Source of the DNA: a virus | IMG/VR virus record: IMGVR_UViG_3300037246_000990 | Location: 1-64,000 of that record | Reading direction: 5' to 3' (one strand) | DNA length: 64,000 bases | Part shown: in pieces, positions 1 through 64,000 of the stretch | How positions within the stretch are numbered: position 1 is the stretch's first letter | How the letters are laid out: each line of letters opens with the position of its first letter | Made by a program: the position numbers and the translations under genes | Notes under the pieces: model-generated | Told to the model about the DNA's origin: nothing | The model's database searches: none | Seen by the model: the letters and a program-made list of their open reading frames with translations, nothing else

Positions 1-990
1 AGGTGTACCTTCCGGTACGGGTATTGGCCTATCAGTAGAACGCCGCCCGGTCGGATCGGGGATATTGGTATCTAGCTTCCGCCGTTCAGGTCGTGCGGGA
101 GCTGTCTGAATCTTGGGGGCTTCGGGGGTTTTAAGAGCCGGTGCCTTGGGTGCCTTAGCTGGTTGACCGTATCCTGCGTATCGTAGCTTAGTGCCTTCGG
201 CCACACGCCGGGCGTCAGACCTAGCTTTCAGTTTAGGATCTGCTTGAGCTGCAGCACCCGGTTGCTTAGCTGTGTTCAGGATGGCATTAACGCGCAAGCT
301 GAACCGCCGGATGGCATCAACGCGCAGCTTCACAGGGTCAAGGGGTTTGCGCGTCTTGGCGGCTGTAACGGCAGCGGATTTGGTCCTCTTGGGGGTAGCT
401 TGTTTCTTTAGAAGGAGTCCAGCGCCGGTTGCAAGCGCGGCAGCGCCTAGGGCGGCGGCGATCTTAGTAGCGGAGAAGGATTTGCTTTCTTGCTTCGGAG
501 CAGTGGGAGCTTTTGACGGAGCAGTGGCTTTGGGCATGCGGTACATAGCCTTCGGAGCCTTGGGAGCTGCCGGAGCCTTAGCCAGGGCGACGGTGCCCTT
601 CTTGGGCCTTAGGTTTCTAGCCATTCGTGCGCCCTTGGCTTGTGTCGCGGCGCTGGGGTTTCGGCCCAAGTCGACCCAAGTGGTTGTACCAATGGGCTTA
701 CCGGCTTTGTCCTTGCCGAACCCTATGGTGATCTTCTTGATACGCTGTTCACCAGCGGGGGCTGCTTTGGCGGGGCGTTTAGAGGTAGGATAGGCCAAGA
801 CGCCAGGGTGCTTGGGCTTGGTTTTCTTCTGGGGTGGTCTCTCTATTTTCCACCCTTCATGACCCGGTTTAACAAACGTTTCGATATTACCTTTGACGGT
901 ATTCGTACCGGTCCTACCGGGAGCTTTCGCTTTGGCTTTCTTCTTCTTCTTTTCGAAGCTTTCGTAGATTTTAGCTCGTGTTGCACCCAT
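1..990 (-). CDS. Lys/Ala/Pro/Arg-rich basic protein, truncated at window start (possible virion core/DNA-binding protein)
   Basis: ATG at 990 with GGAG RBS; begins MGATRAKIYESFEKKKKAKAKAPGR; no stops in the parts of the frame I read; missing from the ORF track because it runs off the window. Confidence 0.6.
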   Translation of the reverse strand, partial: MGATRAKIYESFEKKKKKAKAKAPGRTGTNTVKGNIETFVKPGHEGWKIERPPQKKTKPKHPGVLAYPTSKRPAKAAPAGEQRIKKITIGFGKDKAGKPIGTTTWVDLGRNPSAATQAKGARMARNLRPKKGTVALAKAPAAPKAPKAMYRMPKATAPSKAPTAPKQESKSFSATKIAAALGAAALATGAGLLLKKQATPKRTKSAAVTAAKTRKPLDPVKLRVDAIRRFSLRVNAILNTAKQPGAAAQADPKLKARSDARRVAEGTKLRYAGYGQPAKAPKAPALKTPEAPKIQTAPARPERRKLDTNIPDPTGRRSTDRPIPVPEGTP

Positions 991-991
991 A

Positions 992-1447
992 CTAACTCCT
1001 CTTTCGTTCCTTAGTTCTTGTTCTGTGGCAGTTGCTGCACACCAAGTCACACTTTGAAATCTCTTTCATCACCTCAGCAATACGCTCTGGCGTTGTTTTT
1101 AGTCCTCCTTTACTTCCTATGGAAAAGGACTTTGTCTCTTCTGGTCTGTGGTCGAAGTCCATACACTCCCATGAAAATATGTGATCACAATCCACACAAG
1201 GGATGCCTTCGTATCTTTCCGTTATCCAACAAATCATCACAGTGCCAGCCTTCCGCCCTTTGTGGTAATTGTCTCTGCTTGTGGCGTTTAATTCTTCTCG
1301 ATGTTCTTCGTTGTATTTCTTTCTACGTTTTACTATCCTTTTTTGTACTTCTGGATTAGCATAATACTTTTTATCATACTTGCGTTTTTCTTCTTTGTGG
1401 TCTGCATAATGCTTTTTATTGTATGCGCTTCTCTCTTCTTTTGTCAT
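992..1447 (-). CDS. HNH endonuclease (type A)
   Basis: CxxC...DFDHRP...KCDLVCSNCHR; basic Y/K-rich N-terminus; paralogue of 13506..14018; start moved to MTKEERS. Confidence 0.8.
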   Translation of the reverse strand: MTKEERSAYNKKHYADHKEEKRKYDKKYYANPEVQKRIVKRRKKYNEEHREELNATSRDNYHKGRKAGTVMICWITERYEGIPCVDCDHIFSWECMDFDHRPEETKSFSIGSKGGLKTTPERIAEVMKEISKCDLVCSNCHRTRTKERKRS

Positions 1448-1448
1448 G

Positions 1449-1841
1449 TCACTTTCTCCCTGTCCCGAAGGGTATCCATTCCACACTCAGCCCAAGTGCT
1501 TCTAAGCGTCTAGTCATAATCGGTGCTGCTATTTCGTTCCAGGAGTGAATCACCCACTTCATTTTTGTATACACCGGAAAAACGTCGCCATGATGCACGC
1601 TCAGCCTTTCAAGATACCGGACGAGTTCCATGCCTGATTCTTCAGACCTCGTATTCATGTACGGCGTCCCGTTAAGGTCGTGCTCCAGGTACACCTCAGT
1701 CAGCTCATCCTTGTACACCCATAGGGTAGTCTGTGCTTCTTCGTACGTCTTCGCCCAAATTGTATTCGACCGGTCTTCTTCGTTCATTCGTTGATACGCG
1801 AGTACTGCGCGCTTTGGATCGGGGTCCAGGAATAAAATCAC
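1449..1841 (-). CDS. cyclic-phosphate-processing receiver-like (cREC) domain protein
   Basis: MILFLD..R, LEHDL.G, GMELVRYL, IHSWN..A..M resemble the LFLDD/LDHDLG/IHSxN pattern of this family. Confidence 0.65.
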   Translation of the reverse strand: MILFLDPDPKRAVLAYQRMNEEDRSNTIWAKTYEEAQTTLWVYKDELTEVYLEHDLNGTPYMNTRSEESGMELVRYLERLSVHHGDVFPVYTKMKWVIHSWNEIAAPIMTRRLEALGLSVEWIPFGTGRK

Positions 1842-1848
1842 GGGTCTC

Positions 1849-2490
1849 CTAAATCAGTCTACTTACTGCTCGCCGCACCGGGCCGAGCTGAAGGTTTTTC
1901 CTTTTAAACATGTACGAGAGACCAGGATTGAGTTGAGGAGTGTTATAGTGTCCTTGTAGCTTTACGAACGGCCGAAGGTCACTTTGTCTCCTCGTCTCTC
2001 TAGTCTGGATCCCCTCAGTCTTATGTAACCGTTGGGACTGTGCGTTTGACTGTGAGCTTGGTGCTGCCGTTAACGTGTCCCGCCAGCCTTGGTTGCCCAT
2101 TATCCTACCTAACGCTCCCCATCTTTTATACTTATCCATAAACGCCTTGCTTGGTGTTCCTAACGGAACGTACACAGGCGTCGGCGCTCCCGGTATATAC
2201 CCTTGCCCGCCGCCGCTTGTTGTCGTTGTAGGTGACCAACCCGATCCACCCTGTCTCCCGAATTGAGGTCGTTGACGATTACGTAGGGCAGCTTGTGTGT
2301 TCTGTCCGGCCGATACATTCACCCCTCCTTTAGCTCGCTGGCTACGTTCGTATTCTCTCTGCGACTTACGATACGCGAGGTCCGCTGTGTTCTGAGTCTC
2401 ACCGTGTCTGAACTCCCACGGCTTTGGCTCACCACCAACAAAGTTCATAAGGAAGTCGCCAATAGGACCGCCTGTAAAGACTTGGTACAT
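1849..2490 (-). CDS. hypothetical G/Q/R-rich protein
   Basis: 213-aa ORF in a coupled minus-strand operon. Confidence 0.6.
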   Translation of the reverse strand: MYQVFTGGPIGDFLMNFVGGEPKPWEFRHGETQNTADLAYRKSQREYERSQRAKGGVNVSAGQNTQAALRNRQRPQFGRQGGSGWSPTTTTSGGGQGYIPGAPTPVYVPLGTPSKAFMDKYKRWGALGRIMGNQGWRDTLTAAPSSQSNAQSQRLHKTEGIQTRETRRQSDLRPFVKLQGHYNTPQLNPGLSYMFKRKNLQLGPVRRAVSRLI

Positions 2491-2681
2491 TACCTTCTCC
2501 TCCGGAGTCTCTCACCTAGCTTGTAAGGCCCCTTTTTCCGCTTAGCCCCACGGGCCTGTGAGTCCTGGCGGTTCATCTCTTTCCGCTTGGCGGGCGGGGT
2601 ATTATCCAGTATACCTTGGGCCTTCTCACGGTTCCCAGACATCCGTCCACGGACGATGGCGTATGCGCGGCCTACGTTCAC
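2490..2681 (-). CDS. small basic hypothetical protein
   Basis: 63 aa, overlaps portal stop and next start. Confidence 0.55.
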   Translation of the reverse strand: MNVGRAYAIVRGRMSGNREKAQGILDNTPPAKRKEMNRQDSQARGAKRKKGPYKLGERLRRRR

Positions 2682-4891
2682 TGTTCCTCACCTCCACCGC
2701 CACCGCCGCCTCTAGCCATTTCCGCTTGCATCATTTGCATTTGCATGATTTCTTGCTGTCGTTCCTCAGCCATCTGCTTATACAGATCCACCAACGACAA
2801 GAGCATCAACTGCTGCTCCTCGTTGAGATTGTGGAAACCGTCTGACTTCATCTCTTCCACGAACATACCGTACAGGATGAACGGGTCGTCTTCAGGCATC
2901 GGGACGATCATCTCGTATGCTTCCTGTCGGATCCAGGCCATGATACGCTTACCGCGCGACACGTCTGCACCCTGCGGGATGAAAGCGTCTTCGTAGCCCA
3001 TCTCCTCAAGGATCTTCGCCTGCAACCCAGGCGGCAGACCTTGTAGACCAGCCGAGTACTGGATCAGCTCGATGGCCTTAGCCTGCTTCGCTTCCTTACT
3101 CGACAGCGCCATAGAGGCCGTGTCGATGTGGACAATGACGTTGTCCGTGAGGTCAGCTCCACTGAAGCTAAGAATAGCTAGAGTACTGGACTTGTCACGC
3201 GCCAGAATCCGTAGTCTCTCTGCATATCTGTCGTCGTTCCTAATATGCTTGATCACTTCTTGAAGTATGATCGAGCCTTCCTTCTGCAAGGCTTCGTCCC
3301 ACTCCTGTAGAATAGAGGAACGCCCAGCCAGGGCCTGTTTCCGCAGGATATCAATCATTGCGGCCGAGTTGACACCGGTAGGACGTTGACCTCTCAAAAT
3401 CTCTTCTGTACCAGCGATAGCTTCCATTTCCTGAATCTGTTGCTGGCGCTCTTGCTCAGCCGCAGCCGGGTAGGGCGGCGGATAAATAGGTTCGGGCGCT
3501 GCACCCGCAGTCCTTCGTGGGTCGTACTCCCAGATCTGTCCTGGGACTCCGAGCCACTGATCCTCGACGGGTTGAGACCCCTTCGGAATGACCCACGCAG
3601 ACATCGGGACCGTACGCCGCCACATGATCATCGTGGTGTCAATCGCGTTTACTCTCTTCAACTTCGGAAGGAGTTTACACACCAGCGATCTACCGTTGAT
3701 ACTACCAGCCATCGCTTCCCAGCGATACCGGACATAAGGGTGCCATCGTTCCGGCCAGCGAGGATCATATGCGCGTGCTCCTCGCTTCTTTGGAGAATCA
3801 TAGATCACCTGATCTCCAGCCGTAATTACTGTCCTGCCTCGGGGCCACGTCGCGTTCGGCTTCCTATCGAAGATCCGGACTGTTGTGTAGCCCTCCCAAG
3901 TATCGGGGGAACCTACGTAAAGCGAAGGCCCTGACCCCTCAACCATGTCACCGATCCGCTCCCACCACCAGATCGGGAGGTTACGGGTGTTGGTCGTCTT
4001 TGCCTTCTTCAATCGGTCAAGAAACCAGCCGTCTCTCTTCAGTAGCTTCAGGCCCGGTGCCTTGTATTTATCCTCTAATATGTCTAGGTCTGTGTAATAC
4101 TCACGCATCACCCAGCCCATATCTTCCCCGTTCCACCAGTGGACTTGAGGAAGGTGCATCTCGAAAGGACTCACGATAGTAGCAACGATATCCCCATACT
4201 CCACCTTATCCGTGTAGATGGGTCTCCCACGCTCGTCATGGATCTCTGTCTCTCTGGGTATAGGTAGCTGGATATCACCAGCCCCCACTCCCGGTACGAT
4301 TGAGGATTCAGAGGTCTCAGTCTCTGGAACCGTCATTCGCCTGACATGAGTTTCGTCGTAGATCACCTCCATCCAGCAAACGCCACAGTGGAGGATGATT
4401 CTGGCGACCTCTCTGTGCTTCTCAGGTAGGTTCAGGGCTTCCCACATATACTCCATGGTCAGCTCTGATAGCTGCGCTGCGTCCTCGTCTTCTGCTCTCC
4501 CTGACTTTGAGTCGATTCGAGGGATAGGCTTGTTCTCTGTCAGCAGGGCTATATTCGTTTCGATATAACGACCCAGTAAATCGTTGACGGGCTTCGGGAT
4601 GTTATCTGCCGCTTCCTGCACCACTGATTGTTGACCTGAGCTTGCGTCACTAGTCAGCCGAGATGTGAGGATATCATGAAAGTAGTGACGACCTAGAGAA
4701 AAGAGAAAGTTCTCTACCCACTGGACAGCTCGCACCCAAAGGCGGCTAGTCCGGTCGGAACTCATTGCGTCTGCGTAGACCGCTATGGCGTGCCCTACCT
4801 TAGGGTCTCCATGAGGGATCGCGTCTATGGTATGAAGCCTGCCTTTTATCCATTGTGAATCAGCAGCGCCTGTAGCTTTTGAGTCAGCCAT
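2678..4891 (-). CDS. portal protein (P22-like)
   Basis: 737 aa; SPFEMH, GRSLVCKLLPKLKRVN, EAIAGTEEILRGQRPTGVNSAAMI and a Q/M-rich C-terminus are typical of large portals. Confidence 0.85.
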   Translation of the reverse strand: MADSKATGAADSQWIKGRLHTIDAIPHGDPKVGHAIAVYADAMSSDRTSRLWVRAVQWVENFLFSLGRHYFHDILTSRLTSDASSGQQSVVQEAADNIPKPVNDLLGRYIETNIALLTENKPIPRIDSKSGRAEDEDAAQLSELTMEYMWEALNLPEKHREVARIILHCGVCWMEVIYDETHVRRMTVPETETSESSIVPGVGAGDIQLPIPRETEIHDERGRPIYTDKVEYGDIVATIVSPFEMHLPQVHWWNGEDMGWVMREYYTDLDILEDKYKAPGLKLLKRDGWFLDRLKKAKTTNTRNLPIWWWERIGDMVEGSGPSLYVGSPDTWEGYTTVRIFDRKPNATWPRGRTVITAGDQVIYDSPKKRGARAYDPRWPERWHPYVRYRWEAMAGSINGRSLVCKLLPKLKRVNAIDTTMIMWRRTVPMSAWVIPKGSQPVEDQWLGVPGQIWEYDPRRTAGAAPEPIYPPPYPAAAEQERQQQIQEMEAIAGTEEILRGQRPTGVNSAAMIDILRKQALAGRSSILQEWDEALQKEGSIILQEVIKHIRNDDRYAERLRILARDKSSTLAILSFSGADLTDNVIVHIDTASMALSSKEAKQAKAIELIQYSAGLQGLPPGLQAKILEEMGYEDAFIPQGADVSRGKRIMAWIRQEAYEMIVPMPEDDPFILYGMFVEEMKSDGFHNLNEEQQLMLLSLVDLYKQMAEERQQEIMQMQMMQAEMARGGGGGGGEEQ

Positions 4892-5268
4892 TAGCTTTCA
4901 TCGTTCCCGTGTAGGCTAGGAGGTCCTTTCTGGTCGCGCATCAGACCTCTAGCTAGAAAAGCATCTAGGTCTTCCGTGTCTAGATGTCTCTCCAGCCCCC
5001 GCATGTACTCGTCTGTAGTGTCTTTAATCAGTCGATTCTTATCAATCTGCTCTTGAGCCATAGGGGTGCGATTCTCTTCTTCCTTCGCTATTTGTTGGTC
5101 ACGGTACGCTTCAGGAGCCCTGGCAGCAACCAGGGCATCCTGAAGTTTGGTGACTTGAAGTTTCAACTCTTCTCTGTCGGTCTGTGCCGACTCCAGTAAA
5201 GTTTGCAGAGACTCTATCCTCGCCTCCGCGTGTATCAGCTCCCTCTCAGTATCTCGCTTACCTCGCAC
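4891..5268 (-). CDS. coiled-coil hypothetical protein upstream of portal
   Basis: 125 aa, heptad-rich, abuts portal start. Confidence 0.6.
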   Translation of the reverse strand: MRGKRDTERELIHAEARIESLQTLLESAQTDREELKLQVTKLQDALVAARAPEAYRDQQIAKEEENRTPMAQEQIDKNRLIKDTTDEYMRGLERHLDTEDLDAFLARGLMRDQKGPPSLHGNDES

Positions 5269-5271
5269 CGA

Positions 5272-5529
5272 TTAGTCTCTCAGCCAGGGGCTGTCCTCAA
5301 GCTCCCCGGTGATGACTTCACCATCATCTCCGAACCCTGCGCGCGGTTTCATTGGCTCGCCCCCTAGGCGGGCCCGCTTGAGCTGATTCGTGATATTGGT
5401 GTGAGTATCCGGATCCTTCATAGCCTCAGAGATAGCTTTCTTCATATCCTGCTTGGCTCTCCGGTCCTCGTCTTCTCGACGCTCCATCTTACGGGTCCAT
5501 TTATCTATGGTCGCTTGTCCTTCAGACAT
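5272..5529 (-). CDS. hypothetical protein
   Basis: 85 aa, GGAGG RBS, directly downstream of a promoter. Confidence 0.65.
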   Translation of the reverse strand: MSEGQATIDKWTRKMERREDEDRRAKQDMKKAISEAMKDPDTHTNITNQLKRARLGGEPMKPRAGFGDDGEVITGELEDSPWLRD

Positions 5530-5547
5530 ACTTGTCCTCCTTGTAGT

Positions 5548-5583
5548 CTACTTAATTATAGGAATTTCCTCAATCTTTTGCAC
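5548..5583 (-). promoter_or_regulatory. sigma70-type promoter, TTCC-TATAAT-TAAGTAG class
   Basis: GTGCAA-N17-TATAAT with conserved flanks shared with four other sites. Confidence 0.7.
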
Positions 5584-5731
5584 GCGTTGAGGCTACTCTT
5601 GCTCCTTCTTGGACGCCTGCTTCTCGATGAGGCGTTGGAGCTTGATGAGCAGGCTGGCGTGAGCCACGCTCTCGTTGCCTGTGAGCTGTGCCCTTGTGAG
5701 GAAATAGCTCAGTTGCTGTAGTTCCTTTAGA

Positions 5732-5971
5732 TCAAACATTGATGACGCCTCCCTCTAGTTTAACGATTTCTGCTTTGAGTGCTTCGATATGAGCAAGCCT
5801 ATCCTGCTCGTCTTTCTCTTCAGTTTCTGCCAGCCACACCTCTTTCAGTGGCATTGGGTTTTCGATCATCCATGTCACTACTGCTTGGATGTTGTTGGTA
5901 TCAACCTTGTCTTCGTTCAACCCTCGGATAACCCATCGCATTGCTTTTTCTAGTTCTTCATTTGTTACCAT
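5732..5971 (-). CDS. hypothetical protein
   Basis: 79 aa, strong RBS. Confidence 0.6.
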   Translation of the reverse strand: MVTNEELEKAMRWVIRGLNEDKVDTNNIQAVVTWMIENPMPLKEVWLAETEEKDEQDRLAHIEALKAEIVKLEGGVINV

Positions 5972-5981
5972 GACTCCCTCC

Positions 5982-6233
5982 TTAGCTGTCTCTTGCGGTT
6001 TCTATTTCTGTTATCTTGGTTAAAAGCTTTTCTTTTTCTGTTTGTAACTCCGACAACTCAGCACGGACTTCCTTAAGTGCAGCCTTAAGACGACGTAAAT
6101 GTTTACTATGATTAATCTCTTTTTCTGTATCCATGATTGTGAATGTTGTGCCGTGAATATCTACTTCTGTTTTAATGGTTCTAGCATAAACATTCCCGTC
6201 AGAATGCTTAGTATATGTTCTTGTTACCGTCAT
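5982..6233 (-). CDS. hypothetical protein with C-terminal coiled coil
   Basis: 83 aa, GGAGG RBS. Confidence 0.6.
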   Translation of the reverse strand: MTVTRTYTKHSDGNVYARTIKTEVDIHGTTFTIMDTEKEINHSKHLRRLKAALKEVRAELSELQTEKEKLLTKITEIETARDS

Positions 6234-6243
6234 CAGACTCTCC

Positions 6244-6876
6244 TTATTTAATAGCTATTTCTTTCCCGTTAACTATTACTTCTTTCCCTCTGATTTCTAT
6301 TTGTGGATTTTGTACAGAGATAATTGGAAAATAAGTGTACCCTCCGGGGAGCACACCCCCTCCAAACCTTCGTATTCTCAACTCAACGGTATCCCCTCTA
6401 TTAAGATCGGCGCTTATAAGTTGTAATACCCATTCCGTTTCTACGTATTGAGTAGTGCCATCTGCCCACAACCATGTAAATTGACCCGTGGGGGTATTCG
6501 TATTAACCTGATTATTATCTATTTTGTAGTGCCCAAAAGGAGGGTCACTTCCTATTAGTTGCGTTGTATCATCACCATCGTTGTAACCAGACACATTAGA
6601 AGGCACAGTTTTAATCACAGAAGAATCATGTTTAACTTGGGTAACAGAACCGCCGTTATGTGAGTACCACAATGTGAACGCACCTGTAGGAAAGTCCCGC
6701 CCCAGGGTAAGGGAACTTAATTTTATTTCAAATCTTACTCTAAAGTTTGTATCAAGATCAGGAGCAACCCAGTTAGTATTGATTGGTGCAAACCAAGTAG
6801 TATCCGAACTTTCTATGACAGTATCTTCTCTGCCTCTAAATCCAGATTGAGATTCTACACCGTGGGCGGAACCCAT
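6244..6876 (-). CDS. beta-rich putative virion/tail-associated protein
   Basis: 210 aa, G/T/S/D-rich, downstream of tail fibre. Confidence 0.5.
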   Translation of the reverse strand: MGSAHGVESQSGFRGREDTVIESSDTTWFAPINTNWVAPDLDTNFRVRFEIKLSSLTLGRDFPTGAFTLWYSHNGGSVTQVKHDSSVIKTVPSNVSGYNDGDDTTQLIGSDPPFGHYKIDNNQVNTNTPTGQFTWLWADGTTQYVETEWVLQLISADLNRGDTVELRIRRFGGGVLPGGYTYFPIISVQNPQIEIRGKEVIVNGKEIAIK

Positions 6877-6878
6877 AA

Positions 6879-7310
6879 CTAGCTACCTCTAACTACTGTT
6901 GCTTTAGGAAGCCTAGAAACTCTCCCTTCAGGATTCTGGACGAAATCTTTATCATCTGCTGCGAGGTATAAAATATCCCAAAACCTTTCTAGATTAATCC
7001 ATCGTCCTTCTTTAAGGGCAGAGAAAGGAATGTTATTATCTATACGATCTTGTAAACCAAGCGCGTCCATACCAATCCATTTGTTCTCTTCATCTAATGC
7101 GTAATAATCCCCGTTTGATACTTGATCAATTCCTCTACCGTTTTCTATAGGCTGTTGAATTACTATCACCCCATTAACAGGAGCCTCTACTGCTCTACCA
7201 TCTAAATTAGAAAACGTAGAATAATAATCTTTAGCTTCTGGATCGTGATAGTAGATCCTCCATTTAATCAACGGATTTGCTTTATTGGTTATATCTGTTA
7301 CTCTAGGCAT
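6879..7310 (-). CDS. hypothetical protein downstream of tail fibre
   Basis: 143 aa, KWRIYY...EAP.NGVIVI...DYY. Confidence 0.6.
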   Translation of the reverse strand: MPRVTDITNKANPLIKWRIYYHDPEAKDYYSTFSNLDGRAVEAPVNGVIVIQQPIENGRGIDQVSNGDYYALDEENKWIGMDALGLQDRIDNNIPFSALKEGRWINLERFWDILYLAADDKDFVQNPEGRVSRLPKATVVRGS

Positions 7311-7342
7311 ACGTTTTTCCTTCTTCTAGGCACACTTTCCCC

Positions 7343-10300
7343 TTAAGGTATATCATCGCTTACAAGCCCTAGACTAACTAATGCAGCTAAAATCTCAGCA
7401 GCGTCCCCTACAGTTATACTAGGCTTTGACACAGGAACAGCATTAAAGAATCCAACTTTATCTACAGCTAGATTAATCTCATTATGCTCACTCCCCATAG
7501 CACCGCTAGTGATAACAAATTCATTCGCACTATGATCAACACCTACAGTCCAAACAAGATCACCGTCTCGATGATAAGAAGTAACACTATCGTTCCCTAC
7601 CTCACCACTACCAACAGTTAACTTCGCGTCAGCCCCTTCAACAGTAACTGGCATGTAGAAAGAGCCGGTTGCATCGATAGTTACGCTAGTTGCGTCGCTC
7701 GCTAACGCAATAGAAGCCCCCTTAGACATGAAGGATTTAAACTCTAGAACCTCATTGGTCTTCTGAGCAAAGACACCGATACCGGCTCCTATGTTAGCGG
7801 CTGCATTTACCTCACCCGTAGTAGCAGCACCACCACCACCAACAGCCACACCAGGGACACCACGGAGGTCAACAGTGTCTTCCACGGTCCATGTGTTACC
7901 GCCGCCAGATCTACCAAGCACAAGCTCGTACAGCAGAATGGAAGTTCCAACATACGCCTGTGGGATGCCATGGACAGCCTTACTATCAGAGTCCGTCTTG
8001 GCTGCGTTTACAGTGTTGTAGCCTCCAGTTGGTAAGTTAAGGAAGAGCTTCGTATCACCTGAGTTCTCATTCACCACCATCCAAAGAACAACGGTGAACT
8101 TAGCCGAATTACCAATGGAACCTTCACCATCTGTAGCATAGTTTTCTAAAGCATTGAGTTGATCAATCGTAGTGTACGGAGTGGTATCATCGTTTACAAC
8201 GAATATAAGATCGGAACCGTCTGTATCCAACGCAGGGCTAGAGTGCCTATGCATTTGGTACCCAGTACCTTTAGCGATGTGGACATACAAAGGATCGGTT
8301 GTCCCGCTATTATCAACGGTAATAGCAGAACCAGAACGCCAAACAGCAGGCTCGTTACGCAGGCGCTCAGCAATAGAATGAAGGTGTCCTCGCTCTCCTC
8401 GTTCCCCAGACCCAGCGCCTTGTATTTCTTCGATATGATCTGTCCATGCATGGATCTTTAAAGCACCGTGGGTTTGAACGCTTGTTACGTCTTGCACAAC
8501 GACAGTACAGAGCCTGGCATGCTGTGCACCAGGAGCACCACTAGGCCAATCTGTAGTAGACGTGACAAGAGTAGGAACCCCACCAATAAGTTCAAATACA
8601 ACAAAGTTCTCTTTAGGAACTGTAGCTGTACCGGCAGTTAGAGTAAGGGTCTCTGCCCCTCCGCTAGGTGTGTACGTGTAATTCTGCCCTTCAAACTGAA
8701 TTTCCAATGGGGCGGTCGCAGCTTTATTAGCTCCTGCGTTTGTGATAGTGAGCGTAATCGTAGCGCCATCCGAAGCTACGGTCATCCCTAGCGCTTCGTC
8801 GTCACTAAGCCCACCGTCATTCAGATGGAGCAAGTTAGCTATTCCTTGGTGAGTGTCTGTTCGTATGATATTACCTTTAGGAGAAAGCAACGGCTTCCCG
8901 TCACCGCCGGTAGACAAATAGAAGGCAGCGGAATCAACAGTAAAAGTGTCTGTCTGGTATACAGCACCACCGGCTTCAGATTCTCTAAACGTTACAGCAT
9001 AAAACTGTTCAATTGATTGGATCTTATCATAAACAGCGTTCTTAGTAGGGACACTGGAATTGCTGTCCCAAGAACCACTATATGCGTCTTCTGATACAAC
9101 AAAAGCGCCATCCGTCTTCAGGGTACTGGTTGCGGAACGGTAGAGGTTGGTGTCGGCTGTTAGTCCCCAGTTGAGCCCGTTGTCTGGACCGACAATATCG
9201 CTGAAGAATGAAATAGCGGGTCCATTGGGTTGGTCTTCGATAAGTATGGCGGTTGTATTTCCGCCGTTAATTAAGGAATCAATATAAATACCAAATTTGG
9301 CCAGAACATTCCCGGTTGAAGCTTTAACCCACAAGCCGCGATATTCCGTTATCTCTCCAGTCTCTATTCCACCATCGCCACCCTCATCAAGATAGGCGTA
9401 CCCGAGTGTGATAACTCCTTCTTCATTGCCTCCGGTAATTTCGGCTTCGGAAGAAACCCCACCGGCCATCGCTATTGTACCCGCAGCCTTGTGACGAGCA
9501 GATACCCTATTCCCGGTAAGCGCGCCGGGAACAGTTTCCCGATCAGAGGAAACGGTGTAGTTTTCCCCGGTAGCTACAAAAATGTTAGCTCCATAATTCT
9601 GCCTAGGGTTTGCCAATGCCAAGTCTGCGTTGATTTCGGTTATGGCGAGTAGCGCTCGTCGGCTACCTGTGCCAGTGATTCTTTCTTTACGGGCTACCAA
9701 CGTATCCACCGCATCGCTCGGGGTTGGGGCAGCCGGTGTACCACCGAACTGACTAAAAACATCCTCATTCTCAGCCGCGAATATAGCAAAATTAACTGTA
9801 GCGTTACCGTCCACATCCAACGCGGTATAAAAACTACCAATACCTGCTTCTACTCTACCGGCCTTGAGGTCGTTGGCTACGACGATGCCGTCGTCTGCAA
9901 TGATGTCGTAGTTGAACTGCCACTTGTATGCTTCTTCCGGACGGAACGGGGACCCGCTGTGTATGCGTGCAACCTGTACTCCACCCGCAGCAAACGCAAC
10001 GTTTCCACGATCTGTACCGGACCCGAGTCGTTGGTACATACCAGAGGTAGCGTCGTTGTCAAAGGAATAATCAGGTGCGCCAACGAGCCCGGCTGTATTA
10101 GCCCAGATTTGAGTGCCAAAGATTATATTGTTGGATGCTATTTGAAGCCTCTTAGTCCCCTGGATCGAATAAGAGAACTGTGCGGCACCCGACCTGTAGA
10201 CACCTGTACCCTTCTCATTGTTAAATGCGAAGGAGGGTACGTCAACCTTACCGTCTCCGATATACACCTGACTGTAGAAGAGGCCAAGGCCCGCTTCTAC

Positions 10301-11494
10301 TCTACTGGATTTGAGGTCGTTTTGGACGTGTAGGTTTTGGTTCTCATCAAAGTAACCGGCCAAGGCACCGTCAGTAGCGAACCCAAGCTGATCAGCCGCA
10401 GGTTGAAACAGCCCCGTGTCGGAGTCAGGGAAGAAGAAAATGTCAGGGGCAGCAGCGTTACCGTCCGCTACAATCTGAAGGTTCTTAGGCAGGTACACAC
10501 GGTCAGTGAGCGCACGCAGGACAGCGTCCCCACCGGACACCAGCGCCAAGTCATCAGAGGCTAACCGGGTAACTCCAGTGTCTGTGTCTCCAGAGAAGGA
10601 TACTGTAGGCGCACCCTCAGACCCGTCAGCATGGAGGAGGGCCCCGGACATGGAGTCTCCGGACTTCTTGACGTATAGGGCAGAGTTGAAGATCTCCCCC
10701 CTAAGGTTGAGGAGGGTCTCGTTGGAGCGCCCACTACCTGTCAGGTAGAAGTGGTCTACGTTGACCTTGAGGACGTGTGTGCCGCGGGCTGTGTAGCTGT
10801 CATCGGAATGAGCGACTACAATGCCGTAGAACTCAACGATCTGGGAGGTGGACTTGAGCGTGATCGAGTCAGCCCCAATCGTGAACTCCATATTCTCGCC
10901 AGCGGTGATGCCTTTGAACGGAAGGATAACCCCGTCTTTGGTTTTGACAAGAGAGGTTCCGCCATCACTCCTAGCGGTATTAGCCTCCGCAGTGCTAGTG
11001 AGGGTGAGGTCGAGACTGTTCTCTGCCACAGCCAGTACGCCGGTGGCCTTGATGGTTCTGAACTGTAGGTCCACACCTGTCTTCTGTTTGAAGACCTCGG
11101 CTCCGGTTCCTACGTTACTTGCAGTGGTGGGGGTGGTTTGCTGGGTTACCTGTCCGTCGTCGCCAACTGCCCACACTGTGTACCAGTGGGGTGCCTGCTC
11201 GGTCCCAGGGGGAACATTGGCTTGGATCTCAAGGGTGTCGGTGTCTTTGTTCCAGAAGTGGCGGATCTTATTGTGGAAGCCGTCTTCACCCAGCTCCCAC
11301 GCCTGTAACGCTGTCTTCTCTACGTCGTCCAGAGTAGAGAAGTCGCCATCCGAGTCAAGGCCTGCGCCACGAACGAGCGGAGCGAGCGCAGCCATGTCGT
11401 GGCGTATCTCCCCCCATTGTTGGTTGAGCGGTCGGCCGTAATCAGGCCACGGAGCATAGAACTCGACTTGGGTTGTGGTGTCGTTACCGGCCAT
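7343..11494 (-). CDS. tail fibre / long virion fibre protein
   Basis: 1383 aa G/A/T/D-rich; four DG..AP...F..D.DTG repeats and three N.G.G..VF..K....L.F[RK] repeats typical of fibres. Confidence 0.8.
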   Translation of the reverse strand: MAGNDTTTQVEFYAPWPDYGRPLNQQWGEIRHDMAALAPLVRGAGLDSDGDFSTLDDVEKTALQAWELGEDGFHNKIRHFWNKDTDTLEIQANVPPGTEQAPHWYTVWAVGDDGQVTQQTTPTTASNVGTGAEVFKQKTGVDLQFRTIKATGVLAVAENSLDLTLTSTAEANTARSDGGTSLVKTKDGVILPFKGITAGENMEFTIGADSITLKSTSQIVEFYGIVVAHSDDSYTARGTHVLKVNVDHFYLTGSGRSNETLLNLRGEIFNSALYVKKSGDSMSGALLHADGSEGAPTVSFSGDTDTGVTRLASDDLALVSGGDAVLRALTDRVYLPKNLQIVADGNAAAPDIFFFPDSDTGLFQPAADQLGFATDGALAGYFDENQNLHVQNDLKSSRVEAGLGLFYSQVYIGDGKVDVPSFAFNNEKGTGVYRSGAAQFSYSIQGTKRLQIASNNIIFGTQIWANTAGLVGAPDYSFDNDATSGMYQRLGSGTDRGNVAFAAGGVQVARIHSGSPFRPEEAYKWQFNYDIIADDGIVVANDLKAGRVEAGIGSFYTALDVDGNATVNFAIFAAENEDVFSQFGGTPAAPTPSDAVDTLVARKERITGTGSRRALLAITEINADLALANPRQNYGANIFVATGENYTVSSDRETVPGALTGNRVSARHKAAGTIAMAGGVSSEAEITGGNEEGVITLGYAYLDEGGDGGIETGEITEYRGLWVKASTGNVLAKFGIYIDSLINGGNTTAILIEDQPNGPAISFFSDIVGPDNGLNWGLTADTNLYRSATSTLKTDGAFVVSEDAYSGSWDSNSSVPTKNAVYDKIQSIEQFYAVTFRESEAGGAVYQTDTFTVDSAAFYLSTGGDGKPLLSPKGNIIRTDTHQGIANLLHLNDGGLSDDEALGMTVASDGATITLTITNAGANKAATAPLEIQFEGQNYTYTPSGGAETLTLTAGTATVPKENFVVFELIGGVPTLVTSTTDWPSGAPGAQHARLCTVVVQDVTSVQTHGALKIHAWTDHIEEIQGAGSGERGERGHLHSIAERLRNEPAVWRSGSAITVDNSGTTDPLYVHIAKGTGYQMHRHSSPALDTDGSDLIFVVNDDTTPYTTIDQLNALENYATDGEGSIGNSAKFTVVLWMVVNENSGDTKLFLNLPTGGYNTVNAAKTDSDSKAVHGIPQAYVGTSILLYELVLGRSGGGNTWTVEDTVDLRGVPGVAVGGGGAATTGEVNAAANIGAGIGVFAQKTNEVLEFKSFMSKGASIALASDATSVTIDATGSFYMPVTVEGADAKLTVGSGEVGNDSVTSYHRDGDLVWTVGVDHSANEFVITSGAMGSEHNEINLAVDKVGFFNAVPVSKPSITVGDAAEILAALVSLGLVSDDIP

Positions 11495-12015
11495 TACGAG
11501 TAGTCTCCGGGGTAGAACTCAGACCACTCGTCTGTAGGGGTGTAGAATGAATCTGTCCATTCGTCTGCTGGGATATAAAACGAGTCCGTCCAGTAGTCAG
11601 TAGGAACGAAGTTTCGTACGTAGAAATTCCCTGCCGGGTAGAAAACGGGTGTCCAGTAGTCTCTAGGAGTGAATCCTCTGACGTAGAAGTTTCCGGTTGG
11701 GTAAAACATCGGCGTCCAGTAATCACGGGCCACAAAATCTCGAACGTAGAATGCTTCGCCTCGCACATAGAATTGTCTGAATGCCTCATGATCGGGTGAA
11801 AACTCCTCGTCTGCACTCCATTCATCTATCCCGAACTGGATCTGCGTCGGGAGTAGATCCATGTCTTCCGGTTTAATTAGTAGCTCTTCAACGTTAGATG
11901 TCTGGCCCATGTGCCCTTGATGGGCAGTGGTATCCGGCAACTCCCAACTGTCAGAGTCGTGCTTTAGATCTATCGAATTCTGTAGGATCAGGTAGGCGCC
12001 AATGTAAAAAGTCAT
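11494..12015 (-). CDS. acidic repeat protein with ten FY motifs (putative virion protein)
   Basis: repeats DYWTPxFYPxGNFYVR and DEWTDSFY; coupled to the fibre gene. Confidence 0.7.
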   Translation of the reverse strand: MTFYIGAYLILQNSIDLKHDSDSWELPDTTAHQGHMGQTSNVEELLIKPEDMDLLPTQIQFGIDEWSADEEFSPDHEAFRQFYVRGEAFYVRDFVARDYWTPMFYPTGNFYVRGFTPRDYWTPVFYPAGNFYVRNFVPTDYWTDSFYIPADEWTDSFYTPTDEWSEFYPGDYS

Positions 12016-12030
12016 CCATTGTGCTCTCGA

Positions 12031-12336
12031 TCAGTTACCAGGGGAATCATGGAAGATTGTACAAGACGCATTGGCCTTGTCTGACTTGACAGCTATGCCC
12101 TTGTCGGCGATATGGCAGCAGCCCCATGAAAGGCTAGTGTTCTGTACGAGGTTTACTATACCTCTGACCGTGGTTCCGTCACCATCATAAATCGTGAATA
12201 CTGTGGCGGAATCTGTCACTGCAGCCAGCTCAACGCAGTAGACCTTGACAGGTGCACCATTAGCTACAGTTAGCGTATCGCCATCAACCGCGTATAGTAC
12301 GTCAGTCCTTCGTGAAGCAGTATTACTCATTCCCAT
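12031..12336 (-). CDS. putative small virion protein
   Basis: 101 aa beta-rich, upstream of fibre genes. Confidence 0.55.
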   Translation of the reverse strand: MGMSNTASRRTDVLYAVDGDTLTVANGAPVKVYCVELAAVTDSATVFTIYDGDGTTVRGIVNLVQNTSLSWGCCHIADKGIAVKSDKANASCTIFHDSPGN

Positions 12337-12610
12337 CTTTGTTCTCCTTGTCCTCTTTTGGAGGGTTCTCTATCTCATACTCTAAAACGGCATCCCTTAG
12401 GAAGGCAAGGAATCGGCAAGCGTATTCGATATCTTCCGCATCAGCTATCCGCTCCTCCCGCCATACGGCAGGCCACTTTTTGAATGCTTCAAGGAGGTCT
12501 ATCTCCTTGTCTGTATTTATCCACCCCAGCATGTCTTTCAGCTTGTGCTTTCCGAATCCGGTCAGGACCAGCCCTGGAGTTCTTTCTTCAGTTTCCTTGT
12601 TTTCGTCCAA
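12323..12610 (-). CDS. hypothetical acidic protein
   Basis: 95 aa, TTG start with GGAGGG RBS. Confidence 0.6.
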   Translation of the reverse strand: MDENKETEERTPGLVLTGFGKHKLKDMLGWINTDKEIDLLEAFKKWPAVWREERIADAEDIEYACRFLAFLRDAVLEYEIENPPKEDKENKDGNE

Positions 12611-12640
12611 TGCAGCTCCCTCCGTAACTTGCTGTTCTCT

Positions 12641-12688
12641 CTATTAATTATAGGAAATCTTGCAAAACTTTGCCAGAAAAGCTATAAT
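12641..12688. promoter_or_regulatory. overlapping divergent sigma70-type promoters
   Basis: minus: TGGCAA-N17-TATAAT(TAATAG); plus: TTGCAA(12660)-N17-TATAAT(12683). Confidence 0.7.
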
Positions 12689-12733
12689 ACAGAGAGATAA
12701 AGAACAAGATAAAGTAATTCTTTAGGAGGATCG

Positions 12734-13513
12734 ATGAAATACGTAGGCAGACCCAACACCGTCAGAACCAAAGAGTCCCTCTACAGGAACTGGATCAAGC
12801 CTTATCTGGCAGCGGACGGCTCCAACCTAGACAACACCATAGCTATTTGGGAACGTTCACTACAACCCGGCACAGTGAAGTCGCTTCTTTACTTGGCGAA
12901 AGAGGAAGTTCCGGGGCTAGACATCAAGGATCACGTAAGCCGCATAGGACGTTCGAAACAGCAGCTTCCACCCAAAGCCCTTACTCGTCCTGAGATCGTC
13001 GCTCTCAGCGCCAGTATCAAAGCCGAGAGCCCTTTGTACCTCCCGTTCCACATAGGCATCAACACTGGCATGCGCCGTGGAGAGGTGTTCGGGCTCCAGC
13101 ACAAAGACGTCGATATGCTTCGGAATCGTATTTTAGTACAACGGTCTTTTTCTGGCCCGACCAAGTCCGGGAAAAGCCGTTATGTTCCAATAAGTTCCGC
13201 GCTTGAGAAAGTCTTGGTTGCAGAAGTATTCTCCAAAAGCTATAATAGATCACGGGGAAAGAAACGAACTGGATCTTTGATCCCGTCAATCTTTGACCCG
13301 GGCCCGTTATTGAAGCGGTTCTGTAAGGAGGCTGGTATCAGGGAGATAACGTTTCATTCGCTAAGGCATTCCTGGGCGACTCTTGCTCTAGAGGCAGGAC
13401 GCAGCCCTGTACTTGTGTCTAAGGCCCTAGGCCATAGTAAGGTGAGCACAACGCTTGATTGCTACTGGAATACCAGCTCAGAGACTCTAGACATGGGGTT
13501 TCTGGATGAGTAG
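12734..13513 (+). CDS. tyrosine recombinase/integrase
   Basis: TGMRRGE (R), TKSGK (K), HSLRH, LGH, TTLDCY (Y) catalytic set; no obvious arm-binding domain. Confidence 0.92.
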   Translation: MKYVGRPNTVRTKESLYRNWIKPYLAADGSNLDNTIAIWERSLQPGTVKSLLYLAKEEVPGLDIKDHVSRIGRSKQQLPPKALTRPEIVALSASIKAESPLYLPFHIGINTGMRRGEVFGLQHKDVDMLRNRILVQRSFSGPTKSGKSRYVPISSALEKVLVAEVFSKSYNRSRGKKRTGSLIPSIFDPGPLLKRFCKEAGIREITFHSLRHSWATLALEAGRSPVLVSKALGHSKVSTTLDCYWNTSSETLDMGFLDE

Positions 13514-14018
13514 TGCAGAGTACTACAGAAAATACTATGAGGAACACAAAGAGGAAATCCAAAAATACAAGAAGAAGTACGATAAGGAGCATAAAGAAGA
13601 AGCCCGAAAGTACCGTGCGGAAAATAAAGAGAGGATCCAAGAGAACAGACGGAGGCACAGTGAGAAGAATCCAGAGTATCAGAGGGAATGGTGGAAGAAG
13701 AATCCAAAGAAACGCAAAGAGTATTATCAAAAGCAAGCTAATAGTAAAGACCGAATACTCTATTGGTTAATAGAAAAGTATGGAGGTACTCCTTGCATGG
13801 ATTGTGGCAAAATCTTCGATTGGTGTGTTATGGATTTCGATCACCGCCCTGGAGAAGTAAAGGATTTCGGTATAGCAAGTTTCGGGTGGTATAAAGCAAC
13901 ACCAAAGAATATAGCCCGCGTGGAGAAAGAGATTACAAAATGTAATCTCGTCTGCTCCAACTGCCACCGAGTTCAAACCTATATTACAAGGAAGCAAGAT
14001 GCAGAACCGCAAGGATAA
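13506..14018 (+). CDS. HNH endonuclease (type A)
   Basis: CMDC...DFDHRP...KCNLVCSNCHR; paralogue of 992..1447. Confidence 0.8.
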   Translation: MSSAEYYRKYYEEHKEEIQKYKKKYDKEHKEEARKYRAENKERIQENRRRHSEKNPEYQREWWKKNPKKRKEYYQKQANSKDRILYWLIEKYGGTPCMDCGKIFDWCVMDFDHRPGEVKDFGIASFGWYKATPKNIARVEKEITKCNLVCSNCHRVQTYITRKQDAEPQG

Positions 14019-14151
14019 CGATTTGTGTGAGATTTGTGGTGTGATGGACGGTCTTACGGTTGTAGACCAGAAGCTGGTTTGTTACCGCTGCGGTAAGAAA
14101 CTGAAGAAGCAACTCAAAAAGGAGAAACAAGATGAGCGAGAACGTCAATAG
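13999..14151 (+). CDS. small zinc-ribbon protein
   Basis: 50 aa read by hand: MQNRKDNDLCEICG...VCYRCGKK. Confidence 0.5.
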   Translation: MQNRKDNDLCEICGVMDGLTVVDQKLVCYRCGKKLKKQLKKEKQDERERQ

Positions 14152-14707
14152 AGAGCGGTTAGTCCAGTTCCTGGCAAATATTGATCAGGAGATAGCTAAC
14201 ATGTGCAGTGGGGAGGGTAAGTACCGCCCAGGAACTCTGCATTTTGAACAAGGCAAAAACTCCTGCCCGGTGATGCACCGGCTGGAGGTCCTCAAAGAAA
14301 CACCCACCCAGGGGAACCTCGACCAGTTCCTAGAGCTGGCAGCACAGGACTTTGGAGCCCCGACAGCGGACTTCTTCAAAGGCCAGTCTCAGGCTATCTT
14401 CACACCGGATAAAGCTGCTGCGTCAAAGCCAGTACCCAAGGCGTTTAATGTGGCTATCAAGGACGCGTTTTATGACATGTTCCGAACCGCTCGGATCGCC
14501 ATGGAGCCCAAGCAGATAGAGCGAATCGAGGCTATTGCCTTGAATCTGGCTGATGTCATTGAGACGAAGATCGCTACCGCAGTTGGCAAGACGGTGAAGG
14601 CCCAGCTAGGAGCCCTGGTAAAGGGTCTCAAGGAGAAGGAAAAGGCAGCTAAGCCTGCGAAGAAGCAGAAGATTCAAGGCGGCTTAGAAGATGAAGATAA
14701 AGATTAA
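14132..14707 (+). CDS. hypothetical protein
   Basis: 191 aa, GGAG RBS. Confidence 0.65.
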   Translation: MSENVNRERLVQFLANIDQEIANMCSGEGKYRPGTLHFEQGKNSCPVMHRLEVLKETPTQGNLDQFLELAAQDFGAPTADFFKGQSQAIFTPDKAAASKPVPKAFNVAIKDAFYDMFRTARIAMEPKQIERIEAIALNLADVIETKIATAVGKTVKAQLGALVKGLKEKEKAAKPAKKQKIQGGLEDEDKD

Positions 14708-14715
14708 ACATTAAG

Positions 14716-14751
14716 TTGCAATTAAAGTTAAAAGTTCCTATAATTAAGTAG
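14716..14751 (+). promoter_or_regulatory. sigma70-type promoter, TTCC-TATAAT-TAAGTAG class
   Basis: TTGCAA-N17-TATAAT followed by TAAGTAGGAGG RBS. Confidence 0.75.
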
Positions 14752-14760
14752 GAGGAGAAA

Positions 14761-14955
14761 ATGAGTAGACGAATCAGCAACAAGAAGCGACAGTTGCTAC
14801 AGCTCAAGGACAATATCATCGGGGCCTACCAAGGCGGCGGGTCCCTGAAACAGGTAGCAGAATGGTTCGATACCTCAGCGAGCGCCATCAGGATATTACT
14901 GGTGGAGGAGGGTATACCGCTGAGGTCTCAAGGCAGACAAAAGAAGGAGAAATGA
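14761..14955 (+). CDS. small helix-turn-helix protein
   Basis: YQGGGSLKQVAEWFDTSASAIRILL.EEGI.LR HTH pattern. Confidence 0.7.
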   Translation: MSRRISNKKRQLLQLKDNIIGAYQGGGSLKQVAEWFDTSASAIRILLVEEGIPLRSQGRQKKEK

Positions 14956-14956
14956 A

Positions 14957-15574
14957 ATGGCAGTAGTTGCAAATCTGATCAACCCGACCCCGTTTGACGT
15001 GAGCATTGCGTACCAACAGGGTATCTTCATTGATGTCCCCGCCGATGGCGAGGTAAACATCTCCATGCAGCAGTTGGACGACTTCCGCCCCGGTAAGCCT
15101 GGGTCAGAAGAGACCCAGAAGATTCTGGACTTTGAAGGCGTGTTCCTTCAGGACTCGAATCTAAGCTACGACTACCAGGCGCTAGAAACCCTGAGGGCGT
15201 ATGTGAGTGAACGCAAGGACCGTATCCGGACCTTTCTTGAGAGACTCAAAGGATCCCGCACGCAGCAAGGCGTCAGCGTTGACGACGATGTGATGCAGGA
15301 ACTGCTGGAGCAAGCCGGATACAGCAACATGCAGAAGAAGGTAGATAAGGTGCAGGCTCGGATTGCAATCCTTGAGAAGCTAGTGAGCGATGACCGCGCC
15401 AAGGGTTCTATCAGTCGTGCGCTGGATCCGGAGCGAAGCTGCTTCGTAACCAATCCGCCTCGGCAGTTTCCTTCCAAGACAGCTCTGAACATGTTCCTCT
15501 CGGAGCATCCTGAGATCAAGGAGAAGCACGATAAGCTGACCGCACCGGCTGTAACAGAAGAGGTGCCTGAGTAA
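14957..15574 (+). CDS. hypothetical protein
   Basis: 205 aa, coupled to neighbours. Confidence 0.7.
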   Translation: MAVVANLINPTPFDVSIAYQQGIFIDVPADGEVNISMQQLDDFRPGKPGSEETQKILDFEGVFLQDSNLSYDYQALETLRAYVSERKDRIRTFLERLKGSRTQQGVSVDDDVMQELLEQAGYSNMQKKVDKVQARIAILEKLVSDDRAKGSISRALDPERSCFVTNPPRQFPSKTALNMFLSEHPEIKEKHDKLTAPAVTEEVPE

Positions 15575-15939
15575 TGGCTGACTTCGAAGTAACAGCAAAC
15601 TCAGAGGTCATCACCATTGAGGGCCTTACGATTGCGCCTGCTGAAGCGGAAAGCCTGAGGAGCGCCGTCAGTTTTGCAGGCGCGATGCAGAATATCCCTC
15701 AGCTACCTCCTCAGATAGATTACGAGCAGTTCATAGTTCAGTTCTTTGAGGATGGTTCACTGATCGTGAGCAGATCGAACGGCCCTGGAGGGGAGATCAA
15801 GTTCAGCTTCAATACGGTAGATAAACTGGTAGTGACGATTACGTCGGCGCTTGGAATCTCCATTGACGCGAAGCGGCTTCGACCGTCGCCTAGAGCTGTG
15901 GGGGACCCTGGGTTCCTGTCAGAGGGGGAGATCGACTAA
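15574..15939 (+). CDS. hypothetical protein
   Basis: 121 aa, coupled. Confidence 0.65.
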   Translation: MADFEVTANSEVITIEGLTIAPAEAESLRSAVSFAGAMQNIPQLPPQIDYEQFIVQFFEDGSLIVSRSNGPGGEIKFSFNTVDKLVVTITSALGISIDAKRLRPSPRAVGDPGFLSEGEID

Positions 15940-15968
15940 GGTTAAAACGACGTTGACAATGGAGGGTA

Positions 15969-16000
15969 GGGGCCTCGGGTTACGATCCGGGGCCTTTTCT
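15969..16000 (+). terminator. intrinsic terminator at convergence of the island and the glycan cluster
   Basis: GGCCTCGG-loop-CCGGGGCC followed by TTTTCTT. Confidence 0.7.
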
Positions 16001-16587
16001 TATTCTTTGTTTCGTGCGTTTTTGAAAGGGAAACTAACATTAGGGATTTCCTTACCTAGGAAAGGACAAAGTACGTCCCACCCTTGCCCTGCTGTGATAT
16101 CCATCACCAGCAGGTTATCACGATCCTTGAAGTAATCTAAGACTGCGGCGTGATGTATACGAAGCTTGTGCCTGAACACACTCTCATTGTATTGGATGAC
16201 CCCGTACACAGCAGCGCGAATGTAATGCCGCTTAGTCAAATTATCTTCTTTGAGTTGACGCAGCCTCACCTCTCCCCCTCCTATAATCTTGGCTGCCACA
16301 GAGGGGAGCCATTGCTCTACATTCCTAGAGGTGAGAATGAACTTACTGCCCGGGTACTCTTCGTCAAACTGAGGATAGAACGGAACTGTTTGGATGTCTG
16401 TAATGCCATCGTACTTTTCCAAAAGAGGCAAGTCTGCTATCAATCCATTAGCCAATCTGGTGATTGTCTCAAGATCTGTAGGATCATGCACTGTCTTGAT
16501 ACCCAGTAAGTGCAATGCATTGTTGAGACTTGAAGTCCCAGTGCCAGACAAACCTATCCCGAAGACTTTATTTATATTAGAAGACAT
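16000..16587 (-). CDS. sulfotransferase family protein
   Basis: KVFGIGLSGTGTSSL PAPS loop, PGSKFILTSR..EQW..S, GWDVLCPFLG..P...FP.N. Confidence 0.85.
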   Translation of the reverse strand: MSSNINKVFGIGLSGTGTSSLNNALHLLGIKTVHDPTDLETITRLANGLIADLPLLEKYDGITDIQTVPFYPQFDEEYPGSKFILTSRNVEQWLPSVAAKIIGGGEVRLRQLKEDNLTKRHYIRAAVYGVIQYNESVFRHKLRIHHAAVLDYFKDRDNLLVMDITAGQGWDVLCPFLGKEIPNVSFPFKNARNKE

Positions 16588-17611
16588 CGAGGTTATCTTT
16601 TACCCACGCCGCAGTAGCCAGCAGCCCTTCCTTGGGTGCTACCGTAGGCTCCCAATCTAAACGATGTTTTGCCTTCCGGATATCACTAATGTAACACTTC
16701 TGATCGCTAGGTCGCCAACCTTCGTATGAAATATCAAACTTCATATCGAAGTTATCCTCCAGCATCCGGATACACTCAATCAGTGACAGCGTGTTTTCCT
16801 TACCGCCGCCGAGGTTGAACACTCCATGCTTTAGATCGGACTGGTGGAACGCATCATACGCCTTCACGCAATCCTCTACATACAGCATGTCCCGCACCTG
16901 TTTCCCATCACCGTAGATGGTAATAGGCAGGCCCTTGAGGGCTGCTATGATGAACCACGTAGCCCAGCCCTGCTCAGCGAATCCGAACTGGTTGGGGCCA
17001 TAGATGCAGCTCATCCGGAACACACCCGTCTTGACGCCATAGGTATGGGCATACTCCTGGCAATAGATGTCAGCCGCGTACTTCCCTGCACCGTAGGGCG
17101 TACGGGAGCCTACCTCATTGGCAGCATTCTCCCCGATCCCAAACAGATCCCACCTCGCCTTCTGCATGTGCCAGCGGTCATCATCCTCATCGAGCACGAA
17201 GGCGTCATGGATCGGGTACACCTTGTTGGTAGAAGCGAAGCAAAGCGTAGCATCGTGCTCACGGGCGTACTCCAGGGCGTTGAACGTACCTACCGCGTTG
17301 ACCTCCCAGTCGCGCCTAGGGTTCTCAATGGAGGTGGGTACTCCGCACTGGCCCGCAAAATGTAGGATGAGATCGTGTCCGTCATGCAGTATCCAATCCG
17401 CACGCTTACTGACGTCATGATGGAACACGTTCACACCCAACTCCTTTAGTGCGAAGCTGTTGAAGGTGCGTCGTGTCTCACTCACGCGGTGGCCTAAGAG
17501 GTCAGACCTCTCAAGGTTGTCCATCACGTCTACCTCATGCCCCTGTTTACGGTAGTACTTCGCTGCATTAAATCCGATAAGACCACACCCTCCCGTTACT
17601 AGAACCCTCAT
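16577..17611 (-). CDS. NAD-dependent nucleotide-sugar epimerase, CDP-paratose 2-epimerase-like
   Basis: VTGGCGLIG, STNKVY, YGAGK, FRMSCIYGP.QFG..EQGW, GDGKQVRD, WRPSDQ; start moved to MRVLV. Confidence 0.85.
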   Translation of the reverse strand: MRVLVTGGCGLIGFNAAKYYRKQGHEVDVMDNLERSDLLGHRVSETRRTFNSFALKELGVNVFHHDVSKRADWILHDGHDLILHFAGQCGVPTSIENPRRDWEVNAVGTFNALEYAREHDATLCFASTNKVYPIHDAFVLDEDDDRWHMQKARWDLFGIGENAANEVGSRTPYGAGKYAADIYCQEYAHTYGVKTGVFRMSCIYGPNQFGFAEQGWATWFIIAALKGLPITIYGDGKQVRDMLYVEDCVKAYDAFHQSDLKHGVFNLGGGKENTLSLIECIRMLEDNFDMKFDISYEGWRPSDQKCYISDIRKAKHRLDWEPTVAPKEGLLATAAWVKDNLDVF

Positions 17612-18180
17612 GACTCCTCCTTTCCCCAATGCACTTTGCTTGGGTCTGCTGCCTTGTTGAAACCTACTAGGAAGTCTTCATACGACGTTCCATTCAATAC
17701 AAAGCTAAGCTTCTTAAATAGGTACTCCGGGTCGCTGATAGCCCTAGGAAACATAATGAATGTGTACGGTATGTCTCCTTGATGCAACTGCCACATTAGG
17801 TTACCTACAAAGTTAGCTGCCTGGTTAGTGTATCTTTTCCTTCTATCCTCCTCGGAGACATTCGGCCAAGGTGGACGATTATTCATCTTGTTATCTGCCA
17901 CATGCTTGTAGTCCCGCAGCATGACATAGACCTGTTTAATATCCCAACCCCATCTTTCTTGCCGATCCAAGAGATCAAGGCAGAGTCTCGGGCTCTTTAT
18001 AATGTAAGGCATAGACTCAGCACGGGCATGTTCGCCCCTAATATTCCATTGATATCTTGCACCATCCTCACGCATCCGTTCAGAAGTATACCCTGTGCCG
18101 AGCCTTAGTTCAGTTAAAAGGTACACCATGAACGTAGTACCGCACTTGCCAGAACCTGTAATGATCACCTTCTCAGACAT
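17608..18180 (-). CDS. P-loop sulfotransferase-like protein
   Basis: KVIITGSGKCGTTF, PYIIKSP; paralogue of 22551..23108. Confidence 0.6.
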   Translation of the reverse strand: MSEKVIITGSGKCGTTFMVYLLTELRLGTGYTSERMREDGARYQWNIRGEHARAESMPYIIKSPRLCLDLLDRQERWGWDIKQVYVMLRDYKHVADNKMNNRPPWPNVSEEDRRKRYTNQAANFVGNLMWQLHQGDIPYTFIMFPRAISDPEYLFKKLSFVLNGTSYEDFLVGFNKAADPSKVHWGKEES

Positions 18181-18895
18181 CTGCTTTCTTTCCTATGATG
18201 ATCTGGTCTGCTCCGTTAGGGATACCCTCGGGGGGCTCTCCGCGTACCCTAGTTGAAATTGTGAACCCAGGCCCCCCCTTAACAGGGTGTTCAAATGAAA
18301 GCAAGTAGCGTTGGTACTCTGACCACTCCCCTGCTGTTTGGAACCTCTTCAGAAAGTCGTCCCAGTTTAGGCAGCTAGGATGGCTACCACTCTGTCGCCC
18401 TGAATTTCTAACCCTAGGAGTATCAATTAGAAACCAACCCCCTGGCTTCAACAAGCTGTATAGATGCTGTAACGCGGGGATCTGATGGCTGCCTTTGAGG
18501 TGTTCAATAGCATCAACCATCACTATGGCATCATATAGATCGCCTCCGTTTGTATGGAAGTTATGAATGTCCTCTTCTACACAAGTGATGTTCTGTCTCC
18601 ATCTAGCATAGGGGAGCTGCGCGTCCATCGCGACTACCTCATAGCCAGACGCTGCTAAGGTTGAAGCTCCGAACCCTGCGCCAGAACAAGCATCTAGGAT
18701 TCGACCCTCAGGAGGAAGCAATGGAAGTATCAAAGAATACTTATAGAACATACCCGTCACCAGTCGATCTCGCTTAGGGTGCTCAAGCACCACCATCCGC
18801 TCCGGTATCGTGATCCTATTCTGAGGGGTGTGCTCATGTTTGTGGGGAGCGTACTCCCACTCTGTTTCCAATAGCTTCTTATTCCACGGTATCAT
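18173..18895 (-). CDS. class I SAM-dependent methyltransferase
   Basis: ILDACSGAGFG, YDAIVMVDAIEHL, LKPGG. Confidence 0.85.
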   Translation of the reverse strand: MIPWNKKLLETEWEYAPHKHEHTPQNRITIPERMVVLEHPKRDRLVTGMFYKYSLILPLLPPEGRILDACSGAGFGASTLAASGYEVVAMDAQLPYARWRQNITCVEEDIHNFHTNGGDLYDAIVMVDAIEHLKGSHQIPALQHLYSLLKPGGWFLIDTPRVRNSGRQSGSHPSCLNWDDFLKRFQTAGEWSEYQRYLLSFEHPVKGGPGFTISTRVRGEPPEGIPNGADQIIIGKKADV

Positions 18896-19607
18896 CTTGT
18901 TCTCCCTGTAGCTCGTCTTTTAGTGAAGCACACAAGTCAGCTTTGAACTGCTCAGACCCCGCCCACCAGCAACGCTCTGCCAGCAGCTCGGAGAGCTGGT
19001 GTGTGGGTGCTCGAAACGTACGTAACTCATTCAATGTCTTATACTCCCCCGTCTCCACGATTTCTGCTAGGAGCCGGTTGATCTCGTTCTTCAGCATACT
19101 CCGGTACTCGCAGCAGTCCCGGCTCAGGTTGTCCCAGTGTGTAATCAACTTTGCATCCGGCGCACCCTTGGCGTGCTCCTCTCGCTTCTGGTTCTCAAAG
19201 AAACTGAGCTTGTTGACCTCCACGATCAGGCGGTCAATCACGTCAGCCAGTGTGTTCAGATTCGGTATCTTCGTCGTAGTGATCTGTGTCAATTCTTGTC
19301 CAGGGATCGGGTGGTCTACACCGCGCTCTAGCTCCTCCAAATACTTATTCCAACGTTCCTTAGAAACAACCTCTTTGGCTTCTTTGGGCATCTCCTCATA
19401 GTCCATCGCCTCGCTAAGTTCGTATTGGTTTCTTGCTAGCTTTTTAGACATCTTCTTTGCCATACCAGAGGCTTCTATGGCTTTATTCCTAACCTCTATA
19501 TTCTCAGTTGCCCAATAGATCTCTCTAATAACTTCGCAGATAGTACGAAAATCAGTAGTATGCCCCAGCATGATCTTCTTGAATGTTCTGTCTTTCTTAT
19601 TAGTCAT
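18879..19607 (-). CDS. helical hypothetical protein within glycan cluster
   Basis: 242 aa; TLADVIDRLIVEVNKL resembles helical DUFs found in glycosyltransferase loci. Confidence 0.55.
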   Translation of the reverse strand: MTNKKDRTFKKIMLGHTTDFRTICEVIREIYWATENIEVRNKAIEASGMAKKMSKKLARNQYELSEAMDYEEMPKEAKEVVSKERWNKYLEELERGVDHPIPGQELTQITTTKIPNLNTLADVIDRLIVEVNKLSFFENQKREEHAKGAPDAKLITHWDNLSRDCCEYRSMLKNEINRLLAEIVETGEYKTLNELRTFRAPTHQLSELLAERCWWAGSEQFKADLCASLKDELQGEQDDTVE

Positions 19608-20419
19608 AGTGGTTCATACCCCTTTTGGTAAGGTGCGCGCCATCCTTCAACGCCTTCACACCAGATCTTATCGTCGTGTATCCCTCTCCTCCCTTTGCTG
19701 TTCATCCAACCAGATCGAGTCAAAGGAAACGAATACTTAGAGAAATGAAGATCAAACACGTAAGCTAAGTCAGCTTTAGTATTCATATGAGTTGGTCCTC
19801 TATACCCAAAATGAGCAAGAAGAGGAGTGTATTCTGTCATCTCTTTTGTAGCACACTTATGCTCTACTTTACTAAAACCCTTGGGCCAAGGTGTAAAGTG
19901 CGCTGTGTACGCTAGCTTTTCGAACGGTCTAAATGTGTAAGTCATCTCTTCCATTCTATGTGAGTAAGTCATGATCTCTGTAATGGGTTTGCTCCAGGTT
20001 GGGTACTCATCCAAAGCTTCCCAGCATAGATCAGGGGGTATCACAGCATTCAATAGTGTCCATATCATGCTGACTTCATCAGATCTTTCTTTAAGTGCTC
20101 GCCTCAAATCCGTCTCCCAGATCATAATATCAGACTCTACAACTTGCACCCAGGTGTCTTCAGGTCGATACCGGCTCTTTATGACTTCTAACAAAGACTT
20201 CTTCTGACCTCTATCGGTCTTATTAGGTCTCCTCTGAATGTGCTCAATCTGATCCTTGTGCCTTTTAGCGAACCCTTGGATCACGTCCCAACTGTTATCA
20301 GTGGACCCATCGTCCGCTATGACCAAGGTGTCGACATGCCTCAGCGCAGACTCGATAGTCTCCGCGATGATATCGCCTTCATTCCTATTCCACATCATCC
20401 CAACGATATGATCAGCCAT
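19604..20419 (-). CDS. glycosyltransferase family 2-like
   Basis: MMWNRNEGDII, IADDGSTD, WVQVVESD; start moved to MADHIVG. Confidence 0.8.
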   Translation of the reverse strand: MADHIVGMMWNRNEGDIIAETIESALRHVDTLVIADDGSTDNSWDVIQGFAKRHKDQIEHIQRRPNKTDRGQKKSLLEVIKSRYRPEDTWVQVVESDIMIWETDLRRALKERSDEVSMIWTLLNAVIPPDLCWEALDEYPTWSKPITEIMTYSHRMEEMTYTFRPFEKLAYTAHFTPWPKGFSKVEHKCATKEMTEYTPLLAHFGYRGPTHMNTKADLAYVFDLHFSKYSFPLTRSGWMNSKGRRGIHDDKIWCEGVEGWRAPYQKGYEPL

Positions 20420-21644
20420 CTTCTTTCCTTCTAAAGCTCTTGATCCTCCAGATGTGATCAACCTGCTCCCAACCTTCTAACTCGTCAACGACCCTTTCTA
20501 CAGTGGTCATATGGACATCATGAAAAGCGAGGATACCTCCTGGTTCTAGAAGAGGGCTCCATAGCTCAAAGTCTTTCTTACACGTTTCGTAGTGGTGGTC
20601 TGCATCAATGAAAATCATCTTGAACTTGAGGTGCTTAAGCTTCTCAGGCCACTCATGTGTATAACCCTTGCAGAACTCTGCATATTCTAGTAGGCCGCGC
20701 TCTTCGAAGACCCTTTTAACTTCAGATACAGTCTCAGCTCCATTTACTTCAAACAAGTCAACGCCGTATACCTTACCTCCTTTTAGTTGCTTTAAGGCTG
20801 TAGCGATACAGTTTACAGAACCTCCACGAAACACACCAAGGTTAACGTAGTTGCCTACGCCCAAACCCAGAGTAGTTCTGTACAACCAATGCGCCTCACT
20901 AGAAGAGTGTTGTGACTTATGAGGGTACGGGGGGTACCCCCAAGGCTTTTTCTCGTCTTTCCAAACCGGGTGATACTTGACTTGAGCAGGATGCTTTGGG
21001 CCATCGTTGCTATACCCTATCCTCATAGAAGGGTTCTTGGGCCTACCTTCATGATTAAGCTCAGTCCCTTTCTTTTCTATGAAAATCAGTCCACCAGAGT
21101 AGTAGCATACCCTATGGATATCCGTGGTGAACCCTTTCTTAGTTTGAAGGCATTCCTCTCGGATAAGTTTATCAAGGTAGTCCAGTATTCCCCAAGACTT
21201 CTTGTGACCATCCATTATATCTTCGATAGCATAAACACCGCCCGGGGCTACATGAGGCCACAGTGTTTCAAACGAAGTAATGATGTCTTGAGCAAAGTGC
21301 CCTCCATCATCTACTACAAAGTCCCAAGAAGACACTTCGGCGCTCAAACTTTCAAGAAACTTTGTGTCATCCTGATTGCCTTGTCTAAAGCGGATACGTT
21401 TCTGCCCTTCGTCTTTATACGAATCGTTAATGTCAATACCATAGATCATAGCTTTAGGAAACCAATCATGCCACATACGAAGGCTACCGCCTTCTGCAGT
21501 CCCTATCTCTAGGACATTGTTGATTAACCTTCGTTGATGCGCCAAATGAGCAGGGTAATACTCCTTGCAGTAAGCGTGAGCATAAACCCACCTTTTATCA
21601 CACTTGATAGCTTTGTGTTTGACTCCAAGTTCAAATAGATTCAT
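20412..21644 (-). CDS. tandem two-domain SAM O-methyltransferase
   Basis: VLEIGTAEGGS...DFVVDDGGH...GGVYAIED and NLGVFRGGS...IFIDADH.YE...GGILAFHD. Confidence 0.85.
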   Translation of the reverse strand: MNLFELGVKHKAIKCDKRWVYAHAYCKEYYPAHLAHQRRLINNVLEIGTAEGGSLRMWHDWFPKAMIYGIDINDSYKDEGQKRIRFRQGNQDDTKFLESLSAEVSSWDFVVDDGGHFAQDIITSFETLWPHVAPGGVYAIEDIMDGHKKSWGILDYLDKLIREECLQTKKGFTTDIHRVCYYSGGLIFIEKKGTELNHEGRPKNPSMRIGYSNDGPKHPAQVKYHPVWKDEKKPWGYPPYPHKSQHSSSEAHWLYRTTLGLGVGNYVNLGVFRGGSVNCIATALKQLKGGKVYGVDLFEVNGAETVSEVKRVFEERGLLEYAEFCKGYTHEWPEKLKHLKFKMIFIDADHHYETCKKDFELWSPLLEPGGILAFHDVHMTTVERVVDELEGWEQVDHIWRIKSFRRKEDG

Positions 21645-22558
21645 ATGTCATTCCTTTCAGGTAGAGACAAGGTACGCCACACCACTTCAGCACCTCGAAA
21701 GATGTTTTTAGCTGAGGTTCTATCTATCCCTTCTTTCCTATTCTCCCAATGAATCAAAGCTACAAGCGATTCATTCCCTACCCAAGGGAACACCATAAAC
21801 GCATCAAAGTATCGTGGAAAAGCATCTACAACAGCATCCCATGTACTTACGTCAAGTTTTCCGTACTTAGCTGAAGTGGAGATAGGTCGGGCACCGGACT
21901 TATTTCTATCTACAATGCCCTTAGGGGATCGACGCCCTTGATGCTCTAAATAGGGCATACCCAAAGAGAGCTTGCCTTCCATAGTGGCACAAGCATACTG
22001 AGGCATCCCTATGTTCTTAGGCCAAGGGTACTTAGCCTTAAGGTAGGATGCCTCGTATGTAGCTTTGTAGGCTACAATGCAACGCTCATCGAACTTCACC
22101 CATCGACACAGTGTCCGAACACTCTCAGAGTAGACAGGAAAGGTATCATTCTCTTTTGTCCAAGGGTCTCGTCTATGCCGTAGGAAGTCTAGCTGAATTC
22201 CCTCCACAGAGACATGCCCGGCCTCTTGCGCCTCTTCTACAATCTGACGTGGAGTCTTGTTCAAAAAGAAGCGGTCTCCCATAGTGATGATCACCCACAC
22301 GTCTTCCTTGTCCAAGTCATAATTCTCTTTAATCTTCTCCAACAGGTGGTGGTAGTTCGGTCTGTAGATGTTTAGTCGTTCTATGTCTCTAGCCCGCTGT
22401 ATCGCGTAGTCGGCATCTTTGACGATGCTCCATGTCTCATCAACGGAGCCATCTTCGTACACATACAACTCATCTACAAGCTCTCTGATGTGAGGATATA
22501 CTTCAGGCAAAAGGTCAGCTTCGTCACGAACACACATCATTCCAATTAGCTTAGTCAT
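21641..22558 (-). CDS. glycosyltransferase family 2-like
   Basis: GMMCVRDEADLL, VYEDGSVD; paralogue of 19604..20419. Confidence 0.75.
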   Translation of the reverse strand: MTKLIGMMCVRDEADLLPEVYPHIRELVDELYVYEDGSVDETWSIVKDADYAIQRARDIERLNIYRPNYHHLLEKIKENYDLDKEDVWVIITMGDRFFLNKTPRQIVEEAQEAGHVSVEGIQLDFLRHRRDPWTKENDTFPVYSESVRTLCRWVKFDERCIVAYKATYEASYLKAKYPWPKNIGMPQYACATMEGKLSLGMPYLEHQGRRSPKGIVDRNKSGARPISTSAKYGKLDVSTWDAVVDAFPRYFDAFMVFPWVGNESLVALIHWENRKEGIDRTSAKNIFRGAEVVWRTLSLPERNDI

Positions 22559-23108
22559 TGTACTTCACTTTCGGCAGTTTATGCGGGAGTATCCTAGCTT
22601 GATGGATCTCATAGAAGCGTTCATAAGGTAGGGACCCTAGTACCACTTTCAACTTATCGTAGCAGTACCTGGGGTCTTCCAAAGAACGAGGGCACCTCAC
22701 TACAGAGAAAGGGTGGTCTCTCTCAACCAACTGAATCAATCCCTTTCCTAGAGCTTGTCTGTATCTGGTCGCCTCGGTCTCATAATCGAACTCCTTATGG
22801 TGCTTGTTCCTTCTAAACTCTATCTCCTTCATTTGAACATCGAAAGAAGCAACTGCGAAGAAGATGTGTTCGACCTCCCACTTGTGTCTATCTATATGCT
22901 CATTGAGGTTATTAAGGAAACCCCCAAGGTGCTTGATAACTCTTGGAGTTAGAAAAGAATCCGCAGTCCCTGCTGCGATAGCCTTACGTATCCCGCTCTT
23001 TCGCATCCATTCTTGTTTACCGCCAGTCTCTAACCCACAGTCCTCAAGAAGGTGCCATATAAAACCAGACCCACAACCTCCAGTCCCCATTATTAAGACC
23101 TTACCCAT
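22551..23108 (-). CDS. P-loop sulfotransferase-like protein
   Basis: KVLIMGTGGCGSGF, PRVIK, PRSLEDP.Y; paralogue of 17608..18180. Confidence 0.55.
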   Translation of the reverse strand: MGKVLIMGTGGCGSGFIWHLLEDCGLETGGKQEWMRKSGIRKAIAAGTADSFLTPRVIKHLGGFLNNLNEHIDRHKWEVEHIFFAVASFDVQMKEIEFRRNKHHKEFDYETEATRYRQALGKGLIQLVERDHPFSVVRCPRSLEDPRYCYDKLKVVLGSLPYERFYEIHQARILPHKLPKVKYND

Positions 23109-23913
23109 TACGAAACACCATCTTCCAAGCAAATCTCAGGATCTCATTATTGAGCGGGGCGTCACCGTCTCGCTTCTGGTAGAAAAGTTTCCGGTTAACT
23201 CTGTCTTCATCGTATGTCCTCGGCACAAAATCACCACAAACATCAGACATCCACTCTGTGACAACGATACCTGGGTTAGCTCTGCCTATGTGGTAGTCAG
23301 GGTGTTGCTCTATCTTGTAATCAAAATGAGTGTCAAAGAACCCATAGCCTCCGCTCCTTGTCCCAGTGTAGTCCTCATCGAAACCATTGATGTCCAAGAA
23401 CATGTCCTTGTGCATCAACATGGTACAAGGGAGGTATCTAGTGTTCTTCGCCCAGTCTTCATTCTCAGTTACCCGGAGCCTATCGAACTTGTACATCCAA
23501 TCCTTCATCGGCTTAAGTTCCATGACCTTCTCCATGGCTCCCGGTAGGAAGGTACAATCGGAGTCCATTGTCAAAATGTAAGGAGTAGCAGCCAGCATAA
23601 AGCCAAGGTTCAACGAACCGGGAGTATTGTGCTTCAAATCATCTTCGATCCTGTATACCGTTAAATGTACGCCCTCTAGCTTCTTCTCTACCTCAGGAGT
23701 GATCAGAGACTTTAAAGATGGAGCCCCATGGTCATCTACCATGATGATCTGAAGTTCATCCTTGATCCGCTGGGGGTAGTTGCTCCAGTTCTCAACCAGT
23801 AGTTCAAACCGCTTTGGTTCTCCAAAGAAAGGGTGAAGCAACGTCAAACCTAGATCGCGTACCGACGTACTTCCGCCACCATCCTGCTGCTTAATCCTTA
23901 CAGGCGTACCCAT
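23101..23913 (-). CDS. GT-A glycosyltransferase (GT2 with GT7-like C-terminus)
   Basis: IMVDDHG, NLGF, MDSD (DxD), INGFDEDY.G..GYG..D. Confidence 0.85.
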   Translation of the reverse strand: MGTPVRIKQQDGGGSTSVRDLGLTLLHPFFGEPKRFELLVENWSNYPQRIKDELQIIMVDDHGAPSLKSLITPEVEKKLEGVHLTVYRIEDDLKHNTPGSLNLGFMLAATPYILTMDSDCTFLPGAMEKVMELKPMKDWMYKFDRLRVTENEDWAKNTRYLPCTMLMHKDMFLDINGFDEDYTGTRSGGYGFFDTHFDYKIEQHPDYHIGRANPGIVVTEWMSDVCGDFVPRTYDEDRVNRKLFYQKRDGDAPLNNEILRFAWKMVFRNG

Positions 23914-23922
23914 TGTGTTCTC

Positions 23923-24543
23923 CTAAAACCATTTACCGTTATTAGCTTTTGCTGTGATCCAGTCTCCGTGCTTGATCACTTCAATAGCACGTTGGAGGCG
24001 GTTCCCGCCTTCCCACCAGTGGAAGAAGATCTCCTTCTCTTCTATGTACTCAGGTAGTCGTCCTTCTCTGAACTGCTGCACCACACCATATCGGCCTGCA
24101 AGCTTGTTGATGTCGCTACAGTCAATCAGCTCAAGCCCTGCAGTATCAGCAGCTTCATAAAGGTGGGGGGCGTTAGCACCCCAAGGAGTGTACCACTTAG
24201 TAGCCTTTGTGTCGAACTCACACCACAGCCAATCTTTGCAGATCTCTAGTTCTGTCACAACACGCTCTACGGAGAGCGGTTTGTAGTCTTTGTGTTCGTA
24301 CCCATGGATCTCAGGTCGCATCCTCCCCGCAGCAGTCTCGGCCTTGATGAACTCTACAGCTTCTGGGAAACTCAACAGCCCTCTGTCCTGCTTCTCGATA
24401 TTGTGATACATTAGCAGCGCAGGTACATGCAGCAATTTATCGGGTAATTCACAGATCCAACCATGCACAGTTTTGAAGTGTTTGAAAGGATCGCTATAGC
24501 TGGATGAATCGATCAAAACATCGTCATCTCTTATATAGATCAT
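23923..24543 (-). CDS. polysaccharide deacetylase-like protein
   Basis: IRDDD, EIHGYEH, YTPWG, FFHWW NodB-like motifs. Confidence 0.7.
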   Translation of the reverse strand: MIYIRDDDVLIDSSSYSDPFKHFKTVHGWICELPDKLLHVPALLMYHNIEKQDRGLLSFPEAVEFIKAETAAGRMRPEIHGYEHKDYKPLSVERVVTELEICKDWLWCEFDTKATKWYTPWGANAPHLYEAADTAGLELIDCSDINKLAGRYGVVQQFREGRLPEYIEEKEIFFHWWEGGNRLQRAIEVIKHGDWITAKANNGKWF

Positions 24544-25055
24544 TTTAACCCCCGCACCAACAAAATAGGTTCCTGTTGGTAGTGTGTTGAGATCATATCC
24601 TCTAGTGTGTCCAGCCGGGTTGCAATGCGAAACCCTGCGTCAAACAGAGCCTTCTTAAGAGTAACGTCATAGAAGCCCCAGTGATGCGACATCCCAGGTA
24701 CCTCACTCTTACCATAGATTGAAGTAACCCACAACCGAACCAGCTCATGGTCGTTGTCTCTGTGCGCCTGAAGTAACCACTGTGTCGTGGCTACGATGTC
24801 AGGTACTTCTATAAACGTCGACCCTCCGTGCTCCAGCACCCGATGTATCTCTTTCAGCATCACAGGGTACTGATCCCTCTTGAGATGCTCAAGCACATGT
24901 ATGCAGTGGATCTCTTCAAACGCCCCATCAGCAAAAGGAAGCAGGCAGCCAGAGCCTATCACATTGACATCATCGAACCTACTGATGTCTATGTTCAGCC
25001 AAGCCTTGCCTCGGTACTTCCCTCTCACTCTCCCGCTCCCTATTTGTAGCTTCAT
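24540..25055 (-). CDS. SAM-dependent methyltransferase (type 11-like)
   Basis: KLQIGSG, WLNIDI, LPFADG, HVLEHL, EIHRVL..GG...IEVPD. Confidence 0.85.
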   Translation of the reverse strand: MKLQIGSGRVRGKYRGKAWLNIDISRFDDVNVIGSGCLLPFADGAFEEIHCIHVLEHLKRDQYPVMLKEIHRVLEHGGSTFIEVPDIVATTQWLLQAHRDNDHELVRLWVTSIYGKSEVPGMSHHWGFYDVTLKKALFDAGFRIATRLDTLEDMISTHYQQEPILLVRGLK

Positions 25056-25639
25056 GATAGCACTGGGTCGTTTACTACTGCAAACGGTTTACCGTCATCA
25101 CTCTGGTAAACTATGTAAGGGCAACACAACCGACTAGATACAGATATCACTACCTGTCGGTCGATAGACCGATCCATGTCGTCAAATACCCAGATCGCAG
25201 ACGTGTCGAACAAGTTCATGTACTTGAAAAACCCAGACCTAGTCTGTGGTGGGCCATCGATTAGAAGAAGGTCATACTTGATCCCTTCTAGTTTAGCTTT
25301 CAGTAGTTTAGCGTCATACCACAGCGTACTCTGGTGGTTGGCTAGTTTTTTATGCTCTTTCAATCCAACATAGAGATACGTAGAATCGTATTTATCTACG
25401 TATTCTTCATCATGCTCCACTGAGTACACCTTGTAATACTTCGCCAACTCACCGGTACTCCAACCGCTCCCCAGTTCGAGTATAGTTGACCCTTCAGGTA
25501 AAGTCTCCCGGATATAGTCAAACAACCGTTTAGTGATTGAGTAGTTATGAAAGCTTTCGTCGGTCGGGTCCGGGACCGGTATCTCTTTCTTGTACCTATT
25601 ATCTCTTGACGGCACTATTTCTCCTTGTTCTGTATCCAC
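25052..25639 (-). CDS. SAM-dependent methyltransferase
   Basis: ILELGSGWST, SVEHD, YDLLLIDGPP, VFDD. Confidence 0.8.
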   Translation of the reverse strand: MDTEQGEIVPSRDNRYKKEIPVPDPTDESFHNYSITKRLFDYIRETLPEGSTILELGSGWSTGELAKYYKVYSVEHDEEYVDKYDSTYLYVGLKEHKKLANHQSTLWYDAKLLKAKLEGIKYDLLLIDGPPQTRSGFFKYMNLFDTSAIWVFDDMDRSIDRQVVISVSSRLCCPYIVYQSDDGKPFAVVNDPVLS

Positions 25640-26181
25640 AGTAGCGTTCTTGTCTTTTCAAGCTTACTTACGTCTTCAAGCTCGTACCCCCCTCGCTCGA
25701 TAAGACTCTTATAAGTATCTAGTGTTGCTCCAAAAGGATCTCGGCGTGTAGATATAAGCTGACCTTCACTCCAATGTAAAATACAGTAACCATTAGGTTT
25801 CAGACACCGCATCCACTGGTGGAGACACAGGTCAGGAGCGTAGGTATGGTCAAAAGAATTACTATAGATGAAATCTACGTTTCCTTCCCATTCTGGTTTG
25901 ATCTCATGGAAATCCCATTCCAGAGTACCCGGGGTGTCTACGGCTACTAGGTCTGTACCTATGACTTCAGTGTCCAAGTACTTCTGGAACCACTCCTGTT
26001 CTTTACCAGTTCTAACACCATGACAAATCCCGAACTCAATAGTCCCCATCTTAGTTAACAGAATGATAGATGCAGTCTCAATCTCGTGTTCGTAGACCCA
26101 TACCCAATCAGAGGTGTGTTTACTCGCCGCTATCTGAACTCCCTTGTATTCTTCATAGTTTGTGTATTTATAGAGACCCAT
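25615..26181 (-). CDS. SAM-dependent methyltransferase
   Basis: GICHGVRTGKE, DFIYSNSFDH, LKPNG; ATG overlaps terminase stop. Confidence 0.75.
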   Translation of the reverse strand: MGLYKYTNYEEYKGVQIAASKHTSDWVWVYEHEIETASIILLTKMGTIEFGICHGVRTGKEQEWFQKYLDTEVIGTDLVAVDTPGTLEWDFHEIKPEWEGNVDFIYSNSFDHTYAPDLCLHQWMRCLKPNGYCILHWSEGQLISTRRDPFGATLDTYKSLIERGGYELEDVSKLEKTRTLLWIQNKEK

Positions 26182-28337
26182 CAGTAATCCTTGTAGTGCC
26201 ACTGGTTCTTGGATTGGAACGGGTTCTTACCTTTCCGGGGTCGTCCAAACACGTTTTCGAAGTTCTCGTCTGAGCTGGGTCTCTTTTCAGTGAATCCAGA
26301 AAGCTCCTTGTTCTCGGCCTCCCTAAGCGAAAACTCGAATGCTCTCTTCGATTCAGCATAAGGGTCACCAGTGTCAAATTTCCTGTCTGGCATAGTGAAC
26401 TGGCCTGAAAGAATTGTGAACAGCGCCATGATGAAAGCATCAGGGACGTGGTCTCCACGCACCGGATCCTTGATAATCCAACCCTTCCCTTCCTCAGTCT
26501 TAGATGCCTGTGCGCGCAGGAGCTGATCATGAAGGTAGTCACAGTTCACGTCGTCGAAATAGATGTGAGGGTGTGCAGGCTGAGCAAGAGAGTTGAGATA
26601 TTCGTAGGTTTCACGCCGCCAATTCTCCTGATTCCAGCGGCCCTTCTTGTCCTTGATTCGGAACGTCACGTCTGTAGGCCACTCCCGCTTCTCGTCTTCG
26701 AACTCATCCAGCTCATTCAGGATCGGGGGGTCGACGTCGAAGATGGTCAACACCCAGCGGTTGGGGTCACCACCAGCTTTCCGGATCCAACCAGGGACTA
26801 GATCACGAACGATGTCCATCTTCGACTTCATGGTGCGGGGGTCGTTGTCGAAGTACTCGTTCGCAGCGACCACTGTCCGACCATCAAACCCTAAGAGACA
26901 CGCAGCGAAGTTCTTCGGACCTTGATCTATCCCCAGGACCCACGCGCACCGCTCGTAGATGTCACGGGGTATCACTGTCATGTGGCGTTCTTGAATCTGG
27001 GCGAAGATCGCACCCTCCGCAGAAGTCATCAATCCTTTGAACTCCGAGTCGAACTCTGAATCCGTCAACTCCTGCCGTGCAGCCTCTATTTCGGAAGTGA
27101 CGTACGAGGGATTCTCTTCAGGGTGCATGCTATACTTGAGGAGAGAAATGTTCCAGGGGCAGCCAGCTTCAAGGGTCCGTTCGTTAGTAGGGATACGTCG
27201 CACGCGACCGCGCCCATCCTTCCCTGTCATCTGAGTAAACCTACCGAGGATCCCGCCGAAACCCTGCGGCGTACCGAAAAGTAACGTCCTACCCAACCGG
27301 GTCGTCATGCGGGCACGAAGGTGATTGTAGATATCATCCGGCACCCAACCAGGTTCAGCGATTAGAGCTAACTCTAGCGCCGTGCCAGTAATGGATCCCT
27401 TAGATTTAGCTGACTTGGTCTTCAGCACAGACCCCCACTTCGATTCGAGTGTCCGTTCTTCGGTTTTGCTGTCATACCTACTGGTGATCATATGCTTTGT
27501 ATACGGAAAGAACAAAGTATTTAAGAATTTGTTTAAGTATTCCATTTCACGCTCAGTGTCAGCATAGGTACGGCCCAGGATCCACACCTCTACACCAGGA
27601 ATCAAAAAGGCGAGAAGGGCAAACATAGCTAAAAGAAAAGACTTGCCCGATTGTGCAGCTCCTAACCCAGCTATGTTCCTTTCAGGCGCAGACAGTGCTA
27701 TAACCTGCCCTGGGTGCGGCTTCTTCCTATTATCAGCGCGATTGAGAATGATCATACGGCGGTCGAACAGAGTCTCTACCTCTTCATCCGGAGCCAAGTC
27801 CACGTCTTCGCGGAACTTGTTAAGCTTCTCATTCTTGATGTGTCGCAAAGGAAAGGTCTTATGGCAGCAAGGGCAGTGAGCCATGGAAGACCGCCACATC
27901 ATGTCAACCCACATGAGGATGAGGTTCACATCTGCGCTAGGGTCTACCATCTTCTCCAAGGCGGCGATAGCCTTGAAGCGGCTATTCCCGTGGGCATTGG
28001 AGTCGTCTCGGATAGCTTCCAGGCGGCGGTAGATGAACTGCCGCAGGCTGTCGAACTCGATATTCGACGTATCAGACAACACCTGCTGGGCAGTGACCTC
28101 TTGGTCGAGCTTCTGGGCTACTTGGAATTTGTATTTGATTATCCGCTGGGCGCGGTTGAGGTTGACGGCTTTCTGTGCGGTAGAAGACTTAGGCTCGCAA
28201 GGCCACCCAAACGCCAAGCGTGCAGCTTCGATGCACCCCATCTTGTCGAGGACCATTAGCTCCGCGAACTTCTTCTCGGACGCCTTCAGCCGCGCCTTCT
28301 TACGCGGAGCGTTTTTTGTTGTACTCTTGTTCGGCAT
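26181..28337 (-). CDS. terL: terminase large subunit with N-terminal TerS-like extension
   Basis: PHPGQ, Walker A GAAQSGKS, motif III GTPQG, RNase H-like VLGIDQG and DHVPDA. Confidence 0.9.
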   Translation of the reverse strand: MPNKSTTKNAPRKKARLKASEKKFAELMVLDKMGCIEAARLAFGWPCEPKSSTAQKAVNLNRAQRIIKYKFQVAQKLDQEVTAQQVLSDTSNIEFDSLRQFIYRRLEAIRDDSNAHGNSRFKAIAALEKMVDPSADVNLILMWVDMMWRSSMAHCPCCHKTFPLRHIKNEKLNKFREDVDLAPDEEVETLFDRRMIILNRADNRKKPHPGQVIALSAPERNIAGLGAAQSGKSFLLAMFALLAFLIPGVEVWILGRTYADTEREMEYLNKFLNTLFFPYTKHMITSRYDSKTEERTLESKWGSVLKTKSAKSKGSITGTALELALIAEPGWVPDDIYNHLRARMTTRLGRTLLFGTPQGFGGILGRFTQMTGKDGRGRVRRIPTNERTLEAGCPWNISLLKYSMHPEENPSYVTSEIEAARQELTDSEFDSEFKGLMTSAEGAIFAQIQERHMTVIPRDIYERCAWVLGIDQGPKNFAACLLGFDGRTVVAANEYFDNDPRTMKSKMDIVRDLVPGWIRKAGGDPNRWVLTIFDVDPPILNELDEFEDEKREWPTDVTFRIKDKKGRWNQENWRRETYEYLNSLAQPAHPHIYFDDVNCDYLHDQLLRAQASKTEEGKGWIIKDPVRGDHVPDAFIMALFTILSGQFTMPDRKFDTGDPYAESKRAFEFSLREAENKELSGFTEKRPSSDENFENVFGRPRKGKNPFQSKNQWHYKDY

Positions 28338-28350
28338 ATCTCCCTCGCCG

Positions 28351-28698
28351 TTACAGTTTTGTATTCGTATTCAGCTTACTCAAAACCGTTTTCTTTTTCT
28401 TTCGTTTCAGAAATTCCTCAGTGGTAGTTGCAGGTGTATTCTTAATGCGCTCTGCCTCACGCGCAAGGTTCTCTGTATAGTCAAATTCATTTGAATATGA
28501 AGAAGAGGCGCCGCTTGTTTTTCTTTTTCTTGGGATTGCAAGACTCCACGGGTCAGTCTGTTTATCTTTAGAGTATCCGCCGGTGTTTGCGCTTCTCCCT
28601 CTTAAAAGGGTACCTTGCATTGTAGTGGCGTTCGTGAATAGGTTGCTGGAGGTGGGCCCTCCAAGCAAAGTCTTAACTCTAGCCTTCGTATTAACCAC
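28351..28698 (-). CDS. basic hypothetical protein
   Basis: 115 aa, coupled. Confidence 0.5.
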   Translation of the reverse strand: MVNTKARVKTLLGGPTSSNLFTNATTMQGTLLRGRSANTGGYSKDKQTDPWSLAIPRKRKTSGASSSYSNEFDYTENLAREAERIKNTPATTTEEFLKRKKKKTVLSKLNTNTKL

Positions 28699-28963
28699 GT
28701 TTTTGCTCCTTGACGAAGCTCTTATAACGTTTCTTTATCTTTTGTGAGATCTTCTTCCGGACAGCAGTATTGGGGTTATACACTTTATCACCAGCTTTAG
28801 TGTTCCCTACAATACCGCTCTTGCCTGCTGACACGTCCCGTGTAGCTTGCGTGTTGTAAGGGCTAGACAGAGTGGCATACGAAGGTTCATAAGCGTTCGC
28901 GGCTGTTCCGAGCAACCCTTTTGAAATTCGGTCTTCTTCTTGTTCTTTTATCATTAGATCCAC
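28691..28963 (-). CDS. basic hypothetical protein
   Basis: 90 aa, coupled. Confidence 0.5.
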   Translation of the reverse strand: MDLMIKEQEEDRISKGLLGTAANAYEPSYATLSSPYNTQATRDVSAGKSGIVGNTKAGDKVYNPNTAVRKKISQKIKKRYKSFVKEQKRG

Positions 28964-29142
28964 TCCGATTCGTCTTCACCTTCAAGTTCATAGTGGCTTT
29001 TGTTCGGTACCCCTGCATGCTCTGGGGTGGTGTTATCTAGCGCCTCTTGCAGCGCTTCCTCAACACTTCGCTCCTTACGGGCCTTTGGTAGGCCTCCTAC
29101 GTACTTCTCTCGGAGCTTCTGTGTGAGTTCTTGTTCATTCAT
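28954..29142 (-). CDS. hypothetical protein
   Basis: 62 aa, coupled. Confidence 0.5.
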   Translation of the reverse strand: MNEQELTQKLREKYVGGLPKARKERSVEEALQEALDNTTPEHAGVPNKSHYELEGEDESEWI

Positions 29143-29402
29143 TTTCTTAGCTCTTCTAGAATCTTACCGACATCTTCTTTGATGTCTTTAATCTGCGAAG
29201 CCATCACAGGAATACTTCTGACTGCTTCGTTCTGTTCGTCAACGTCTTCTTTAATAGCTAGGACTTCAACTTCTAACCCACGCCGACCTATCGAGTTAGC
29301 AATCGTATTCGTAGTGCTACCAACGATGGCTGCTCCTAAGACGAAGACAGCAACCCCAATCAGTACCGGTCTTACCCACCCATTTCCATTTGTCGTTATC
29401 AT
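29139..29402 (-). CDS. membrane protein with coiled coil (holin/spanin candidate)
   Basis: one N-terminal TM (VLIGVAVFVLGAAIVG); adjacent to endolysin. Confidence 0.5.
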   Translation of the reverse strand: MITTNGNGWVRPVLIGVAVFVLGAAIVGSTTNTIANSIGRRGLEVEVLAIKEDVDEQNEAVRSIPVMASQIKDIKEDVGKILEELRK

Positions 29403-29782
29403 TCTCGTTCCTCAGGTTGAAACTCAACGTGTATATGGTCAGACTCAAGCAGCACATCATAGTTATCACCAAGTAGGACTTGCATCCGTTCAGCCCACAA
29501 CCGGGCTTCGTACTGTACGTCACCTATGATGTTCCTAATCCGAATATCAAAGGCTCGATTCTCAAAATGTAATGAACCTTCCATGTGCTCGCTATCATTC
29601 GCGCTTGTGACCCAGACAGTACCCTTCTCCAGCATTGGCGCCGTCTCGCGGGCCGCATCGATGATCCGAACCATAACTGGATCGAAGTGAGCCCCATTGA
29701 TGTGGACGTCATCCTTTAAGCAAAAGTTAGGTACAAACACGTAGCACCCTAGCACAACTCCAGCCGCGAGTTCTGTAATCAT
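29399..29782 (-). CDS. peptidase M15-like endolysin
   Basis: VTSAND..H..GSLH...AFDIR...DHIHVE (SxH-x6-D...HxH zinc motif); hydrophobic N-terminus. Confidence 0.8.
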   Translation of the reverse strand: MITELAAGVVLGCYVFVPNFCLKDDVHINGAHFDPVMVRIIDAARETAPMLEKGTVWVTSANDSEHMEGSLHFENRAFDIRIRNIIGDVQYEARLWAERMQVLLGDNYDVLLESDHIHVEFQPEERE

Positions 29783-29948
29783 CCATAAGCCTCAACCCCT
29801 TGACTTCCATTTTCCGTCCTTCTTAAATAGCTTCTTGTGCTCAATCACATTGCCTTTTGGATCGAAGGCCAGCCGGAGCTTGGCCTTCTCACCGGACTTC
29901 TTGATGATCGTTTTCACGCGGTATTTAGTACCCGGCGGCGTAGGCATG

Positions 29949-30155
29949 CTACTCTACTGCTTCGTCTTCTGTCACTTTGTCTCTGAGAGCCGCCAGACAA
30001 TCCTCGACTTCACTTGTCGGAACATCCGCGCACTCATCAGACAGCGCGTCGCCTGCCTTTGTGAAGATGCTACCAAGCTGACCAAAACTGAAGGTCTCAC
30101 AACCCCCAATCGCAAACGCCAGCACTGCCAATCCTGCAATCAATCCTTTCTTCAT
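29949..30155 (-). CDS. small lipoprotein (o-spanin candidate)
   Basis: MKK + hydrophobic stretch + IGGC lipobox-like signal near the endolysin. Confidence 0.6.
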   Translation of the reverse strand: MKKGLIAGLAVLAFAIGGCETFSFGQLGSIFTKAGDALSDECADVPTSEVEDCLAALRDKVTEDEAVE

Positions 30156-30182
30156 TTTGTTCTCCTTTTGTAGCGTAAACTC

Positions 30183-30533
30183 TCATTTCTTTCTTCCAAG
30201 TTCATTACTGAACATTCTCGAATACTTAGTCGCCTGCTTGGGCGACTCAAACGTGAGGTAGTCCTTCCTCTTAACCGCCTCTTTAAAAGCCTTCTTCACA
30301 TTCATCTTCTCAAGTCCCGGCCCCCGCAGCCTAATAGTAGGAAACAGGATCTCCTTTCCTTTGTACAAACCTGACGCCGACTGTACAGACTCATTATTCT
30401 TTGTGTGAAGCTGCGGGTTATCCAGCGCCCGCTTCTGCCACGGTCGCAGGAGCTTCCCATTGAAGGTTCGAATCCCTTGAATCTTCTTCTTAAGCGCTTC
30501 TTTCTTCATGTAGTGATCTTTTTCTTGAGACAA
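30183..30533 (-). CDS. basic hypothetical protein
   Basis: 116 aa. Confidence 0.55.
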   Translation of the reverse strand: MSQEKDHYMKKEALKKKIQGIRTFNGKLLRPWQKRALDNPQLHTKNNESVQSASGLYKGKEILFPTIRLRGPGLEKMNVKKAFKEAVKRKDYLTFESPKQATKYSRMFSNELGRKK

Positions 30534-30853
30534 CTTTGTTGGAACTCAGGACAACTTTTGTCATCTGTGGTTTCCGGGACCCTATCGTCCTCATCCTTAG
30601 ACACGTATCCCATCTGGTTCAATTCCTCTTCTGGTACTAGCCAGTGATTCTTGTGTTGACAGTGAGGGCACTCACCGTATGTCAGTTTCTCTGCCAGCAT
30701 CGTCTGAAAGAAGGTGTCGTTATTCTTAGAGGCAGTAAGTTTCTCCATCGCGGAGATCCTCAAAGTCTCACTAATGTTTGGCCCACAAATAAGCTCTACA
30801 AGCACTTCGGCATTCCGCTCATCTAAAACGGCAACTTTGCTGGCTTTGCTCAT
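30506..30853 (-). CDS. Cys-rich protein, possible terminase small subunit-like partner
   Basis: CPHC and CPEF..SC; first gene after a promoter; resembles the TerL N-terminal segment. Confidence 0.55.
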   Translation of the reverse strand: MSKASKVAVLDERNAEVLVELICGPNISETLRISAMEKLTASKNNDTFFQTMLAEKLTYGECPHCQHKNHWLVPEEELNQMGYVSKDEDDRVPETTDDKSCPEFQQSCLKKKITT

Positions 30854-30863
30854 GGCATCTCCT

Positions 30864-30899
30864 CTACCTAATTATAGGAATTCCCCACTAAAAAGACAA
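30864..30899 (-). promoter_or_regulatory. sigma70-type promoter, TTCC-TATAAT class
   Basis: TTGTCT-N17-TATAAT-TAGGTAG. Confidence 0.65.
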
Positions 30900-30926
30900 G
30901 ACCAAGGGCGTACCAATAGCCCCTGG
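30890..30926 (-). terminator. probable intrinsic terminator
   Basis: CCAGGGGC-loop-GCCCTTGG followed by TCTTGTCTTTTT on the minus strand. Confidence 0.5.
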
Positions 30927-31002
30927 CCTGACGGTCCTAAGGTGGGTAGCGAATCCACCTTTGCACTGCACCCATATCGCAGGGCGCGCCCTTCGGGCTC
31001 CT

Positions 31003-31782
31003 TTACGGAGCCTTGCCAGTCTCAGGTATGTCCGTGTCTAGCACCTTCTTGATAGCTTTCTCCATTTCGATGCCGAACGTAATATTCTTCTCAGGGTCTA
31101 CCTTGATAATAGCTTCTGACCCCACGGATAACGCAGTGGGGCCGGGTTGGTAGTTCCAGGCTGCTGCGGGGAGCCCCTTTGAAGTCAACGTAGGCACCGT
31201 ACCATTCAACGTAGGCACCGTACCATTCAACGTAGGCCAAGAGTCCTCCAACGGGGCTTCCATCCCGTCATGAAGGCCCTTCAATCCAGCGATCATCTTC
31301 AGGTTCTCCGGATCTGTTTTGGCGATGCCTTTGATGAATTTTCTATGATCTGCGCCTTCCTGCTCCTCAGCAGTCCATTCACGGATATCTTCATCAATCA
31401 CCAGGAAGGTCTTCCCAAGGGTAGCTTCCAGTTTCGCGTTAGCATTCTCTTGGTTCTGTATGTAGCGCCAGTCACCACGAAGGCCGTCTTCATCCCGAGG
31501 CTCATGGACCTTTAATTTGTATAGAAGTGCCGCGAGGCGTGTCCCGTTAAACAGCTTGTACTTGATATAATCATCTTCATGAATCTGAATATGAGACCAG
31601 AAGCCTTTTCCGTGCTTGGTATGAATGTTAGAGACTACGTCACCATGACTCCTATCCGGGTTGGGGTCCTTGGGCATGAAGTAGGCACCGGTCCCGGCAA
31701 CATTGAACTGACTATTGTACTCTGGCATCGCTTGCATCATCTGCTCTTTTGTCATTTGAAGCGCTTCTTTCTTACTCAGCAT
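31003..31782 (-). CDS. hypothetical protein with PTLNGTV tandem repeat
   Basis: ORF; start likely MLSKKEAL. Confidence 0.65.
   Translation of the reverse strand: MLSKKEALQMTKEQMMQAMPEYNSQFNVAGTGAYFMPKDPNPDRSHGDVVSNIHTKHGKGFWSHIQIHEDDYIKYKLFNGTRLAALLYKLKVHEPRDEDGLRGDWRYIQNQENANAKLEATLGKTFLVIDEDIREWTAEEQEGADHRKFIKGIAKTDPENLKMIAGLKGLHDGMEAPLEDSWPTLNGTVPTLNGTVPTLTSKGLPAAAWNYQPGPTALSVGSEAIIKVDPEKNITFGIEMEKAIKKVLDTDIPETGKAP
31185..31237. repeat. 21-bp perfect tandem repeat (2.5 copies)
   Basis: TCAACGTAGGCACCGTACCAT x2 plus a partial copy, in frame. Confidence 0.95.
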
Positions 31783-32248
31783 CTTTGATCTCCCTGGTAA
31801 CGACAGCCACACCCGTTCGATGCTTAATGTCATAGTAATGCTCCGGCTCTCCCTGCGACAGGTAGGCCCTCATTCTCTGTGCTTCTTCTATACTGTCAAA
31901 TTCGATTGATACAGGGACGCCTGGATCCGGCTGCTCTTTGTCTCTGACAAGCTGTCTAGAGGTTCGCCCTATGTCAAGGGTTTCATACGCAAGGGTGTCA
32001 TAACTACAGTCCTGACTGAGGAGTTCGCCTGTACTGGGGTCAATATGCTCCTTGTGAAGCAGCGTCCACATCTCTAAGACGGCGAGAGGGTGCTTCTGTA
32101 TGTAGGCGTCGTGTGTGTTCCAATAGGCTTCTGGATCCTTGTCCCAATCAGGAAAGGACACCAATGTACCAGTAGCAAGGTAGCGACGATGATTAGTGTA
32201 TTTTATGTATTCTTCTTCCGTCTCATACCGGATTACTTGATCTGACAT
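31772..32248 (-). CDS. hypothetical protein
   Basis: 158 aa, GGAG RBS. Confidence 0.65.
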   Translation of the reverse strand: MSDQVIRYETEEEYIKYTNHRRYLATGTLVSFPDWDKDPEAYWNTHDAYIQKHPLAVLEMWTLLHKEHIDPSTGELLSQDCSYDTLAYETLDIGRTSRQLVRDKEQPDPGVPVSIEFDSIEEAQRMRAYLSQGEPEHYYDIKHRTGVAVVTREIKDAE

Positions 32249-32496
32249 TGCTCTCCCTGCGCCCCGAAGGGCGAACCCAGGCGACCTGCGTACTGAGCCA
32301 CCTGGGCTCTAAATACAAGATCACCTCCTTCTTCTGAGTTGAAGTTCGTTGAGCATAGCGTCATGCCTCCTCTATACAACGTCATCTTCCTCTTCCTCTG
32401 TACCTGTCGCGTACCGGACGAACCTGTAGAACAACGCAAACGCCTGGTCCTTGGTGAGCTTCGGCACTGCGACGAACCAGTAATGCAAGAAATATC

Positions 32497-32946
32497 TCAT
32501 ATTACATGAGTCCATGTTTTGTTTCGTTTGATGCAGCCTATTGTGGTACGATGCACCTCATAATCTTTACTTATCACACGATGTGTTCTAGGGTCACAAC
32601 GAATAGCTCTCACTTGTACTTCAGTGAGTTTTGCTCTTCCGTTGTGAACTCCACGAGAGACTCCGGCTACCTGCCGTCCTTTGTGCACCTTGTCGGCCAT
32701 GTTGTCAGCTTGTGTACCCAAGAACAGATGAGAAGGTCTTACACATTTACCGTTGTCACAGCTATGGCACACGCACATCCCTTTAGGGATACTACCGTGT
32801 CCCATCTCCCATGCTACTCTGTGCGCGGCAATACGGCGTCCTCTCAAGGTGAAGTAAGGATACTTTCCATTGAAGTTACGCCATACCCAGCATTCTGGCC
32901 CACTCTTCACCTTAGCCCAAAACCTTTCTTTAATACTAATCTTCAT
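32497..32946 (-). CDS. HNH homing endonuclease (type B)
   Basis: RFWAKV..GPECW.W, AHR, VCHSCDN..CV.PSHL.LGT..DN, AKLTE; real start MKISIK with AGGAG RBS. Confidence 0.88.
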   Translation of the reverse strand: MKISIKERFWAKVKSGPECWVWRNFNGKYPYFTLRGRRIAAHRVAWEMGHGSIPKGMCVCHSCDNGKCVRPSHLFLGTQADNMADKVHKGRQVAGVSRGVHNGRAKLTEVQVRAIRCDPRTHRVISKDYEVHRTTIGCIKRNKTWTHVI

Positions 32947-33138
32947 TTCTACTCCTAAAATGAAAGCGGGGTTAACTTCTGCCGGGTCTTCCCTGAACAC
33001 CGCTGAAGGGTGCCCCCGCTGGCAGGGAGACTTAGAGACAGCCTCCTGGGTGGATCCTACTGCCGTGTCTAGCACGGGTGAGATCCGGAAAACCTTCCGG
33101 GTTGTGCTTCTGCGAGAGGCCATTGGAAGGTGTTGTAC

Positions 33139-33212
33139 TGGAGCTAATAGTAGGGATCGGACCCACATCATCGAAGTACAAAACCGAGGCTCTACCATTG
33201 AGCTATATTGGC
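33139..33212 (-). tRNA. tRNA-Thr(UGU), degenerate
   Basis: GCCAATA-TAGCTCAATGGTAGAGC...TTTGTAC loop...GTGGGTCCGATCCCTAC-TATTAGC-T-CCA; mismatches in acceptor and anticodon stems; T-loop TCC instead of TTC. Confidence 0.75.
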
Positions 33213-33226
33213 GCATGTCCTTGCTC

Positions 33227-33337
33227 CTACTTAATTATAGGAATTCTCTCATTCCTTTGCCATGTATCATTATAGCTTTTCCTGAGAATAATTGCAACTT
33301 TCGGGGGGTTGCAAAAGTTTGAAAGAAAAGCTATAAT
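33227..33337. promoter_or_regulatory. divergent promoter hub: two minus-strand and one plus-strand sigma70 promoters
   Basis: minus TGGCAA-N17-TATAAT-TAAGTAG and TTGCAA-N17-TATAAT; plus TTGCAA-N17-TATAAT just upstream of 33344. Confidence 0.75.
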
Positions 33338-33343
33338 GAAGGT

Positions 33344-33658
33344 ATGAAAGAATGGATAGAAGGTTCAGGGGTTTACAGGGTTCCAGTCGAGGAACTCCCT
33401 AAGGATGCGTGGTTTGTCAGAGACCCAAAACGGTATGAAAACGAAGAAGTACAGCCTCTTCTGCATATCTGTGAGCAGGACCTAGACACAGGGGACACCA
33501 CGACATGGCTCATCTTGACTGCAAGAGTCCGGTGGGACTTTCATCGCGGCCTTTATTACTGTACAGGGTGCAAAAAGACATGGAACTCAACAAACGAGAA
33601 TGGGTTAAGAGCTATCTGGAGCGATGGTTTAGGCACGGGCGACGAAGGTCTGGCTTGA
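33344..33658 (+). CDS. HxC...CxxC family protein (divergent)
   Basis: LLHICE...YYCTGC. Confidence 0.6.
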   Translation: MKEWIEGSGVYRVPVEELPKDAWFVRDPKRYENEEVQPLLHICEQDLDTGDTTTWLILTARVRWDFHRGLYYCTGCKKTWNSTNENGLRAIWSDGLGTGDEGLA

Positions 33659-34026
33659 GAAACTACCACCGGAAGACGCTCATCCGCAAGGAGATGTGGC
33701 CCCAGATCGACGACTGGTACTGGTGCCCGAAACCCATCATCGATGAGAGGGTCCAGAAGGAGGATGACAGACTGAACATCATTGCTAGAGCCTCTCCGAT
33801 CTGGTTTGCGTTCGAATCGTGGAAGGCCCTACAATACGCATTAGGGTCCCGATTGGCACATGCTTGTGATGATGGCAGGATCAGGGCTGCATCGTGGGTG
33901 GAATACTACAGGGGCAAAGGAGGAAGTATCGGTATCTACGGTAAATGCCGACACTGTGAGGAGACCCTTTCTGATGGGATTAAAGGTATCATCATCATGG
34001 AGGAGGAGCTAGGATGGGAAACATAG
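33580..34026 (+). CDS. HxC...CxxC family protein
   Basis: LAHACD...KCRHCEETLSDGIKGII; start uncertain (33580 or TTG 33655). Confidence 0.6.
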   Translation: MELNKREWVKSYLERWFRHGRRRSGLRNYHRKTLIRKEMWPQIDDWYWCPKPIIDERVQKEDDRLNIIARASPIWFAFESWKALQYALGSRLAHACDDGRIRAASWVEYYRGKGGSIGIYGKCRHCEETLSDGIKGIIIMEEELGWET

Positions 34027-34349
34027 CCCGCACCATTCGTCGTGCTGGACCACTCCGCTTTACCGCCGACTGGAGCTGTAGCACCGTCTATCAACGCGTC
34101 CCTTCCAAAGAAGAGACGCAAAAGTCGCAAACTTCGATAAAGAAAATAGCCGAGAGGGTATACCTCGTTAAGTACAACTCAGTCGCGCATGAGATGCTCG
34201 TCCACCTCTGCGAGGATCGAGGAGACTACAAAGAGATGACATTCCGTGAGAACGACGACGGCCCGATGTATTGGTGTGAAGGGTGTGGGTTCGTTCTCGA
34301 TGACGGTACAGCGATGGCAATACGACTTTACGAAGCACCGATTTCATAG
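34014..34349 (+). CDS. HxC...CxxC family protein
   Basis: LVHLCE...WCEGCGFVLDDG. Confidence 0.6.
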   Translation: MGNIARTIRRAGPLRFTADWSCSTVYQRVPSKEETQKSQTSIKKIAERVYLVKYNSVAHEMLVHLCEDRGDYKEMTFRENDDGPMYWCEGCGFVLDDGTAMAIRLYEAPIS

Positions 34350-34357
34350 GAGACAAC

Positions 34358-34564
34358 ATGGGTAAACGAAGACGCAATCCGAAAACAATCCTTGCAGGAG
34401 CAATAGGGTTCTCGAAAATACGTTACTGCCCGGATCACAACAAGCCTGTGAAGGCCGTGAGACTGTTCGGCAGAAAAAGTATGATGTTCCACTGTGCCGA
34501 AGGCTGCAAGCTGGACAAGAACAGAACCGTCCTCAAGGTGCCGGAAGGCCCCCAGAAACGATAA
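34358..34564 (+). CDS. small basic Cys/His protein (not clearly in the family)
   Basis: CPDH...HCAEGC, AGGAG RBS. Confidence 0.6.
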   Translation: MGKRRRNPKTILAGAIGFSKIRYCPDHNKPVKAVRLFGRKSMMFHCAEGCKLDKNRTVLKVPEGPQKR

Positions 34565-34947
34565 TGCCGGATATAATGCTGAAGTACGGCTGCACAGAAG
34601 ACCAAATCCGATTCGAAATGGATGACTGGGCGTTGGTCGCTACGCCCGTAGGTCACGAAGGATTGGACTGTGTGCATGGATGCCACCGCAAAGACAGCAT
34701 AGGCATAGTCATTCAGTGGAGCTACGCGATACCGGGCGATCCGAATTGCCCTGGTTGTGACGCGGTCATGCCTGATGAGGTACAGGGCTTGTTCCAAATG
34801 GCAAATGCAGACTATATAGGGCGGATCCCTATTGGTTGGTACAAGCAAGAGATCGAACGTGGCGTCGCCAAAAGCTTCGCCCAACTCGAGAAGCAATACT
34901 TCCTCAGCGGGTCAGGGTATAAGTACGACCCCAAGGAGGAGGCATGA
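34564..34947 (+). CDS. HxC...CxxC family protein
   Basis: DDWAL, VHGC, CPGCDAVMPDEVQGL. Confidence 0.75.
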   Translation: MPDIMLKYGCTEDQIRFEMDDWALVATPVGHEGLDCVHGCHRKDSIGIVIQWSYAIPGDPNCPGCDAVMPDEVQGLFQMANADYIGRIPIGWYKQEIERGVAKSFAQLEKQYFLSGSGYKYDPKEEA

Positions 34948-35480
34948 GCGGATACCACCAGATGATTAAGGATCTCATGACGAGACCTAAGATACCGGCC
35001 AGCCTTCACACAGTGGGCAAATGGGCTATACCCACAGAAAGCGCAATGCTTTTTACGGCAGGCGGGCACCCTGTTCAACCACCGCCACCTCCACATACAC
35101 TGATCTACAACGACAAAGACCCGGACTACAATCCTCATTTCGAAGACCTAAAAGAAGTAACCTGTGAAATCCTTTTTGAACTCGACGGGTGGCAAATCGA
35201 GCACTACGAAGGTACCCCTACCCCATCTGAAGTGGATTGGATCTCGCACGACTGCCCGGTAGAGAAATGGCGCTATCGCATCGATCAATGGCAATTGATG
35301 GGCGACGGCGTATGCCCTGCTTGTTGCACACCCGTTCCGGACGAGGTGATGGGATTATGGAAACTAAAGAACTTCGACAAACTCCCCGCAATGGAAGAAG
35401 CGAGACACATGAGCCACGTACGTATCTATCCGGATAGCCACACGCCTGAAGATGCAGAAGGAGATATGCCGTGGGTCTAG
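34944..35480 (+). CDS. HxC...CxxC family protein with N-terminal extension
   Basis: DGWQI, SHDC, CPACCTPVPDEVMGL. Confidence 0.75.
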   Translation: MSGYHQMIKDLMTRPKIPASLHTVGKWAIPTESAMLFTAGGHPVQPPPPPHTLIYNDKDPDYNPHFEDLKEVTCEILFELDGWQIEHYEGTPTPSEVDWISHDCPVEKWRYRIDQWQLMGDGVCPACCTPVPDEVMGLWKLKNFDKLPAMEEARHMSHVRIYPDSHTPEDAEGDMPWV

Positions 35481-35752
35481 AAGATCTCTTCTTGTACAAC
35501 GACACACCTATAATCGAGGAAGGAACATGGAGACTCCTCGCACCTACTAAATGGGGTGTGAAATGGAAACACCTTTCCGAAGCACCTATCGTGATTCACG
35601 TATGCCCTAAAGCTCCTTTATATGCGGGGGAGCGTGAAGTCAGCTCTAACCGCATGAAAGACTCCCCATACTGCACGATATGCAAAGAAGAGGTCCCTGA
35701 GAGCATCCAAGCCGTATGGCAGATGACACATATGGAGGCAATGTTAGGATGA
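35471..35752 (+). CDS. HxC...CxxC family protein
   Basis: GTWRL, IHVC, CTICKEEVPESIQAV. Confidence 0.75.
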   Translation: MGLEDLFLYNDTPIIEEGTWRLLAPTKWGVKWKHLSEAPIVIHVCPKAPLYAGEREVSSNRMKDSPYCTICKEEVPESIQAVWQMTHMEAMLG

Positions 35753-36024
35753 ACCCCTTTTCTCTAGCCAACTACGAATGCGTAATGGAAGATGAGACTT
35801 GGTACCTAGTCCGAAACAATTGGTCACGCAACTACAACCTACGCCATTACTGCGCTGATGGGGAGATGGACGACCTCTGTGCGAGGTACCGCTGGGATGA
35901 GTTCCAGCGGGCTTGCCGGAGATGTGGGAGCCTCCCGAGCAAAGAGATCCAAGGGATGTACGTCATGTTGACAGGAGACATGGACGCTGCCCCTCGGTGT
36001 GTACCAGAAGGGACAAAGTACTAG
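35749..36024 (+). CDS. HxC...CxxC family protein
   Basis: ETWYL, RHYC, CRRCGSLPSKEIQGM. Confidence 0.75.
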   Translation: MNPFSLANYECVMEDETWYLVRNNWSRNYNLRHYCADGEMDDLCARYRWDEFQRACRRCGSLPSKEIQGMYVMLTGDMDAAPRCVPEGTKY

Positions 36025-36032
36025 GAGACGCT

Positions 36033-36374
36033 ATGACGTACCAACCGACAGCGTACATGAGCATGCTACAGCGAGAAGGCCGATTCCGGTTGTTGAAGAG
36101 CAAGCTGAGCAAAGACGTCCGGATCTGGCATAACTGCGAGACCTACGGCGACGCAGAACTCGTCAAGCACCGTACCGTCTACGTATGCCAGTACGGCGAC
36201 TGGGAACAGTTCGATTCTAGTCCGGATGAGCATGGCTGGCGCTGCACGATGTGCAACGCTCTCAGCCCTGAAGGGTTAACTGGAATCTACATCATGCTGG
36301 ACTGGGACCGCGCTACAAACGAAATCGCAAACGTTTCAGAGCAAATGTCCGAGTATGAGGCGTTACCGTTTTGA
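36033..36374 (+). CDS. HxC...CxxC family protein
   Basis: GRFRL, WHNC, CTMCNALSPEGLTGI. Confidence 0.75.
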   Translation: MTYQPTAYMSMLQREGRFRLLKSKLSKDVRIWHNCETYGDAELVKHRTVYVCQYGDWEQFDSSPDEHGWRCTMCNALSPEGLTGIYIMLDWDRATNEIANVSEQMSEYEALPF

Positions 36375-36638
36375 GTGACTACCGTGAGTAGCTTCCTCGA
36401 CGAGCAGATCCTGTGGGAGGATGACGGGTTCATCATCATCACCGATCACTACATCGATCCTGGCCGGGAGGGATTACCGACTGCCACGTTGTGGCACCGA
36501 TGCCGTGACAAGACAGACGATGCCAGCGTGATATGCCGCCCGCAAGAATACCCATGGTGCTCTGGTTGTCACCTTCATGTTCCTGCTGAGCTGGTTGGGT
36601 TCTGGGAGCTGGTGCGATACGGGCAGGAGCAAGGATGA
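36375..36638 (+). CDS. HxC...CxxC family protein
   Basis: DGFII, WHRC, CSGCHLHVPAELVGF. Confidence 0.75.
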   Translation: MTTVSSFLDEQILWEDDGFIIITDHYIDPGREGLPTATLWHRCRDKTDDASVICRPQEYPWCSGCHLHVPAELVGFWELVRYGQEQG

Positions 36639-37087
36639 GTTTATCTAACATGATTAACGTGAGAGACGTATGGAAAGACCAAGCCGAGTACATCGAAAAA
36701 GAGTACGGCGATGAGAAGCTCAAACGAGGCCGGTGGAGAGTCATCCAGTACTCCGTACACCACAGCGATGTAGGAGAGCACGGACTCTGGCACCAGTGTG
36801 AAAAGACAGAATGGGAGATGTACCTTTGTGAGTACCGAGCCGACGTAGGGTCTGACTCTAGTTTCAATGGGACCCGGAAGATCAAGCCCAACTGGCACTG
36901 CGAGAACTGCTTCGCAGTTCCACCCGCAAGCATCGTTGCTGTCTGGTGCCTGCTAGAGCCTGACGTAACCTCCGCGGAGGTGAGCACAGCCTTGAAGCTA
37001 CGCGCCGATATAGACGACGAAGAAAGGTATGATAACGTATGTTGGCAAAGCAGGCAGGTCCCCCTCCCGTACAAAGGGCCCTACTAA
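36635..37087 (+). CDS. HxC...CxxC family protein
   Basis: GRWRV, WHQC, CENCFAVPPASIVAV. Confidence 0.75.
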   Translation: MSLSNMINVRDVWKDQAEYIEKEYGDEKLKRGRWRVIQYSVHHSDVGEHGLWHQCEKTEWEMYLCEYRADVGSDSSFNGTRKIKPNWHCENCFAVPPASIVAVWCLLEPDVTSAEVSTALKLRADIDDEERYDNVCWQSRQVPLPYKGPY

Positions 37088-37347
37088 TGGATACCCTGGA
37101 CGTCTACAAAACTGACGGGGACTGGCGGTTGTCTCGCAGGTGCGCCGGGACAAAGATGCGGCATACGTTCCTAGAGCACAACTGCGGTTACGAAGACCCC
37201 CGGGCAGTGGTACAACCTAGCAAACGGTACTGGCATGCGCTTATCTACACCGTCGAGGCCCGAAACCAGGCTTGTGCTCTTTGTCAGACCCGGGCTTCAG
37301 ACGGCCTCCAAGCGATATTCTGGATCATGAAAGAGGAGCCCATATGA
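37087..37347 (+). CDS. HxC...CxxC family protein
   Basis: GDWRL, EHNC, CALCQTRASDGLQAI. Confidence 0.75.
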   Translation: MDTLDVYKTDGDWRLSRRCAGTKMRHTFLEHNCGYEDPRAVVQPSKRYWHALIYTVEARNQACALCQTRASDGLQAIFWIMKEEPI

Positions 37348-37583
37348 CTGACGTCAAAACGGTCCGCTTTGAAGATGGACTTTTCAGGCTATCCCGGTAC
37401 CGATACAAGGGCGGGTTTGACTGGTGGTTCATCGAGCACCGGTGTGGCCGTGGAGGCCACTGGAAATGGTTTAGTGGGGTCCCGGAAGACTGCCACGCAC
37501 CGTGTTGGGCTTGCACAGCCGTCGTTCCGGACGGGCTCCATGCGATGTTCTGGTTCGTGAAGGATGGACAAGGTTATGAATGA
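37344..37583 (+). CDS. HxC...CxxC family protein
   Basis: GLFRL, EHRC, CWACTAVVPDGLHAM. Confidence 0.75.
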   Translation: MTDVKTVRFEDGLFRLSRYRYKGGFDWWFIEHRCGRGGHWKWFSGVPEDCHAPCWACTAVVPDGLHAMFWFVKDGQGYE

Positions 37584-37842
37584 CTCGAAAACGCAACCCA
37601 CCCCCTTAGCCGCCGAAGGTGGTTGGGGGTTGTATGAGCAAGGCGAAGACACGCCAGACTACATGCAAGGAACCCCTTACTTGTGGTATTTGTGGCATGA
37701 CTGTGGGCCCGAGAGGGTGGGCTGCGCCCAACGATTCATGTACAAGCATATGGACACAGCTTGTTCATGGTGTAACTGCCCTGTACCTGCGGGGCTCCAG
37801 GCGTTGTTCGTCCTGCTGACAGGAGACATGGAACATGAATAA
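37576..37842 (+). CDS. HxC...CxxC family protein
   Basis: GGWGL, WHDC, CSWCNCPVPAGLQAL. Confidence 0.75.
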   Translation: MNDSKTQPTPLAAEGGWGLYEQGEDTPDYMQGTPYLWYLWHDCGPERVGCAQRFMYKHMDTACSWCNCPVPAGLQALFVLLTGDMEHE

Positions 37843-38068
37843 AGAGACTCTGATCACTATCGATGCCTTCCGGATTACTCAACGCCCCTGGAACTCAAGC
37901 TCTGTATATATCGAGCATTATTGTAATGGGGAATACACCGGACGTGGCCCGGGTTGGTTGGTTCACGCTTGCGACACCAGAGCCAGCCAACACCCTTGCT
38001 GCTTCTGCAAAGAGAAACCAGCAGACGGGATCCAGGCCATGTTCTGGTTCTTGAAGGAAGGGTCATGA
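37835..38068 (+). CDS. HxC...CxxC family protein
   Basis: DAFRI, EHYC, CCFCKEKPADGIQAM. Confidence 0.75.
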   Translation: MNKETLITIDAFRITQRPWNSSSVYIEHYCNGEYTGRGPGWLVHACDTRASQHPCCFCKEKPADGIQAMFWFLKEGS

Positions 38069-38304
38069 CAGTTCTGATCACTATCGGTAAGTTCCGGCTT
38101 ACCTACCGCGACCGCATCGCCTCGGGCATGCGTGATGTCTGCATCGAGCATAAATGCGAAAGCGCGAACGCCTGGCCCATGAAAGGCTGGCATCCTTTCG
38201 TTTACGGGCTCGACTACCGGGGTATTTCGTGTTTCGCATGTCATGCGACCCCTGATGAAGGTATCCAGGCCATGTTCTGGTTCTTGAAGGAAGCCCGTGA
38301 CTAA
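38065..38304 (+). CDS. HxC...CxxC family protein
   Basis: GKFRL, EHKC, CFACHATPDEGIQAM. Confidence 0.75.
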   Translation: MTVLITIGKFRLTYRDRIASGMRDVCIEHKCESANAWPMKGWHPFVYGLDYRGISCFACHATPDEGIQAMFWFLKEARD

Positions 38305-38536
38305 ACAAACCCACATTACAGATGGGAACTGGCGCGTCACAGGCTGGAACGACTCAGGTATCTATGCGTATACCATGATCGAGCATTTATGCGTCAAACA
38401 CCCAGACCTCTCTGGATGGTGCGACCTGAGCTACGGCGTTGCGTATCGCGGGATGCCTTGCATGTACTGCAAGAAATCCGCTCCGGGGGGCATCCAGGCT
38501 GTGTACTGGTTCTTGAAGGATAACGAACTGAAATGA
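38297..38536 (+). CDS. HxC...CxxC family protein
   Basis: GNWRV, EHLC, CMYCKKSAPGGIQAV. Confidence 0.75.
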   Translation: MTKQTHITDGNWRVTGWNDSGIYAYTMIEHLCVKHPDLSGWCDLSYGVAYRGMPCMYCKKSAPGGIQAVYWFLKDNELK

Positions 38537-38832
38537 CTAAAGACGAATGCGAAGTCAAGCTCGAAATGGGCGATTGGATGATAGCGAAGTTCTATGCATC
38601 GAGCGTACACTTCATGTACCACCGATGTCATATTGATAAAGTGTCGTATTACGCAGCGATGTTCCACGAACTGGCGTTCTCTCCAAGAGCAGGATGCTCC
38701 AACCCCTGCTGGGCCTGTGCTGGTTGTGGAGCCTCGGTTCCAGAGGAGCTGGAAACCGTGTATCTACTGCTCGAATCAGAGTACGCGTACGACATCATGC
38801 AAAAGCACCAAAACACCTTAAATAACACCTAA
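38533..38832 (+). CDS. HxC...CxxC family protein
   Basis: GDWMI, YHRC, CAGCGASVPEELETV. Confidence 0.75.
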   Translation: MTKDECEVKLEMGDWMIAKFYASSVHFMYHRCHIDKVSYYAAMFHELAFSPRAGCSNPCWACAGCGASVPEELETVYLLLESEYAYDIMQKHQNTLNNT

Positions 38833-39354
38833 ATCAGGCCATTTTCGGGGTCTGATACCCGAGTCCCGACTCAACCCAGTCAAGAGATTCGTAAGAAACA
38901 ACATAGACTTACCATAAATACCTCTAGTACCACCAAGAACCACCATGTGTATATTATAACCCCCATTCCGGCCCTCTAGACCTCCTGTCCTCTGGTCTTG
39001 GGTGTTATAACACCAAGGAATAAGACTAACTACACGTAAATAAAGGCATTATTGCGAATGACAGGTACGATTCTAGCACATAAAGAGCAAAAAGGGTCTA
39101 AAACTACACAGATTCAGCTAATCCCGCGATCTAGTTGGATATATTAAGCTGATGGCAAGACCAACAGACCCACCCCCCCTTAAAAACAGTAGTAGGTACC
39201 TCTATGCTGTAACTCCCTGGCATTGAAGCACTATATCTGTAACCCCACGTCCTTGCTCGGGTATTATCAGTAGAAAACAAGGTCACTATACGGTGTCAGT
39301 CTCAGCCCTCCGAGGGGAAGCTATTTAGTATGGACCGGAGGCAAGTCGGCGGCG

Positions 39355-39367
39355 TAAGTAGTTGATT
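39355..39367 (-). promoter_or_regulatory. IHF consensus site
   Basis: AATCAACTACTTA matches WATCAANNNNTTR. Confidence 0.45.
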
Positions 39368-39378
39368 TTATTGACGTT

Positions 39379-39407
39379 TTGACTTTCTCGACCGGATGTG
39401 CGACACT
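39379..39407 (+). promoter_or_regulatory. sigma70 promoter with extended -10
   Basis: TTGACT-N17-GACACT with TG at the extended -10 position. Confidence 0.55.
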
Positions 39408-39470
39408 TGAAAAGTCGAGCGGCGGACAATCCGCTGCTACGGTAAACTAAACCCGACATCAGAGAACCAA

Positions 39471-39722
39471 ATGTACAGACTCAGCAAACGACCCAGCCCG
39501 ATGACCATGTTTGTCAGTGCTTGCGACACGGTGAGACGCCAAGAGGCCAAAATCGACGTACAATGTCGCAAACTGGAGGGTCTAAAGGCCTTGGTCCTGG
39601 CCCAAGAGCATAGGATCGAGATAGCAGAGCGCAAGAAGCGACACCTTGAGAAACTCCGGTGGGACAGAGAGCTAATGCTTGGCTTCACTAAAGCCGAGAA
39701 AAAGATCACAACTAGGGCATAA
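39471..39722 (+). CDS. hypothetical protein
   Basis: 83 aa, first gene after the promoter. Confidence 0.5.
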   Translation: MYRLSKRPSPMTMFVSACDTVRRQEAKIDVQCRKLEGLKALVLAQEHRIEIAERKKRHLEKLRWDRELMLGFTKAEKKITTRA

Positions 39723-39751
39723 TGCCCCAGTCACGTAGGAAGGAGAACACC

Positions 39752-40048
39752 ATGACCAAGACACAACTGAAGGCAGCAAAGGCGGAACTCAAACGGATCA
39801 ATGACTTCATCGCAAAGCACGAACTCGGCGCCGGAGGGTTCGAAATCACAGAGAACGTGGTGAACACCAAGGCCCACGGTGAACGCTACGTGTTCGTGAA
39901 GCTCGACAAGGACGACTTGAAGCTGCGTAAGCAGCTCAAGGGTATTCGCTACGGTGAGCAGGGGCGAGGTAAGGCACGCTGGAACCGCGAAGCGATGCTC
40001 TGGAGCATCAAGGCATCGGCGCTCGATGGCACCGTGTTCGGGTCGTAG
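39752..40048 (+). CDS. basic early protein, paralogue of 43088..43474
   Basis: KAELKRIN.FI...IRYG..GRGKARWN....WSI; AGGAG RBS. Confidence 0.7.
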   Translation: MTKTQLKAAKAELKRINDFIAKHELGAGGFEITENVVNTKAHGERYVFVKLDKDDLKLRKQLKGIRYGEQGRGKARWNREAMLWSIKASALDGTVFGS

Positions 40049-40137
40049 CGTGGAGATCCTAGTCTGTCTGATAGTCGTCATGGTACTGTACCTATGCCTT
40101 CGTGACGGCTGCTAAAGCTGATCTGGCAGCATAGTAA

Positions 40138-40198
40138 CATAGCTCAAAGGCACAAAGGGTACCATTAACGACCTTTGTAGCCTTTGGTCTATGATGCA
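40138..40198 (+). repeat. 61-nt structured hairpin element, copy 1
   Basis: identical to 40737..40797; CATAG/CTATG, CAAAGGC/GCCTTTG, ACAAAGG/CCTTTGT stems. Confidence 0.9.
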
Positions 40199-40226
40199 TA
40201 CCGCATTGTAGCCACAAGAGGGTATT

Positions 40227-40439
40227 ATGAAATACATAACAAAGCCGGAAAAGGCCGAGGCTGAAGTGACGACAAAGACCACCGACGAGGGTGTGAACGT
40301 GATCATCAATGGGTGCGTTGTGTTGGCGTTCAAGAATGGCGACGACAGAGTGCAGCTCATCAAAGGTGTCAGTGAGGCCAGGACAGGGCTTCGGACGGAC
40401 AATGTTGGGCTTGTCTTTGTCAACGTGTGTGCTGAGTAG
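40227..40439 (+). CDS. hypothetical protein
   Basis: 70 aa, GAGGG RBS after the hairpin. Confidence 0.6.
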   Translation: MKYITKPEKAEAEVTTKTTDEGVNVIINGCVVLAFKNGDDRVQLIKGVSEARTGLRTDNVGLVFVNVCAE

Positions 40440-40471
40440 GAGAGCGAAGCTCTCCCCAAGGCCACAAGAGG
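40436..40471 (+). repeat. stop-overlapping hairpin + CAAGGCCACAAGAGG element, copy 1
   Basis: near-identical to 41071..41105. Confidence 0.85.
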
Positions 40472-40486
40472 CTCGAATGACGTTAT

Positions 40487-40586
40487 CATAGCTCAATGGC
40501 GCAAGGCTCGGTGCCCTCAACGAAGCAGGGTCCGGGAGCCTATAACGGCAAACCGAAAGGGGCCTTGTTGCCATTGGTCTATGCTG
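40487..40586 (+). repeat. hairpin element, expanded variant
   Basis: same outer stem (CATAGCTCAATGGC...GCCATTGGTCTATG) with a larger internal insert. Confidence 0.8.
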
Positions 40587-40590
40587 TGTT

Positions 40591-40613
40591 GGTACTAGGA
40601 GTATTTACTGTAA
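40591..40613 (+). promoter_or_regulatory. GTACTAGGRGTATTTACTGT motif, copy 1
   Basis: repeated at 41131 and 42549; inverted variant at 38908-38931. Confidence 0.7.
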
Positions 40614-40736
40614 TTCTTTGCCTTTATTCGAGGTTCAACCATGATATTGAAATGTCCTAAGTGCGGCAAGACAGTGAAAACGTGGTGGTCGGCTGTCGTA
40701 GGGTGCCTAAGGTGCAGACCACTGACCATTGGGTAG

Positions 40737-40797
40737 CATAGCTCAAAGGCACAAAGGGTACCATTAACGACCTTTGTAGCCTTTGGTCTATGATGCA
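40737..40797 (+). repeat. 61-nt structured hairpin element, copy 2
   Basis: identical to 40138..40198. Confidence 0.9.
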
Positions 40798-40825
40798 CTG
40801 GGTATCATAGTCACAGGAGTGTCAA

Positions 40826-41074
40826 ATGAAAGTTCATATGGTAGTCCGCATAGATAGCTATGGTGTCACAATCATCGGGCCATTCAAAGACCGCGAAGCA
40901 GCCAAGCAGTATCAGGAGCGCAGAGTCAAGCTTCTGAGAGAGGAAGAGGTCAAAGGGATAAGTCTTCGAGGGGGAGTGGCGTTCCTCATCAATACGGTCA
41001 ACGAGCCCATAGAATCACTGATGGTCGAAGAGGCCAAAGCCAAGACCTGTGGCTGCTGTGAGCACGGGAAGTAG
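40826..41074 (+). CDS. hypothetical protein with C-terminal CxCC motif
   Basis: 82 aa, AGGAG RBS, ends TCGCCEHGK. Confidence 0.6.
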   Translation: MKVHMVVRIDSYGVTIIGPFKDREAAKQYQERRVKLLREEEVKGISLRGGVAFLINTVNEPIESLMVEEAKAKTCGCCEHGK

Positions 41075-41105
41075 GAGAGCGTAGTTCTCCCAAGGCCACA
41101 AGAGG
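41071..41105 (+). repeat. stop-overlapping hairpin + CAAGGCCACAAGAGG element, copy 2
   Basis: near-identical to 40436..40471. Confidence 0.85.
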
Positions 41106-41130
41106 ACTAGAGATCAAGAGGGTAGGTCTT

Positions 41131-41151
41131 GGTACTAGGGGTATTTACTGT
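41131..41151 (+). promoter_or_regulatory. GTACTAGGRGTATTTACTGT motif, copy 2
   Basis: intergenic, upstream of CTTTGACATAGGAGAC RBS. Confidence 0.7.
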
Positions 41152-41193
41152 GAGTTGGGTATTTTCTTTGGATTCTTTGACATAGGAGACGAC

Positions 41194-42539
41194 ATGCGAA
41201 GAAGCAAAGGTTCAGGGCTCAACAACCTTGAACTGATGGTAGACGCTGGTATGCCCTTGAAGAAGGCGCTTCAAGACGCCGACGCTCAGATTGAGTGGGC
41301 TCAAAACATATACCCCGAGGTCGTGTCATTCCGTTGGTATCGGAGGTTGCATGGCCTTCGAGCGGGTATCATCAGGTCATTGAAGGTTGAAGGGAGGTAG
41401 TATGATCTCAAACATCGAGATGCGAAGGGACACATTAAAGCTGGTAGCTGAGAAGCTACAACGAATCGACCTGGTGGAGGCTGCCATGGACATAGTAGCC
41501 TTCAAGCTGGCAGCAAGGGCCATGATGGTCGAGCTGGAGCTGGACAGAGGGCTCAGTAAGGGACAGGGGCAGCGATGTGGGTCTTAGTCATACAAGGTGA
41601 CTGTGGCGTTGCTGTCTGTAACCCACCAACAGGTAGCATTCTTGCAACGAAGGTGATCGGTCCTTTTCGCACTGAACTGGGAGCGATGCAGCATTGTGAT
41701 AAGTTTTACAGTGGGCTCACCTCCGAGGACAATGTGATTCAGGCTACGGTGATGTTTGCTGATAGCCCTGAAGAACTGACTGTGAACTAGGAGGTGCGTA
41801 TGCTGTTGACTGAGGTAATCTCTGAGGTGATAGCTGAGTACCCCAAGGGTGACTGGTGCTTCTTGGTTGGTGAGATCATGCGTCGAACGGAAGGGATCCA
41901 TGAACCTTGGATAGTAATGGCTGGACTCGAACGACAAGGGAGGACGATGACAAAGGCAGAGTACGAGGAACATAGGCGTAGGTACGACAATGGTTGTAAG
42001 TGCTGTCCTCAAGAGATATAACAGGAGACACGATGAGCGAGAAATACAAGTCTTGTAAGAAGGCCGTATACCAACACGGAGAAGTCATGTTCATCGAACC
42101 TATGCCAGCAATAGAAGCTGAGCGCATAGTTAGATCCCTAAGAGAGAGATGGCCTGGGTGGTGGGTGGACTGGCACTACGCCGCAGGGAGAGCGGTGTTT
42201 AAGAAGCTTCGCAAACCGTGGTGGCTACGAATCTTCTGTGGTCGCAACATGAACGATGACTAAGGAGACCCAATGAAGCAGGGAACAACGCATACCTGTC
42301 ACCCGCACATGGGGACTGGCTGGTACCTTGGTGGCCCTGAAGGGGACATCATGGGCATGATGGAGATGAAAGGCTCCAGTAGTGCGCTCGGCCTCGTACC
42401 CACTGCATGGATACAGTACCCTGGGTACTCCGCTGAGTTGATGACAGGCTTTGAAGGACTCGTGAAAATGACTTTGAAGGCGGCAGATAAGGTTGACATG
42501 GTGGTGGACATGACAGTGGACTCAATACACAGGAGCTAG
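41194..42539 (+). other. run of about six small coupled hypothetical genes
   Basis: ORFs ending 41400, 41587, 41790, 42021, 42263, 42539 with GGAG RBSs. Confidence 0.55.
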
Positions 42540-42548
42540 GTAGCCTCT

Positions 42549-42570
42549 GTACTAGGGGTATTTACTGTAA
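42549..42570 (+). promoter_or_regulatory. GTACTAGGRGTATTTACTGT motif, copy 3
   Basis: intergenic, upstream of CTTTGCCATAGGAGAC RBS. Confidence 0.7.
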
Positions 42571-42678
42571 GTTTGTTGCTTTTCCTTTGCCATAGGAGAC
42601 TCGAATGATCGTTTTCATCTGTGTTGTCGTGGTTCTAGGTGTGACCAGTGCTGCCTCGTTGTGGTGGGGCTCTGAGGC

Positions 42679-42918
42679 ATGACAACTCAGTACGTTATCT
42701 CAGCGCTGTTCACACTGGGTGACTGGTGTATCAGCAGCGACCCAACGGCACTACCTCGACACTATGCAGCTCATCGCTGTCCTGGTAAACACACGTACAC
42801 AACATGGGCTTGGGCTGTACCAGACTCTAGATTTAACAGGTTCGTGTGTTACTACTGCCATGAGTCTGTGCCTGATGAGATACAAGGGCTACTGGTCTTG
42901 CTCTCATCAAAGATATAA
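42679..42918 (+). CDS. HxC...CxxC family protein
   Basis: LFTLGDWCI, AHRC, CYYCHESVPDEIQGL. Confidence 0.8.
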   Translation: MTTQYVISALFTLGDWCISSDPTALPRHYAAHRCPGKHTYTTWAWAVPDSRFNRFVCYYCHESVPDEIQGLLVLLSSKI

Positions 42919-42926
42919 CGGGTGAG

Positions 42927-42955
42927 TTGACAACCTGCTCGATTTGTGTCATAAT
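42927..42955 (+). promoter_or_regulatory. strong sigma70 promoter
   Basis: TTGACA-N17-CATAAT with extended TG. Confidence 0.75.
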
Positions 42956-43087
42956 GTGGGGCAGATCGACCGGCAGATTCATTGAGGTGTGTGTCTCAAT
43001 GGATGTGTTGGTCAATGAGGTCAGCACACTGAGGGTTAGCTTGGTGGGCATAGTGCCACACTGAGAGGCCCTCAATAGGAGAATCAA

Positions 43088-43474
43088 ATGCCCAAGAAGA
43101 TGAGCGTCAAAGAAATGAAAGCCGAACTCAAACGACTCAATGCCTTCATCGGCAGCGAGCAAGGCTCGAAGTCCGAAGGGAATTTCGGACGAGTCATCGG
43201 ATACCGGAACGACAAGAACAGCGACGAGTACGGTACTGAGTACACGTTCATGGAGTTCGTGGACGCCAACGACGTGCCTCTCGGTTCCCCTCGGGGCAAC
43301 TCGGAGGCCGAAGAGGTGCTGAAGGCGATTAAGAAGATCCGCTTCGGCAAGAACAAGCGAGGAAAGGCACGGTTCAACAAGAAGGCCGGTGCTTGGAGCA
43401 TCCAGACCGAGCACGTCCCGTCTTTCGTAACGATGGGTACCAAGAACAAGGCGGGTAAGTTCACAGCCAAGTAG
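43088..43474 (+). CDS. basic early protein, paralogue of 39752..40048
   Basis: KAELKRLNAFI...IRFGKNKRGKARFN....WSI. Confidence 0.75.
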   Translation: MPKKMSVKEMKAELKRLNAFIGSEQGSKSEGNFGRVIGYRNDKNSDEYGTEYTFMEFVDANDVPLGSPRGNSEAEEVLKAIKKIRFGKNKRGKARFNKKAGAWSIQTEHVPSFVTMGTKNKAGKFTAK

Positions 43475-43484
43475 CATAGATGTA

Positions 43485-43561
43485 GCAGGAGTTAGTTTAA
43501 CAAGGTAAAACAGTGGGTTGTGGCCCCGCCGAAGTGGGTTCGAGTCCTACACTCCTGACCA
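43485..43561 (+). tRNA. tRNA-His(GUG)
   Basis: acceptor CAGGAGT/ACTCCTG, anticodon arm GTGGG-TTGTGGC-CCCGC, GTTCGAGT T-loop, encoded CCA; G at -1 and A73. Confidence 0.9.
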
Positions 43562-43567
43562 CAGTTC

Positions 43568-43628
43568 GATAGCTCAATGGCACAGAGGGTACCATCAGCG
43601 ACCTCTGGAGCCATTGGCCTATGGTGCA
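43568..43628 (+). repeat. hairpin element, covariant copy directly after tRNA-His
   Basis: compensatory changes relative to copies 1 and 2. Confidence 0.85.
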
Positions 43629-44128
43629 TGAGGTGCCATGTAGAGGAGACAACATGAAACAAATAGAACGAATGTGGTTCAAGAAGGCTCTGAGACTGGC
43701 AACCAGAGGCCCCAAGGGTAGCAAGGGTGTCTGGGTGTACTTGGAGAACGACAAGAGGCCGACGCTGGTGCATCCGAACTACAGCCTGTCCCGAGGGCTG
43801 ATCCAGGGGAGGTGGTAGTGAGGGTTGCGATGGCGTTGTTCATAGCGATGGTCGCTGGGTTTTTCTACCTTGCGATGTCGTTCGACATCTCAGAGTACCG
43901 AAGCACTGACCTACCGCAAGGGGTGTTCCCTTGCGAGCTGTTGTAGCATGGAGGTAGCATGGAGTATTATGTACTGCTGGTCAAGGTGGCAACGGGAGCC
44001 AACAAGTACCTTGTTGTGTTTCAAGACGACGACACTGGTGCTTTGGTGTTGTATGACAAGTGGGACGATGAGGTAGGTGCCTTGGCGATGGCTGAGTACC
44101 TCAACAGTGGCAAAGGGTAGGAGACACG

Positions 44129-44350
44129 ATGGTAGACCTAGAAGCAGACATCGAAGGCTTGAAGGCTAAGATCGAGGCGCTTCAAAGATCAAAGAGGCGT
44201 ATGATCAAGGCTCACATGGGTCTCATCAAGGAGAACAAACGCAAGAAGAGGCAAGCTAAGAGGCTGGCCCAGATGCTGGAAGCAGGAGAAAATCTCTACG
44301 GTAGCTACGCAGACTGGACAGCGGAGCAGTTCGGAGAGGCACCGAAGTGA
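44129..44350 (+). CDS. coiled-coil hypothetical protein
   Basis: 73 aa, AGGAG RBS. Confidence 0.55.
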   Translation: MVDLEADIEGLKAKIEALQRSKRRMIKAHMGLIKENKRKKRQAKRLAQMLEAGENLYGSYADWTAEQFGEAPK

Positions 44351-44625
44351 CAGCCTCGCCCGCTGCTTTGTTTACTCTGGGTGACTGGAGTATACACACG
44401 GACTCGAACACCGTGGAAGGCCCTAAATTCTACGCAAACCATAAGTGTACGAAGTACAACACGCAGCCAGCAGGCCGGGGTCTGTTGGCTGAGTATGTAA
44501 TGAGTCGGTTTGCGTGGGTCAAGGAGGATGATGGTTTCAAGTGCTATTACTGCCAAAAGCATGTGCCTGATGAGATACAAGGGATGCTGCTGATGTTCTG
44601 GTCGGGTATCAAAGGGAGTCGGTGA
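44347..44625 (+). CDS. HxC...CxxC family protein
   Basis: LFTLGDWSI, YANHKC, CYYCQKHVPDEIQGM. Confidence 0.8.
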   Translation: MTASPAALFTLGDWSIHTDSNTVEGPKFYANHKCTKYNTQPAGRGLLAEYVMSRFAWVKEDDGFKCYYCQKHVPDEIQGMLLMFWSGIKGSR

Positions 44626-44888
44626 TGGCCGAGACTTTGTTTACTCTGGGTGACTGGAGTATCGTGGATAACTATGAAGAAGAGTGCTTTGAGTACTACG
44701 CAAATCATAAGTGTGACCTCAAAGAATACAAGAGGGTACGCAAGCTAACCAACACTGCAGAGGTTAGACCTGGAAGCTATGCTTGGTTCAGCACGGACGA
44801 TCCAAATGTTTGTTACTACTGCTGTGTGCCTGTGCCTGCTGAGATCCAAGGTTTGATGGTGCTGCTCATGGCAGGAGTCAGGAGGTAA
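44622..44888 (+). CDS. HxC...CxxC family protein
   Basis: LFTLGDWSI, YANHKC, CYYCCVPVPAEIQGL. Confidence 0.8.
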   Translation: MMAETLFTLGDWSIVDNYEEECFEYYANHKCDLKEYKRVRKLTNTAEVRPGSYAWFSTDDPNVCYYCCVPVPAEIQGLMVLLMAGVRR

Positions 44889-45178
44889 CATGAACGACAC
44901 ACTCGCAGTAAGAATCGAACTACTCAAGGCAGAGGTAGCGAAGCAGAAGCTAGCTGCTTTGGAGCGTGACATGGATGATGCCATAGTACTAGCGTATCGT
45001 GCTGGTGTCTTGGCATGTCATCCGAACTTTCATTGGCGTGACCTGGAGGTACAGTGATGCTAAGTGATGTGCAGTTGCTTGAGGCCATAGGAGAGCGAGG
45101 AAAGAATCGAGATACAATACTACGGCTACGCATCGCACTACTAAGTGCACTAGCCTGCTTGCTACTGCATGTGATACC

Positions 45179-45493
45179 ATGAGTAAACCCGCCGGGTTCA
45201 GGCACTCCGAGATGTTCGTAGACGATACCTACCTAGAGCTAGAAGATAATTGGATGATACATAGGTATCGAAACCTCGGTGGCCGATGGAATGCTGGTGC
45301 TAGACACAAGCACGTTAATGATGCAAGATGTACCGGCACCAACTCAATAGACTCTGTGTATGCCTACCTCGACCATGATGCGGATGATGGCTGGAGCTGC
45401 ATGGTGTGTGGAGAGACAGCACCCGACCGAGTACTAGGGATGGAAAAGTTGGTTCAATACGGTAACAGGTGTGAAAACGAGGAGACACGATGA
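45179..45493 (+). CDS. family variant (HxH...CxxC)
   Basis: DNWMI, RHKH, CMVCGETAPDRVLGM. Confidence 0.7.
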   Translation: MSKPAGFRHSEMFVDDTYLELEDNWMIHRYRNLGGRWNAGARHKHVNDARCTGTNSIDSVYAYLDHDADDGWSCMVCGETAPDRVLGMEKLVQYGNRCENEETR

Positions 45494-45915
45494 GTACGTT
45501 AGAAGCGATAGCACTGTACGTGGTGGTTGCTGCTGTAATTGTGGGTTTCATTGCCGTGTTCAAGTTCATGCTCAAGATCAAAGCTCAGAGCGAGCTGATG
45601 GATACGCAGCGTGAGTCCTCCACTTGGGTCTGGGCTCGTGGTACCGGCAAGGGGATAGAACCATTGAGACCTTGGCCGAGGCACTCACACCAAGGGACGA
45701 TGCCGAGATGGGCCTCAGCATACAATGAGCATGAGGATGTGTACTTCAACGATCCCGCTGATGCGTATGAGTACGTGATAATGGCATTGGCGGACCTCAA
45801 TCGAGACATTGATAGGTTAGAGAACACAGTAGACAAAGGAGTAGCCTCTCATTGCAAGCACATGCAGCGTGAGTACTGGCTCAACAACCTCAAGGAATTC
45901 AGAGAGGACACATGA
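45490..45915 (+). CDS. membrane-anchored hypothetical protein
   Basis: N-terminal TM segment. Confidence 0.6.
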   Translation: MSTLEAIALYVVVAAVIVGFIAVFKFMLKIKAQSELMDTQRESSTWVWARGTGKGIEPLRPWPRHSHQGTMPRWASAYNEHEDVYFNDPADAYEYVIMALADLNRDIDRLENTVDKGVASHCKHMQREYWLNNLKEFREDT

Positions 45916-46367
45916 AACACTATGAAGGTAACCTGATACGAACACTCGGTAAAGCTATTGCTTACGCAGCGATGGCGCATCAAGATCAAACAGACAAACA
46001 AGATGTAGCTTACATCTTGCATCCGATCAGAGTGGCCGAAGCACTACGCCGTGATGGTTGGAGCACCACGTACCAGCTAACAGCGGTGATTCATGACCTA
46101 GTGGAGAACACTGGTGTTGAGTTGAGTGACATCGAGCGACACTTCGGCAAGATCATACACGACAGCGTGGATGCCTTGACTCGAAGGAAAGCTGAGGGTG
46201 AGACGTACAAGGATTACATCAGACGGTGCTGCAAGGACAGCTTGGCGATGACTGTCAAGAAGTACGACGTGTATGACAACGCTGACCCTTGGCGGTACTG
46301 CAAGGACGTGCCGTACTCACGGTATGCTTGGGCGATGAGTTATATCCAAGAGCAGGAGGCAGTATGA
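45912..46367 (+). CDS. HD-domain protein, small alarmone hydrolase (SpoT/Mesh1-like)
   Basis: A..AH..Q.DK...YILHP.RVA...AVIHDLVENT...LTR...VK..D..DN. Confidence 0.85.
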   Translation: MKHYEGNLIRTLGKAIAYAAMAHQDQTDKQDVAYILHPIRVAEALRRDGWSTTYQLTAVIHDLVENTGVELSDIERHFGKIIHDSVDALTRRKAEGETYKDYIRRCCKDSLAMTVKKYDVYDNADPWRYCKDVPYSRYAWAMSYIQEQEAV

Positions 46368-49138
46368 CAGTACATTGCACTGAGTGCCACCGCGAAGCAC
46401 AAACTGTGAAGAACAACAAGCCCTGTGCATGGTGCAACGCACCGATGAAGGCCATCGGTGACTGTTGGATGAGTAAGAGCGATGGCTCGTTGTCCAACGA
46501 GGAGAAGTAAGATGGGTAGATACAAAGAACATGGAGTATGGTGGACCTCACCAGGGGTACGTGCAGCCTCCCAAAGGACATCACTACAACAGGCAGACTA
46601 TGAGTACAACCTGGCTGTTAGCAATGAGATATATTGGGGGGACAAGAAGGACGAGGCGTTCAAGAAGTACAAGGCAGAGCTTGAGAAGGCGGACGCTACT
46701 TGTACCTGTTGTCCTAAGCACGGCACCAAGTAATGACAGACAAGGAGAAGTACAACACGATACGAACCTGCCTCTTGGGTGTGATAGCGTGCTTCAAGAG
46801 CAGGGTAAACGGATGCGATGATGTTGGTTGTATCAACGACCATCACCCATCGTGCCTCAAGTATGTGACAGACATACTTGCCTTGACAGACAAAGAGGAG
46901 TAACGTATGCTTCAAAGAATAAACAAGATCATCACCAGTTTCTTTGGTGCTCTCGGTATGGCTGTGTTTGGCTTCGTCAGCATGGGCATAGACATCGCCG
47001 CAGGTGCTACAATCTGGGCATGGGTCATGGGGGCATGTACCTTGTTTTGGTTGAATATGGCACGCCTAGCCCTCAAGAACAAAGGCACCCATGAGAGCAA
47101 CGTGAGGCTCACCGATGACCAGGAGCAGAGGATCGAGATAGCAACCAGAGAGTTCCATGCTGTCGTGAAAGAGGTCGAACTTGAGCTGAAGCGAGCAGTA
47201 AGGGAGCAAGCCAATGTTCAATCAAACCAACGAAAGGATCAAGAAGCTGGCAAGGAAACGACCGCGACTGACGGACGAACAGATAGCAAGGAAGATCGGA
47301 CGCCCCGATGAAGCAGGGCTACGTCGGGTGCGTAAGGTAACGCAATCCGAGGAGTTACAGGATGAGATACTTCACAGCGTAGAGACAGGAGAGGACGAGG
47401 ACAATGAGAAGAGGCAGAGTTGTTAAGGAGGCACGACGCGCAGCAGCAGAGGCACGACAGGCTGAGCGAGACAAGCGTACCGATGAACAGCAACTAAAGA
47501 AGCTCATCTTCAGCGGGCATGGACACTGTAAGGAAGCGCAGCGTCTTGCTGGTGGCATTGATGAAGGGTCCATCGTTGAGGTGGCCGGTGAGTGGGAGAA
47601 GTCAGCGTCGTTCAGAGGGCCGACGTATGAGTAAACTACAACGAGCGAGGGGCTGGCTTGTACTCCTTGGAGAGCTGGCGTTCGTTGTTATGGCAGGTGT
47701 GCTATGCAGTAGGTTGCTATGAAAGGCACACGCAAGCCAGTGATGAGCGAGGCACGACGTAAGGTGTTGAATTTGTTGGAGTTTTGCCTTGAGTCTGACC
47801 CGTACCTATGGAGTGTAGATGAGCTAATCAGAGGCGTGAGTCATGTTGCTGGGGGTATGAGTGACGAAGAACTAGCCAAAGCACTACAAGACTACGCCGA
47901 TGGAAGGATCAAAGCAAACATAATGATGTATCTTCTTGCACACCCCAAGGTGGAACAATGACTTGTGATGTTAAGAGGTGCAGACGACTCACCTACTTAG
48001 AGTACGCTGCCTTCGAGAAGCGTACTCGATGTGTTAGTGTGTGTGAGTTCCATTGGCAGAAGCATTGCGATGAGGGTGATAAGTTTGATCTACGAGATCA
48101 CTTCTATCCTAAGAAAGTGTAAGATACAACCATAGAAAAGGAGAACGGTATGACAAGAGTTAAGTTCCGTGTCTATGTGACGAGACGATGCCGGGTGTGC
48201 AAGAAGATACATCAGATGCCCACGCACAGGTACATCGACCACTATGGAGAAGAGGATCAGGCAACTGAGATCCAAATAGGTCATGCACTTGTTTCTAATC
48301 TCTTGGAAAAAGAGAACGCAAGGGCTGAGTCGCGTGACCGTAAGGCACGCAAGGCTGGCTCGGGTAGGATGCACACCAACCAACGGCAGCGTCCCTTGTA
48401 CCAGTACTGCCTTGAGGTGACAGGATGAGTGAACAAGAACCTACCCTCAACCCAGCGGTGACTGAGGCTATCGAAGGGCTGATGAAGGAGATGCCTCCGG
48501 CTGTTACACAGGGTGTGTTCAACAGGCACATGTTCTTGGAGGCGGTGGTTGTCAAGGGGGGTGGTGCTGCTCTTGACGAGGACGACATACGAAAGCACGG
48601 TTGCCTCACCAGCAAGGAGTTCATCGTCATCAAGGATGAGTACATAGCCAAGGGTGTAATCAAAGAGGAGACTAATCTCTTTGGGGTTACACTCTACAGC
48701 CTACAGTACGACATCAAGGGAGGTGGACTTGACAACCTGCCCGAAATCAAGTAAGCTGTATGTTGAGCGAATGGAGAAAAACCAATGAACCTATCGTTAC
48801 TACAGCGACCGAAGAAGATCAAGCCGGGTACAAAAACCATGTATGTCTATTATCCTGCTATCGTGACAACTAATGAGGTGCTTAAACCCGGTGTTGTGCT
48901 CAAGATCCTCGATGTCTTTGAAGGTGACAGCACTACTACAACCACCCTCAAGGTGATGTCAGCAGAGGATTGGGACTCTCACAAGTACGGTAGAGGTGTA
49001 CCTTATTGCATCAAGGGTGATGCAGATACACGACGCGAAGATGGTGAGAGCTGTGACTGTGAGAAAGAACTGAGTGAGATGAGTGATACCTTCAAGGAGT
49101 TGGTACACTATGTCCTACTCTCAGATGTGGGGAAGTAA
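46364..49138 (+). other. run of small hypothetical genes
   Basis: coupled ORFs including 46512..46733, 46907..47311 (2 TM), 47404..47634, 47719..47961, 48150..48428, 48425..48754, 48785..49138. Confidence 0.55.
48729..48757 (+). promoter_or_regulatory. sigma70 promoter
   Basis: TTGACA-N17-TAAGCT; shares TTGACAACCTGCYCGA with 42927. Confidence 0.6.
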
Positions 49139-49283
49139 ACATGATTGAAAACATACAACTTGCTGCCGATGACGCAATATGTGAGGCACTCTGTGAAATA
49201 CCTGAAGATCAGGCTGTTGAGTACTTGATCGCTCTAATAGAGTGTGCTATATCCCAACTCAAACTCAAGATGGAGATACCGAT

Positions 49284-50336
49284 ATGAAAAGCGTGTATGA
49301 TTACCTACCAAAGATCGACGCCAACACAGCAGAGGAGATGGCTAAACAAGCTGGCCTTGACTTCGATGCTATCAAGCTGGAGATACCGTACTCGTACCAA
49401 CCTCCAATGCCTGATGGTTTGGTGGCTCAGCTCATTGAGAAGGGCTTGAGTGCGGCAGAGATTCTGAATCACATCGAAGATCACCCTCACCTCGTGCCTC
49501 GGAAGGTGGAGAGTGTGGTGCCTGACAAGGTGATCGTAGTGCGAGAGGATGACGGTCGTTACCTAGGTACAGTGGGTAAGGATCGAGGCATCGTGCAGTA
49601 CCGTGATGTGCTGGCTTTCACTGAGGCATTGGTGGATAAGGGCACAGCATCCTACGTGACAGGTGGGATACTAGGCAACGGGCAGCAGGCGTTCGTTGTT
49701 ATGAAGGCAAAGAACACCATCAAGCTGAGCGGTACGGATGAGGTGGACTGTTACTTCTACATCACCACCTCACATGACAGCACCAAGGGACTGGAGATTG
49801 TGTTCGCTCCATTGAGGACTGTCAACGGCACCATCCTCACTGGTCCTAAGTCACAGCGGATCCGCTTCCGGCACAGCAGCAAGGTAGAGCAGCGAGTGAA
49901 GCGAGCAGCGATGAGCATTGACAAGATCAGCTCCTACTTTGAGGACATGGAAGAGAACTTTCGATTGCTCAGATCAGTCAAGCCCACCGTATCTCAGCTC
50001 GATGTGTTCATTCAGTCTCTGTTCCCTGACCCGGAAGAGAAGAAGAAGAGAGCAGAGAACATTCGGGATGAGATCTACAGCATCTATCGCAACGGACCAG
50101 CGTGTCAGCTACCCGCAACACAAGGCACCATGCTCGGTGCTTACTTTGCTGTGGTTGAATGGGTTGACAAGCAGCAGGCAACCAAGACATCGAAGGTCAG
50201 GCCCAATGAGTACGATGCCAAGATTCATAGGCTGCTGGAAGGCAGCGGGGCAGAGCAGAAGGCGACAGCCTACGCCTTCGCCCTCGACATGGTAGACAAG
50301 CTGAAGGATGTCAACATCTTCGGCAACAAGGTGTAG
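49284..50336 (+). CDS. DUF932-family phage protein
   Basis: LGTVG......Q..D, TGG.L.NG, TSHD, .HS, GT..GAY.AV.EW.D pattern. Confidence 0.8.
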   Translation: MKSVYDYLPKIDANTAEEMAKQAGLDFDAIKLEIPYSYQPPMPDGLVAQLIEKGLSAAEILNHIEDHPHLVPRKVESVVPDKVIVVREDDGRYLGTVGKDRGIVQYRDVLAFTEALVDKGTASYVTGGILGNGQQAFVVMKAKNTIKLSGTDEVDCYFYITTSHDSTKGLEIVFAPLRTVNGTILTGPKSQRIRFRHSSKVEQRVKRAAMSIDKISSYFEDMEENFRLLRSVKPTVSQLDVFIQSLFPDPEEKKKRAENIRDEIYSIYRNGPACQLPATQGTMLGAYFAVVEWVDKQQATKTSKVRPNEYDAKIHRLLEGSGAEQKATAYAFALDMVDKLKDVNIFGNKV

Positions 50337-50337
50337 C

Positions 50338-50643
50338 ATGAGCGAGACACATAAGAAAATTGAGTTGTTAGATGGAGAAACATTACTCCTTGAGTCTGAA
50401 GAGTGGGCTGTTATACTCGACTCCAGCGACGGGCGTGGTGCAATCCTAGCGTATGGGTCACACGAAGAGTGTACGGTTAGCTTTGACCCAAAGCGAGCAG
50501 CTCCTGGTAATAAGTATTACTATGGTGAATACTCCTGGCTGCCAGAGGACCCGCCAACCTGTAAGTACTGTAACGAGCCTGTCCCGGATGGGATACAAGC
50601 GATTGTACACCTAAGAAACTGGGGACTAAGAGGAGAAACATGA
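50338..50643 (+). CDS. HxxC...CxxC family protein
   Basis: EEWAV, SHEEC, CKYCNEPVPDGIQAI. Confidence 0.75.
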   Translation: MSETHKKIELLDGETLLLESEEWAVILDSSDGRGAILAYGSHEECTVSFDPKRAAPGNKYYYGEYSWLPEDPPTCKYCNEPVPDGIQAIVHLRNWGLRGET

Positions 50644-51560
50644 GTAAGTTTGACCCATCAGGTAAAGCAATGACCAAAGACATGGTTAGGAACCTCGTGA
50701 AAGACGCAATGAAACGAAAGCCAGAGTTCGTAAGAGAGGTGCTTGATAAATCCAATATACCCGGTGACACCGCAGAAGAAATAACCGAGCACCTATGGAG
50801 TAACATGCCTCCGGGTGGTGTAGGTTTCATGGACAAAGCAGACGAAGCAAGATTCAGCAACAACAAAGAGGACAACAATGAGTGATGGAATGTACAGATG
50901 GACTTCAAAAGAAAGTATGGCTATCTCCTACAGTGTAGGTGAGAGCATAGCGCAGAGGGTCATTGACCTCATTGACAGGGAACTAAAGAAAATAGCACCC
51001 CGACCTGATAAGTTGCGAGACTTGTCTGAGTGCCTGAGAAATTGTCTCGCTATCACCGGGTCAGAGACGGCTGAAGATGAACGCGACGCCAAAGAGAAGC
51101 AAGCAAGCAAAGACATCGAAGCACCTGAACTAGAGGAATAGAATGGCAATCACAAAAGAAACAGCGATCAAAATGATCACGTATCTCAAGACAGAGAAGC
51201 CTGAACGGTGGAGAGCACTAACAGAAGTAAACATTAACCTCGAAGTCTCTGAGGAAGAGTGGCCGGATTACTTGGTTACATTGGAAGGTCAAGCCCCTTT
51301 CGCCTTCAAGTATCTTATCGAAGCAGTAAGCAAAGAGGAGAAGTAAAATGGCTAAGAAGAAAGACCTAGACGGTGATACAATAGCAAGGCAAGTGAAAGA
51401 GATCATGGAGCTACGTCGTGTCTTGCATGACTGTGTTACGCAGCCAGGAGCGTTGTGTCTCTACGAGGACAACGCTAGGTACATGAAAGCGCGGTTGGAG
51501 TACATCAATGCTGTCGCAAAGGCAGCAGCGCGGCAACCATTTTTCGAAGAGGAGAAGTAA
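50640..51560 (+). other. four small hypothetical genes
   Basis: 50640..50885, 50878..51141, 51143..51346, 51348..51560, all coupled. Confidence 0.55.
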
Positions 51561-51561
51561 A

Positions 51562-52710
51562 ATGGGTACAGCAGGACAGGAAATCTGCCAACAGAATGTG
51601 AGTGAGATCCTTGACATCGTGTACAGGCTAGGGCCTGAGTTTGCCACTATGATCTGGGGTCCTCCCGGTATCGGCAAGACTGAGGCAACCAAGGCGGTGT
51701 TCTCAAGGAAAGAGGATCCGCATGAGATCGTGCTGGTTCTCGCTGGATGCTCGGAGCCCACCGATATCAGTGGTGTGCCGTTTGAGTACAAGTACAAGGG
51801 TGAGGCTGTGGCTACTCGGATCCTCGCTCCCATCTGGGCGTACCATGCCAGCACCGAGGCACCCCCCGAATGGCAGAAGAAGAAGATGGTTATCTTCTTT
51901 GATGACATCGTGACAGGGCATGAGCAGACACAGGCTGCTTGCTTCAAGGTGTTCGGTGAGAAGAAAGTAGGGAACCTTCAGCTCCGTGATAACGTCTATA
52001 TCATAGCTGCGGGGAACAGGGTAGAGGATAAGTCAGCGGCGTTTGAGATGCCGATGGCTCTGGCTAACCGGATGAAGCATTACTACGCCAAGACAGACGT
52101 AGATTCGTGGTTGGAGTGGGCGATTGATAACCATATCAACCCCCTGATTACTGCCTTCATTCGGACGCAGCCTCAATGTCTGAACACCTTTGCCGAGGTG
52201 GTCAAGCTCGCAGCAGCAGAGAAAGCCTTTGCTACTCCGAGGACTTGGGAGATGATGAGCAAGGCCATGTACAAGATGGATCCCAAGGGTGGTGTCAAAG
52301 GTGAGTGGCTCTACAAGACAGCCGTTGGTTGTATCGGCTCGGGAATTGGGATTACATTCTCTGCCTTCGCCAACAACACAACCAAGCTGATTGCCCCCGA
52401 GGTTATCATCAAGGATCCGGCCAAGGCTCCGATCCCGCCCAAGACAGAAGTCGATGTGCTGTACGCTACGATCTCTGCACTTGAGCATCACATCAACATC
52501 GAAGAGAACTGGGGCAAGTGGGCCAAGGCACTCCAGTATGTGCTGCGCCCCGAGCTGGAGCCTGAGTTCGGTTTGCTCATTGCTAAAATGGCAACCATCA
52601 TCGCACTCAGTAAACTGAGTGAGGCAGACCGGGTGAAGGCAGCACAGAACAAGTACTTCAAGCTGATGTACGCAGAGTACGGTTCGTACCTCGCCAACTC
52701 GGGAGCGTAA
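51562..52710 (+). CDS. MoxR-like AAA+ ATPase
   Basis: GPPGIGKT, IFFDD, IIAAGNR, ALANR, ATPRTWE. Confidence 0.9.
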   Translation: MGTAGQEICQQNVSEILDIVYRLGPEFATMIWGPPGIGKTEATKAVFSRKEDPHEIVLVLAGCSEPTDISGVPFEYKYKGEAVATRILAPIWAYHASTEAPPEWQKKKMVIFFDDIVTGHEQTQAACFKVFGEKKVGNLQLRDNVYIIAAGNRVEDKSAAFEMPMALANRMKHYYAKTDVDSWLEWAIDNHINPLITAFIRTQPQCLNTFAEVVKLAAAEKAFATPRTWEMMSKAMYKMDPKGGVKGEWLYKTAVGCIGSGIGITFSAFANNTTKLIAPEVIIKDPAKAPIPPKTEVDVLYATISALEHHINIEENWGKWAKALQYVLRPELEPEFGLLIAKMATIIALSKLSEADRVKAAQNKYFKLMYAEYGSYLANSGA

Positions 52711-52712
52711 GG

Positions 52713-52955
52713 ATGCCTGCCTTGGTACGACAGGGTGACTGGAGGTTACACACAGCTACATCAGGGTCAGGTCGCCTCTATGTTACGCACTGGCATAGCA
52801 AAGTTGGGGGTCATAGAGGGGATTGGTCTCGATGTGGCACCTACAACGGAGACACTTGGGACCCTGCTGCGTGTAACAAGTGCGGTGAGACACCACCCAA
52901 GGAAATGCAAGGCTTCATCAACCTGATGTCATGGGATAGAGGAGAAGTAACATGA
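52713..52955 (+). CDS. family variant (HxH...CxxC)
   Basis: GDWRL, THWH, CNKCGETPPKEMQGF. Confidence 0.75.
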   Translation: MPALVRQGDWRLHTATSGSGRLYVTHWHSKVGGHRGDWSRCGTYNGDTWDPAACNKCGETPPKEMQGFINLMSWDRGEVT

Positions 52956-53155
52956 GATATCATAAACGAGAAACAATACCCGACGACGGTGACGCCCACT
53001 TCTTCCGTGAAGATGAAATACACGAGGCTATTGATAACCTCAATGATTGTTTCTTTCCGGTCAAGATTTCTGTGGTTACCAAGAAAGAATACATGGACGA
53101 TACCTACGGAGAGGGAGATTGGACCCAAGAAGATTGGGATAACAACGAGGACTGA
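52952..53155 (+). CDS. small acidic protein
   Basis: 67 aa D/E-rich, RBS present. Confidence 0.5.
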   Translation: MRYHKRETIPDDGDAHFFREDEIHEAIDNLNDCFFPVKISVVTKKEYMDDTYGEGDWTQEDWDNNED

Positions 53156-53184
53156 GTGACTGGGAGAAGTAACGTGGAGGGTGA

Positions 53185-53658
53185 ATGACTAAGAAAACTA
53201 AAGAGAGATTCTGGGCTAAGGTACAGAAGGGACCGAGATGTTGGCTGTGGAAGGCTGGTAAAAACAATAAGGGTTATGGTAACTTTTGGGTAGGAGGAAA
53301 GTGTTGTAAATCTCATCGACTATCTTATGAAATGAAACACGGGTCTATACTTAATGGCATGTATGTATGCCACCATTGTGATACCCCGGCCTGTGTAAAT
53401 CCAGATCATTTGTTTGTAGGCACACAAAAAGATAATGTCATAGATTGTATGAACAAAGGGAGAAACAACAAAGGAAAAAAGATAGGAAGCTGCAACGTGG
53501 GCTCATTACACCCACGGGCCAAGCTGACGGAGGAACAAGTCAAAGATATCCTAACAGACACAAGACTTCATAGAGAGATAGCAAAAGATTATGGTATAGA
53601 TAAATCAATAATATCTAAAATAAAATCAAAGAACATATGGAAGCACGTAAAGGAGTAA
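53185..53658 (+). CDS. HNH homing endonuclease (type B)
   Basis: RFWAKV, SHR, VCHHCDTPACVNPDHL..GT.KDN, AKLTE; AT-rich. Confidence 0.88.
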   Translation: MTKKTKERFWAKVQKGPRCWLWKAGKNNKGYGNFWVGGKCCKSHRLSYEMKHGSILNGMYVCHHCDTPACVNPDHLFVGTQKDNVIDCMNKGRNNKGKKIGSCNVGSLHPRAKLTEEQVKDILTDTRLHREIAKDYGIDKSIISKIKSKNIWKHVKE

Positions 53659-53661
53659 ACA

Positions 53662-54879
53662 ATGAAGAAAATCGACACTGACAATCCGAGAGAGAAGCTA
53701 ACAAAAGCTCGGATGCAGCTTCTAATGGCCTTTCCTTTCTTCGGTGAACTTGTAATGCGGATAGTTTTTCACGAGTCTAAAACAGCCGGGGTAGGTACTA
53801 CCTGTATAGATCATAAGGGTAATCTTTGGTATCACCCTGATTGGGTACGTGGGTTCACCTCTACTCAAGAAACTATGTTTGAGTTGAGTCACGAAGTCAT
53901 GCACTTGGTACAGCGATGCACCGTCCGGTTCCCCAACGGGGGCAACCATCAGGTGTGGAATATTGCGGCTGACATCAAGGTAGATAGCATCCTCGTTGAT
54001 GCAGGGATGGCCCAATCCAGGGTGAGTAAGAAGAACATCACCGACGAGATCATGGAGAAGTACAAAGGCAAGACCACGGAGCAGATCTATTACCATCTGA
54101 TCCAGAACCCAGAGGATCAGAAAGACTTTGGTGGTTGCCCCCACCCCGATGGGGAAGGGGGTGAAGGCCCTAATACTAAGCCGGGTAGCCAAGTTGGTGA
54201 TCGTGGCTGTACCTCAGGTGCTTTGCATGGTGAGAAGATAGACACCGAGACGATAGAGAAGTGGAAGCAACACGTTATCGCCGCTGCTATCAATGCAAAG
54301 AACAGGGGTAAGTGCCCTGGATTTGCTGATGATTTCTTGGTTGATATCCGCAGACCCAGCGTGACATGGAAGGATCTCCTCCGAAGGCAAGCTACCTCGA
54401 TGTTCCGTGGTAGATACGGCTACCATCGTGACAACAGGCGGTCCCGTGCCTTCGGGATGAAGCTCCCATCAAGGACACGTAGCCCCAATGGTGCCATCAT
54501 AATGATCGACACCTCTGGGTCTATCAGTGACGACAACCTGTCTCAGTTTGTATCGGAATGCTCCGGTATCCTGAGAGAAACAGGGTGTCAGTTCCTCAAG
54601 ATCTACTTCCATGATGTTGAGTGCTACCACATAGAGGAGTACGACCTCAACACCATCAAGAAGATCAAGGCCACACGGGGTGGCACCTCACACATTGATG
54701 TCTTTGAGAAGGTGGAAGAAAGCCGTGACAAGGTAGGTATGGTGATCGCCTTCACTGATTTAGAGACAGCGTTCCCTCCAATACCGCCTGAGTTCCCGGT
54801 ACTCTGGGCTCACCCGCCTGGATACGAGCAGCATGCAGTGCCCTTCGGGATCAAGGTGAAGGTGGACCTGACGCTGTGA
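53662..54879 (+). CDS. DUF2201-type metallopeptidase-like + VWA protein (MoxR partner)
   Basis: HEVMH, WNIAAD, IDTSGSI (MIDAS), GGTS, FTD. Confidence 0.88.
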   Translation: MKKIDTDNPREKLTKARMQLLMAFPFFGELVMRIVFHESKTAGVGTTCIDHKGNLWYHPDWVRGFTSTQETMFELSHEVMHLVQRCTVRFPNGGNHQVWNIAADIKVDSILVDAGMAQSRVSKKNITDEIMEKYKGKTTEQIYYHLIQNPEDQKDFGGCPHPDGEGGEGPNTKPGSQVGDRGCTSGALHGEKIDTETIEKWKQHVIAAAINAKNRGKCPGFADDFLVDIRRPSVTWKDLLRRQATSMFRGRYGYHRDNRRSRAFGMKLPSRTRSPNGAIIMIDTSGSISDDNLSQFVSECSGILRETGCQFLKIYFHDVECYHIEEYDLNTIKKIKATRGGTSHIDVFEKVEESRDKVGMVIAFTDLETAFPPIPPEFPVLWAHPPGYEQHAVPFGIKVKVDLTL

Positions 54880-55280
54880 GCCAAGACAGGGAGATACCCG
54901 CGCCGGGCAATGTCCTTCAGGTCGATGGAGAGTGGCAACTTGAAAATCACAACCACGACAAGGGACCCGTCATCAGACACAACTGCGACGACGAAAACAA
55001 CGGCAATACCTACATTATAGACTTGAACCGTGAATTCCCGATGTGCCGCCATTGTGGTGCTGACATACCGAACAGTATGATCTCGGGGTTTAGCTTACTC
55101 AACTACAACGAGTCCACAAACGATGAGTACTTCGTGGATCCTAAGTATGAAGTCCTAGACTTTGTCTACAACGGGCACCTCCGAGAAAGATGGGACAAAG
55201 TGATCGTAGTCGAGGAAATTGACAAAGAGCAGGTACTAGCAGCCATAGCCGAATGGAAAACTGAACAGGAGTTGACATGA
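54876..55280 (+). CDS. HxC...CxxC family protein
   Basis: GEWQL, RHNC, CRHCGADIPNSMISG. Confidence 0.7.
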   Translation: MSQDREIPAPGNVLQVDGEWQLENHNHDKGPVIRHNCDDENNGNTYIIDLNREFPMCRHCGADIPNSMISGFSLLNYNESTNDEYFVDPKYEVLDFVYNGHLRERWDKVIVVEEIDKEQVLAAIAEWKTEQELT

Positions 55281-55504
55281 GTGAAGCCGTGCTTAGTGAT
55301 TGGTTCTCAATGGATGAGAAAGTAACCCACTTCTGCGGAGGTACAACGGACGAGAAGAAAAACAACAAGCCGAAAGAGACACAGGTAGAGCTAACTAAAT
55401 GGTTCAACCCCACGAAAACTAAGGAAGATTCCGAGGTGCTAGTATGCCTAGCGTGTGGTGCTGAGCATCAACCGGATGAACCCACCGTTGAAGTTGGAGG
55501 ATAA
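55277..55504 (+). CDS. HxC...CxxC protein (divergent)
   Basis: THFC...VCLAC. Confidence 0.5.
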   Translation: MSEAVLSDWFSMDEKVTHFCGGTTDEKKNNKPKETQVELTKWFNPTKTKEDSEVLVCLACGAEHQPDEPTVEVGG

Positions 55505-55505
55505 A

Positions 55506-56522
55506 ATGGCTAGATGGACGACAGTTACTTTTGTTCAAGCCTTCCTACGCAATAAACTTGGAAGGAAAAGGATACATGGTTCCTACCGAGTGCTTGACGG
55601 TGCTCATTGTAAAGTACTGGTGCGAGCAACAACTTCTTATGGTAGGCCAAGTGGCAATGAAGTCATCGCCATCAATCTAGACTCTGAGACAGAGCGTGTG
55701 GCTTTCTTGCATTCGTTTAACACAAGGTGCTTCACATACCATATGAACAACACCCTAGACACTTACCACGCACCCAAGCTGCCTTCTAGTATGCTAAACG
55801 ATGGTCACTCTAACCTCCTAGCCTCAGGTATCATTGACACCAATGATAATGAGATACTCATTGAGATAGGAGACAAACCTTACCTCCTATACAAAAGGAA
55901 AAAGGACGATGGCCCTGTAGTAACATGGTTCGATGGTGTCTGCACATTCAACAGCGCAGACCCAGTCTCAATAAGGGTAGCCACCATCAACGAAGCCAAA
56001 GAACTGCTAGCCGATCCACCGGGAGCAGAACAACTATGTGGTCTTTGGTGGGCGCATAAGCAGCCAAGTGGGTTCCAACCACCTAAGTTGGATGATTCTG
56101 TCCTCAAGATACTTAGTAATCCTGTTAATCCACTTAATCATGGGTACCTAATTAGTGATTGTTTTATTAAAAGCGAGGGCGTTTACTCAGATGCCACTCA
56201 AACCTTGATTCCTGATACAGCACTGCTGCAAGAACCTCTCGATAGCCGATCCAGAAGTTACCTAACTGCTCGCTGCCTTTGGAATGATACATGTAAAGTA
56301 GTCAAAAAGAGGCTACCTATGGAGTACGAAGGGTTGACGATCAAGAAAGACAAGTACGCAACCTCTTCTACCCCGGATGAAAAAACCGGCTGCATCATCA
56401 GGACATCAAGCGGTGTGTTCATACAAGGCTTGATCAAAAACAACAAAGACTGGGGCCTACAGTCTAAGCTGGACCACTGGTACAAACTTGACTCCAAAAT
56501 CAATAGGATTGATCTAACATGA
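55506..56522 (+). CDS. hypothetical protein
   Basis: about 338 aa, GGAGG RBS. Confidence 0.7.
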   Translation: MARWTTVTFVQAFLRNKLGRKRIHGSYRVLDGAHCKVLVRATTSYGRPSGNEVIAINLDSETERVAFLHSFNTRCFTYHMNNTLDTYHAPKLPSSMLNDGHSNLLASGIIDTNDNEILIEIGDKPYLLYKRKKDDGPVVTWFDGVCTFNSADPVSIRVATINEAKELLADPPGAEQLCGLWWAHKQPSGFQPPKLDDSVLKILSNPVNPLNHGYLISDCFIKSEGVYSDATQTLIPDTALLQEPLDSRSRSYLTARCLWNDTCKVVKKRLPMEYEGLTIKKDKYATSSTPDEKTGCIIRTSSGVFIQGLIKNNKDWGLQSKLDHWYKLDSKINRIDLT

Positions 56523-57781
56523 GCACGGACTCTTACACAAGACAGCACTATAACAATCACAAAAACCACAAGTCTCAACAGTATCAGGAGGTAGGCCGTA
56601 ACCAAATATATCTCACTGAAGAAGAAGAAATTAAACTGGTCAATGAGTACACGGTAGCACGACAAACACTGCGTAGATACATTCTCTCCAAGAGAAAGTG
56701 CAGACAGTGGTACTTAAATCTATACCGACAGACAAAGGCAGAAGGCCGATCAGTAGCCAAGCTATGTGCTCGCTTCAATACCAGGGTGAAGGGGTTGAGT
56801 ACCCAACTAGAAACAGAGATGGAACGTATCCTTCAGCGCTTAGGGACACACAACCCTGCGGGGCACGAGTGTGCGAACTGGGTCATCTTTGATATGCTAC
56901 CCTCCGAGTACTGCTACTCTGAGATGGTGAAGCTAGTGCCTCGCACCAAAATCCTAGCCCGTATGCAGGCTAAGGTAGCGAAGATAGAGGACACGCTGCT
57001 CCGCTCCATGCTCATGGCAGCACATGAGATAGCAAACAGCAGTTCATCTAACATCTTGAGTGTTGATGAGAATGATGCGGTGCAAGAAGTCCAGATGTAC
57101 TTCCTCGAATCCATACGCAAGTATGATCCTAACTTCCAGACACCTGAAGGGAACCGAGTGAAGCTGTGTACCTACGCCTACAGCAGAGGTGAACGACTGG
57201 TACAGGAATGGATACTGAACAACAGCAGGCTGGTGCGTGTACCTCGGAACAAAATGGGCAGAATACTCACCGTGATTAAAGCGTATGAGCTACTGGAAAA
57301 TGACAATCTCAACCTGTATGCATTGACCAACGAAACGAACAAGATTCAAAAAGAGAAAGGGGCCTTGACAAACAGCAATGTCTTCACAGTTAAAGAGGTA
57401 GACGAACTCATTAAGATACTCATGAGCAACTACATCCACTTGGATCAACCCTTTAACCGTAATAAAAACAACCCCACCACCATAGGTGAGATGCTTAGCA
57501 ACGATGAACCTTGTGTCACAGAATTAATACAAGCACAAGATAAGAAGGAGCAACTGCTTGAGCTACTTCAAGACAATCTAAATAAGATAGAGTACCAGAT
57601 CATATCACTTCGATACTTCCATGACTCAGCGGACAAGGTACCTAAGGCACTGAAAGAGATAGGCCCGCTGCTTGTGTCAGTATACGGTGGTAAGAACTAC
57701 AGCAGAGAAAGCATACGAAAGATTGAGAAAACAGCCTTGGCTAAAATCAAGGCTCTATGGGAGGTCAAACGATTGTGGTAG
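56519..57781 (+). CDS. phage sigma-70 (RpoD-like) factor
   Basis: region 1.2 LTEEEEIKL, region 2 DAVQE...IRKYDP...TYA...SRLVRVP, region 4 LKEIG...SRESIRKIE..AL.KI. Confidence 0.85.
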   Translation: MSTDSYTRQHYNNHKNHKSQQYQEVGRNQIYLTEEEEIKLVNEYTVARQTLRRYILSKRKCRQWYLNLYRQTKAEGRSVAKLCARFNTRVKGLSTQLETEMERILQRLGTHNPAGHECANWVIFDMLPSEYCYSEMVKLVPRTKILARMQAKVAKIEDTLLRSMLMAAHEIANSSSSNILSVDENDAVQEVQMYFLESIRKYDPNFQTPEGNRVKLCTYAYSRGERLVQEWILNNSRLVRVPRNKMGRILTVIKAYELLENDNLNLYALTNETNKIQKEKGALTNSNVFTVKEVDELIKILMSNYIHLDQPFNRNKNNPTTIGEMLSNDEPCVTELIQAQDKKEQLLELLQDNLNKIEYQIISLRYFHDSADKVPKALKEIGPLLVSVYGGKNYSRESIRKIEKTALAKIKALWEVKRLW

Positions 57782-58086
57782 AACTAAACACTTGGATCAT
57801 GGCAGGCCTGCTGGGCTTCGGTGTTGGTGTGATTGTTACTGGTATCGTAGTGATGCTGGTGGTGATCTACAACAACATCAAGGTAGTGACAGAAAAAGTA
57901 AGTGAAGATGACAGCGAAGAAAATGTCTATGGAGGAATACCCTTGTCCGCTTTGCTGGGCGGTGGAGGAGGGAGACCAATCAGCATGGCAGACCTTCAGG
58001 CTATGGCATCGAGAGCAGCACCAGCACCAGCACCAGCACCAGCAACAGAAACCAAGCAAACAGATGGAGGAGGTAACTATCTCTAA
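57757..58086 (+). CDS. membrane protein with AP repeat
   Basis: TM segment; (GCACCA)n repeat near 58018-58044; start uncertain. Confidence 0.55.
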   Translation: MGGQTIVVELNTWIMAGLLGFGVGVIVTGIVVMLVVIYNNIKVVTEKVSEDDSEENVYGGIPLSALLGGGGGRPISMADLQAMASRAAPAPAPAPATETKQTDGGGNYL

Positions 58087-58415
58087 TGCCGTACATAAAA
58101 CAAGAAGATCGTGACACATACGAAGCGTGGCTCGCCGCACTGATAGAGGATCTGACAGAGGTTGACTTTCCCCCTGGGGATGTGACCTACCTGATGTACA
58201 GGATCGTGGGCCACTGGTTCCTACACAAGCCCAGCTATCAGTCGATAGATGAGGTGCGTGGGGCGTTGGTGGGTGTGCTGTCTGAGTTCGACAGGAAGTT
58301 CGCCTTCCCTTATGAGGACAAGAAGATCAAGGAGAACGGTGACATCGCTTGGGAGTTGTCTCAACTAGAGGGAGAACCTGAAGTAGACGACATAGACACA
58401 AGAGGAGGTGCATGA
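58086..58415 (+). CDS. conserved phage hypothetical protein
   Basis: MPYIKQEDR...G...Y...GAL.....EF.R....PYED.KI.ENGD pattern seen in many phages. Confidence 0.7.
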   Translation: MPYIKQEDRDTYEAWLAALIEDLTEVDFPPGDVTYLMYRIVGHWFLHKPSYQSIDEVRGALVGVLSEFDRKFAFPYEDKKIKENGDIAWELSQLEGEPEVDDIDTRGGA

Positions 58416-58654
58416 TGGGTGATACTAACGAGTACGAAGTACCCCCTGGGTACAACCACAAGGCCACGTCAGAGAACTTTGGCGGAGCAGAGAAGGCAGT
58501 GATTTATTATTCAAGCAAGGAGGATAACTACCTAGTAGTACTCCACTCCAAGTTGAACGAGGACATAGATGAGACTGGTGTGTTCCTCAATGCAACACAG
58601 CTTGAGCTGGTTATCCACGCTGGTACAGATGTGTTGCACGACGCAAAGATGTAG
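58412..58654 (+). CDS. hypothetical protein
   Basis: 80 aa, GGAGG RBS. Confidence 0.55.
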   Translation: MMGDTNEYEVPPGYNHKATSENFGGAEKAVIYYSSKEDNYLVVLHSKLNEDIDETGVFLNATQLELVIHAGTDVLHDAKM

Positions 58655-58656
58655 AC

Positions 58657-58998
58657 ATGATTAAACCTTTTCAAAACTATATGGCAGCATACCAGGCTGA
58701 CAGCAAAGCACTCCTTCACGATGGTAACTGGACTATCGAGAAGCTAAGTGAACTAGAAGAAGCACAGGGCTTCAGGTCACATCGGAGTGATTACTTCTCA
58801 TTGCTCAAGCATGTGTGTTATCCCAAGGGGTACGACGGTAAGGTTCCTTACCCAGAAAACGGGAGCAACTGCGTGTATCAAGTGGTGGTGTACCCCGACG
58901 TCAGATCAGATTGCTGGCGTTGCGCGGCAAAGATACCCGAAGGCATGGTAGCGGTGTGGAAGTTTCAGAATTGGGAGCAACTAAAGTATGGAGGCTAA
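58657..58998 (+). CDS. HxC...CxxC family protein
   Basis: GNWTI, KHVC, CWRCAAKIPEGMVAV. Confidence 0.75.
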   Translation: MIKPFQNYMAAYQADSKALLHDGNWTIEKLSELEEAQGFRSHRSDYFSLLKHVCYPKGYDGKVPYPENGSNCVYQVVVYPDVRSDCWRCAAKIPEGMVAVWKFQNWEQLKYGG

Positions 58999-59680
58999 GA
59001 AACGAACAAGGCGGGTACCCAAGCGGTTGAACACACCCTTCCTGAAGCATGGCATAACGGAGATCAACAACGAGATCGAGAAGGCGTACTCCAAGGTGAC
59101 AGGAAAGGACAAGCTATGGCAGACGTATGACAAGATCCAGGTATCAGATGCAGAGGCGTGCTTCCGCCAGTACCGTGGCAAGTGTGTGTTCTGTGACACA
59201 CGCCTCAGCTACCTAGGCAGGGTAACGATGCCCGCAGCACGGCTAATGTTCTACGTACCACTCAAGGTAGGTGGTGAAGCACGGCCCGACAACCTCATCG
59301 TAGTATGCGCTCACTGCAAGCATGAGTACCGAGACACACGCAAGCTGAGGCAGGACATAGTAGGGCTGGATAGCTTTGCTGACTGCTGCGAAGAGTTGTT
59401 CATAGCCATCAAGGAAGGGCACCCCCAAGCTAAGATCAACATGCTTAAGGCACGAATCAACACACGGCTGACCGATGTGGCTACGTGTATGAGGTACGTC
59501 ACCACCCCCGACTGGAGGCCAGTCAAGATGGAGAAGCTGGTTGATGGGAAAAACACAATGGCTGAGGCACTGGAAAGTATGGGTAAGGGAGAGGATACGA
59601 AGGAGGCTATCACGAACAACGTGAAGCAGGCAGTGACAACTAAACAGTACAGGATCATGAGGGAGCCAACCGATGAGTAA
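58988..59680 (+). CDS. degenerate HNH-fold protein
   Basis: CVFC...VPLKVGG....NLIVVCAHC; the catalytic DH position reads FY. Confidence 0.6.
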   Translation: MEAKKRTRRVPKRLNTPFLKHGITEINNEIEKAYSKVTGKDKLWQTYDKIQVSDAEACFRQYRGKCVFCDTRLSYLGRVTMPAARLMFYVPLKVGGEARPDNLIVVCAHCKHEYRDTRKLRQDIVGLDSFADCCEELFIAIKEGHPQAKINMLKARINTRLTDVATCMRYVTTPDWRPVKMEKLVDGKNTMAEALESMGKGEDTKEAITNNVKQAVTTKQYRIMREPTDE

Positions 59681-59712
59681 GTTTGCCATCAACCTCGCAA
59701 GGTGGGCAACAG

Positions 59713-59994
59713 ATGCTGACGCTTGAAAAGATCTTTGAGAAACAGATCAGAACCAACATTATTAAAAGGGAAATCCTGTTTGAAGATGGGCTATGGTGTA
59801 TCTACAAAAGAACACCAGCCGACATTAACAGCACACACAGTCTCATCCATAGATGTAGTATATACGTATGGTCCGCAACCCTAAAAACACTTCCGGTCAG
59901 GTGCCCTGAATGTGAAGAGGCAGCACCTGAAGGGATACTGGGGTTGCTTGAGCTGCAACAGTGGGGAACAAAGGACGGTAAGTATGCTAATTGA
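59713..59994 (+). CDS. HxC...CxxC family protein
   Basis: GLWCI, IHRC, CPECEEAAPEGILGL. Confidence 0.7.
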   Translation: MLTLEKIFEKQIRTNIIKREILFEDGLWCIYKRTPADINSTHSLIHRCSIYVWSATLKTLPVRCPECEEAAPEGILGLLELQQWGTKDGKYAN

Positions 59995-61453
59995 GTTCGA
60001 CAACACCGTAGCTCTAATCAAACCAGAGGATGATGATGAGCTAAAGATGTACGCTCAGGTACGAGATGGGGTCAAGACTATGGCCCCCGGTGCCCGGTAC
60101 ATGAGGCAGCATAAGCTCTGGCTCCAAACGAAAGGGGCAAGAGGGTGGGATGGGCGCACCAGCATCCTCAGTAAGGCACACCCCAGCAACGGCAGTGCCT
60201 TCTTCCCTACGGGGCTGCTGCCCTACATCCACACAAAGCTAGCGGAGCTGGTTGTGTTGCCCTTCACCTTCAATGACCTGAGGCATACGCCACCAGTACC
60301 CAGCTACAACTACACTGTACCACTATTTGACTTCCAAGCCATAGTCTTCCTTGATGCAGTAGACAACAGAGTATTCATGGGAACCACAGCAGGCTATCAC
60401 TGGCCTCAAGGTGTACTTCAGATAGCAACTGGAGGGGGCAAGACAGAGCTAGCTGTAGCTATGTGCCAAGCGATACCTGTACCCACCATGTTCATCGTCC
60501 ATCGTAAGCACCTAGTTACCCAAGCTAAAGCTAGGTTCGCTAAGTATGGTATCACAGCGGGGCAGATAGGTGATGGGGTGTTTGACCCCAACACCTCCGG
60601 CGTGACTATAGCCACAACACAAACACTAGACCGGTTGTTCAAAGAGGGCGACAACGAGAAGATCAAGCAATTCTTAGGAGCAGAGCAGATCTTCTTCGAT
60701 GAGGCCCACCTTGCCGCCAGCAAGATAGCAGTGGGGAACCAACTTGTTTCGGTGTCTCGTCAGTTCCGCAGGGCGTACTACAGGTGGGGCCTAACCGGAA
60801 CCGCCTTTATGAAGGACAAATACAGTAACCAACTCCTTATGGGGTGTACTGGCGATAGGCTTGCTCATATCACCAGCGACCAGCTCATCAAAGCGGGCTA
60901 TCTCACGCCACCTCGGGTAGTGATGATAAATATGCCTGATATCGGCAGGCCAAAGAGTTGGCCTGAAGTATTTGATCACGCCATCGTTCTAAATCTGAAT
61001 CGGAACAAAAGAATCATAGAGGAGTTGGACAAATGCCCAAAGCCTGCGCTGGTGATGTCATCACGATTATCACATGCAAGTATCCTCCGAAGAATGGCGA
61101 TAAATAAAGGGATTTCGGTTCCGTCCGTTCATTGCGGGGCTACGAAAAACAAGGATAGAACCAAAGGGATAACTGACTTGCAATCTGGGAAAATAAATGC
61201 TATAATTGCTACAACAATCTATGACGAGGGTTTGGATATCCCCGAGCTACGTACCCTCATCTTGGCCGGAGGGGGTAAGAGTAAAGTGGCAGCACTTCAG
61301 AAGATTGGCCGAGGCTTGAGGAAAGCAGCAGGGAAACATGAGGTGCTGATCATTGATTTCTGTGATCAGACGGGAGCAATACTAAAACGACACTCGGCTG
61401 CGAGGAAAAAGATATGGGAGGAAGAAAACTTCAATGTTACAGAGGAAGACTAA
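59984..61453 (+). CDS. superfamily 2 DNA helicase (UvsW-like)
   Basis: WDG, ATGGGKT, DEAH, GLTGT, EGLDIP, QKIGRGLR. Confidence 0.92.
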   Translation: MLIEFDNTVALIKPEDDDELKMYAQVRDGVKTMAPGARYMRQHKLWLQTKGARGWDGRTSILSKAHPSNGSAFFPTGLLPYIHTKLAELVVLPFTFNDLRHTPPVPSYNYTVPLFDFQAIVFLDAVDNRVFMGTTAGYHWPQGVLQIATGGGKTELAVAMCQAIPVPTMFIVHRKHLVTQAKARFAKYGITAGQIGDGVFDPNTSGVTIATTQTLDRLFKEGDNEKIKQFLGAEQIFFDEAHLAASKIAVGNQLVSVSRQFRRAYYRWGLTGTAFMKDKYSNQLLMGCTGDRLAHITSDQLIKAGYLTPPRVVMINMPDIGRPKSWPEVFDHAIVLNLNRNKRIIEELDKCPKPALVMSSRLSHASILRRMAINKGISVPSVHCGATKNKDRTKGITDLQSGKINAIIATTIYDEGLDIPELRTLILAGGGKSKVAALQKIGRGLRKAAGKHEVLIIDFCDQTGAILKRHSAARKKIWEEENFNVTEED

Positions 61454-61898
61454 AGACTGGAAGAGATTCTGGAGCAAGGTAAAGAGAGGCCCGAACTGTT
61501 GGGAATGGCAAGCAGGTTGCTGCTCTGATGGTTACGGTAAGTTTTGGTTTGAAGGTCGAAATAGTCTGGCTCATCGTGTGTCGTATGCAACAAGCCAGGG
61601 TATACCAGAAAAGCTGTGTGTCTTACATACCTGCGATAACCCACCATGTGTCCGACCCTCTCACTTGTTCCTAGGGACACAGGCCGATAACGTAGCTGAC
61701 ATGGTAATCAAAAGAAGGCAATCATATAATACCGGCGCTTGTGGTGTCCAACACGGGAACGCAAAGCTCACAGAAGCACAGGTGAAAGCTATCCGCTGCG
61801 ACCCTAGGCTACAGTGTATAATAGCTAAAGATTACAAGGTGAGTCGTTCTACAATAACTTATATTAGGCAACGCAAAACCTGGAAGCACGTCGCATAG
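61434..61898 (+). CDS. HNH homing endonuclease (type B)
   Basis: RFWSKV, AHR, VLHTCDNPPCVRPSHL.LGT..DN, AKLTE. Confidence 0.88.
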   Translation: MLQRKTKDWKRFWSKVKRGPNCWEWQAGCCSDGYGKFWFEGRNSLAHRVSYATSQGIPEKLCVLHTCDNPPCVRPSHLFLGTQADNVADMVIKRRQSYNTGACGVQHGNAKLTEAQVKAIRCDPRLQCIIAKDYKVSRSTITYIRQRKTWKHVA

Positions 61899-61908
61899 GA
61901 ACCCACCA

Positions 61909-62178
61909 ATGGATGCTATAAAGTATGGCCAAGTCATGCTCACAGAAGGTGAGTTCTCCATCAAGGCAGGAATATTTAGTTATTTCATAGTACATGACGT
62001 TTGTGGTACTGGTGTTTATTCTGTAATGAGAGACAGGACCCCAGGGAAACATGATTGGTGCCGACGCTGCTACGACCTCTACGGTAAGAAGATACAATAC
62101 GATGAGAAAATGACAGGAATCGTAGCTCTACTAGATTGGAAAGATGAAGGAGACAGCCGTGACCAATTTGCTGAGTAA
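61909..62178 (+). CDS. HxxC...CxxC family protein (divergent)
   Basis: GEFSI, VHDVC, CRRC...MTGIVALLDW. Confidence 0.6.
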   Translation: MDAIKYGQVMLTEGEFSIKAGIFSYFIVHDVCGTGVYSVMRDRTPGKHDWCRRCYDLYGKKIQYDEKMTGIVALLDWKDEGDSRDQFAE

Positions 62179-62857
62179 CGCAAAGACAAACGCTAAGACA
62201 AAGAAGATGTTGGATGAGTTCGGATACGAAGGGGTCATTCACTACATGGCGCCTGACGTGGTGGCTGACGGAAAACACACAGTATGCCCTCATAGCACGA
62301 TAGGTTGCCGTGAGTCTTGTCTATATACTGCTGGTCGAGGAGCTATGAGAAATGTGCAAGATGCACGCATCCGTAAGACACTGGAGTTCCTCAAGGACAA
62401 GCAAGGGTACGCAGACAAGTTGGTCAAAGAACTGGCCAACCTTGAGACCCGTGCCTTGAAGAAGGGTTACACGCCAGTAGCTCGGCTGAATGGTACGTCA
62501 GACATCCCATGGGAGAACTACATCGACATGGAAGCCCTCCCCAACGTCCGATTCTATGACTACACCAAGGGTTATATGAGGATGCAGAGCTGGCTGCGTG
62601 GGGTGCTACCTTTCAACTATCATCTGACATTCAGCAATGATGAACACACGACGCTTGCAGAGCGGCACTTCATCCTGGCGAAGGGAGGCACCGTGGCCAT
62701 GGTATTCAGGGATAAGATCCCCGACTGCTGGCAGATGTACCCTGTAATTTCAGGTATGACACACGATTTTAGATTCCGTGACAAGACAGGCTGCATCATA
62801 GGGCTACTCGCAAGGGGCCGTGCCAAGCAAGACAGCACAGGGTTTGTGGTGGATTGA
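62144..62857 (+). CDS. GP88-like phage protein
   Basis: VCP....C...CLYTAGRG, RLNGTSDI.WE, FYDYTK, NYHLTFS, D.RF.D. Confidence 0.75.
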   Translation: MKETAVTNLLSNAKTNAKTKKMLDEFGYEGVIHYMAPDVVADGKHTVCPHSTIGCRESCLYTAGRGAMRNVQDARIRKTLEFLKDKQGYADKLVKELANLETRALKKGYTPVARLNGTSDIPWENYIDMEALPNVRFYDYTKGYMRMQSWLRGVLPFNYHLTFSNDEHTTLAERHFILAKGGTVAMVFRDKIPDCWQMYPVISGMTHDFRFRDKTGCIIGLLARGRAKQDSTGFVVD

Positions 62858-63144
62858 TGAGTACGAGCAACGTAGGTACACTAAAGATCCTAGTACCTGA
62901 CATACAAGGGTGGGCAATAGTTAAACACCAGTTCAGCGTGACGGGTACTTCCATCCATGGTGAACATTTAATAGGATGCAAACATGCCTTCGATAGACTG
63001 ATAGCTCGTTGGTGCTGGGAGTGGAGCGATGCTGGTGTAGAGAATACGGACCGCTGTTGGGTGTGTAAAGAACCTGTGCCAGAAGAGATCGTAGCGCTAG
63101 TAGCGATGATGAATTGGGAGAAGATACAACGTGGCAAACCTTAA
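62854..63144 (+). CDS. family variant (CxH...CxxC)
   Basis: QGWAI, GCKH, CWVCKEPVPEEIVAL..MMNW. Confidence 0.7.
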   Translation: MMSTSNVGTLKILVPDIQGWAIVKHQFSVTGTSIHGEHLIGCKHAFDRLIARWCWEWSDAGVENTDRCWVCKEPVPEEIVALVAMMNWEKIQRGKP

Positions 63145-64000
63145 AACATTCAAGAAGTACAAGCCCAAGTACAGGAAGCCGGTGCACAAGACAGACGAAG
63201 AACTGAGAGGCCCCTTCAAGCCTATGAAACCGTTTACTATTCACGACCCTAAGGTACACGTACAGTACCCATCTCTATGCACCCCCAAGATTGACGGGAT
63301 CCGGTGTGTCACGTATCCAAACGGGACACCTATGAGCTACCAACTCAAGCCCATCCCCAACCTCCACATCCGCAAGGTGTTGGAAGAGTACGGGGTAGAG
63401 GGTATGGACGGTGAGCTGTTCATCAGAGGTGCCAAGACATTCGGTGAGTCCTCCGGTCCCATCATGAAGGTAGATGGTGAACCTGACTTCATTTACTACG
63501 TGTTCGATATCTATAACAGCCTTGACTTTTACAACCAGAGAGTGAAGCAGTTGGACAAGCTGCCTAAGCCGAGGCCAGCGTGCATCGAGTTGGTAAAACC
63601 AACCCTTGTCTTTGATGCCGATGGGTTCATGAAGTATTGGAACAAGTGTGTAGACGAGGGGTACGAGGGAGTCATCGCAAGGCAAGGGCATGTGTACCTC
63701 CACGGTCGTAGCACCATGACACACGGTGGTATGGGTAAGTACAAGCATTTCCAAGATGATGAGGCAGAGATCATTGGGTTTGAAGAGATGTGTACTAATA
63801 CGAATCCCAAGAAAACCAATGCTCATGGTAGGTCGGAGAGGTCGAGTGCTAAGGCAGGCAAGGTACCCAACGGCCACCTTGGTAAGTGGTTATGCCGAGA
63901 CCTCAAGACAGGCATCGAGTTCTCCTGCGGTACCATGAAGGGTGTGACGAAGAAGCAACGCAAGGAGTGGTGGAGTAACAGGCAAATCTACATTGGGTAC
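63131..64000 (+). CDS. ATP-dependent DNA ligase, truncated at window end
   Basis: read by hand from GTG 63131: PKIDGIR (motif I), MDGEL, YVFD, GYEGVI, KYK. Confidence 0.9.
   Translation, partial: MANLKTFKKYKPKYRKPVHKTDEELRGPFKPMKPFTIHDPKVHVQYPSLCTPKIDGIRCVTYPNGTPMSYQLKPIPNLHIRKVLEEYGVEGMDGELFIRGAKTFGESSGPIMKVDGEPDFIYYVFDIYNSLDFYNQRVKQLDKLPKPRPACIELVKPTLVFDADGFMKYWNKCVDEGYEGVIARQGHVYLHGRSTMTHGGMGKYKHFQDDEAEIIGFEEMCTNTNPKKTNAHGRSERSSAKAGKVPNGHLGKWLCRDLKTGIEFSCGTMKGVTKKQRKEWWSNRQIYIGY

Follow-up and report, generated by a model that had tools for sequence, protein, structure and literature searches.

A family of small (~70–180 aa), stand-alone, probably zinc-binding proteins, previously undescribed, is expanded in an uncultured marine-sediment phage. 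The source record is a complete virus genome of 119.6 kb (119,599 bp), and the window analysed here, its first 64 kb, contains 17 tandem and 11–12 dispersed genes of the family. Over the whole genome we count 29 robust and 3–4 divergent members, every one on the same strand. The most plausible function, which is putative, is that of a library of adaptors or inhibitors. In our preferred but tentative reading, drawn from position and anatomy, the copies would serve as a collection of binding modules, each specific, produced in the early phase of infection.

Family membership was examined with a profile of alignment A1, which holds 28 of the 29–30 candidates of the first-pass annotation (34358 and 55277 were omitted). 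The genome (119,599 bp) has 1451 six-frame ORFs that reach 40 aa. Of these, 32 match the profile at E ≤ 2e-4, and all 32 lie on the + strand between 33.3 and 77.8 kb; next in rank came 55277–55504 at E 0.023, then ORFs at E 0.12 or worse. Since these E-values are circular for the 28 sequences used in building the profile, a leave-one-out (LOO) run was added, in which the profile of the other 27 recovered 25 of the 28 members at E < 1e-3. The three marginal members, 33344 (E 0.091), 34014 (0.026) and 61909 (0.036), score 9–11 bits, where shuffled sequences reach 9.6 bits at best. ORFs and motifs were found where the first-pass annotation had placed them, its count of 17 tandem and 12 dispersed genes was right, and the search of the rest of the genome that it had proposed gave four further members past 64 kb, all outside A1: 64084 (2.9e-11), 77474 (2e-10), 65723 (4.7e-7) and 67892 (2e-4).

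Genes of the tandem array overlap or lie ≤8 nt apart. Directly 5′ of the first gene is a sigma-70-like promoter match (TTGCAA-17-TATAAT, 33309..33337, + strand, 10/12 consensus matches), facing divergent promoter-like sites on the − strand (33297–33269 and 33263–33234). In what follows the first E-value is from the A1 profile, circular for A1 members, the second from LOO, and all genes are on the + strand. The array opens with 33344..33658 (104 aa; divergent, HxC and CxxC kept; 3.8e-10, 0.091), whose orthologue in a sibling phage is 80% identical with dN/dS 0.15. It continues with 33655..34026, whose start is uncertain (33655 TTG or 33694 ATG; 1.5e-10, 3.4e-5), and the divergent 34014..34349 (111 aa; 1.9e-9, 0.026). 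Embedded after these is 34358..34564, the 18th gene of the operon, which encodes a 68-aa basic Cys/His protein; it was rejected as a member, having no HMM match and a pI of 10.8, and its orthologue in the sibling is 81% identical. The fourth member, 34564..34947 (127 aa; 1.2e-15, 1.4e-9), has no orthologue in the sibling phage, and the fifth, 34944..35480 (178 aa; 1.2e-15, 1.8e-9), has a long N-terminal extension. They are followed by 35471..35752 (93 aa; 2.4e-16, 1.4e-9), 35749..36024 (91 aa; 2.4e-18, 5.7e-12), 36033..36374 (113 aa; 1.8e-21, 2.9e-14), 36375..36638 (87 aa; 7.6e-16, 6.2e-11), 36635..37087 (150 aa; 6.2e-15, 3.6e-8; subfamily alignment A7), 37087..37347 (86 aa; 3.8e-22, 2e-15), 37344..37583 (79 aa; 1.3e-18, 1.4e-13), 37576..37842 (88 aa; 2.1e-15, 6.2e-8), the minimal member 37835..38068 (77 aa; 2.8e-19, 1.5e-13), 38065..38304 (79 aa; 1.5e-18, 2.7e-13), 38297..38536 (79 aa; 4.4e-19, 1.1e-12) and, as last gene and seventeenth member, 38533..38832 (99 aa; 1.4e-14, 9e-10).

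Dispersed members begin with 42679..42918 (79 aa; 6.5e-19, 5.1e-15) and 44347..44625 (92 aa; 1.1e-19, 5.7e-14), the latter adjoining its closest paralogue 44625..44888 (87 aa; 1.6e-18, 1.3e-13), with which it has a 28-nt exact DNA patch in common. After 45179..45493 (104 aa; 7.6e-15, 4.1e-8), several are placed against enzyme genes: 50338..50643 (101 aa; 1.2e-15, 3.9e-10) starts 2 nt past a DUF932 gene, 52713..52955 (80 aa, an HxH variant with ligands HHCC; 7.9e-14, 5.5e-11) is directly 3′ of a MoxR-like AAA+ gene, and the start of 54876..55280 (134 aa; 1.1e-14, 2.2e-7) overlaps the stop of a DUF2201 metallopeptidase/VWA gene. The next ORF, 55277..55504 (75 aa; E 0.023), is a borderline relative, with HxC and CxxC kept and the P-x-x-I-Q helix missing; its orthologue is 95% identical (dN/dS 0.10). 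The remaining members are 58657..58998 (113 aa; 4.3e-19, 1.1e-9), 59713..59994 (93 aa; 3.8e-16, 4.3e-11), the divergent 61909..62178 (89 aa; 2.5e-8, 0.036) and 62857..63144 (95 aa; 3.6e-16, 1.9e-10), which starts at the stop of a GP88-like gene.

Mean column identity in A1 is only 13%, and H28, C30, C55 and C58, numbered on the 77-aa protein of 37835–38065, are invariant in 28/28. This bears out the conserved His/Cys3 site that had been proposed, the HCCC ligands being retained in 131/135 sequences of a wider alignment, and from this ligand pattern the proteins probably bind zinc. Common to all copies is a framework of a G-x-W-x-I hairpin, an H-x-C strand, a strand-4 Trp, and the knuckle plus helix, and these common parts are the core of the fold. 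The segments between them are different in each paralogue, as first described, but their spacing varies just moderately (W..H 12–29 residues, C..C 13–37) and not completely. Their composition, annotated as rich in W/Y/R, is better described as Tyr/Gly/Asp/Ser-rich: loop Tyr is indeed raised (7.1% vs 3.3%), Gly and Asp are also enriched, Arg is raised only slightly, and Trp is a framework residue (6.4% there vs 1.9% background).

AlphaFold2 models of two distant members agree on one fold of four strands, zinc knuckle and C-terminal helix, as the idea of a shared fold had predicted. Model 1 (member 37835; pLDDT 91.2, pTM 0.80) has strands at residues 4–9, 12–17, 20–30 and 40–45 and a helix at 64–76. 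Model 2 (member 58657; pLDDT 76.2), of a 113-aa protein 17–22% identical to most family members, has the same order of elements, with ten-residue-block mean pLDDT of 91–96 in knuckle and helix, 93 in the first hairpin, 77–81 in strands 3 and 4 and 57–61 in the insertions. The variable segments are the inter-strand connections, modelled at lower confidence. Each protein would be one mini-domain, with a four-stranded antiparallel sheet, then the C-x-x-C knuckle, and an amphipathic helix at the C-terminus. The knuckle and the H-x-C that ends strand 3 would together build the metal site. The two main variable segments flank β3 and hence leave opposite ends of the sheet; judged from topology rather than coordinates, they would form no single CDR-like face. 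In both models the C-terminal helix is single, 10–13 residues long, and its P-x-x-I-Q conservation is mainly at hydrophobic or small positions. Because it comes after the sheet, as the helix of PH-like folds does, it reads in the models as fold core and not as a docking peptide. Thus the suggestion that this helix docks on a shared partner is unsupported, and its likeness to an F-box fails, with 0/28 members matching any F-box model and one short helix standing against a three-helix motif of ~45 residues.

No characterised family was significantly matched in Pfam, PHROGs, NCBIfam, PADLOC, PDB sequences, Foldseek or the ESM Atlas, in agreement with the first-pass annotation, which had not recognised the proteins. 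In Pfam, 0/28 members match any family at E ≤ 0.01, and a scan of 135 sequences gave only four singleton matches, all at chance level, among them Zn_Ribbon_1 (E 0.0016). NCBIfam matched 0/28, PADLOC gave two single matches among the 28 (E 0.018 and 0.042), and Foldseek against PDB gave none at E ≤ 0.001. Fused forms of the family longer than 312 aa were not found, which is weak evidence that the proteins are stand-alone. The best structural match of model 1 is the Homer EVH1 domain 2p8v_A (Z 5.0, rmsd 3.7 Å, 69/77 aligned; Z 3.8 for model 2), and both models retrieve one weak list of PH-like/EVH1/RanBD folds, in which RanBP2/RanBP3 Ran-binding domains and Dcp1 EVH1 rank high. PH-like folds (EVH1/WH1, Ran-binding and PH domains) are protein- or peptide-binding modules, and the models resemble them in a bent antiparallel sheet closed by a single C-terminal helix. 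However, PH-like domains are seven-stranded and lack a metal site, whereas the family has four strands and a zinc knuckle in 77 residues, at 3–12% identity. The best Z, 5.0, is within noise and in the range (below 8) that the tool rates as a common arrangement; a clear PH-like match would call for a Z of about 8 or more over the whole domain.

Classic small zinc fingers of phages and bacteria (zinc ribbons, Lar-like, SWIM, WRKY-GCM1) share with the family its size, the C-x-x-C knuckle and a structural, tetrahedral Cys/His site, but where they have a second knuckle the first ligand pair here is H-x-C on a strand. A Lar-like phrog_6795 matched one of the 28 members weakly (34014, E 0.0021) and the other 27 not at all; PF14354, for Lar-like restriction alleviation proteins, matches nothing genome-wide at E ≤ 1, and hhalign of A1 with E. 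coli RalR/Lar gave 4.8% probability over 10 columns, only CxxC being aligned. SWIM ligands are CxC..CxH against H-x-C...C-x-x-C in the family, and PF04434, a model that matches 14/14 control genomes, has no match at E ≤ 1 in this genome. For WRKY-GCM1/FLYWCH the ligand order is reversed (C..C..H-x-H/C, with C..C..HxH in WRKY), no Pfam match was obtained for the 28 or the 135 sequences, and these folds are absent from the structural match lists of both models, an absence that by itself would decide nothing. Among HNH models, PF01844 matches 111542–111667 and 59255–59317 only, neither of them a member, and PF13392 likewise matches none of the 28 members.

Relatives are found only in metagenomes (825 representative clusters), including one sibling phage with 34–36 family copies and short contigs whose arrays differ in composition; one such contig, L003, carries one type in triplicate as well as a fused pair. 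Between the phage and its sibling there are 24 reciprocal orthologues in synteny, while 10 of the 34 ORFs compared from this phage are without reciprocal best match (8 clear members, the non-member 34358 and the divergent 61909) and 10 ORFs are found in the sibling only. Copy content changes between relatives via gain and loss of whole gene units. These changes probably proceed by recombination between conserved framework-coding DNA patches, and a 37-nt helix-coding patch repeats at 229–259-nt spacing across six consecutive genes. Paralogue identity is ≤44%, and synonymous codon identity at identical framework residues is 0.419 vs 0.398 expected. The best explanation is an old, lineage-specific family in a clade of uncultured marine-sediment phages.

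Over 26 family ORF pairs dN/dS ranges from 0.10 to 0.52. Pooled over the 24 orthologue pairs of the two siblings, it is 0.20 (CI 0.16–0.25) for the framework and 0.41 (CI 0.33–0.50) for the loops, where amino-acid identity between orthologues is 48–58% and 16/17 of the gapped codons within the domain fall. Family orthologues diverge only moderately faster than the region's other ORFs (median identity 64% vs 76.5%, p = 0.015; the comparison ORFs include some spurious overlapping ones). Loops are hence paralogue-specific and conserved under purifying selection, not hypervariable in the arms-race sense or like antibody loops. The family resembles antibody or engineered-scaffold repertoires in having a constant core and differing loops. 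However, no diversification mechanism is present here; for targets of a diversity-generating retroelement, there is no RVT_1 match in the complete genome and no template-like repeat among the direct repeats of the region from 33 to 64 kb. Of the earlier interpretation as a whole, the shared fold, the His/Cys3 site and the lack of a known family are supported; hypervariable loops, CDR-like display, with the variable segments by topology at opposite ends of strand 3, and a docking or F-box helix are not supported.

Since each paralogue, loops included, is under purifying selection between the sibling phages, each copy has a maintained job of its own. Array position, acidic to neutral charge and Tyr/Gly/Asp-rich loops together point to specific binding modules, and the copies most likely bind specific proteins or small ligands, each perhaps directed at its own component of the host or of host defence. 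At the genome's divergence point, a host-type promoter would drive the 17-gene array as its first operon; early expression of the array is predicted from one site, 33309–33337, in a region whose 13 promoter-like sites are no excess over the shuffle mean of 11.5, so that the site counts as a consensus match and no more. In phages generally (T4, T7, SPO1), host takeover and counter-defence are the main tasks of the small genes with which early operons open. Against a host-aimed reading, the loop dN/dS has no arms-race signature, which is present in many counter-defence proteins. Moreover, 11–12 window members and 4 beyond sit in a replication/repair gene block, often translationally coupled to an enzyme gene, and this location also fits a phage-internal role.

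Such a role, unlikely in our estimate but the strongest competitor, would tie the members, as accessory subunits or as regulators, to the machinery with which the phage replicates, repairs and recombines its own DNA. A dispersed copy would then work with the enzyme just upstream, and the tandem copies would serve further phage proteins. In accordance with this, dispersed copies start within a few nt of the stops of the DUF932, MoxR-like AAA+, DUF2201 metallopeptidase/VWA and GP88-like genes, past the window the same adjacency is seen, the sibling keeps these positions, and purifying selection on each copy fits. However, the number of members per junction differs between siblings (e.g. one vs three after the AAA+ gene) with enzymes 92–97% identical, and one slot holds a member in the sibling and an HNH endonuclease gene in this phage; with such variable content the junctions look like general insertion hot spots. 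Tight gene coupling is also normal in compact phage genomes, and more than half of the family lies in an operon without enzyme genes.

Zinc-stabilised mini-domains frequently bind nucleic acids. Members could then be small zinc fingers that regulate transcription or translation, or that soak up nucleotide signals, each with its own specificity, and the Tyr-rich, slightly Arg-rich loops would suit this, as nucleotides fit well into aromatic-rich pockets. DNA-binding folds with four strands and chelated zinc do exist, e.g. WRKY-GCM1 (PMC1702500). We consider this quite unlikely: the proteins are mostly acidic to neutral (median pI 5.8, 17/34 acidic) and the sole basic one of the 34 is the non-member 34358; no nucleic-acid-binding family matches any of the 28 members or, chance-level singletons apart, the 135 sequences; and the H-C...C-C ligand order is unlike that of WRKY, FLYWCH and SWIM.

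It is improbable that the members are for the most part selfish or near-neutral, a cargo that recombination at conserved DNA patches spreads within and among related phages and that benefits the phage little. Presence and absence do vary in close relatives, members share inter-gene junctions with HNH endonuclease genes, and conserved framework-coding patches could drive unequal crossing-over. But all orthologue pairs have dN/dS well below 1, loops included, 24 orthologues are kept in synteny, ~8.5–8.8% of a size-limited genome is spent on the family, and no member has a nuclease or recombinase motif, the HNH model matching two other genes. Most improbable are small zinc-dependent enzymes of beta-beta-alpha-metal-like type, with a catalytic His and three Cys holding the metal: the order of His, ~20–40 residues, C-x-x-C and helix resembles HNH-type fingers, but HNH models match no member, A1 columns contain no other conserved polar residue fit for catalysis (no conserved Asn or second His), and a single active site is unlikely in a 77-aa domain with divergent loops.

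The family resembles multigene families of large eukaryotic viruses, which also have many paralogues of a small scaffold, in tandem and with turnover between strains; in the poxvirus Bcl-2-like, ankyrin/PRANC and ASFV MGF families each copy targets a different host factor. They differ in fold and host domain and have no common ancestry with the phage proteins. Packaging limits make an expansion to ~30 copies unusual in phages.

The small ORFs that the first-pass annotation had grouped on their motifs, named here by start coordinate, make up one family with a conserved H/C3 site and one predicted fold. All of the ORFs named are present and can be aligned over one common frame, in which the anchors come in the order G/D-x-W/F-x-hydrophobic hairpin, hydrophobic-x-H-x-C, Trp, C-x-x-C, P-[DE]-x-[ILV]-x-[GA] and a hydrophobic helix. 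In the alignment of 28 members (A1), H28, C30, C55 and C58 are the only invariant residues besides the start Met, and mean column identity is 13%. The A1 profile set 32 of the 1451 six-frame ORFs of the genome apart from the 1419 others at E <= 2e-4; one further ORF (55277) was borderline at E 0.023, and all remaining ORFs had E >= 0.12. All family ORFs found by this profile lie from 33.3 to 77.8 kb on the + strand. Because the test is circular for its 28 input sequences, it was repeated leaving each one out, and 25 of the 28 members were recovered at E < 1e-3, while 33344, 34014 and 61909 were marginal (9-11 bits; shuffled sequences scored up to 9.6 bits). Moreover, four members beyond the window that were never in the profile gave E values from 2.9e-11 to 2e-4. 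The earlier count of 17 tandem and 12 other members is thus right, with 55277 as a borderline case.

The tandem genes form a tight operon, in which genes overlap at their junctions or lie <= 8 nt apart. In total, 34 ORFs cover 10,581 nt, or 8.8% of the genome (~8.5% minus two doubtful ORFs). The proteins are acidic to neutral, with a median pI of 5.8, and Tyr, Gly and Asp are enriched in their loops. A 68-aa Cys/His protein of pI 10.8 is also encoded inside the operon (34358-34564); it is a separate protein and not a member, and its orthologue in a related IMG/VR phage, hereafter the sibling, is 81% identical with a dN/dS of 0.34.

Structure prediction gave one shared fold, with the same order of elements in the two members modelled. 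AlphaFold2 with A1 as input folded the 77-aa member 37835 with a pLDDT of 91.2 and a pTM of 0.80, as strands 4-9, 12-17, 20-30 and 40-45 followed by helix 64-76. H28 and C30 lie at the end of strand 3, and C55 and C58 form a knuckle ahead of the helix. The 113-aa dispersed member 58657, folded from a 135-sequence alignment of mostly metagenomic relatives, gave strands 17-22, 25-29, 48-54 and 74-78 and helix 95-104. Its mean pLDDT in ten-residue blocks was 91-96 for the knuckle and helix, 93 for the first hairpin, 77-81 for strands 3 and 4, and 57-61 for the two insertions. H, C, C and C occupy the four columns in 131 of the 135 sequences of this wider alignment, and the other four carry His or a nearby Cys in place of a ligand. 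This ligand set points to zinc in the site. The first description of the family as a zinc scaffold with variable loops stands. A homodimer co-fold with zinc scored 0.27 against a mark of 0.42, which weighs neither way.

The models also bear on two more specific proposals. The C-terminal helix had been taken for an F-box-like docking element. Its conserved positions are hydrophobic and small, and it closes the sheet in both models; the helix is therefore better read as the core of the fold. The variable segments had been compared with the CDRs of an antibody. In the models, the first segment lies at the tip of the hairpin formed by strands 2 and 3, and the second comes after H-x-C, at the opposite end of strand 3, so by topology they would point to opposite poles of the sheet. 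Together with the purifying selection on the loops described below, this leaves the antibody analogy without footing.

Comparisons with known families returned no significant match to a characterised family in Pfam, PHROGs, NCBIfam, PADLOC or PDB. None of the 28 members matched Pfam at E <= 0.01 or matched NCBIfam, the 135 sequences gave only four unrelated singletons in Pfam, and PADLOC gave two singletons for the 28 members (E 0.018 and 0.042). Profiles A1 and A4 (a further family alignment) found nothing significant among PDB sequences, with best E values of 0.03 and 0.26, and no family member was matched by SWIM and HNH models. The one match in PHROGs was between member 34014 and a Lar-like family (E 0.0021). 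Identity with Lar/RalR was rejected, since an hhalign profile comparison with E. coli RalR/Lar gave a probability of 4.8% with the knuckle alone aligned, and the Pfam Lar model had no match in the genome; a comparison with YdaE likewise found nothing. At the level of structure, Foldseek gave no significant match in PDB (best E 0.94) or BFVD (best E 0.12), and ESM Atlas gave no usable match. An exhaustive structural aligner placed Homer EVH1 at the top for 37835 (Z 5.0), then Ran-binding and PH domains, and returned much the same list for 58657 at Z 3.4-4.0; by its own guidance, Z < 8 means a common arrangement. The two models thus support a common fold with a PH-like general arrangement. A full-text literature search, in the titles and abstract openings it returned, showed no description of such a family. 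Even with no function assigned, the proteins define a family of their own, the small zinc-binding fold of which is probably also new and absent from current databases.

Relatives are numerous in metagenomes. Among 1.84 billion representative proteins, searching with the profile gave 825 at E <= 1e-3, 11 of them at E <= 1e-10. The best 150 of these 825 are 67-192 aa long (median 91) with the full signature; nine of them are this genome's own proteins, which are among the 11 own proteins in the 158 relatives collected. Ten relatives that were checked are in clusters of 1-3 sequences, and their contigs are 0.5-7.9 kb long; two relatives are annotated as hypothetical proteins from a marine sediment metagenome. 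Contig scans work with short degenerate patterns, by which relatives may be missed; sub-alignments A2 and A7 retrieved one record among viral contigs, the sibling (complete, 119,470 bp), and A3 none. The sibling holds 34 profile matches, or 36 family ORFs in the 60 kb examined, and further arrays occur on the metagenome contigs L003 and L006. When one genome per prokaryote species was scanned with patterns from A2 and A3, nothing was found and no clue to a host or prophage emerged. Two members used as tblastn queries had no match at E <= 0.1 in 50,697 phage records. A search for fused forms of 313-2000 aa was likewise empty, which is weak evidence. As the relatives are only metagenomic and the prokaryote scans were empty, the family is so far confined to uncultured viruses.

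The phage itself lies far from anything cultured, as judged from its MoxR-like AAA+ protein, whose closest cultured-phage relative (in Bacillus phage G) is only 30% identical, and from a 718-aa ORF of the leftward structural/packaging block (26181-28337, - strand), which had no tblastn match at E <= 1e-5 in the 50,697 cultured-phage records. The full record of 119,599 bp, of which the window makes up the first 64 kb, has direct terminal repeats, a completeness rated 100% and a GC content of ~50%. Genes run leftward to the left of ~33.2 kb and rightward to the right.

Comparison with the sibling showed that the copies are individually under purifying selection and that they turn over. The two phages are syntenic at 67-94% nucleotide identity. 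There are 24 reciprocal orthologue pairs with 33-82% amino-acid identity (95% for the borderline 55277 pair). A reciprocal best hit is lacking for 10 of the 34 ORFs compared, and a further 10 ORFs are present in the sibling only. dN/dS was 0.10-0.52 in all 26 family ORF pairs. Median orthologue identity was 64% for the family vs 76.5% for the other ORFs of the region, a set that includes a few spurious overlapping ORFs (Mann-Whitney p = 0.015). Pooled omega was 0.20 (CI 0.16-0.25) for the framework and 0.41 (CI 0.33-0.50) for the loops; the loops thus evolve twice as fast, yet are clearly constrained. Orthologues are 48-58% identical in their loops, which also contain 16 of the 17 codons with gaps in the domain. 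The loops of each paralogue are maintained.

Within the genome, paralogues are <= 44% identical, and a gene often has its closest paralogue next to it. For framework residues that are identical between paralogues, synonymous codon identity over all pairs was 0.419 vs 0.398 expected (4843 codon pairs), a random level, so the expansion is old and not generally homogenised, and general gene conversion among paralogues is rejected. The two closest pairs have an excess of identical codons, at 18/24 and 17/23 residues (p ~1e-3, lost on correction for 382 pairs), and framework dS of 0.46-0.80, the rest being saturated at synonymous sites (pS 0.73-0.85), and the closest pairs share exact DNA patches of 28-31 nt. 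These are hints that fall below significance after correction, and loop replacement, patchy conversion or misaligned non-homologous loops would all fit them.

A 37-nt helix-coding patch recurs in six consecutive genes at a spacing of 229-259 nt. In place of 37835, 38065 and 38297 the sibling has a single orthologue, and on L003 the 38533 type is present three times and two neighbours are fused by read-through. Unit-wise gain and loss via recombination between framework patches would be the simplest explanation. No reverse transcriptase was found in the complete genome. The fusion in L003 is a single ORF at 5404-5994 (protein P0001, 192 aa) that joins the 38297 and 38533 types, which are separate overlapping genes in the window. 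With the two others like it, there are three two-domain proteins among the best 150 of the 825 relatives.

In our favoured reading, the family is a battery of specific binding modules with one target per paralogue, and we put the chance of this at slightly under one half. It is favoured because of the position of the array, the acidic to neutral pI and the composition of the loops. The array would be the first rightward operon behind a promoter-like TTGCAA-17-TATAAT (33309-33337) at the genome's divergence point, and phages usually place early host-takeover and counter-defence genes at such positions. The pI argues against DNA binding, and richness in Tyr, Gly and Asp is often seen in binding loops. 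The adaptor or inhibitor library of the first-pass annotation is plausible as a function. In the main rival reading, the family would work with the replication and repair enzymes of the phage itself, the genes of which adjoin dispersed copies. However, copy number at these junctions differs between the siblings although the enzymes are 92-97% identical, and in one such slot an HNH endonuclease gene takes the place of a member, which points to insertion hot spots and not to fixed partnerships.

The battery of binding modules might be extended to a full binder repertoire, which we hold to be unlikely as a whole. Here, a zinc-clamped mini-scaffold of a new zinc-finger fold class would have had its loop pairs exchanged or rebuilt many times by recombination at conserved framework DNA patches, giving ~30 specificities per genome for host takeover and defence targets, and related phages would share a pool of hundreds of variants. 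In that case, phages would have their own counterpart of the poxvirus-type multigene families for immune evasion.

Limited in size, phage genomes seldom keep any gene in more than a few paralogous copies. In this one, nearly 9% of 120 kb goes to ~30 copies of an undescribed 77-aa putative zinc module; selection maintains every copy, and metagenomes contain hundreds more variants. Should the copies be specific binders, the family would amount to an off-the-shelf collection of inhibitors or adaptors directed at bacterial proteins and defence systems. It would also give protein engineering a small scaffold of natural origin, and would show, as a case study, how bacterial viruses build multigene families.

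Several features next to the family genes were also observed. In the promoter-like site, the -10 hexamer ends 6 nt 5' of the first ATG (33309-33344), which leaves no room for a ribosome-binding site, so the first array gene may use a leaderless mRNA. Free-standing HNH_3-type endonuclease genes occur at 53185-53658, 61434-61898 and 32497-33216 (- strand). The sibling has no match to 52950-53650, and a family member occupies that slot; the junctions therefore look like shared insertion hot spots. The MoxR-like AAA+ ATPase gene (51508-52710, 97% identical in the sibling) and that of a DUF2201 putative metallopeptidase with a VWA-like domain (53662-54879, 92% identical) are a conserved pair, with family members and an HNH gene between and after them. 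A 99-nt intergenic element occurs three times, at 40134-40232, 40733-40831 and 43564-43662, the second and third copies being 86% and 66% identical to the first. It carries the inverted repeat CAAAGGC...GCCTTTG, runs up to a ribosome-binding site and ATG, and is followed in each copy by a small gene. Two paralogous small proteins (39722-40048 and 43088-43474) represent a second, much smaller gene family of the region, and their genes have in common a 34-nt DNA patch of 85% identity (repeat D7, 39779-39812 and 43118-43151).

Follow-up and report, generated by a model that had tools for sequence, protein, structure and literature searches.

The RNase III sites in early and late mRNAs of phage T7 (R0.3, R1.1 and others) are hairpins of about two helical turns that lie between the cistrons of polycistronic phage transcripts, with several per genome; several of them adjoin phage promoters, and they have a larger asymmetric internal loop. 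One account of these sites describes irregularities through which only one strand is cut and the upstream message keeps a 3' hairpin, reports that bulges or internal loops can in this way leave a hairpin that is protective, and puts a minimal RNase III substrate of 34 nt on record (PMC1540722). In T4-type phages, promoter-early stem-loops (PeSLs) are described as repeated composite motifs of ~100 nt that combine a sigma70-like promoter, a stem-loop effective as a terminator and a Shine-Dalgarno; they flank ORFans in plastic early regions, and recombination between copies is given as the explanation of the insertions, deletions and replacements by which close relatives differ (PMC2839356). The extended start-associated sequences (ESAS/SAS) of cluster K mycobacteriophages consist of imperfect inverted repeats whose spacer varies, found in one orientation directly upstream of a Shine-Dalgarno-containing motif and start codon in a subset of genes, and their function is still unknown (PMC3203893, PMC12699233). 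The element reported here is a new form of these known kinds.

The window, which is the whole 64,000-nt stretch of viral DNA that was analysed, holds four copies of a hairpin (hairpin 1), and the factual statements that a sequence-only reading had made about this repeated hairpin were all reproduced. Copy 1 (40138..40198, + strand) lies downstream of a 108-aa gene (39722-40048); a C·U mismatch separates its base of 5 bp from a lower stem of 8 bp, a bulged A comes before the 7 bp of the upper stem, and the loop has 13 nt. Copy 2 (40737..40797, +) is identical to it over a run of exactly 61 nt, and the stop codon of a 31-aa zinc-ribbon-like ORF (40641-40736) stands directly 5' of it. Both divergent forms were recovered as well: a variant, copy 3 (43568..43628, +), with 17 of 19 positions paired, and an expanded copy (40487..40587, +) that is 41 nt longer, with the lower stem of the other copies and a branched apex insert of ~41 nt. 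A loose regular expression applied to the complete 119,599-bp genome found these four copies only, all on the sense strand, and a covariance model (R1) run over the whole genome at E<=10 returned the same four and none beyond, its further matches being reverse-strand echoes of the four sites. The phage is an uncultivated one from marine sediment, and the hairpin family is set between very small early genes in it and in a few relatives. A single public run was found to hold this DNA, and it is a DNA run.

Each window copy folds as the hairpin described earlier, with z-scores of -5.1, -3.8, -2.4 and -3.3 against 200 dinucleotide shuffles each, of which 0, 0, 8 and 0 folded as well. An alignment of 12 copies, drawn from at least 5 sequence sources and about 4 phage lineages, is 96.4% paired over a helix of 19 pairs plus one mismatch, or about two turns, a value that falls to 20-55% if one strand is shifted by 1-3 columns. 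All 19 positions are paired in 8 of the 12 copies and 15-18 in three others; a short copy of 45 nt pairs 11 of the 19 scored positions, and its own fold has 13 bp plus UUCG. Double-sided changes affect five pairs (17 cells), and the covariation score was reached by none of 500 shuffles and the count of doubly changed pairs by 7 of 500, statistics that overstate independence because the copies share descent. Among the window copies, compensatory changes were seen at alignment pair 15-91 (A-U/U-A) and at two upper-stem pairs (A-U/G-C). The compensatory pairs of the stem covariation claimed by the sequence-only reading were found, but in its third example one position of the 43568 copy is an A·G mismatch. 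The covariation extends to homologues, with a conserved helix and compensatory changes across the 12 copies.

Conservation is unevenly distributed along the element. In the lower helix, 17 of 28 columns are invariant and 7 more are at least 90% conserved, and the sequence of the lower stem, its C·U mismatch and a U·G pair are near-fixed, while one of the copies in the related genome G001 (copy b) has a fully paired lower stem without the bulge. The apex varies freely, with lengths between 4 and about 100 nt: three copies have helix extensions of 40-60 nt, one has a C(UUCG)G tetraloop in place of the entire upper stem, and the expanded copies either lengthen the helix to ~30 bp or have loops of the GAAA and UUCG types. 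Hairpin 1 is in sense orientation in 12/12 copies, with 22 G·U cells against 1 A·C cell, and the second hairpin described below has 15 against 2 in the nine copies that carry it. As G·U cells greatly outnumber A·C cells, only the strand with the sense of every flanking ORF folds well. We conclude that the helix of hairpin 1 is real and conserved, and the data favour a fold on the gene-sense strand.

The 8 further copies are spread over an IMG/VR phage of 119.5 kb and three contigs from metagenomes. Two relatives are alignable to this genome over 338 of 9242 nt (L030) and 148 of 1032 nt (L020), yet both keep the lower stem. A search of INPHARED phages for the hairpin gave no match and one of prokaryote genomes no convincing match; the lower-stem pattern found 4 matches in 185,579 species genomes, single at each locus and none arrayed. 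The hairpin matched no Rfam family, a check that the sequence-only reading had proposed: at the gathering score the two tRNAs were the only matches, and at E<=10 in 39900-43800 the one match beyond the tRNAs was a chance miRNA match of 16.7 bits on the opposite strand.

Hairpin 1 lies between cistrons in all 12 copies, and the ORFs that flank it match no family. Nine of the 12 copies carry a second hairpin (hairpin 2) of 9 bp, the formation of which competes with that of the hairpin 1 base, and the order of features, likewise in 9/12, is stop codon, hairpin, Shine-Dalgarno and start codon, with no promoter motif between. In the window, hairpin 2 occupies 40189..40211 (+; 9 bp, 5-nt loop) at copy 1, 40788..40810 (+; 9/9 positions paired) at copy 2 and 43619..43643 (+) at copy 3, where compensatory changes set it apart from its counterparts at copies 1 and 2. 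Its 5' arm at copy 1 reuses the 3' strand of the hairpin 1 base. Five nucleotides are common to the two structures, and the minimum-energy prediction forms either the hairpin 1 base or hairpin 2, differing by copy. Downstream of each hairpin 2 come a Shine-Dalgarno and the ATG of an ORFan, of 70 aa (ATG 40227), 82 aa (ATG 40826) and 54 aa (ATG 43654), and the distance from hairpin 1 to the start codon, put earlier at about 25-30 nt, measured 28, 28 and 25 nt. This architecture is analogous to that of ESAS/SAS in the same 9/12 copies, a resemblance and not homology: ESAS have 17-bp arms, spacers mostly of 4-13 bp and many more copies per genome, whereas the arms here are 19-20 bp, the apex reaches about 100 nt and the consensus differs. 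The SAS 13-mer consensus, expected 3-8 nt before a start codon, had 3 matches with 2 mismatches in the window, none of them at an element, a result equalled by 9 of 100 shuffles.

The other three copies end 4-10 nt before a 21-nt promoter-like motif (one here, two in relatives) and are without hairpin 2 and a Shine-Dalgarno. In the window the motif lies at 40591..40611 (+), 4 nt downstream of the expanded copy and in place of hairpin 2; it also occurs at 41131-41151 and 42548-42568 (+) and at 38911-38931 (-). A sigma70 scan found no site in or beside the hairpin elements, and the 21-nt motif is not sigma70-like.

Comparison with relatives revealed that the copies coincide with points at which related genomes have been rearranged. 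In G001, the sequence that matches the left flank of copy 1 precedes copy a, and the one that matches the right flank follows copy b; copy 3 forms the edge of a transposed 1.8-kb block. A terminator-like hairpin (40439..40471, +; 7 bp, 16-nt tail) is repeated at 41074-41105, and the pair brackets ~635 nt, containing the hairpins at 40487 and 40737 and two ORFans, that are absent from G001. As with PeSLs, ORFans adjoin the hairpin, and indels or replacements that distinguish close relatives have their junctions at it, but unlike PeSLs it has no promoter motif at 9/12 copies and no U-run at any copy. Mosaic junctions arise at any repeat and are silent on RNA function. The sequence-only reading had also placed copy 3 just 6 nt after tRNA-His, and the gap is indeed 6 nt from the tRNA end (43486..43561, +). 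This tRNA belongs to an ~89-nt segment between a 128-aa gene and copy 3 that is absent from G001, where the junction of gene and hairpin is otherwise the same, so its proximity is incidental; tRNA-His is context and not part of the element.

The reading that we favour, tentatively and at rather less than an even chance, is that of a portable intercistronic RNA module that provides an RNase III-class cut or a 3' protective hairpin, with an incidental role as a crossover patch in cassette shuffling. The module would sit in the sense strand of polycistronic early transcripts, where hairpin 1 would most likely be recognised and cut by an endoribonuclease specific for double strands, either host RNase III or a functional equivalent. 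A cut would separate the cistrons, so that the upstream one retains a protective 3' hairpin and the downstream one begins with a short leader of hairpin 2 and Shine-Dalgarno. Where the module stands at the end of a transcription unit, before the 21-nt motif, it may have a 3'-protective or attenuating role only. Since the same 60-100 nt recur between ORFan cassettes, the copies would also act as homology patches for deletion, insertion and movement. We infer transcription, cleavage, the identity of the enzyme and any effect on mRNA stability or translation.

The geometry fits RNase III, with a helix of about two turns, or up to ~30 bp in the expanded copies, between cistrons, and given the minimal substrate of 34 nt even the 45-nt copy could serve as a substrate. 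The phage genome gave no Ribonucleas_3_3 match when searched for an RNase III. The hairpin differs from the T7 sites in having only a 1x1 mismatch and a 1-nt bulge and a near-invariant lower-stem sequence; the two have no sequence or Rfam relation, and RNase III cleavage is here a prediction. RNase III needs little sequence specificity, and for this reason it leaves unexplained why the lower stem, with its C·U mismatch and U·G pair, is near-invariant; this pattern fits a sequence-specific protein better.

We hold to be unlikely, though the most probable of the rival readings, one in which a sequence-specific RNA-binding protein of phage or host uses the invariant lower stem, mismatch and bulge as an operator. 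It would control translation of the next gene or delayed-early read-through, with hairpin 2 as a switch. A lower stem nearly fixed in sequence under a free apex is consistent with this, as are the competition of the hairpin 1 base and hairpin 2 for their five common nucleotides and the gap of 2-4 nt between the end of hairpin 2 and the Shine-Dalgarno in 8/9 copies. A family of basic 97-128-aa paralogues is, moreover, the gene directly upstream in 4/6 cases. However, no candidate binder was found: the 128-aa protein had no match in Pfam, PHROGs or NCBIfam, and its model (pLDDT 79) had no PDB fold match at E<=0.001. The three copies without hairpin 2 and Shine-Dalgarno also argue against an operator, and the hairpin is not bound to particular genes, as the orthologue of the 43654 ORF is without it in G001 and L035. 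A fuller version, which we consider improbable, makes the hairpin the RNA half of a regulatory system in which a specific protein flips hairpin 1 and hairpin 2 and so times the ORFan cassettes, the modules doubling as crossover sites. The basic paralogue family would possibly be the reader of the lower stem in such a system, of which there may be an integron-like version based on ssDNA.

To an equally low degree of belief, the hairpin could be a transcription terminator or attenuator in a PeSL-like promoter-terminator cassette, each cassette having its own expression signals. The three copies directly upstream of the 21-nt motif suggest such an arrangement, as does the position of copies beside ORFans and at indel junctions in a mosaic early region, which is also the setting described for PeSLs (PMC2839356). 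Against this, no copy is followed by a U-run, and none of the six sites reported by an intrinsic terminator scan of 38800-43900 falls at a hairpin copy. An efficient terminator would silence the gene at the 9/12 copies that precede a Shine-Dalgarno and start codon with no promoter motif, and the separate terminator-like hairpin is already present after two of the ORFs.

It is likewise a poor prospect that the element has no role for the phage, whether as a palindromic repeat, selfish or neutral and like a MITE or REP, that would have spread from one intergenic site to another, or as something left behind by recombination. The complete (100%) identity of two copies in the same genome would suit such a repeat, as would the presence or absence of the hairpin at orthologous sites of relatives, the duplication of the 5' edge around the tRNA-His insertion, and the occurrence of the element in phages that can otherwise hardly be aligned. 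Copies nevertheless number just four per genome and there is no transposase, and the strict sense orientation, the wobble-pair asymmetry that favours one strand, the conserved downstream architecture of hairpin 2 and Shine-Dalgarno, and the double changes that keep pairing all speak against it.

Integron attC sites share with the hairpin a conserved, imperfectly paired base, an extrahelical base, a variable terminal structure and a place between small cassettes, and their core-site consensus R''/R' is RYYYAAC / GTTRRRY. The sequence-only reading had suggested a folded ssDNA recombination site, and an attC-like or cruciform site at which a tyrosine recombinase, such as the product of 12734-13513, moves ORFan cassettes would accommodate these features, the apex of 4 to about 100 nt and the copies at rearrangement junctions; the G·T bias is likewise compatible with the folding of one DNA strand. 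We nonetheless find it very unlikely. No R''/R' core sites occur in the three distinct window copies and no integron-type integrase lies near the hairpins, the sole tyrosine recombinase being encoded 27 kb away and scoring as a generic tyrosine integrase (58.8 bits against the 265-bit cut-off of TIGR02249). Apex loops of the UUCG and GAAA types, like the link of the element with hairpin 2, Shine-Dalgarno and start codon, are RNA-level features, and the module differs from attC in including RNA-type tetraloops and translation signals.

The identity of a 12-mer in two hairpin copies to part of the D-arm of tRNA-Thr (minus strand, 33139-33212) was confirmed, and only 2 of 2000 mononucleotide shuffles of the hairpins had a 12-nt word in common with either tRNA, in a test that was post hoc. 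Stems of 13-20 bp are longer than CRISPR repeat hairpins. A small decoy RNA that mimics a host CRISPR repeat or a tRNA arm, also suggested earlier, is highly improbable and gained nothing in support, although solitary repeat-like hairpins (Racrs, or RNA anti-CRISPRs) are described from phage intergenic regions (PMC10651486): none of the 4 lower-stem matches in species genomes lay in an array, ARAGORN found no extra tRNA and the Rfam tRNA model no tRNA-like fold at the hairpins.

In summary, the reach of the hairpin seems narrow, with about four lineages found, which limits its general importance. The early regions of uncultivated phages are packed with ORFans whose expression and exchange are mostly unknown, and here a compact module backed by covariation appears to supply RNA structure and a ribosome-binding context to the following gene, whichever that is, and marks points of past cassette exchange. 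If a specific protein reads the hairpin, the two would form a new RNA-protein regulatory pair. If the hairpin is a processing site, it would extend the T7 paradigm to an unrelated lineage of marine-sediment phages and would represent a natural intercistronic insulator part.

The sequence-only reading had described four copies of the hairpin in the window, and all four were recovered. Copy 1 (40138-40198) and copy 2 (40737-40797) have exactly 61 nt in common, as claimed, the variant is present at 43568-43628 (copy 3), and the expanded copy occupies 40487-40587 with ~41 additional apical nucleotides. No others were found in the whole genome, using both a loose two-arm regular expression and R1, a covariance model of the hairpin, at E≤10. 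Every copy forms the hairpin as it had been drawn, and does so better than shuffles of its own sequence, while the distances of three copies to a start codon (28, 28 and 25 nt) and the gap of 6 nt between tRNA-His and the hairpin were also as reported. 13-mer matches at two more places (5704 and 20561) were rejected as further copies, as each is part of a coding sequence and has no partner arm. The suggestion that the element is new withstood a search of Rfam, which returned no match at gathering score or at E≤10. A self-cleaving ribozyme was rejected on the same lack of an Rfam match and on a helix that is almost fully paired and without conserved internal loops. At 40477-40491 there is a mini-ORF of four codons, headed by a Shine-Dalgarno site and an ATG, and its stop falls on the 5' side of the base of the expanded hairpin; this is probably the scar of a cassette fusion.

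The window forms the first 64 kb of a complete virus record of 119,599 bp with short terminal repeats, and the sole public run containing its sequence is a DNA run labelled as marine sediment metagenome. The genome encodes a P22-like portal, a T4-type large terminase, a tyrosine integrase and a helicase. No cultured phage matched it by DNA or by terminase protein, and comparison with the INPHARED phages gave no match by megablast (6 kb), tblastn (terminase) or blastn at word size 11 (99-nt module). From ~39 kb rightwards there are dozens of small genes on the + strand, and those adjoining the element have no family match in Pfam, PHROGs or NCBIfam. Three paralogous small Cys-rich ORFs were seen at 42679-42918, 44347-44625 and 44622-44888 (repeat families D2 and D7), with copies also in the metagenome contigs L035 and L030. 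A search for a phage-type RNA polymerase found no match in the genome, but it found none in any control genome either.

Relatives were sought in IMG/VR and in metagenomes by pattern scans. The exact hairpin pattern matched only one related phage in IMG/VR, the complete genome G001 (119,470 bp), which has four hairpin copies of its own. A pattern for the 3' half gave six loci, two of them in G001 and four others without an R1 match, and protein searches of IMG/VR with the terminase, a 128-aa protein and the six-sequence alignment of the latter returned G001 only, or nothing. The metagenome scan revealed 22 loci, of which five belong to the family: L030 and L020 with one copy each, L035 with two, and L033 and L036, which together are a near-identical duplicate of G001 (98-100% identity) and were therefore not given separate rows. 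The other 17 loci fall in unrelated groups and contexts, agree with the element at no more than the bases that the pattern prescribes and score 13-21 bits with R1; they were left out of A3, the alignment of the 12 copies. Four loci from a scan of prokaryote genomes (12.5-26.5 bits, unrelated contexts) were dropped because their matches follow from the pattern used. This brings the family, as found, to 12 copies from about four lineages. Two of the contigs, L030 and L020, are only remotely related to the window phage: just 338 of 9242 nt and 148 of 1032 nt, respectively, align to its genome, and despite this distance the lower stem of the hairpin is unchanged in both. One of the groups left out is a ~37-nt hairpin, unrelated to the element, that uses the same lower-stem words in soil metagenome contigs (L022, L024-L026, L028, L031, L032, L034, L037, L038 and L040); it displays its own C/T-G/A covariation, occurs twice in L024, 835 nt apart, and adjoins IS21-like transposase genes in L037.

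In A3, the hairpin (hairpin 1) is composed of a 5-bp base, a C·U mismatch and an 8-bp lower stem that starts with a conserved U·G pair, followed by one bulged base on the 3' side, an upper stem of 6-7 bp and a loop of ~13 nt. Within the base and lower stem, 17 of 28 columns are invariant and 7 more reach at least 90% conservation. Apical structure varies freely: one G001 copy has a C(UUCG)G tetraloop in place of its whole upper stem, and three copies carry 40-60 extra apical nucleotides that lengthen the helix to ~30 bp or form small arms capped by GAAA or UUCG. Both sides have changed in five pairs (17 cells); among these double changes, one lower-stem pair varies between A-U, U-A, G-C and G·U, and two upper-stem pairs switch between A-U and G-C. 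Pairing was seen in 96.4% of helix cells, compared to 20-55% when one strand was slid by 1-3 columns, and the covariation score was reached by none of 500 shuffles and the number of doubly changed pairs by 7 of 500, although these figures overstate independence because the copies are related.

Nine copies are without a following promoter-like motif, and in these the 3' strand of the hairpin 1 base also begins a second hairpin of 9 bp (hairpin 2). At least eight of its nine positions pair in eight of the nine copies, and five of nine in L030; in copy 3 it contains a compensatory change from A-U to G-C. A few nucleotides separate the end of hairpin 2 from a Shine-Dalgarno site and start codon. 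Minimum-energy predictions for constructs of 105-130 nt gave either the full hairpin 1 base or hairpin 2, varying by copy, so that the two are predicted to be close competitors.

In three cases (the expanded copy of the window, and copies a of G001 and of L035) the hairpin is directly followed by a 21-nt motif. The 119.6-kb genome contains just four instances of this motif, at 38911-38931 on the - strand and at 40591-40611, 41131-41151 and 42548-42568 on the + strand, all within the 3.7 kb that open the divergent early region (38.9-42.6 kb). Leaders of 35-45 nt separate its copies from the Shine-Dalgarno site. The motif is not sigma70-like and may therefore be a promoter or regulator site specific to the phage. 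The hairpin loop in both G001 a and L035 a resembles the first half of the motif, and the second half follows the hairpin. A good to strong sigma70-type promoter was located at 42927-42955 (TTGACA, 17 nt, CATAAT and an upstream TG), followed by a ~130-nt leader with internal inverted repeats and then a 128-aa gene; this region, 42927-43087, has 82% identity in G001.

In all 12 cases the hairpin has the same orientation as the neighbouring genes, on their sense strand. Wobble counts were asymmetric, with 22 G·U versus 1 A·C cells in hairpin 1 and 15 versus 2 in hairpin 2. A fold formed in the transcript is favoured by this excess of G·U pairs, which are mismatches on the opposite strand, by the UUCG and GAAA loops and by the association with ribosome-binding sites.

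Comparison with G001 revealed rearrangement around the copies. The left flank of copy 1 corresponds to what precedes copy a in G001, and its right flank to what follows copy b; the stretch from a to b in G001, with the 21-nt motif and a small membrane ORF, has its counterpart in the window phage at 42545-42680, where no hairpin accompanies it. A ~1.8-kb block that is placed elsewhere in G001 has copy 3 as its left edge, and the gene after copy 3 has an orthologue without a hairpin in both G001 and L035. G001 also lacks 40456-41090, within which two of the four copies lie. Taken together, these comparisons indicate that hairpin copies are not bound to particular genes and coincide with crossover points, as is likewise described for the PeSLs of T4-type phages (PMC2839356). 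A terminator-like 7-bp hairpin without a U-run, with an identical tail of 16-17 nt, stands directly after two ORFan stop codons (40439-40471 and 41074-41105), and these repeats bracket the ~635-nt segment missing in G001. The tRNA-His lies in a ~89-nt segment also missing from G001, where the 128-aa gene meets the hairpin directly. Within 43471-43572, the 9-nt 5' edge of the hairpin was seen just before tRNA-His and a 5-nt variant just after it, and the tRNA therefore looks inserted at the hairpin edge, or deleted there from G001. Logan unitigs of the marine sediment DNA run X1 break inside the identical copies (40167-40169 and 40766-40768), and the unitig between them has a depth of 44.7 versus 66.2 and 52.9 at its sides, with one joint at depth 3. 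This dip may come from a sub-population that has lost the stretch between the copies, or from assembly noise alone.

We tentatively read the element as an intercistronic RNA processing and stability module, a possibility that we consider serious but short of probable. Through bulges, cutting by RNase III can be limited to a single strand, which leaves behind a protective 3' hairpin (PMC1540722). Any RNase III should cut the expanded copies, which are long and nearly perfect predicted duplexes. The separation of cistrons would fit those copies that have a stop codon before them and a ribosome-binding site after them, and a role as 3' protective hairpin would fit those that close a unit ahead of the 21-nt motif. 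Some observations do not fit well: the near-invariant sequence of the lower stem is not explained by RNase III, and the phage genome has no RNase III match of its own.

The main rival, which we regard as rather unlikely, is recognition by a sequence-specific RNA-binding protein that would use the competing hairpins 1 and 2 as a switch. A family of basic paralogues of 97-128 aa is encoded just upstream of the hairpin in four of six cases (39722-40048 and 43088-43474 in the window; 4033-4419, 10306-10599 and 10883-11257 in L017; 185-571 in L035), and its members share an invariant GKAR...WS motif. The family has no protein family match, and a model of the 128-aa protein (pLDDT 79.4) gave no PDB fold match at E≤0.001; its role as the binder stays a guess because it has no recognisable fold relative.

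Other readings rank lower than both the processing module and the RNA-binding protein. A terminator is improbable, no copy having a U-run, and a neutral repeat, to be weighed against the paired changes in the stems, is improbable to the same degree. We give still less credence to an attC-like single-stranded DNA site, although the data leave some room for folding of the + DNA strand. A decoy RNA is the least credible of all; the 12-nt identity with the D-arm of tRNA-Thr, noted in the sequence-only reading, is real and was equalled by only 2 of 2000 shuffles in a post hoc test, and no tRNA-like fold was found in the element by ARAGORN or the Rfam tRNA model.

The element works, or at least is built, like the T7 RNase III sites, the PeSLs of T4 and the ESAS/SAS of cluster K mycobacteriophages, and is a member of none of them; the literature compared was that on PeSLs, SAS/ESAS, RNase III sites and Racrs (RNA anti-CRISPRs). 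It is likened to the T7 sites as a repeated intergenic phage hairpin predicted from sequence, cleavage being our proposal here. It falls outside the definition of PeSLs because 9 of the 12 copies are without a promoter motif and a U-run is absent throughout. The ESAS/SAS are similar repeated intergenic hairpins (PMC3203893; PMC12699233), but their SAS consensus is absent from the element. Across the narrow taxonomic reach of the phages that carry it, with any role putative, this is a real, conserved and structured element of the sense strand.
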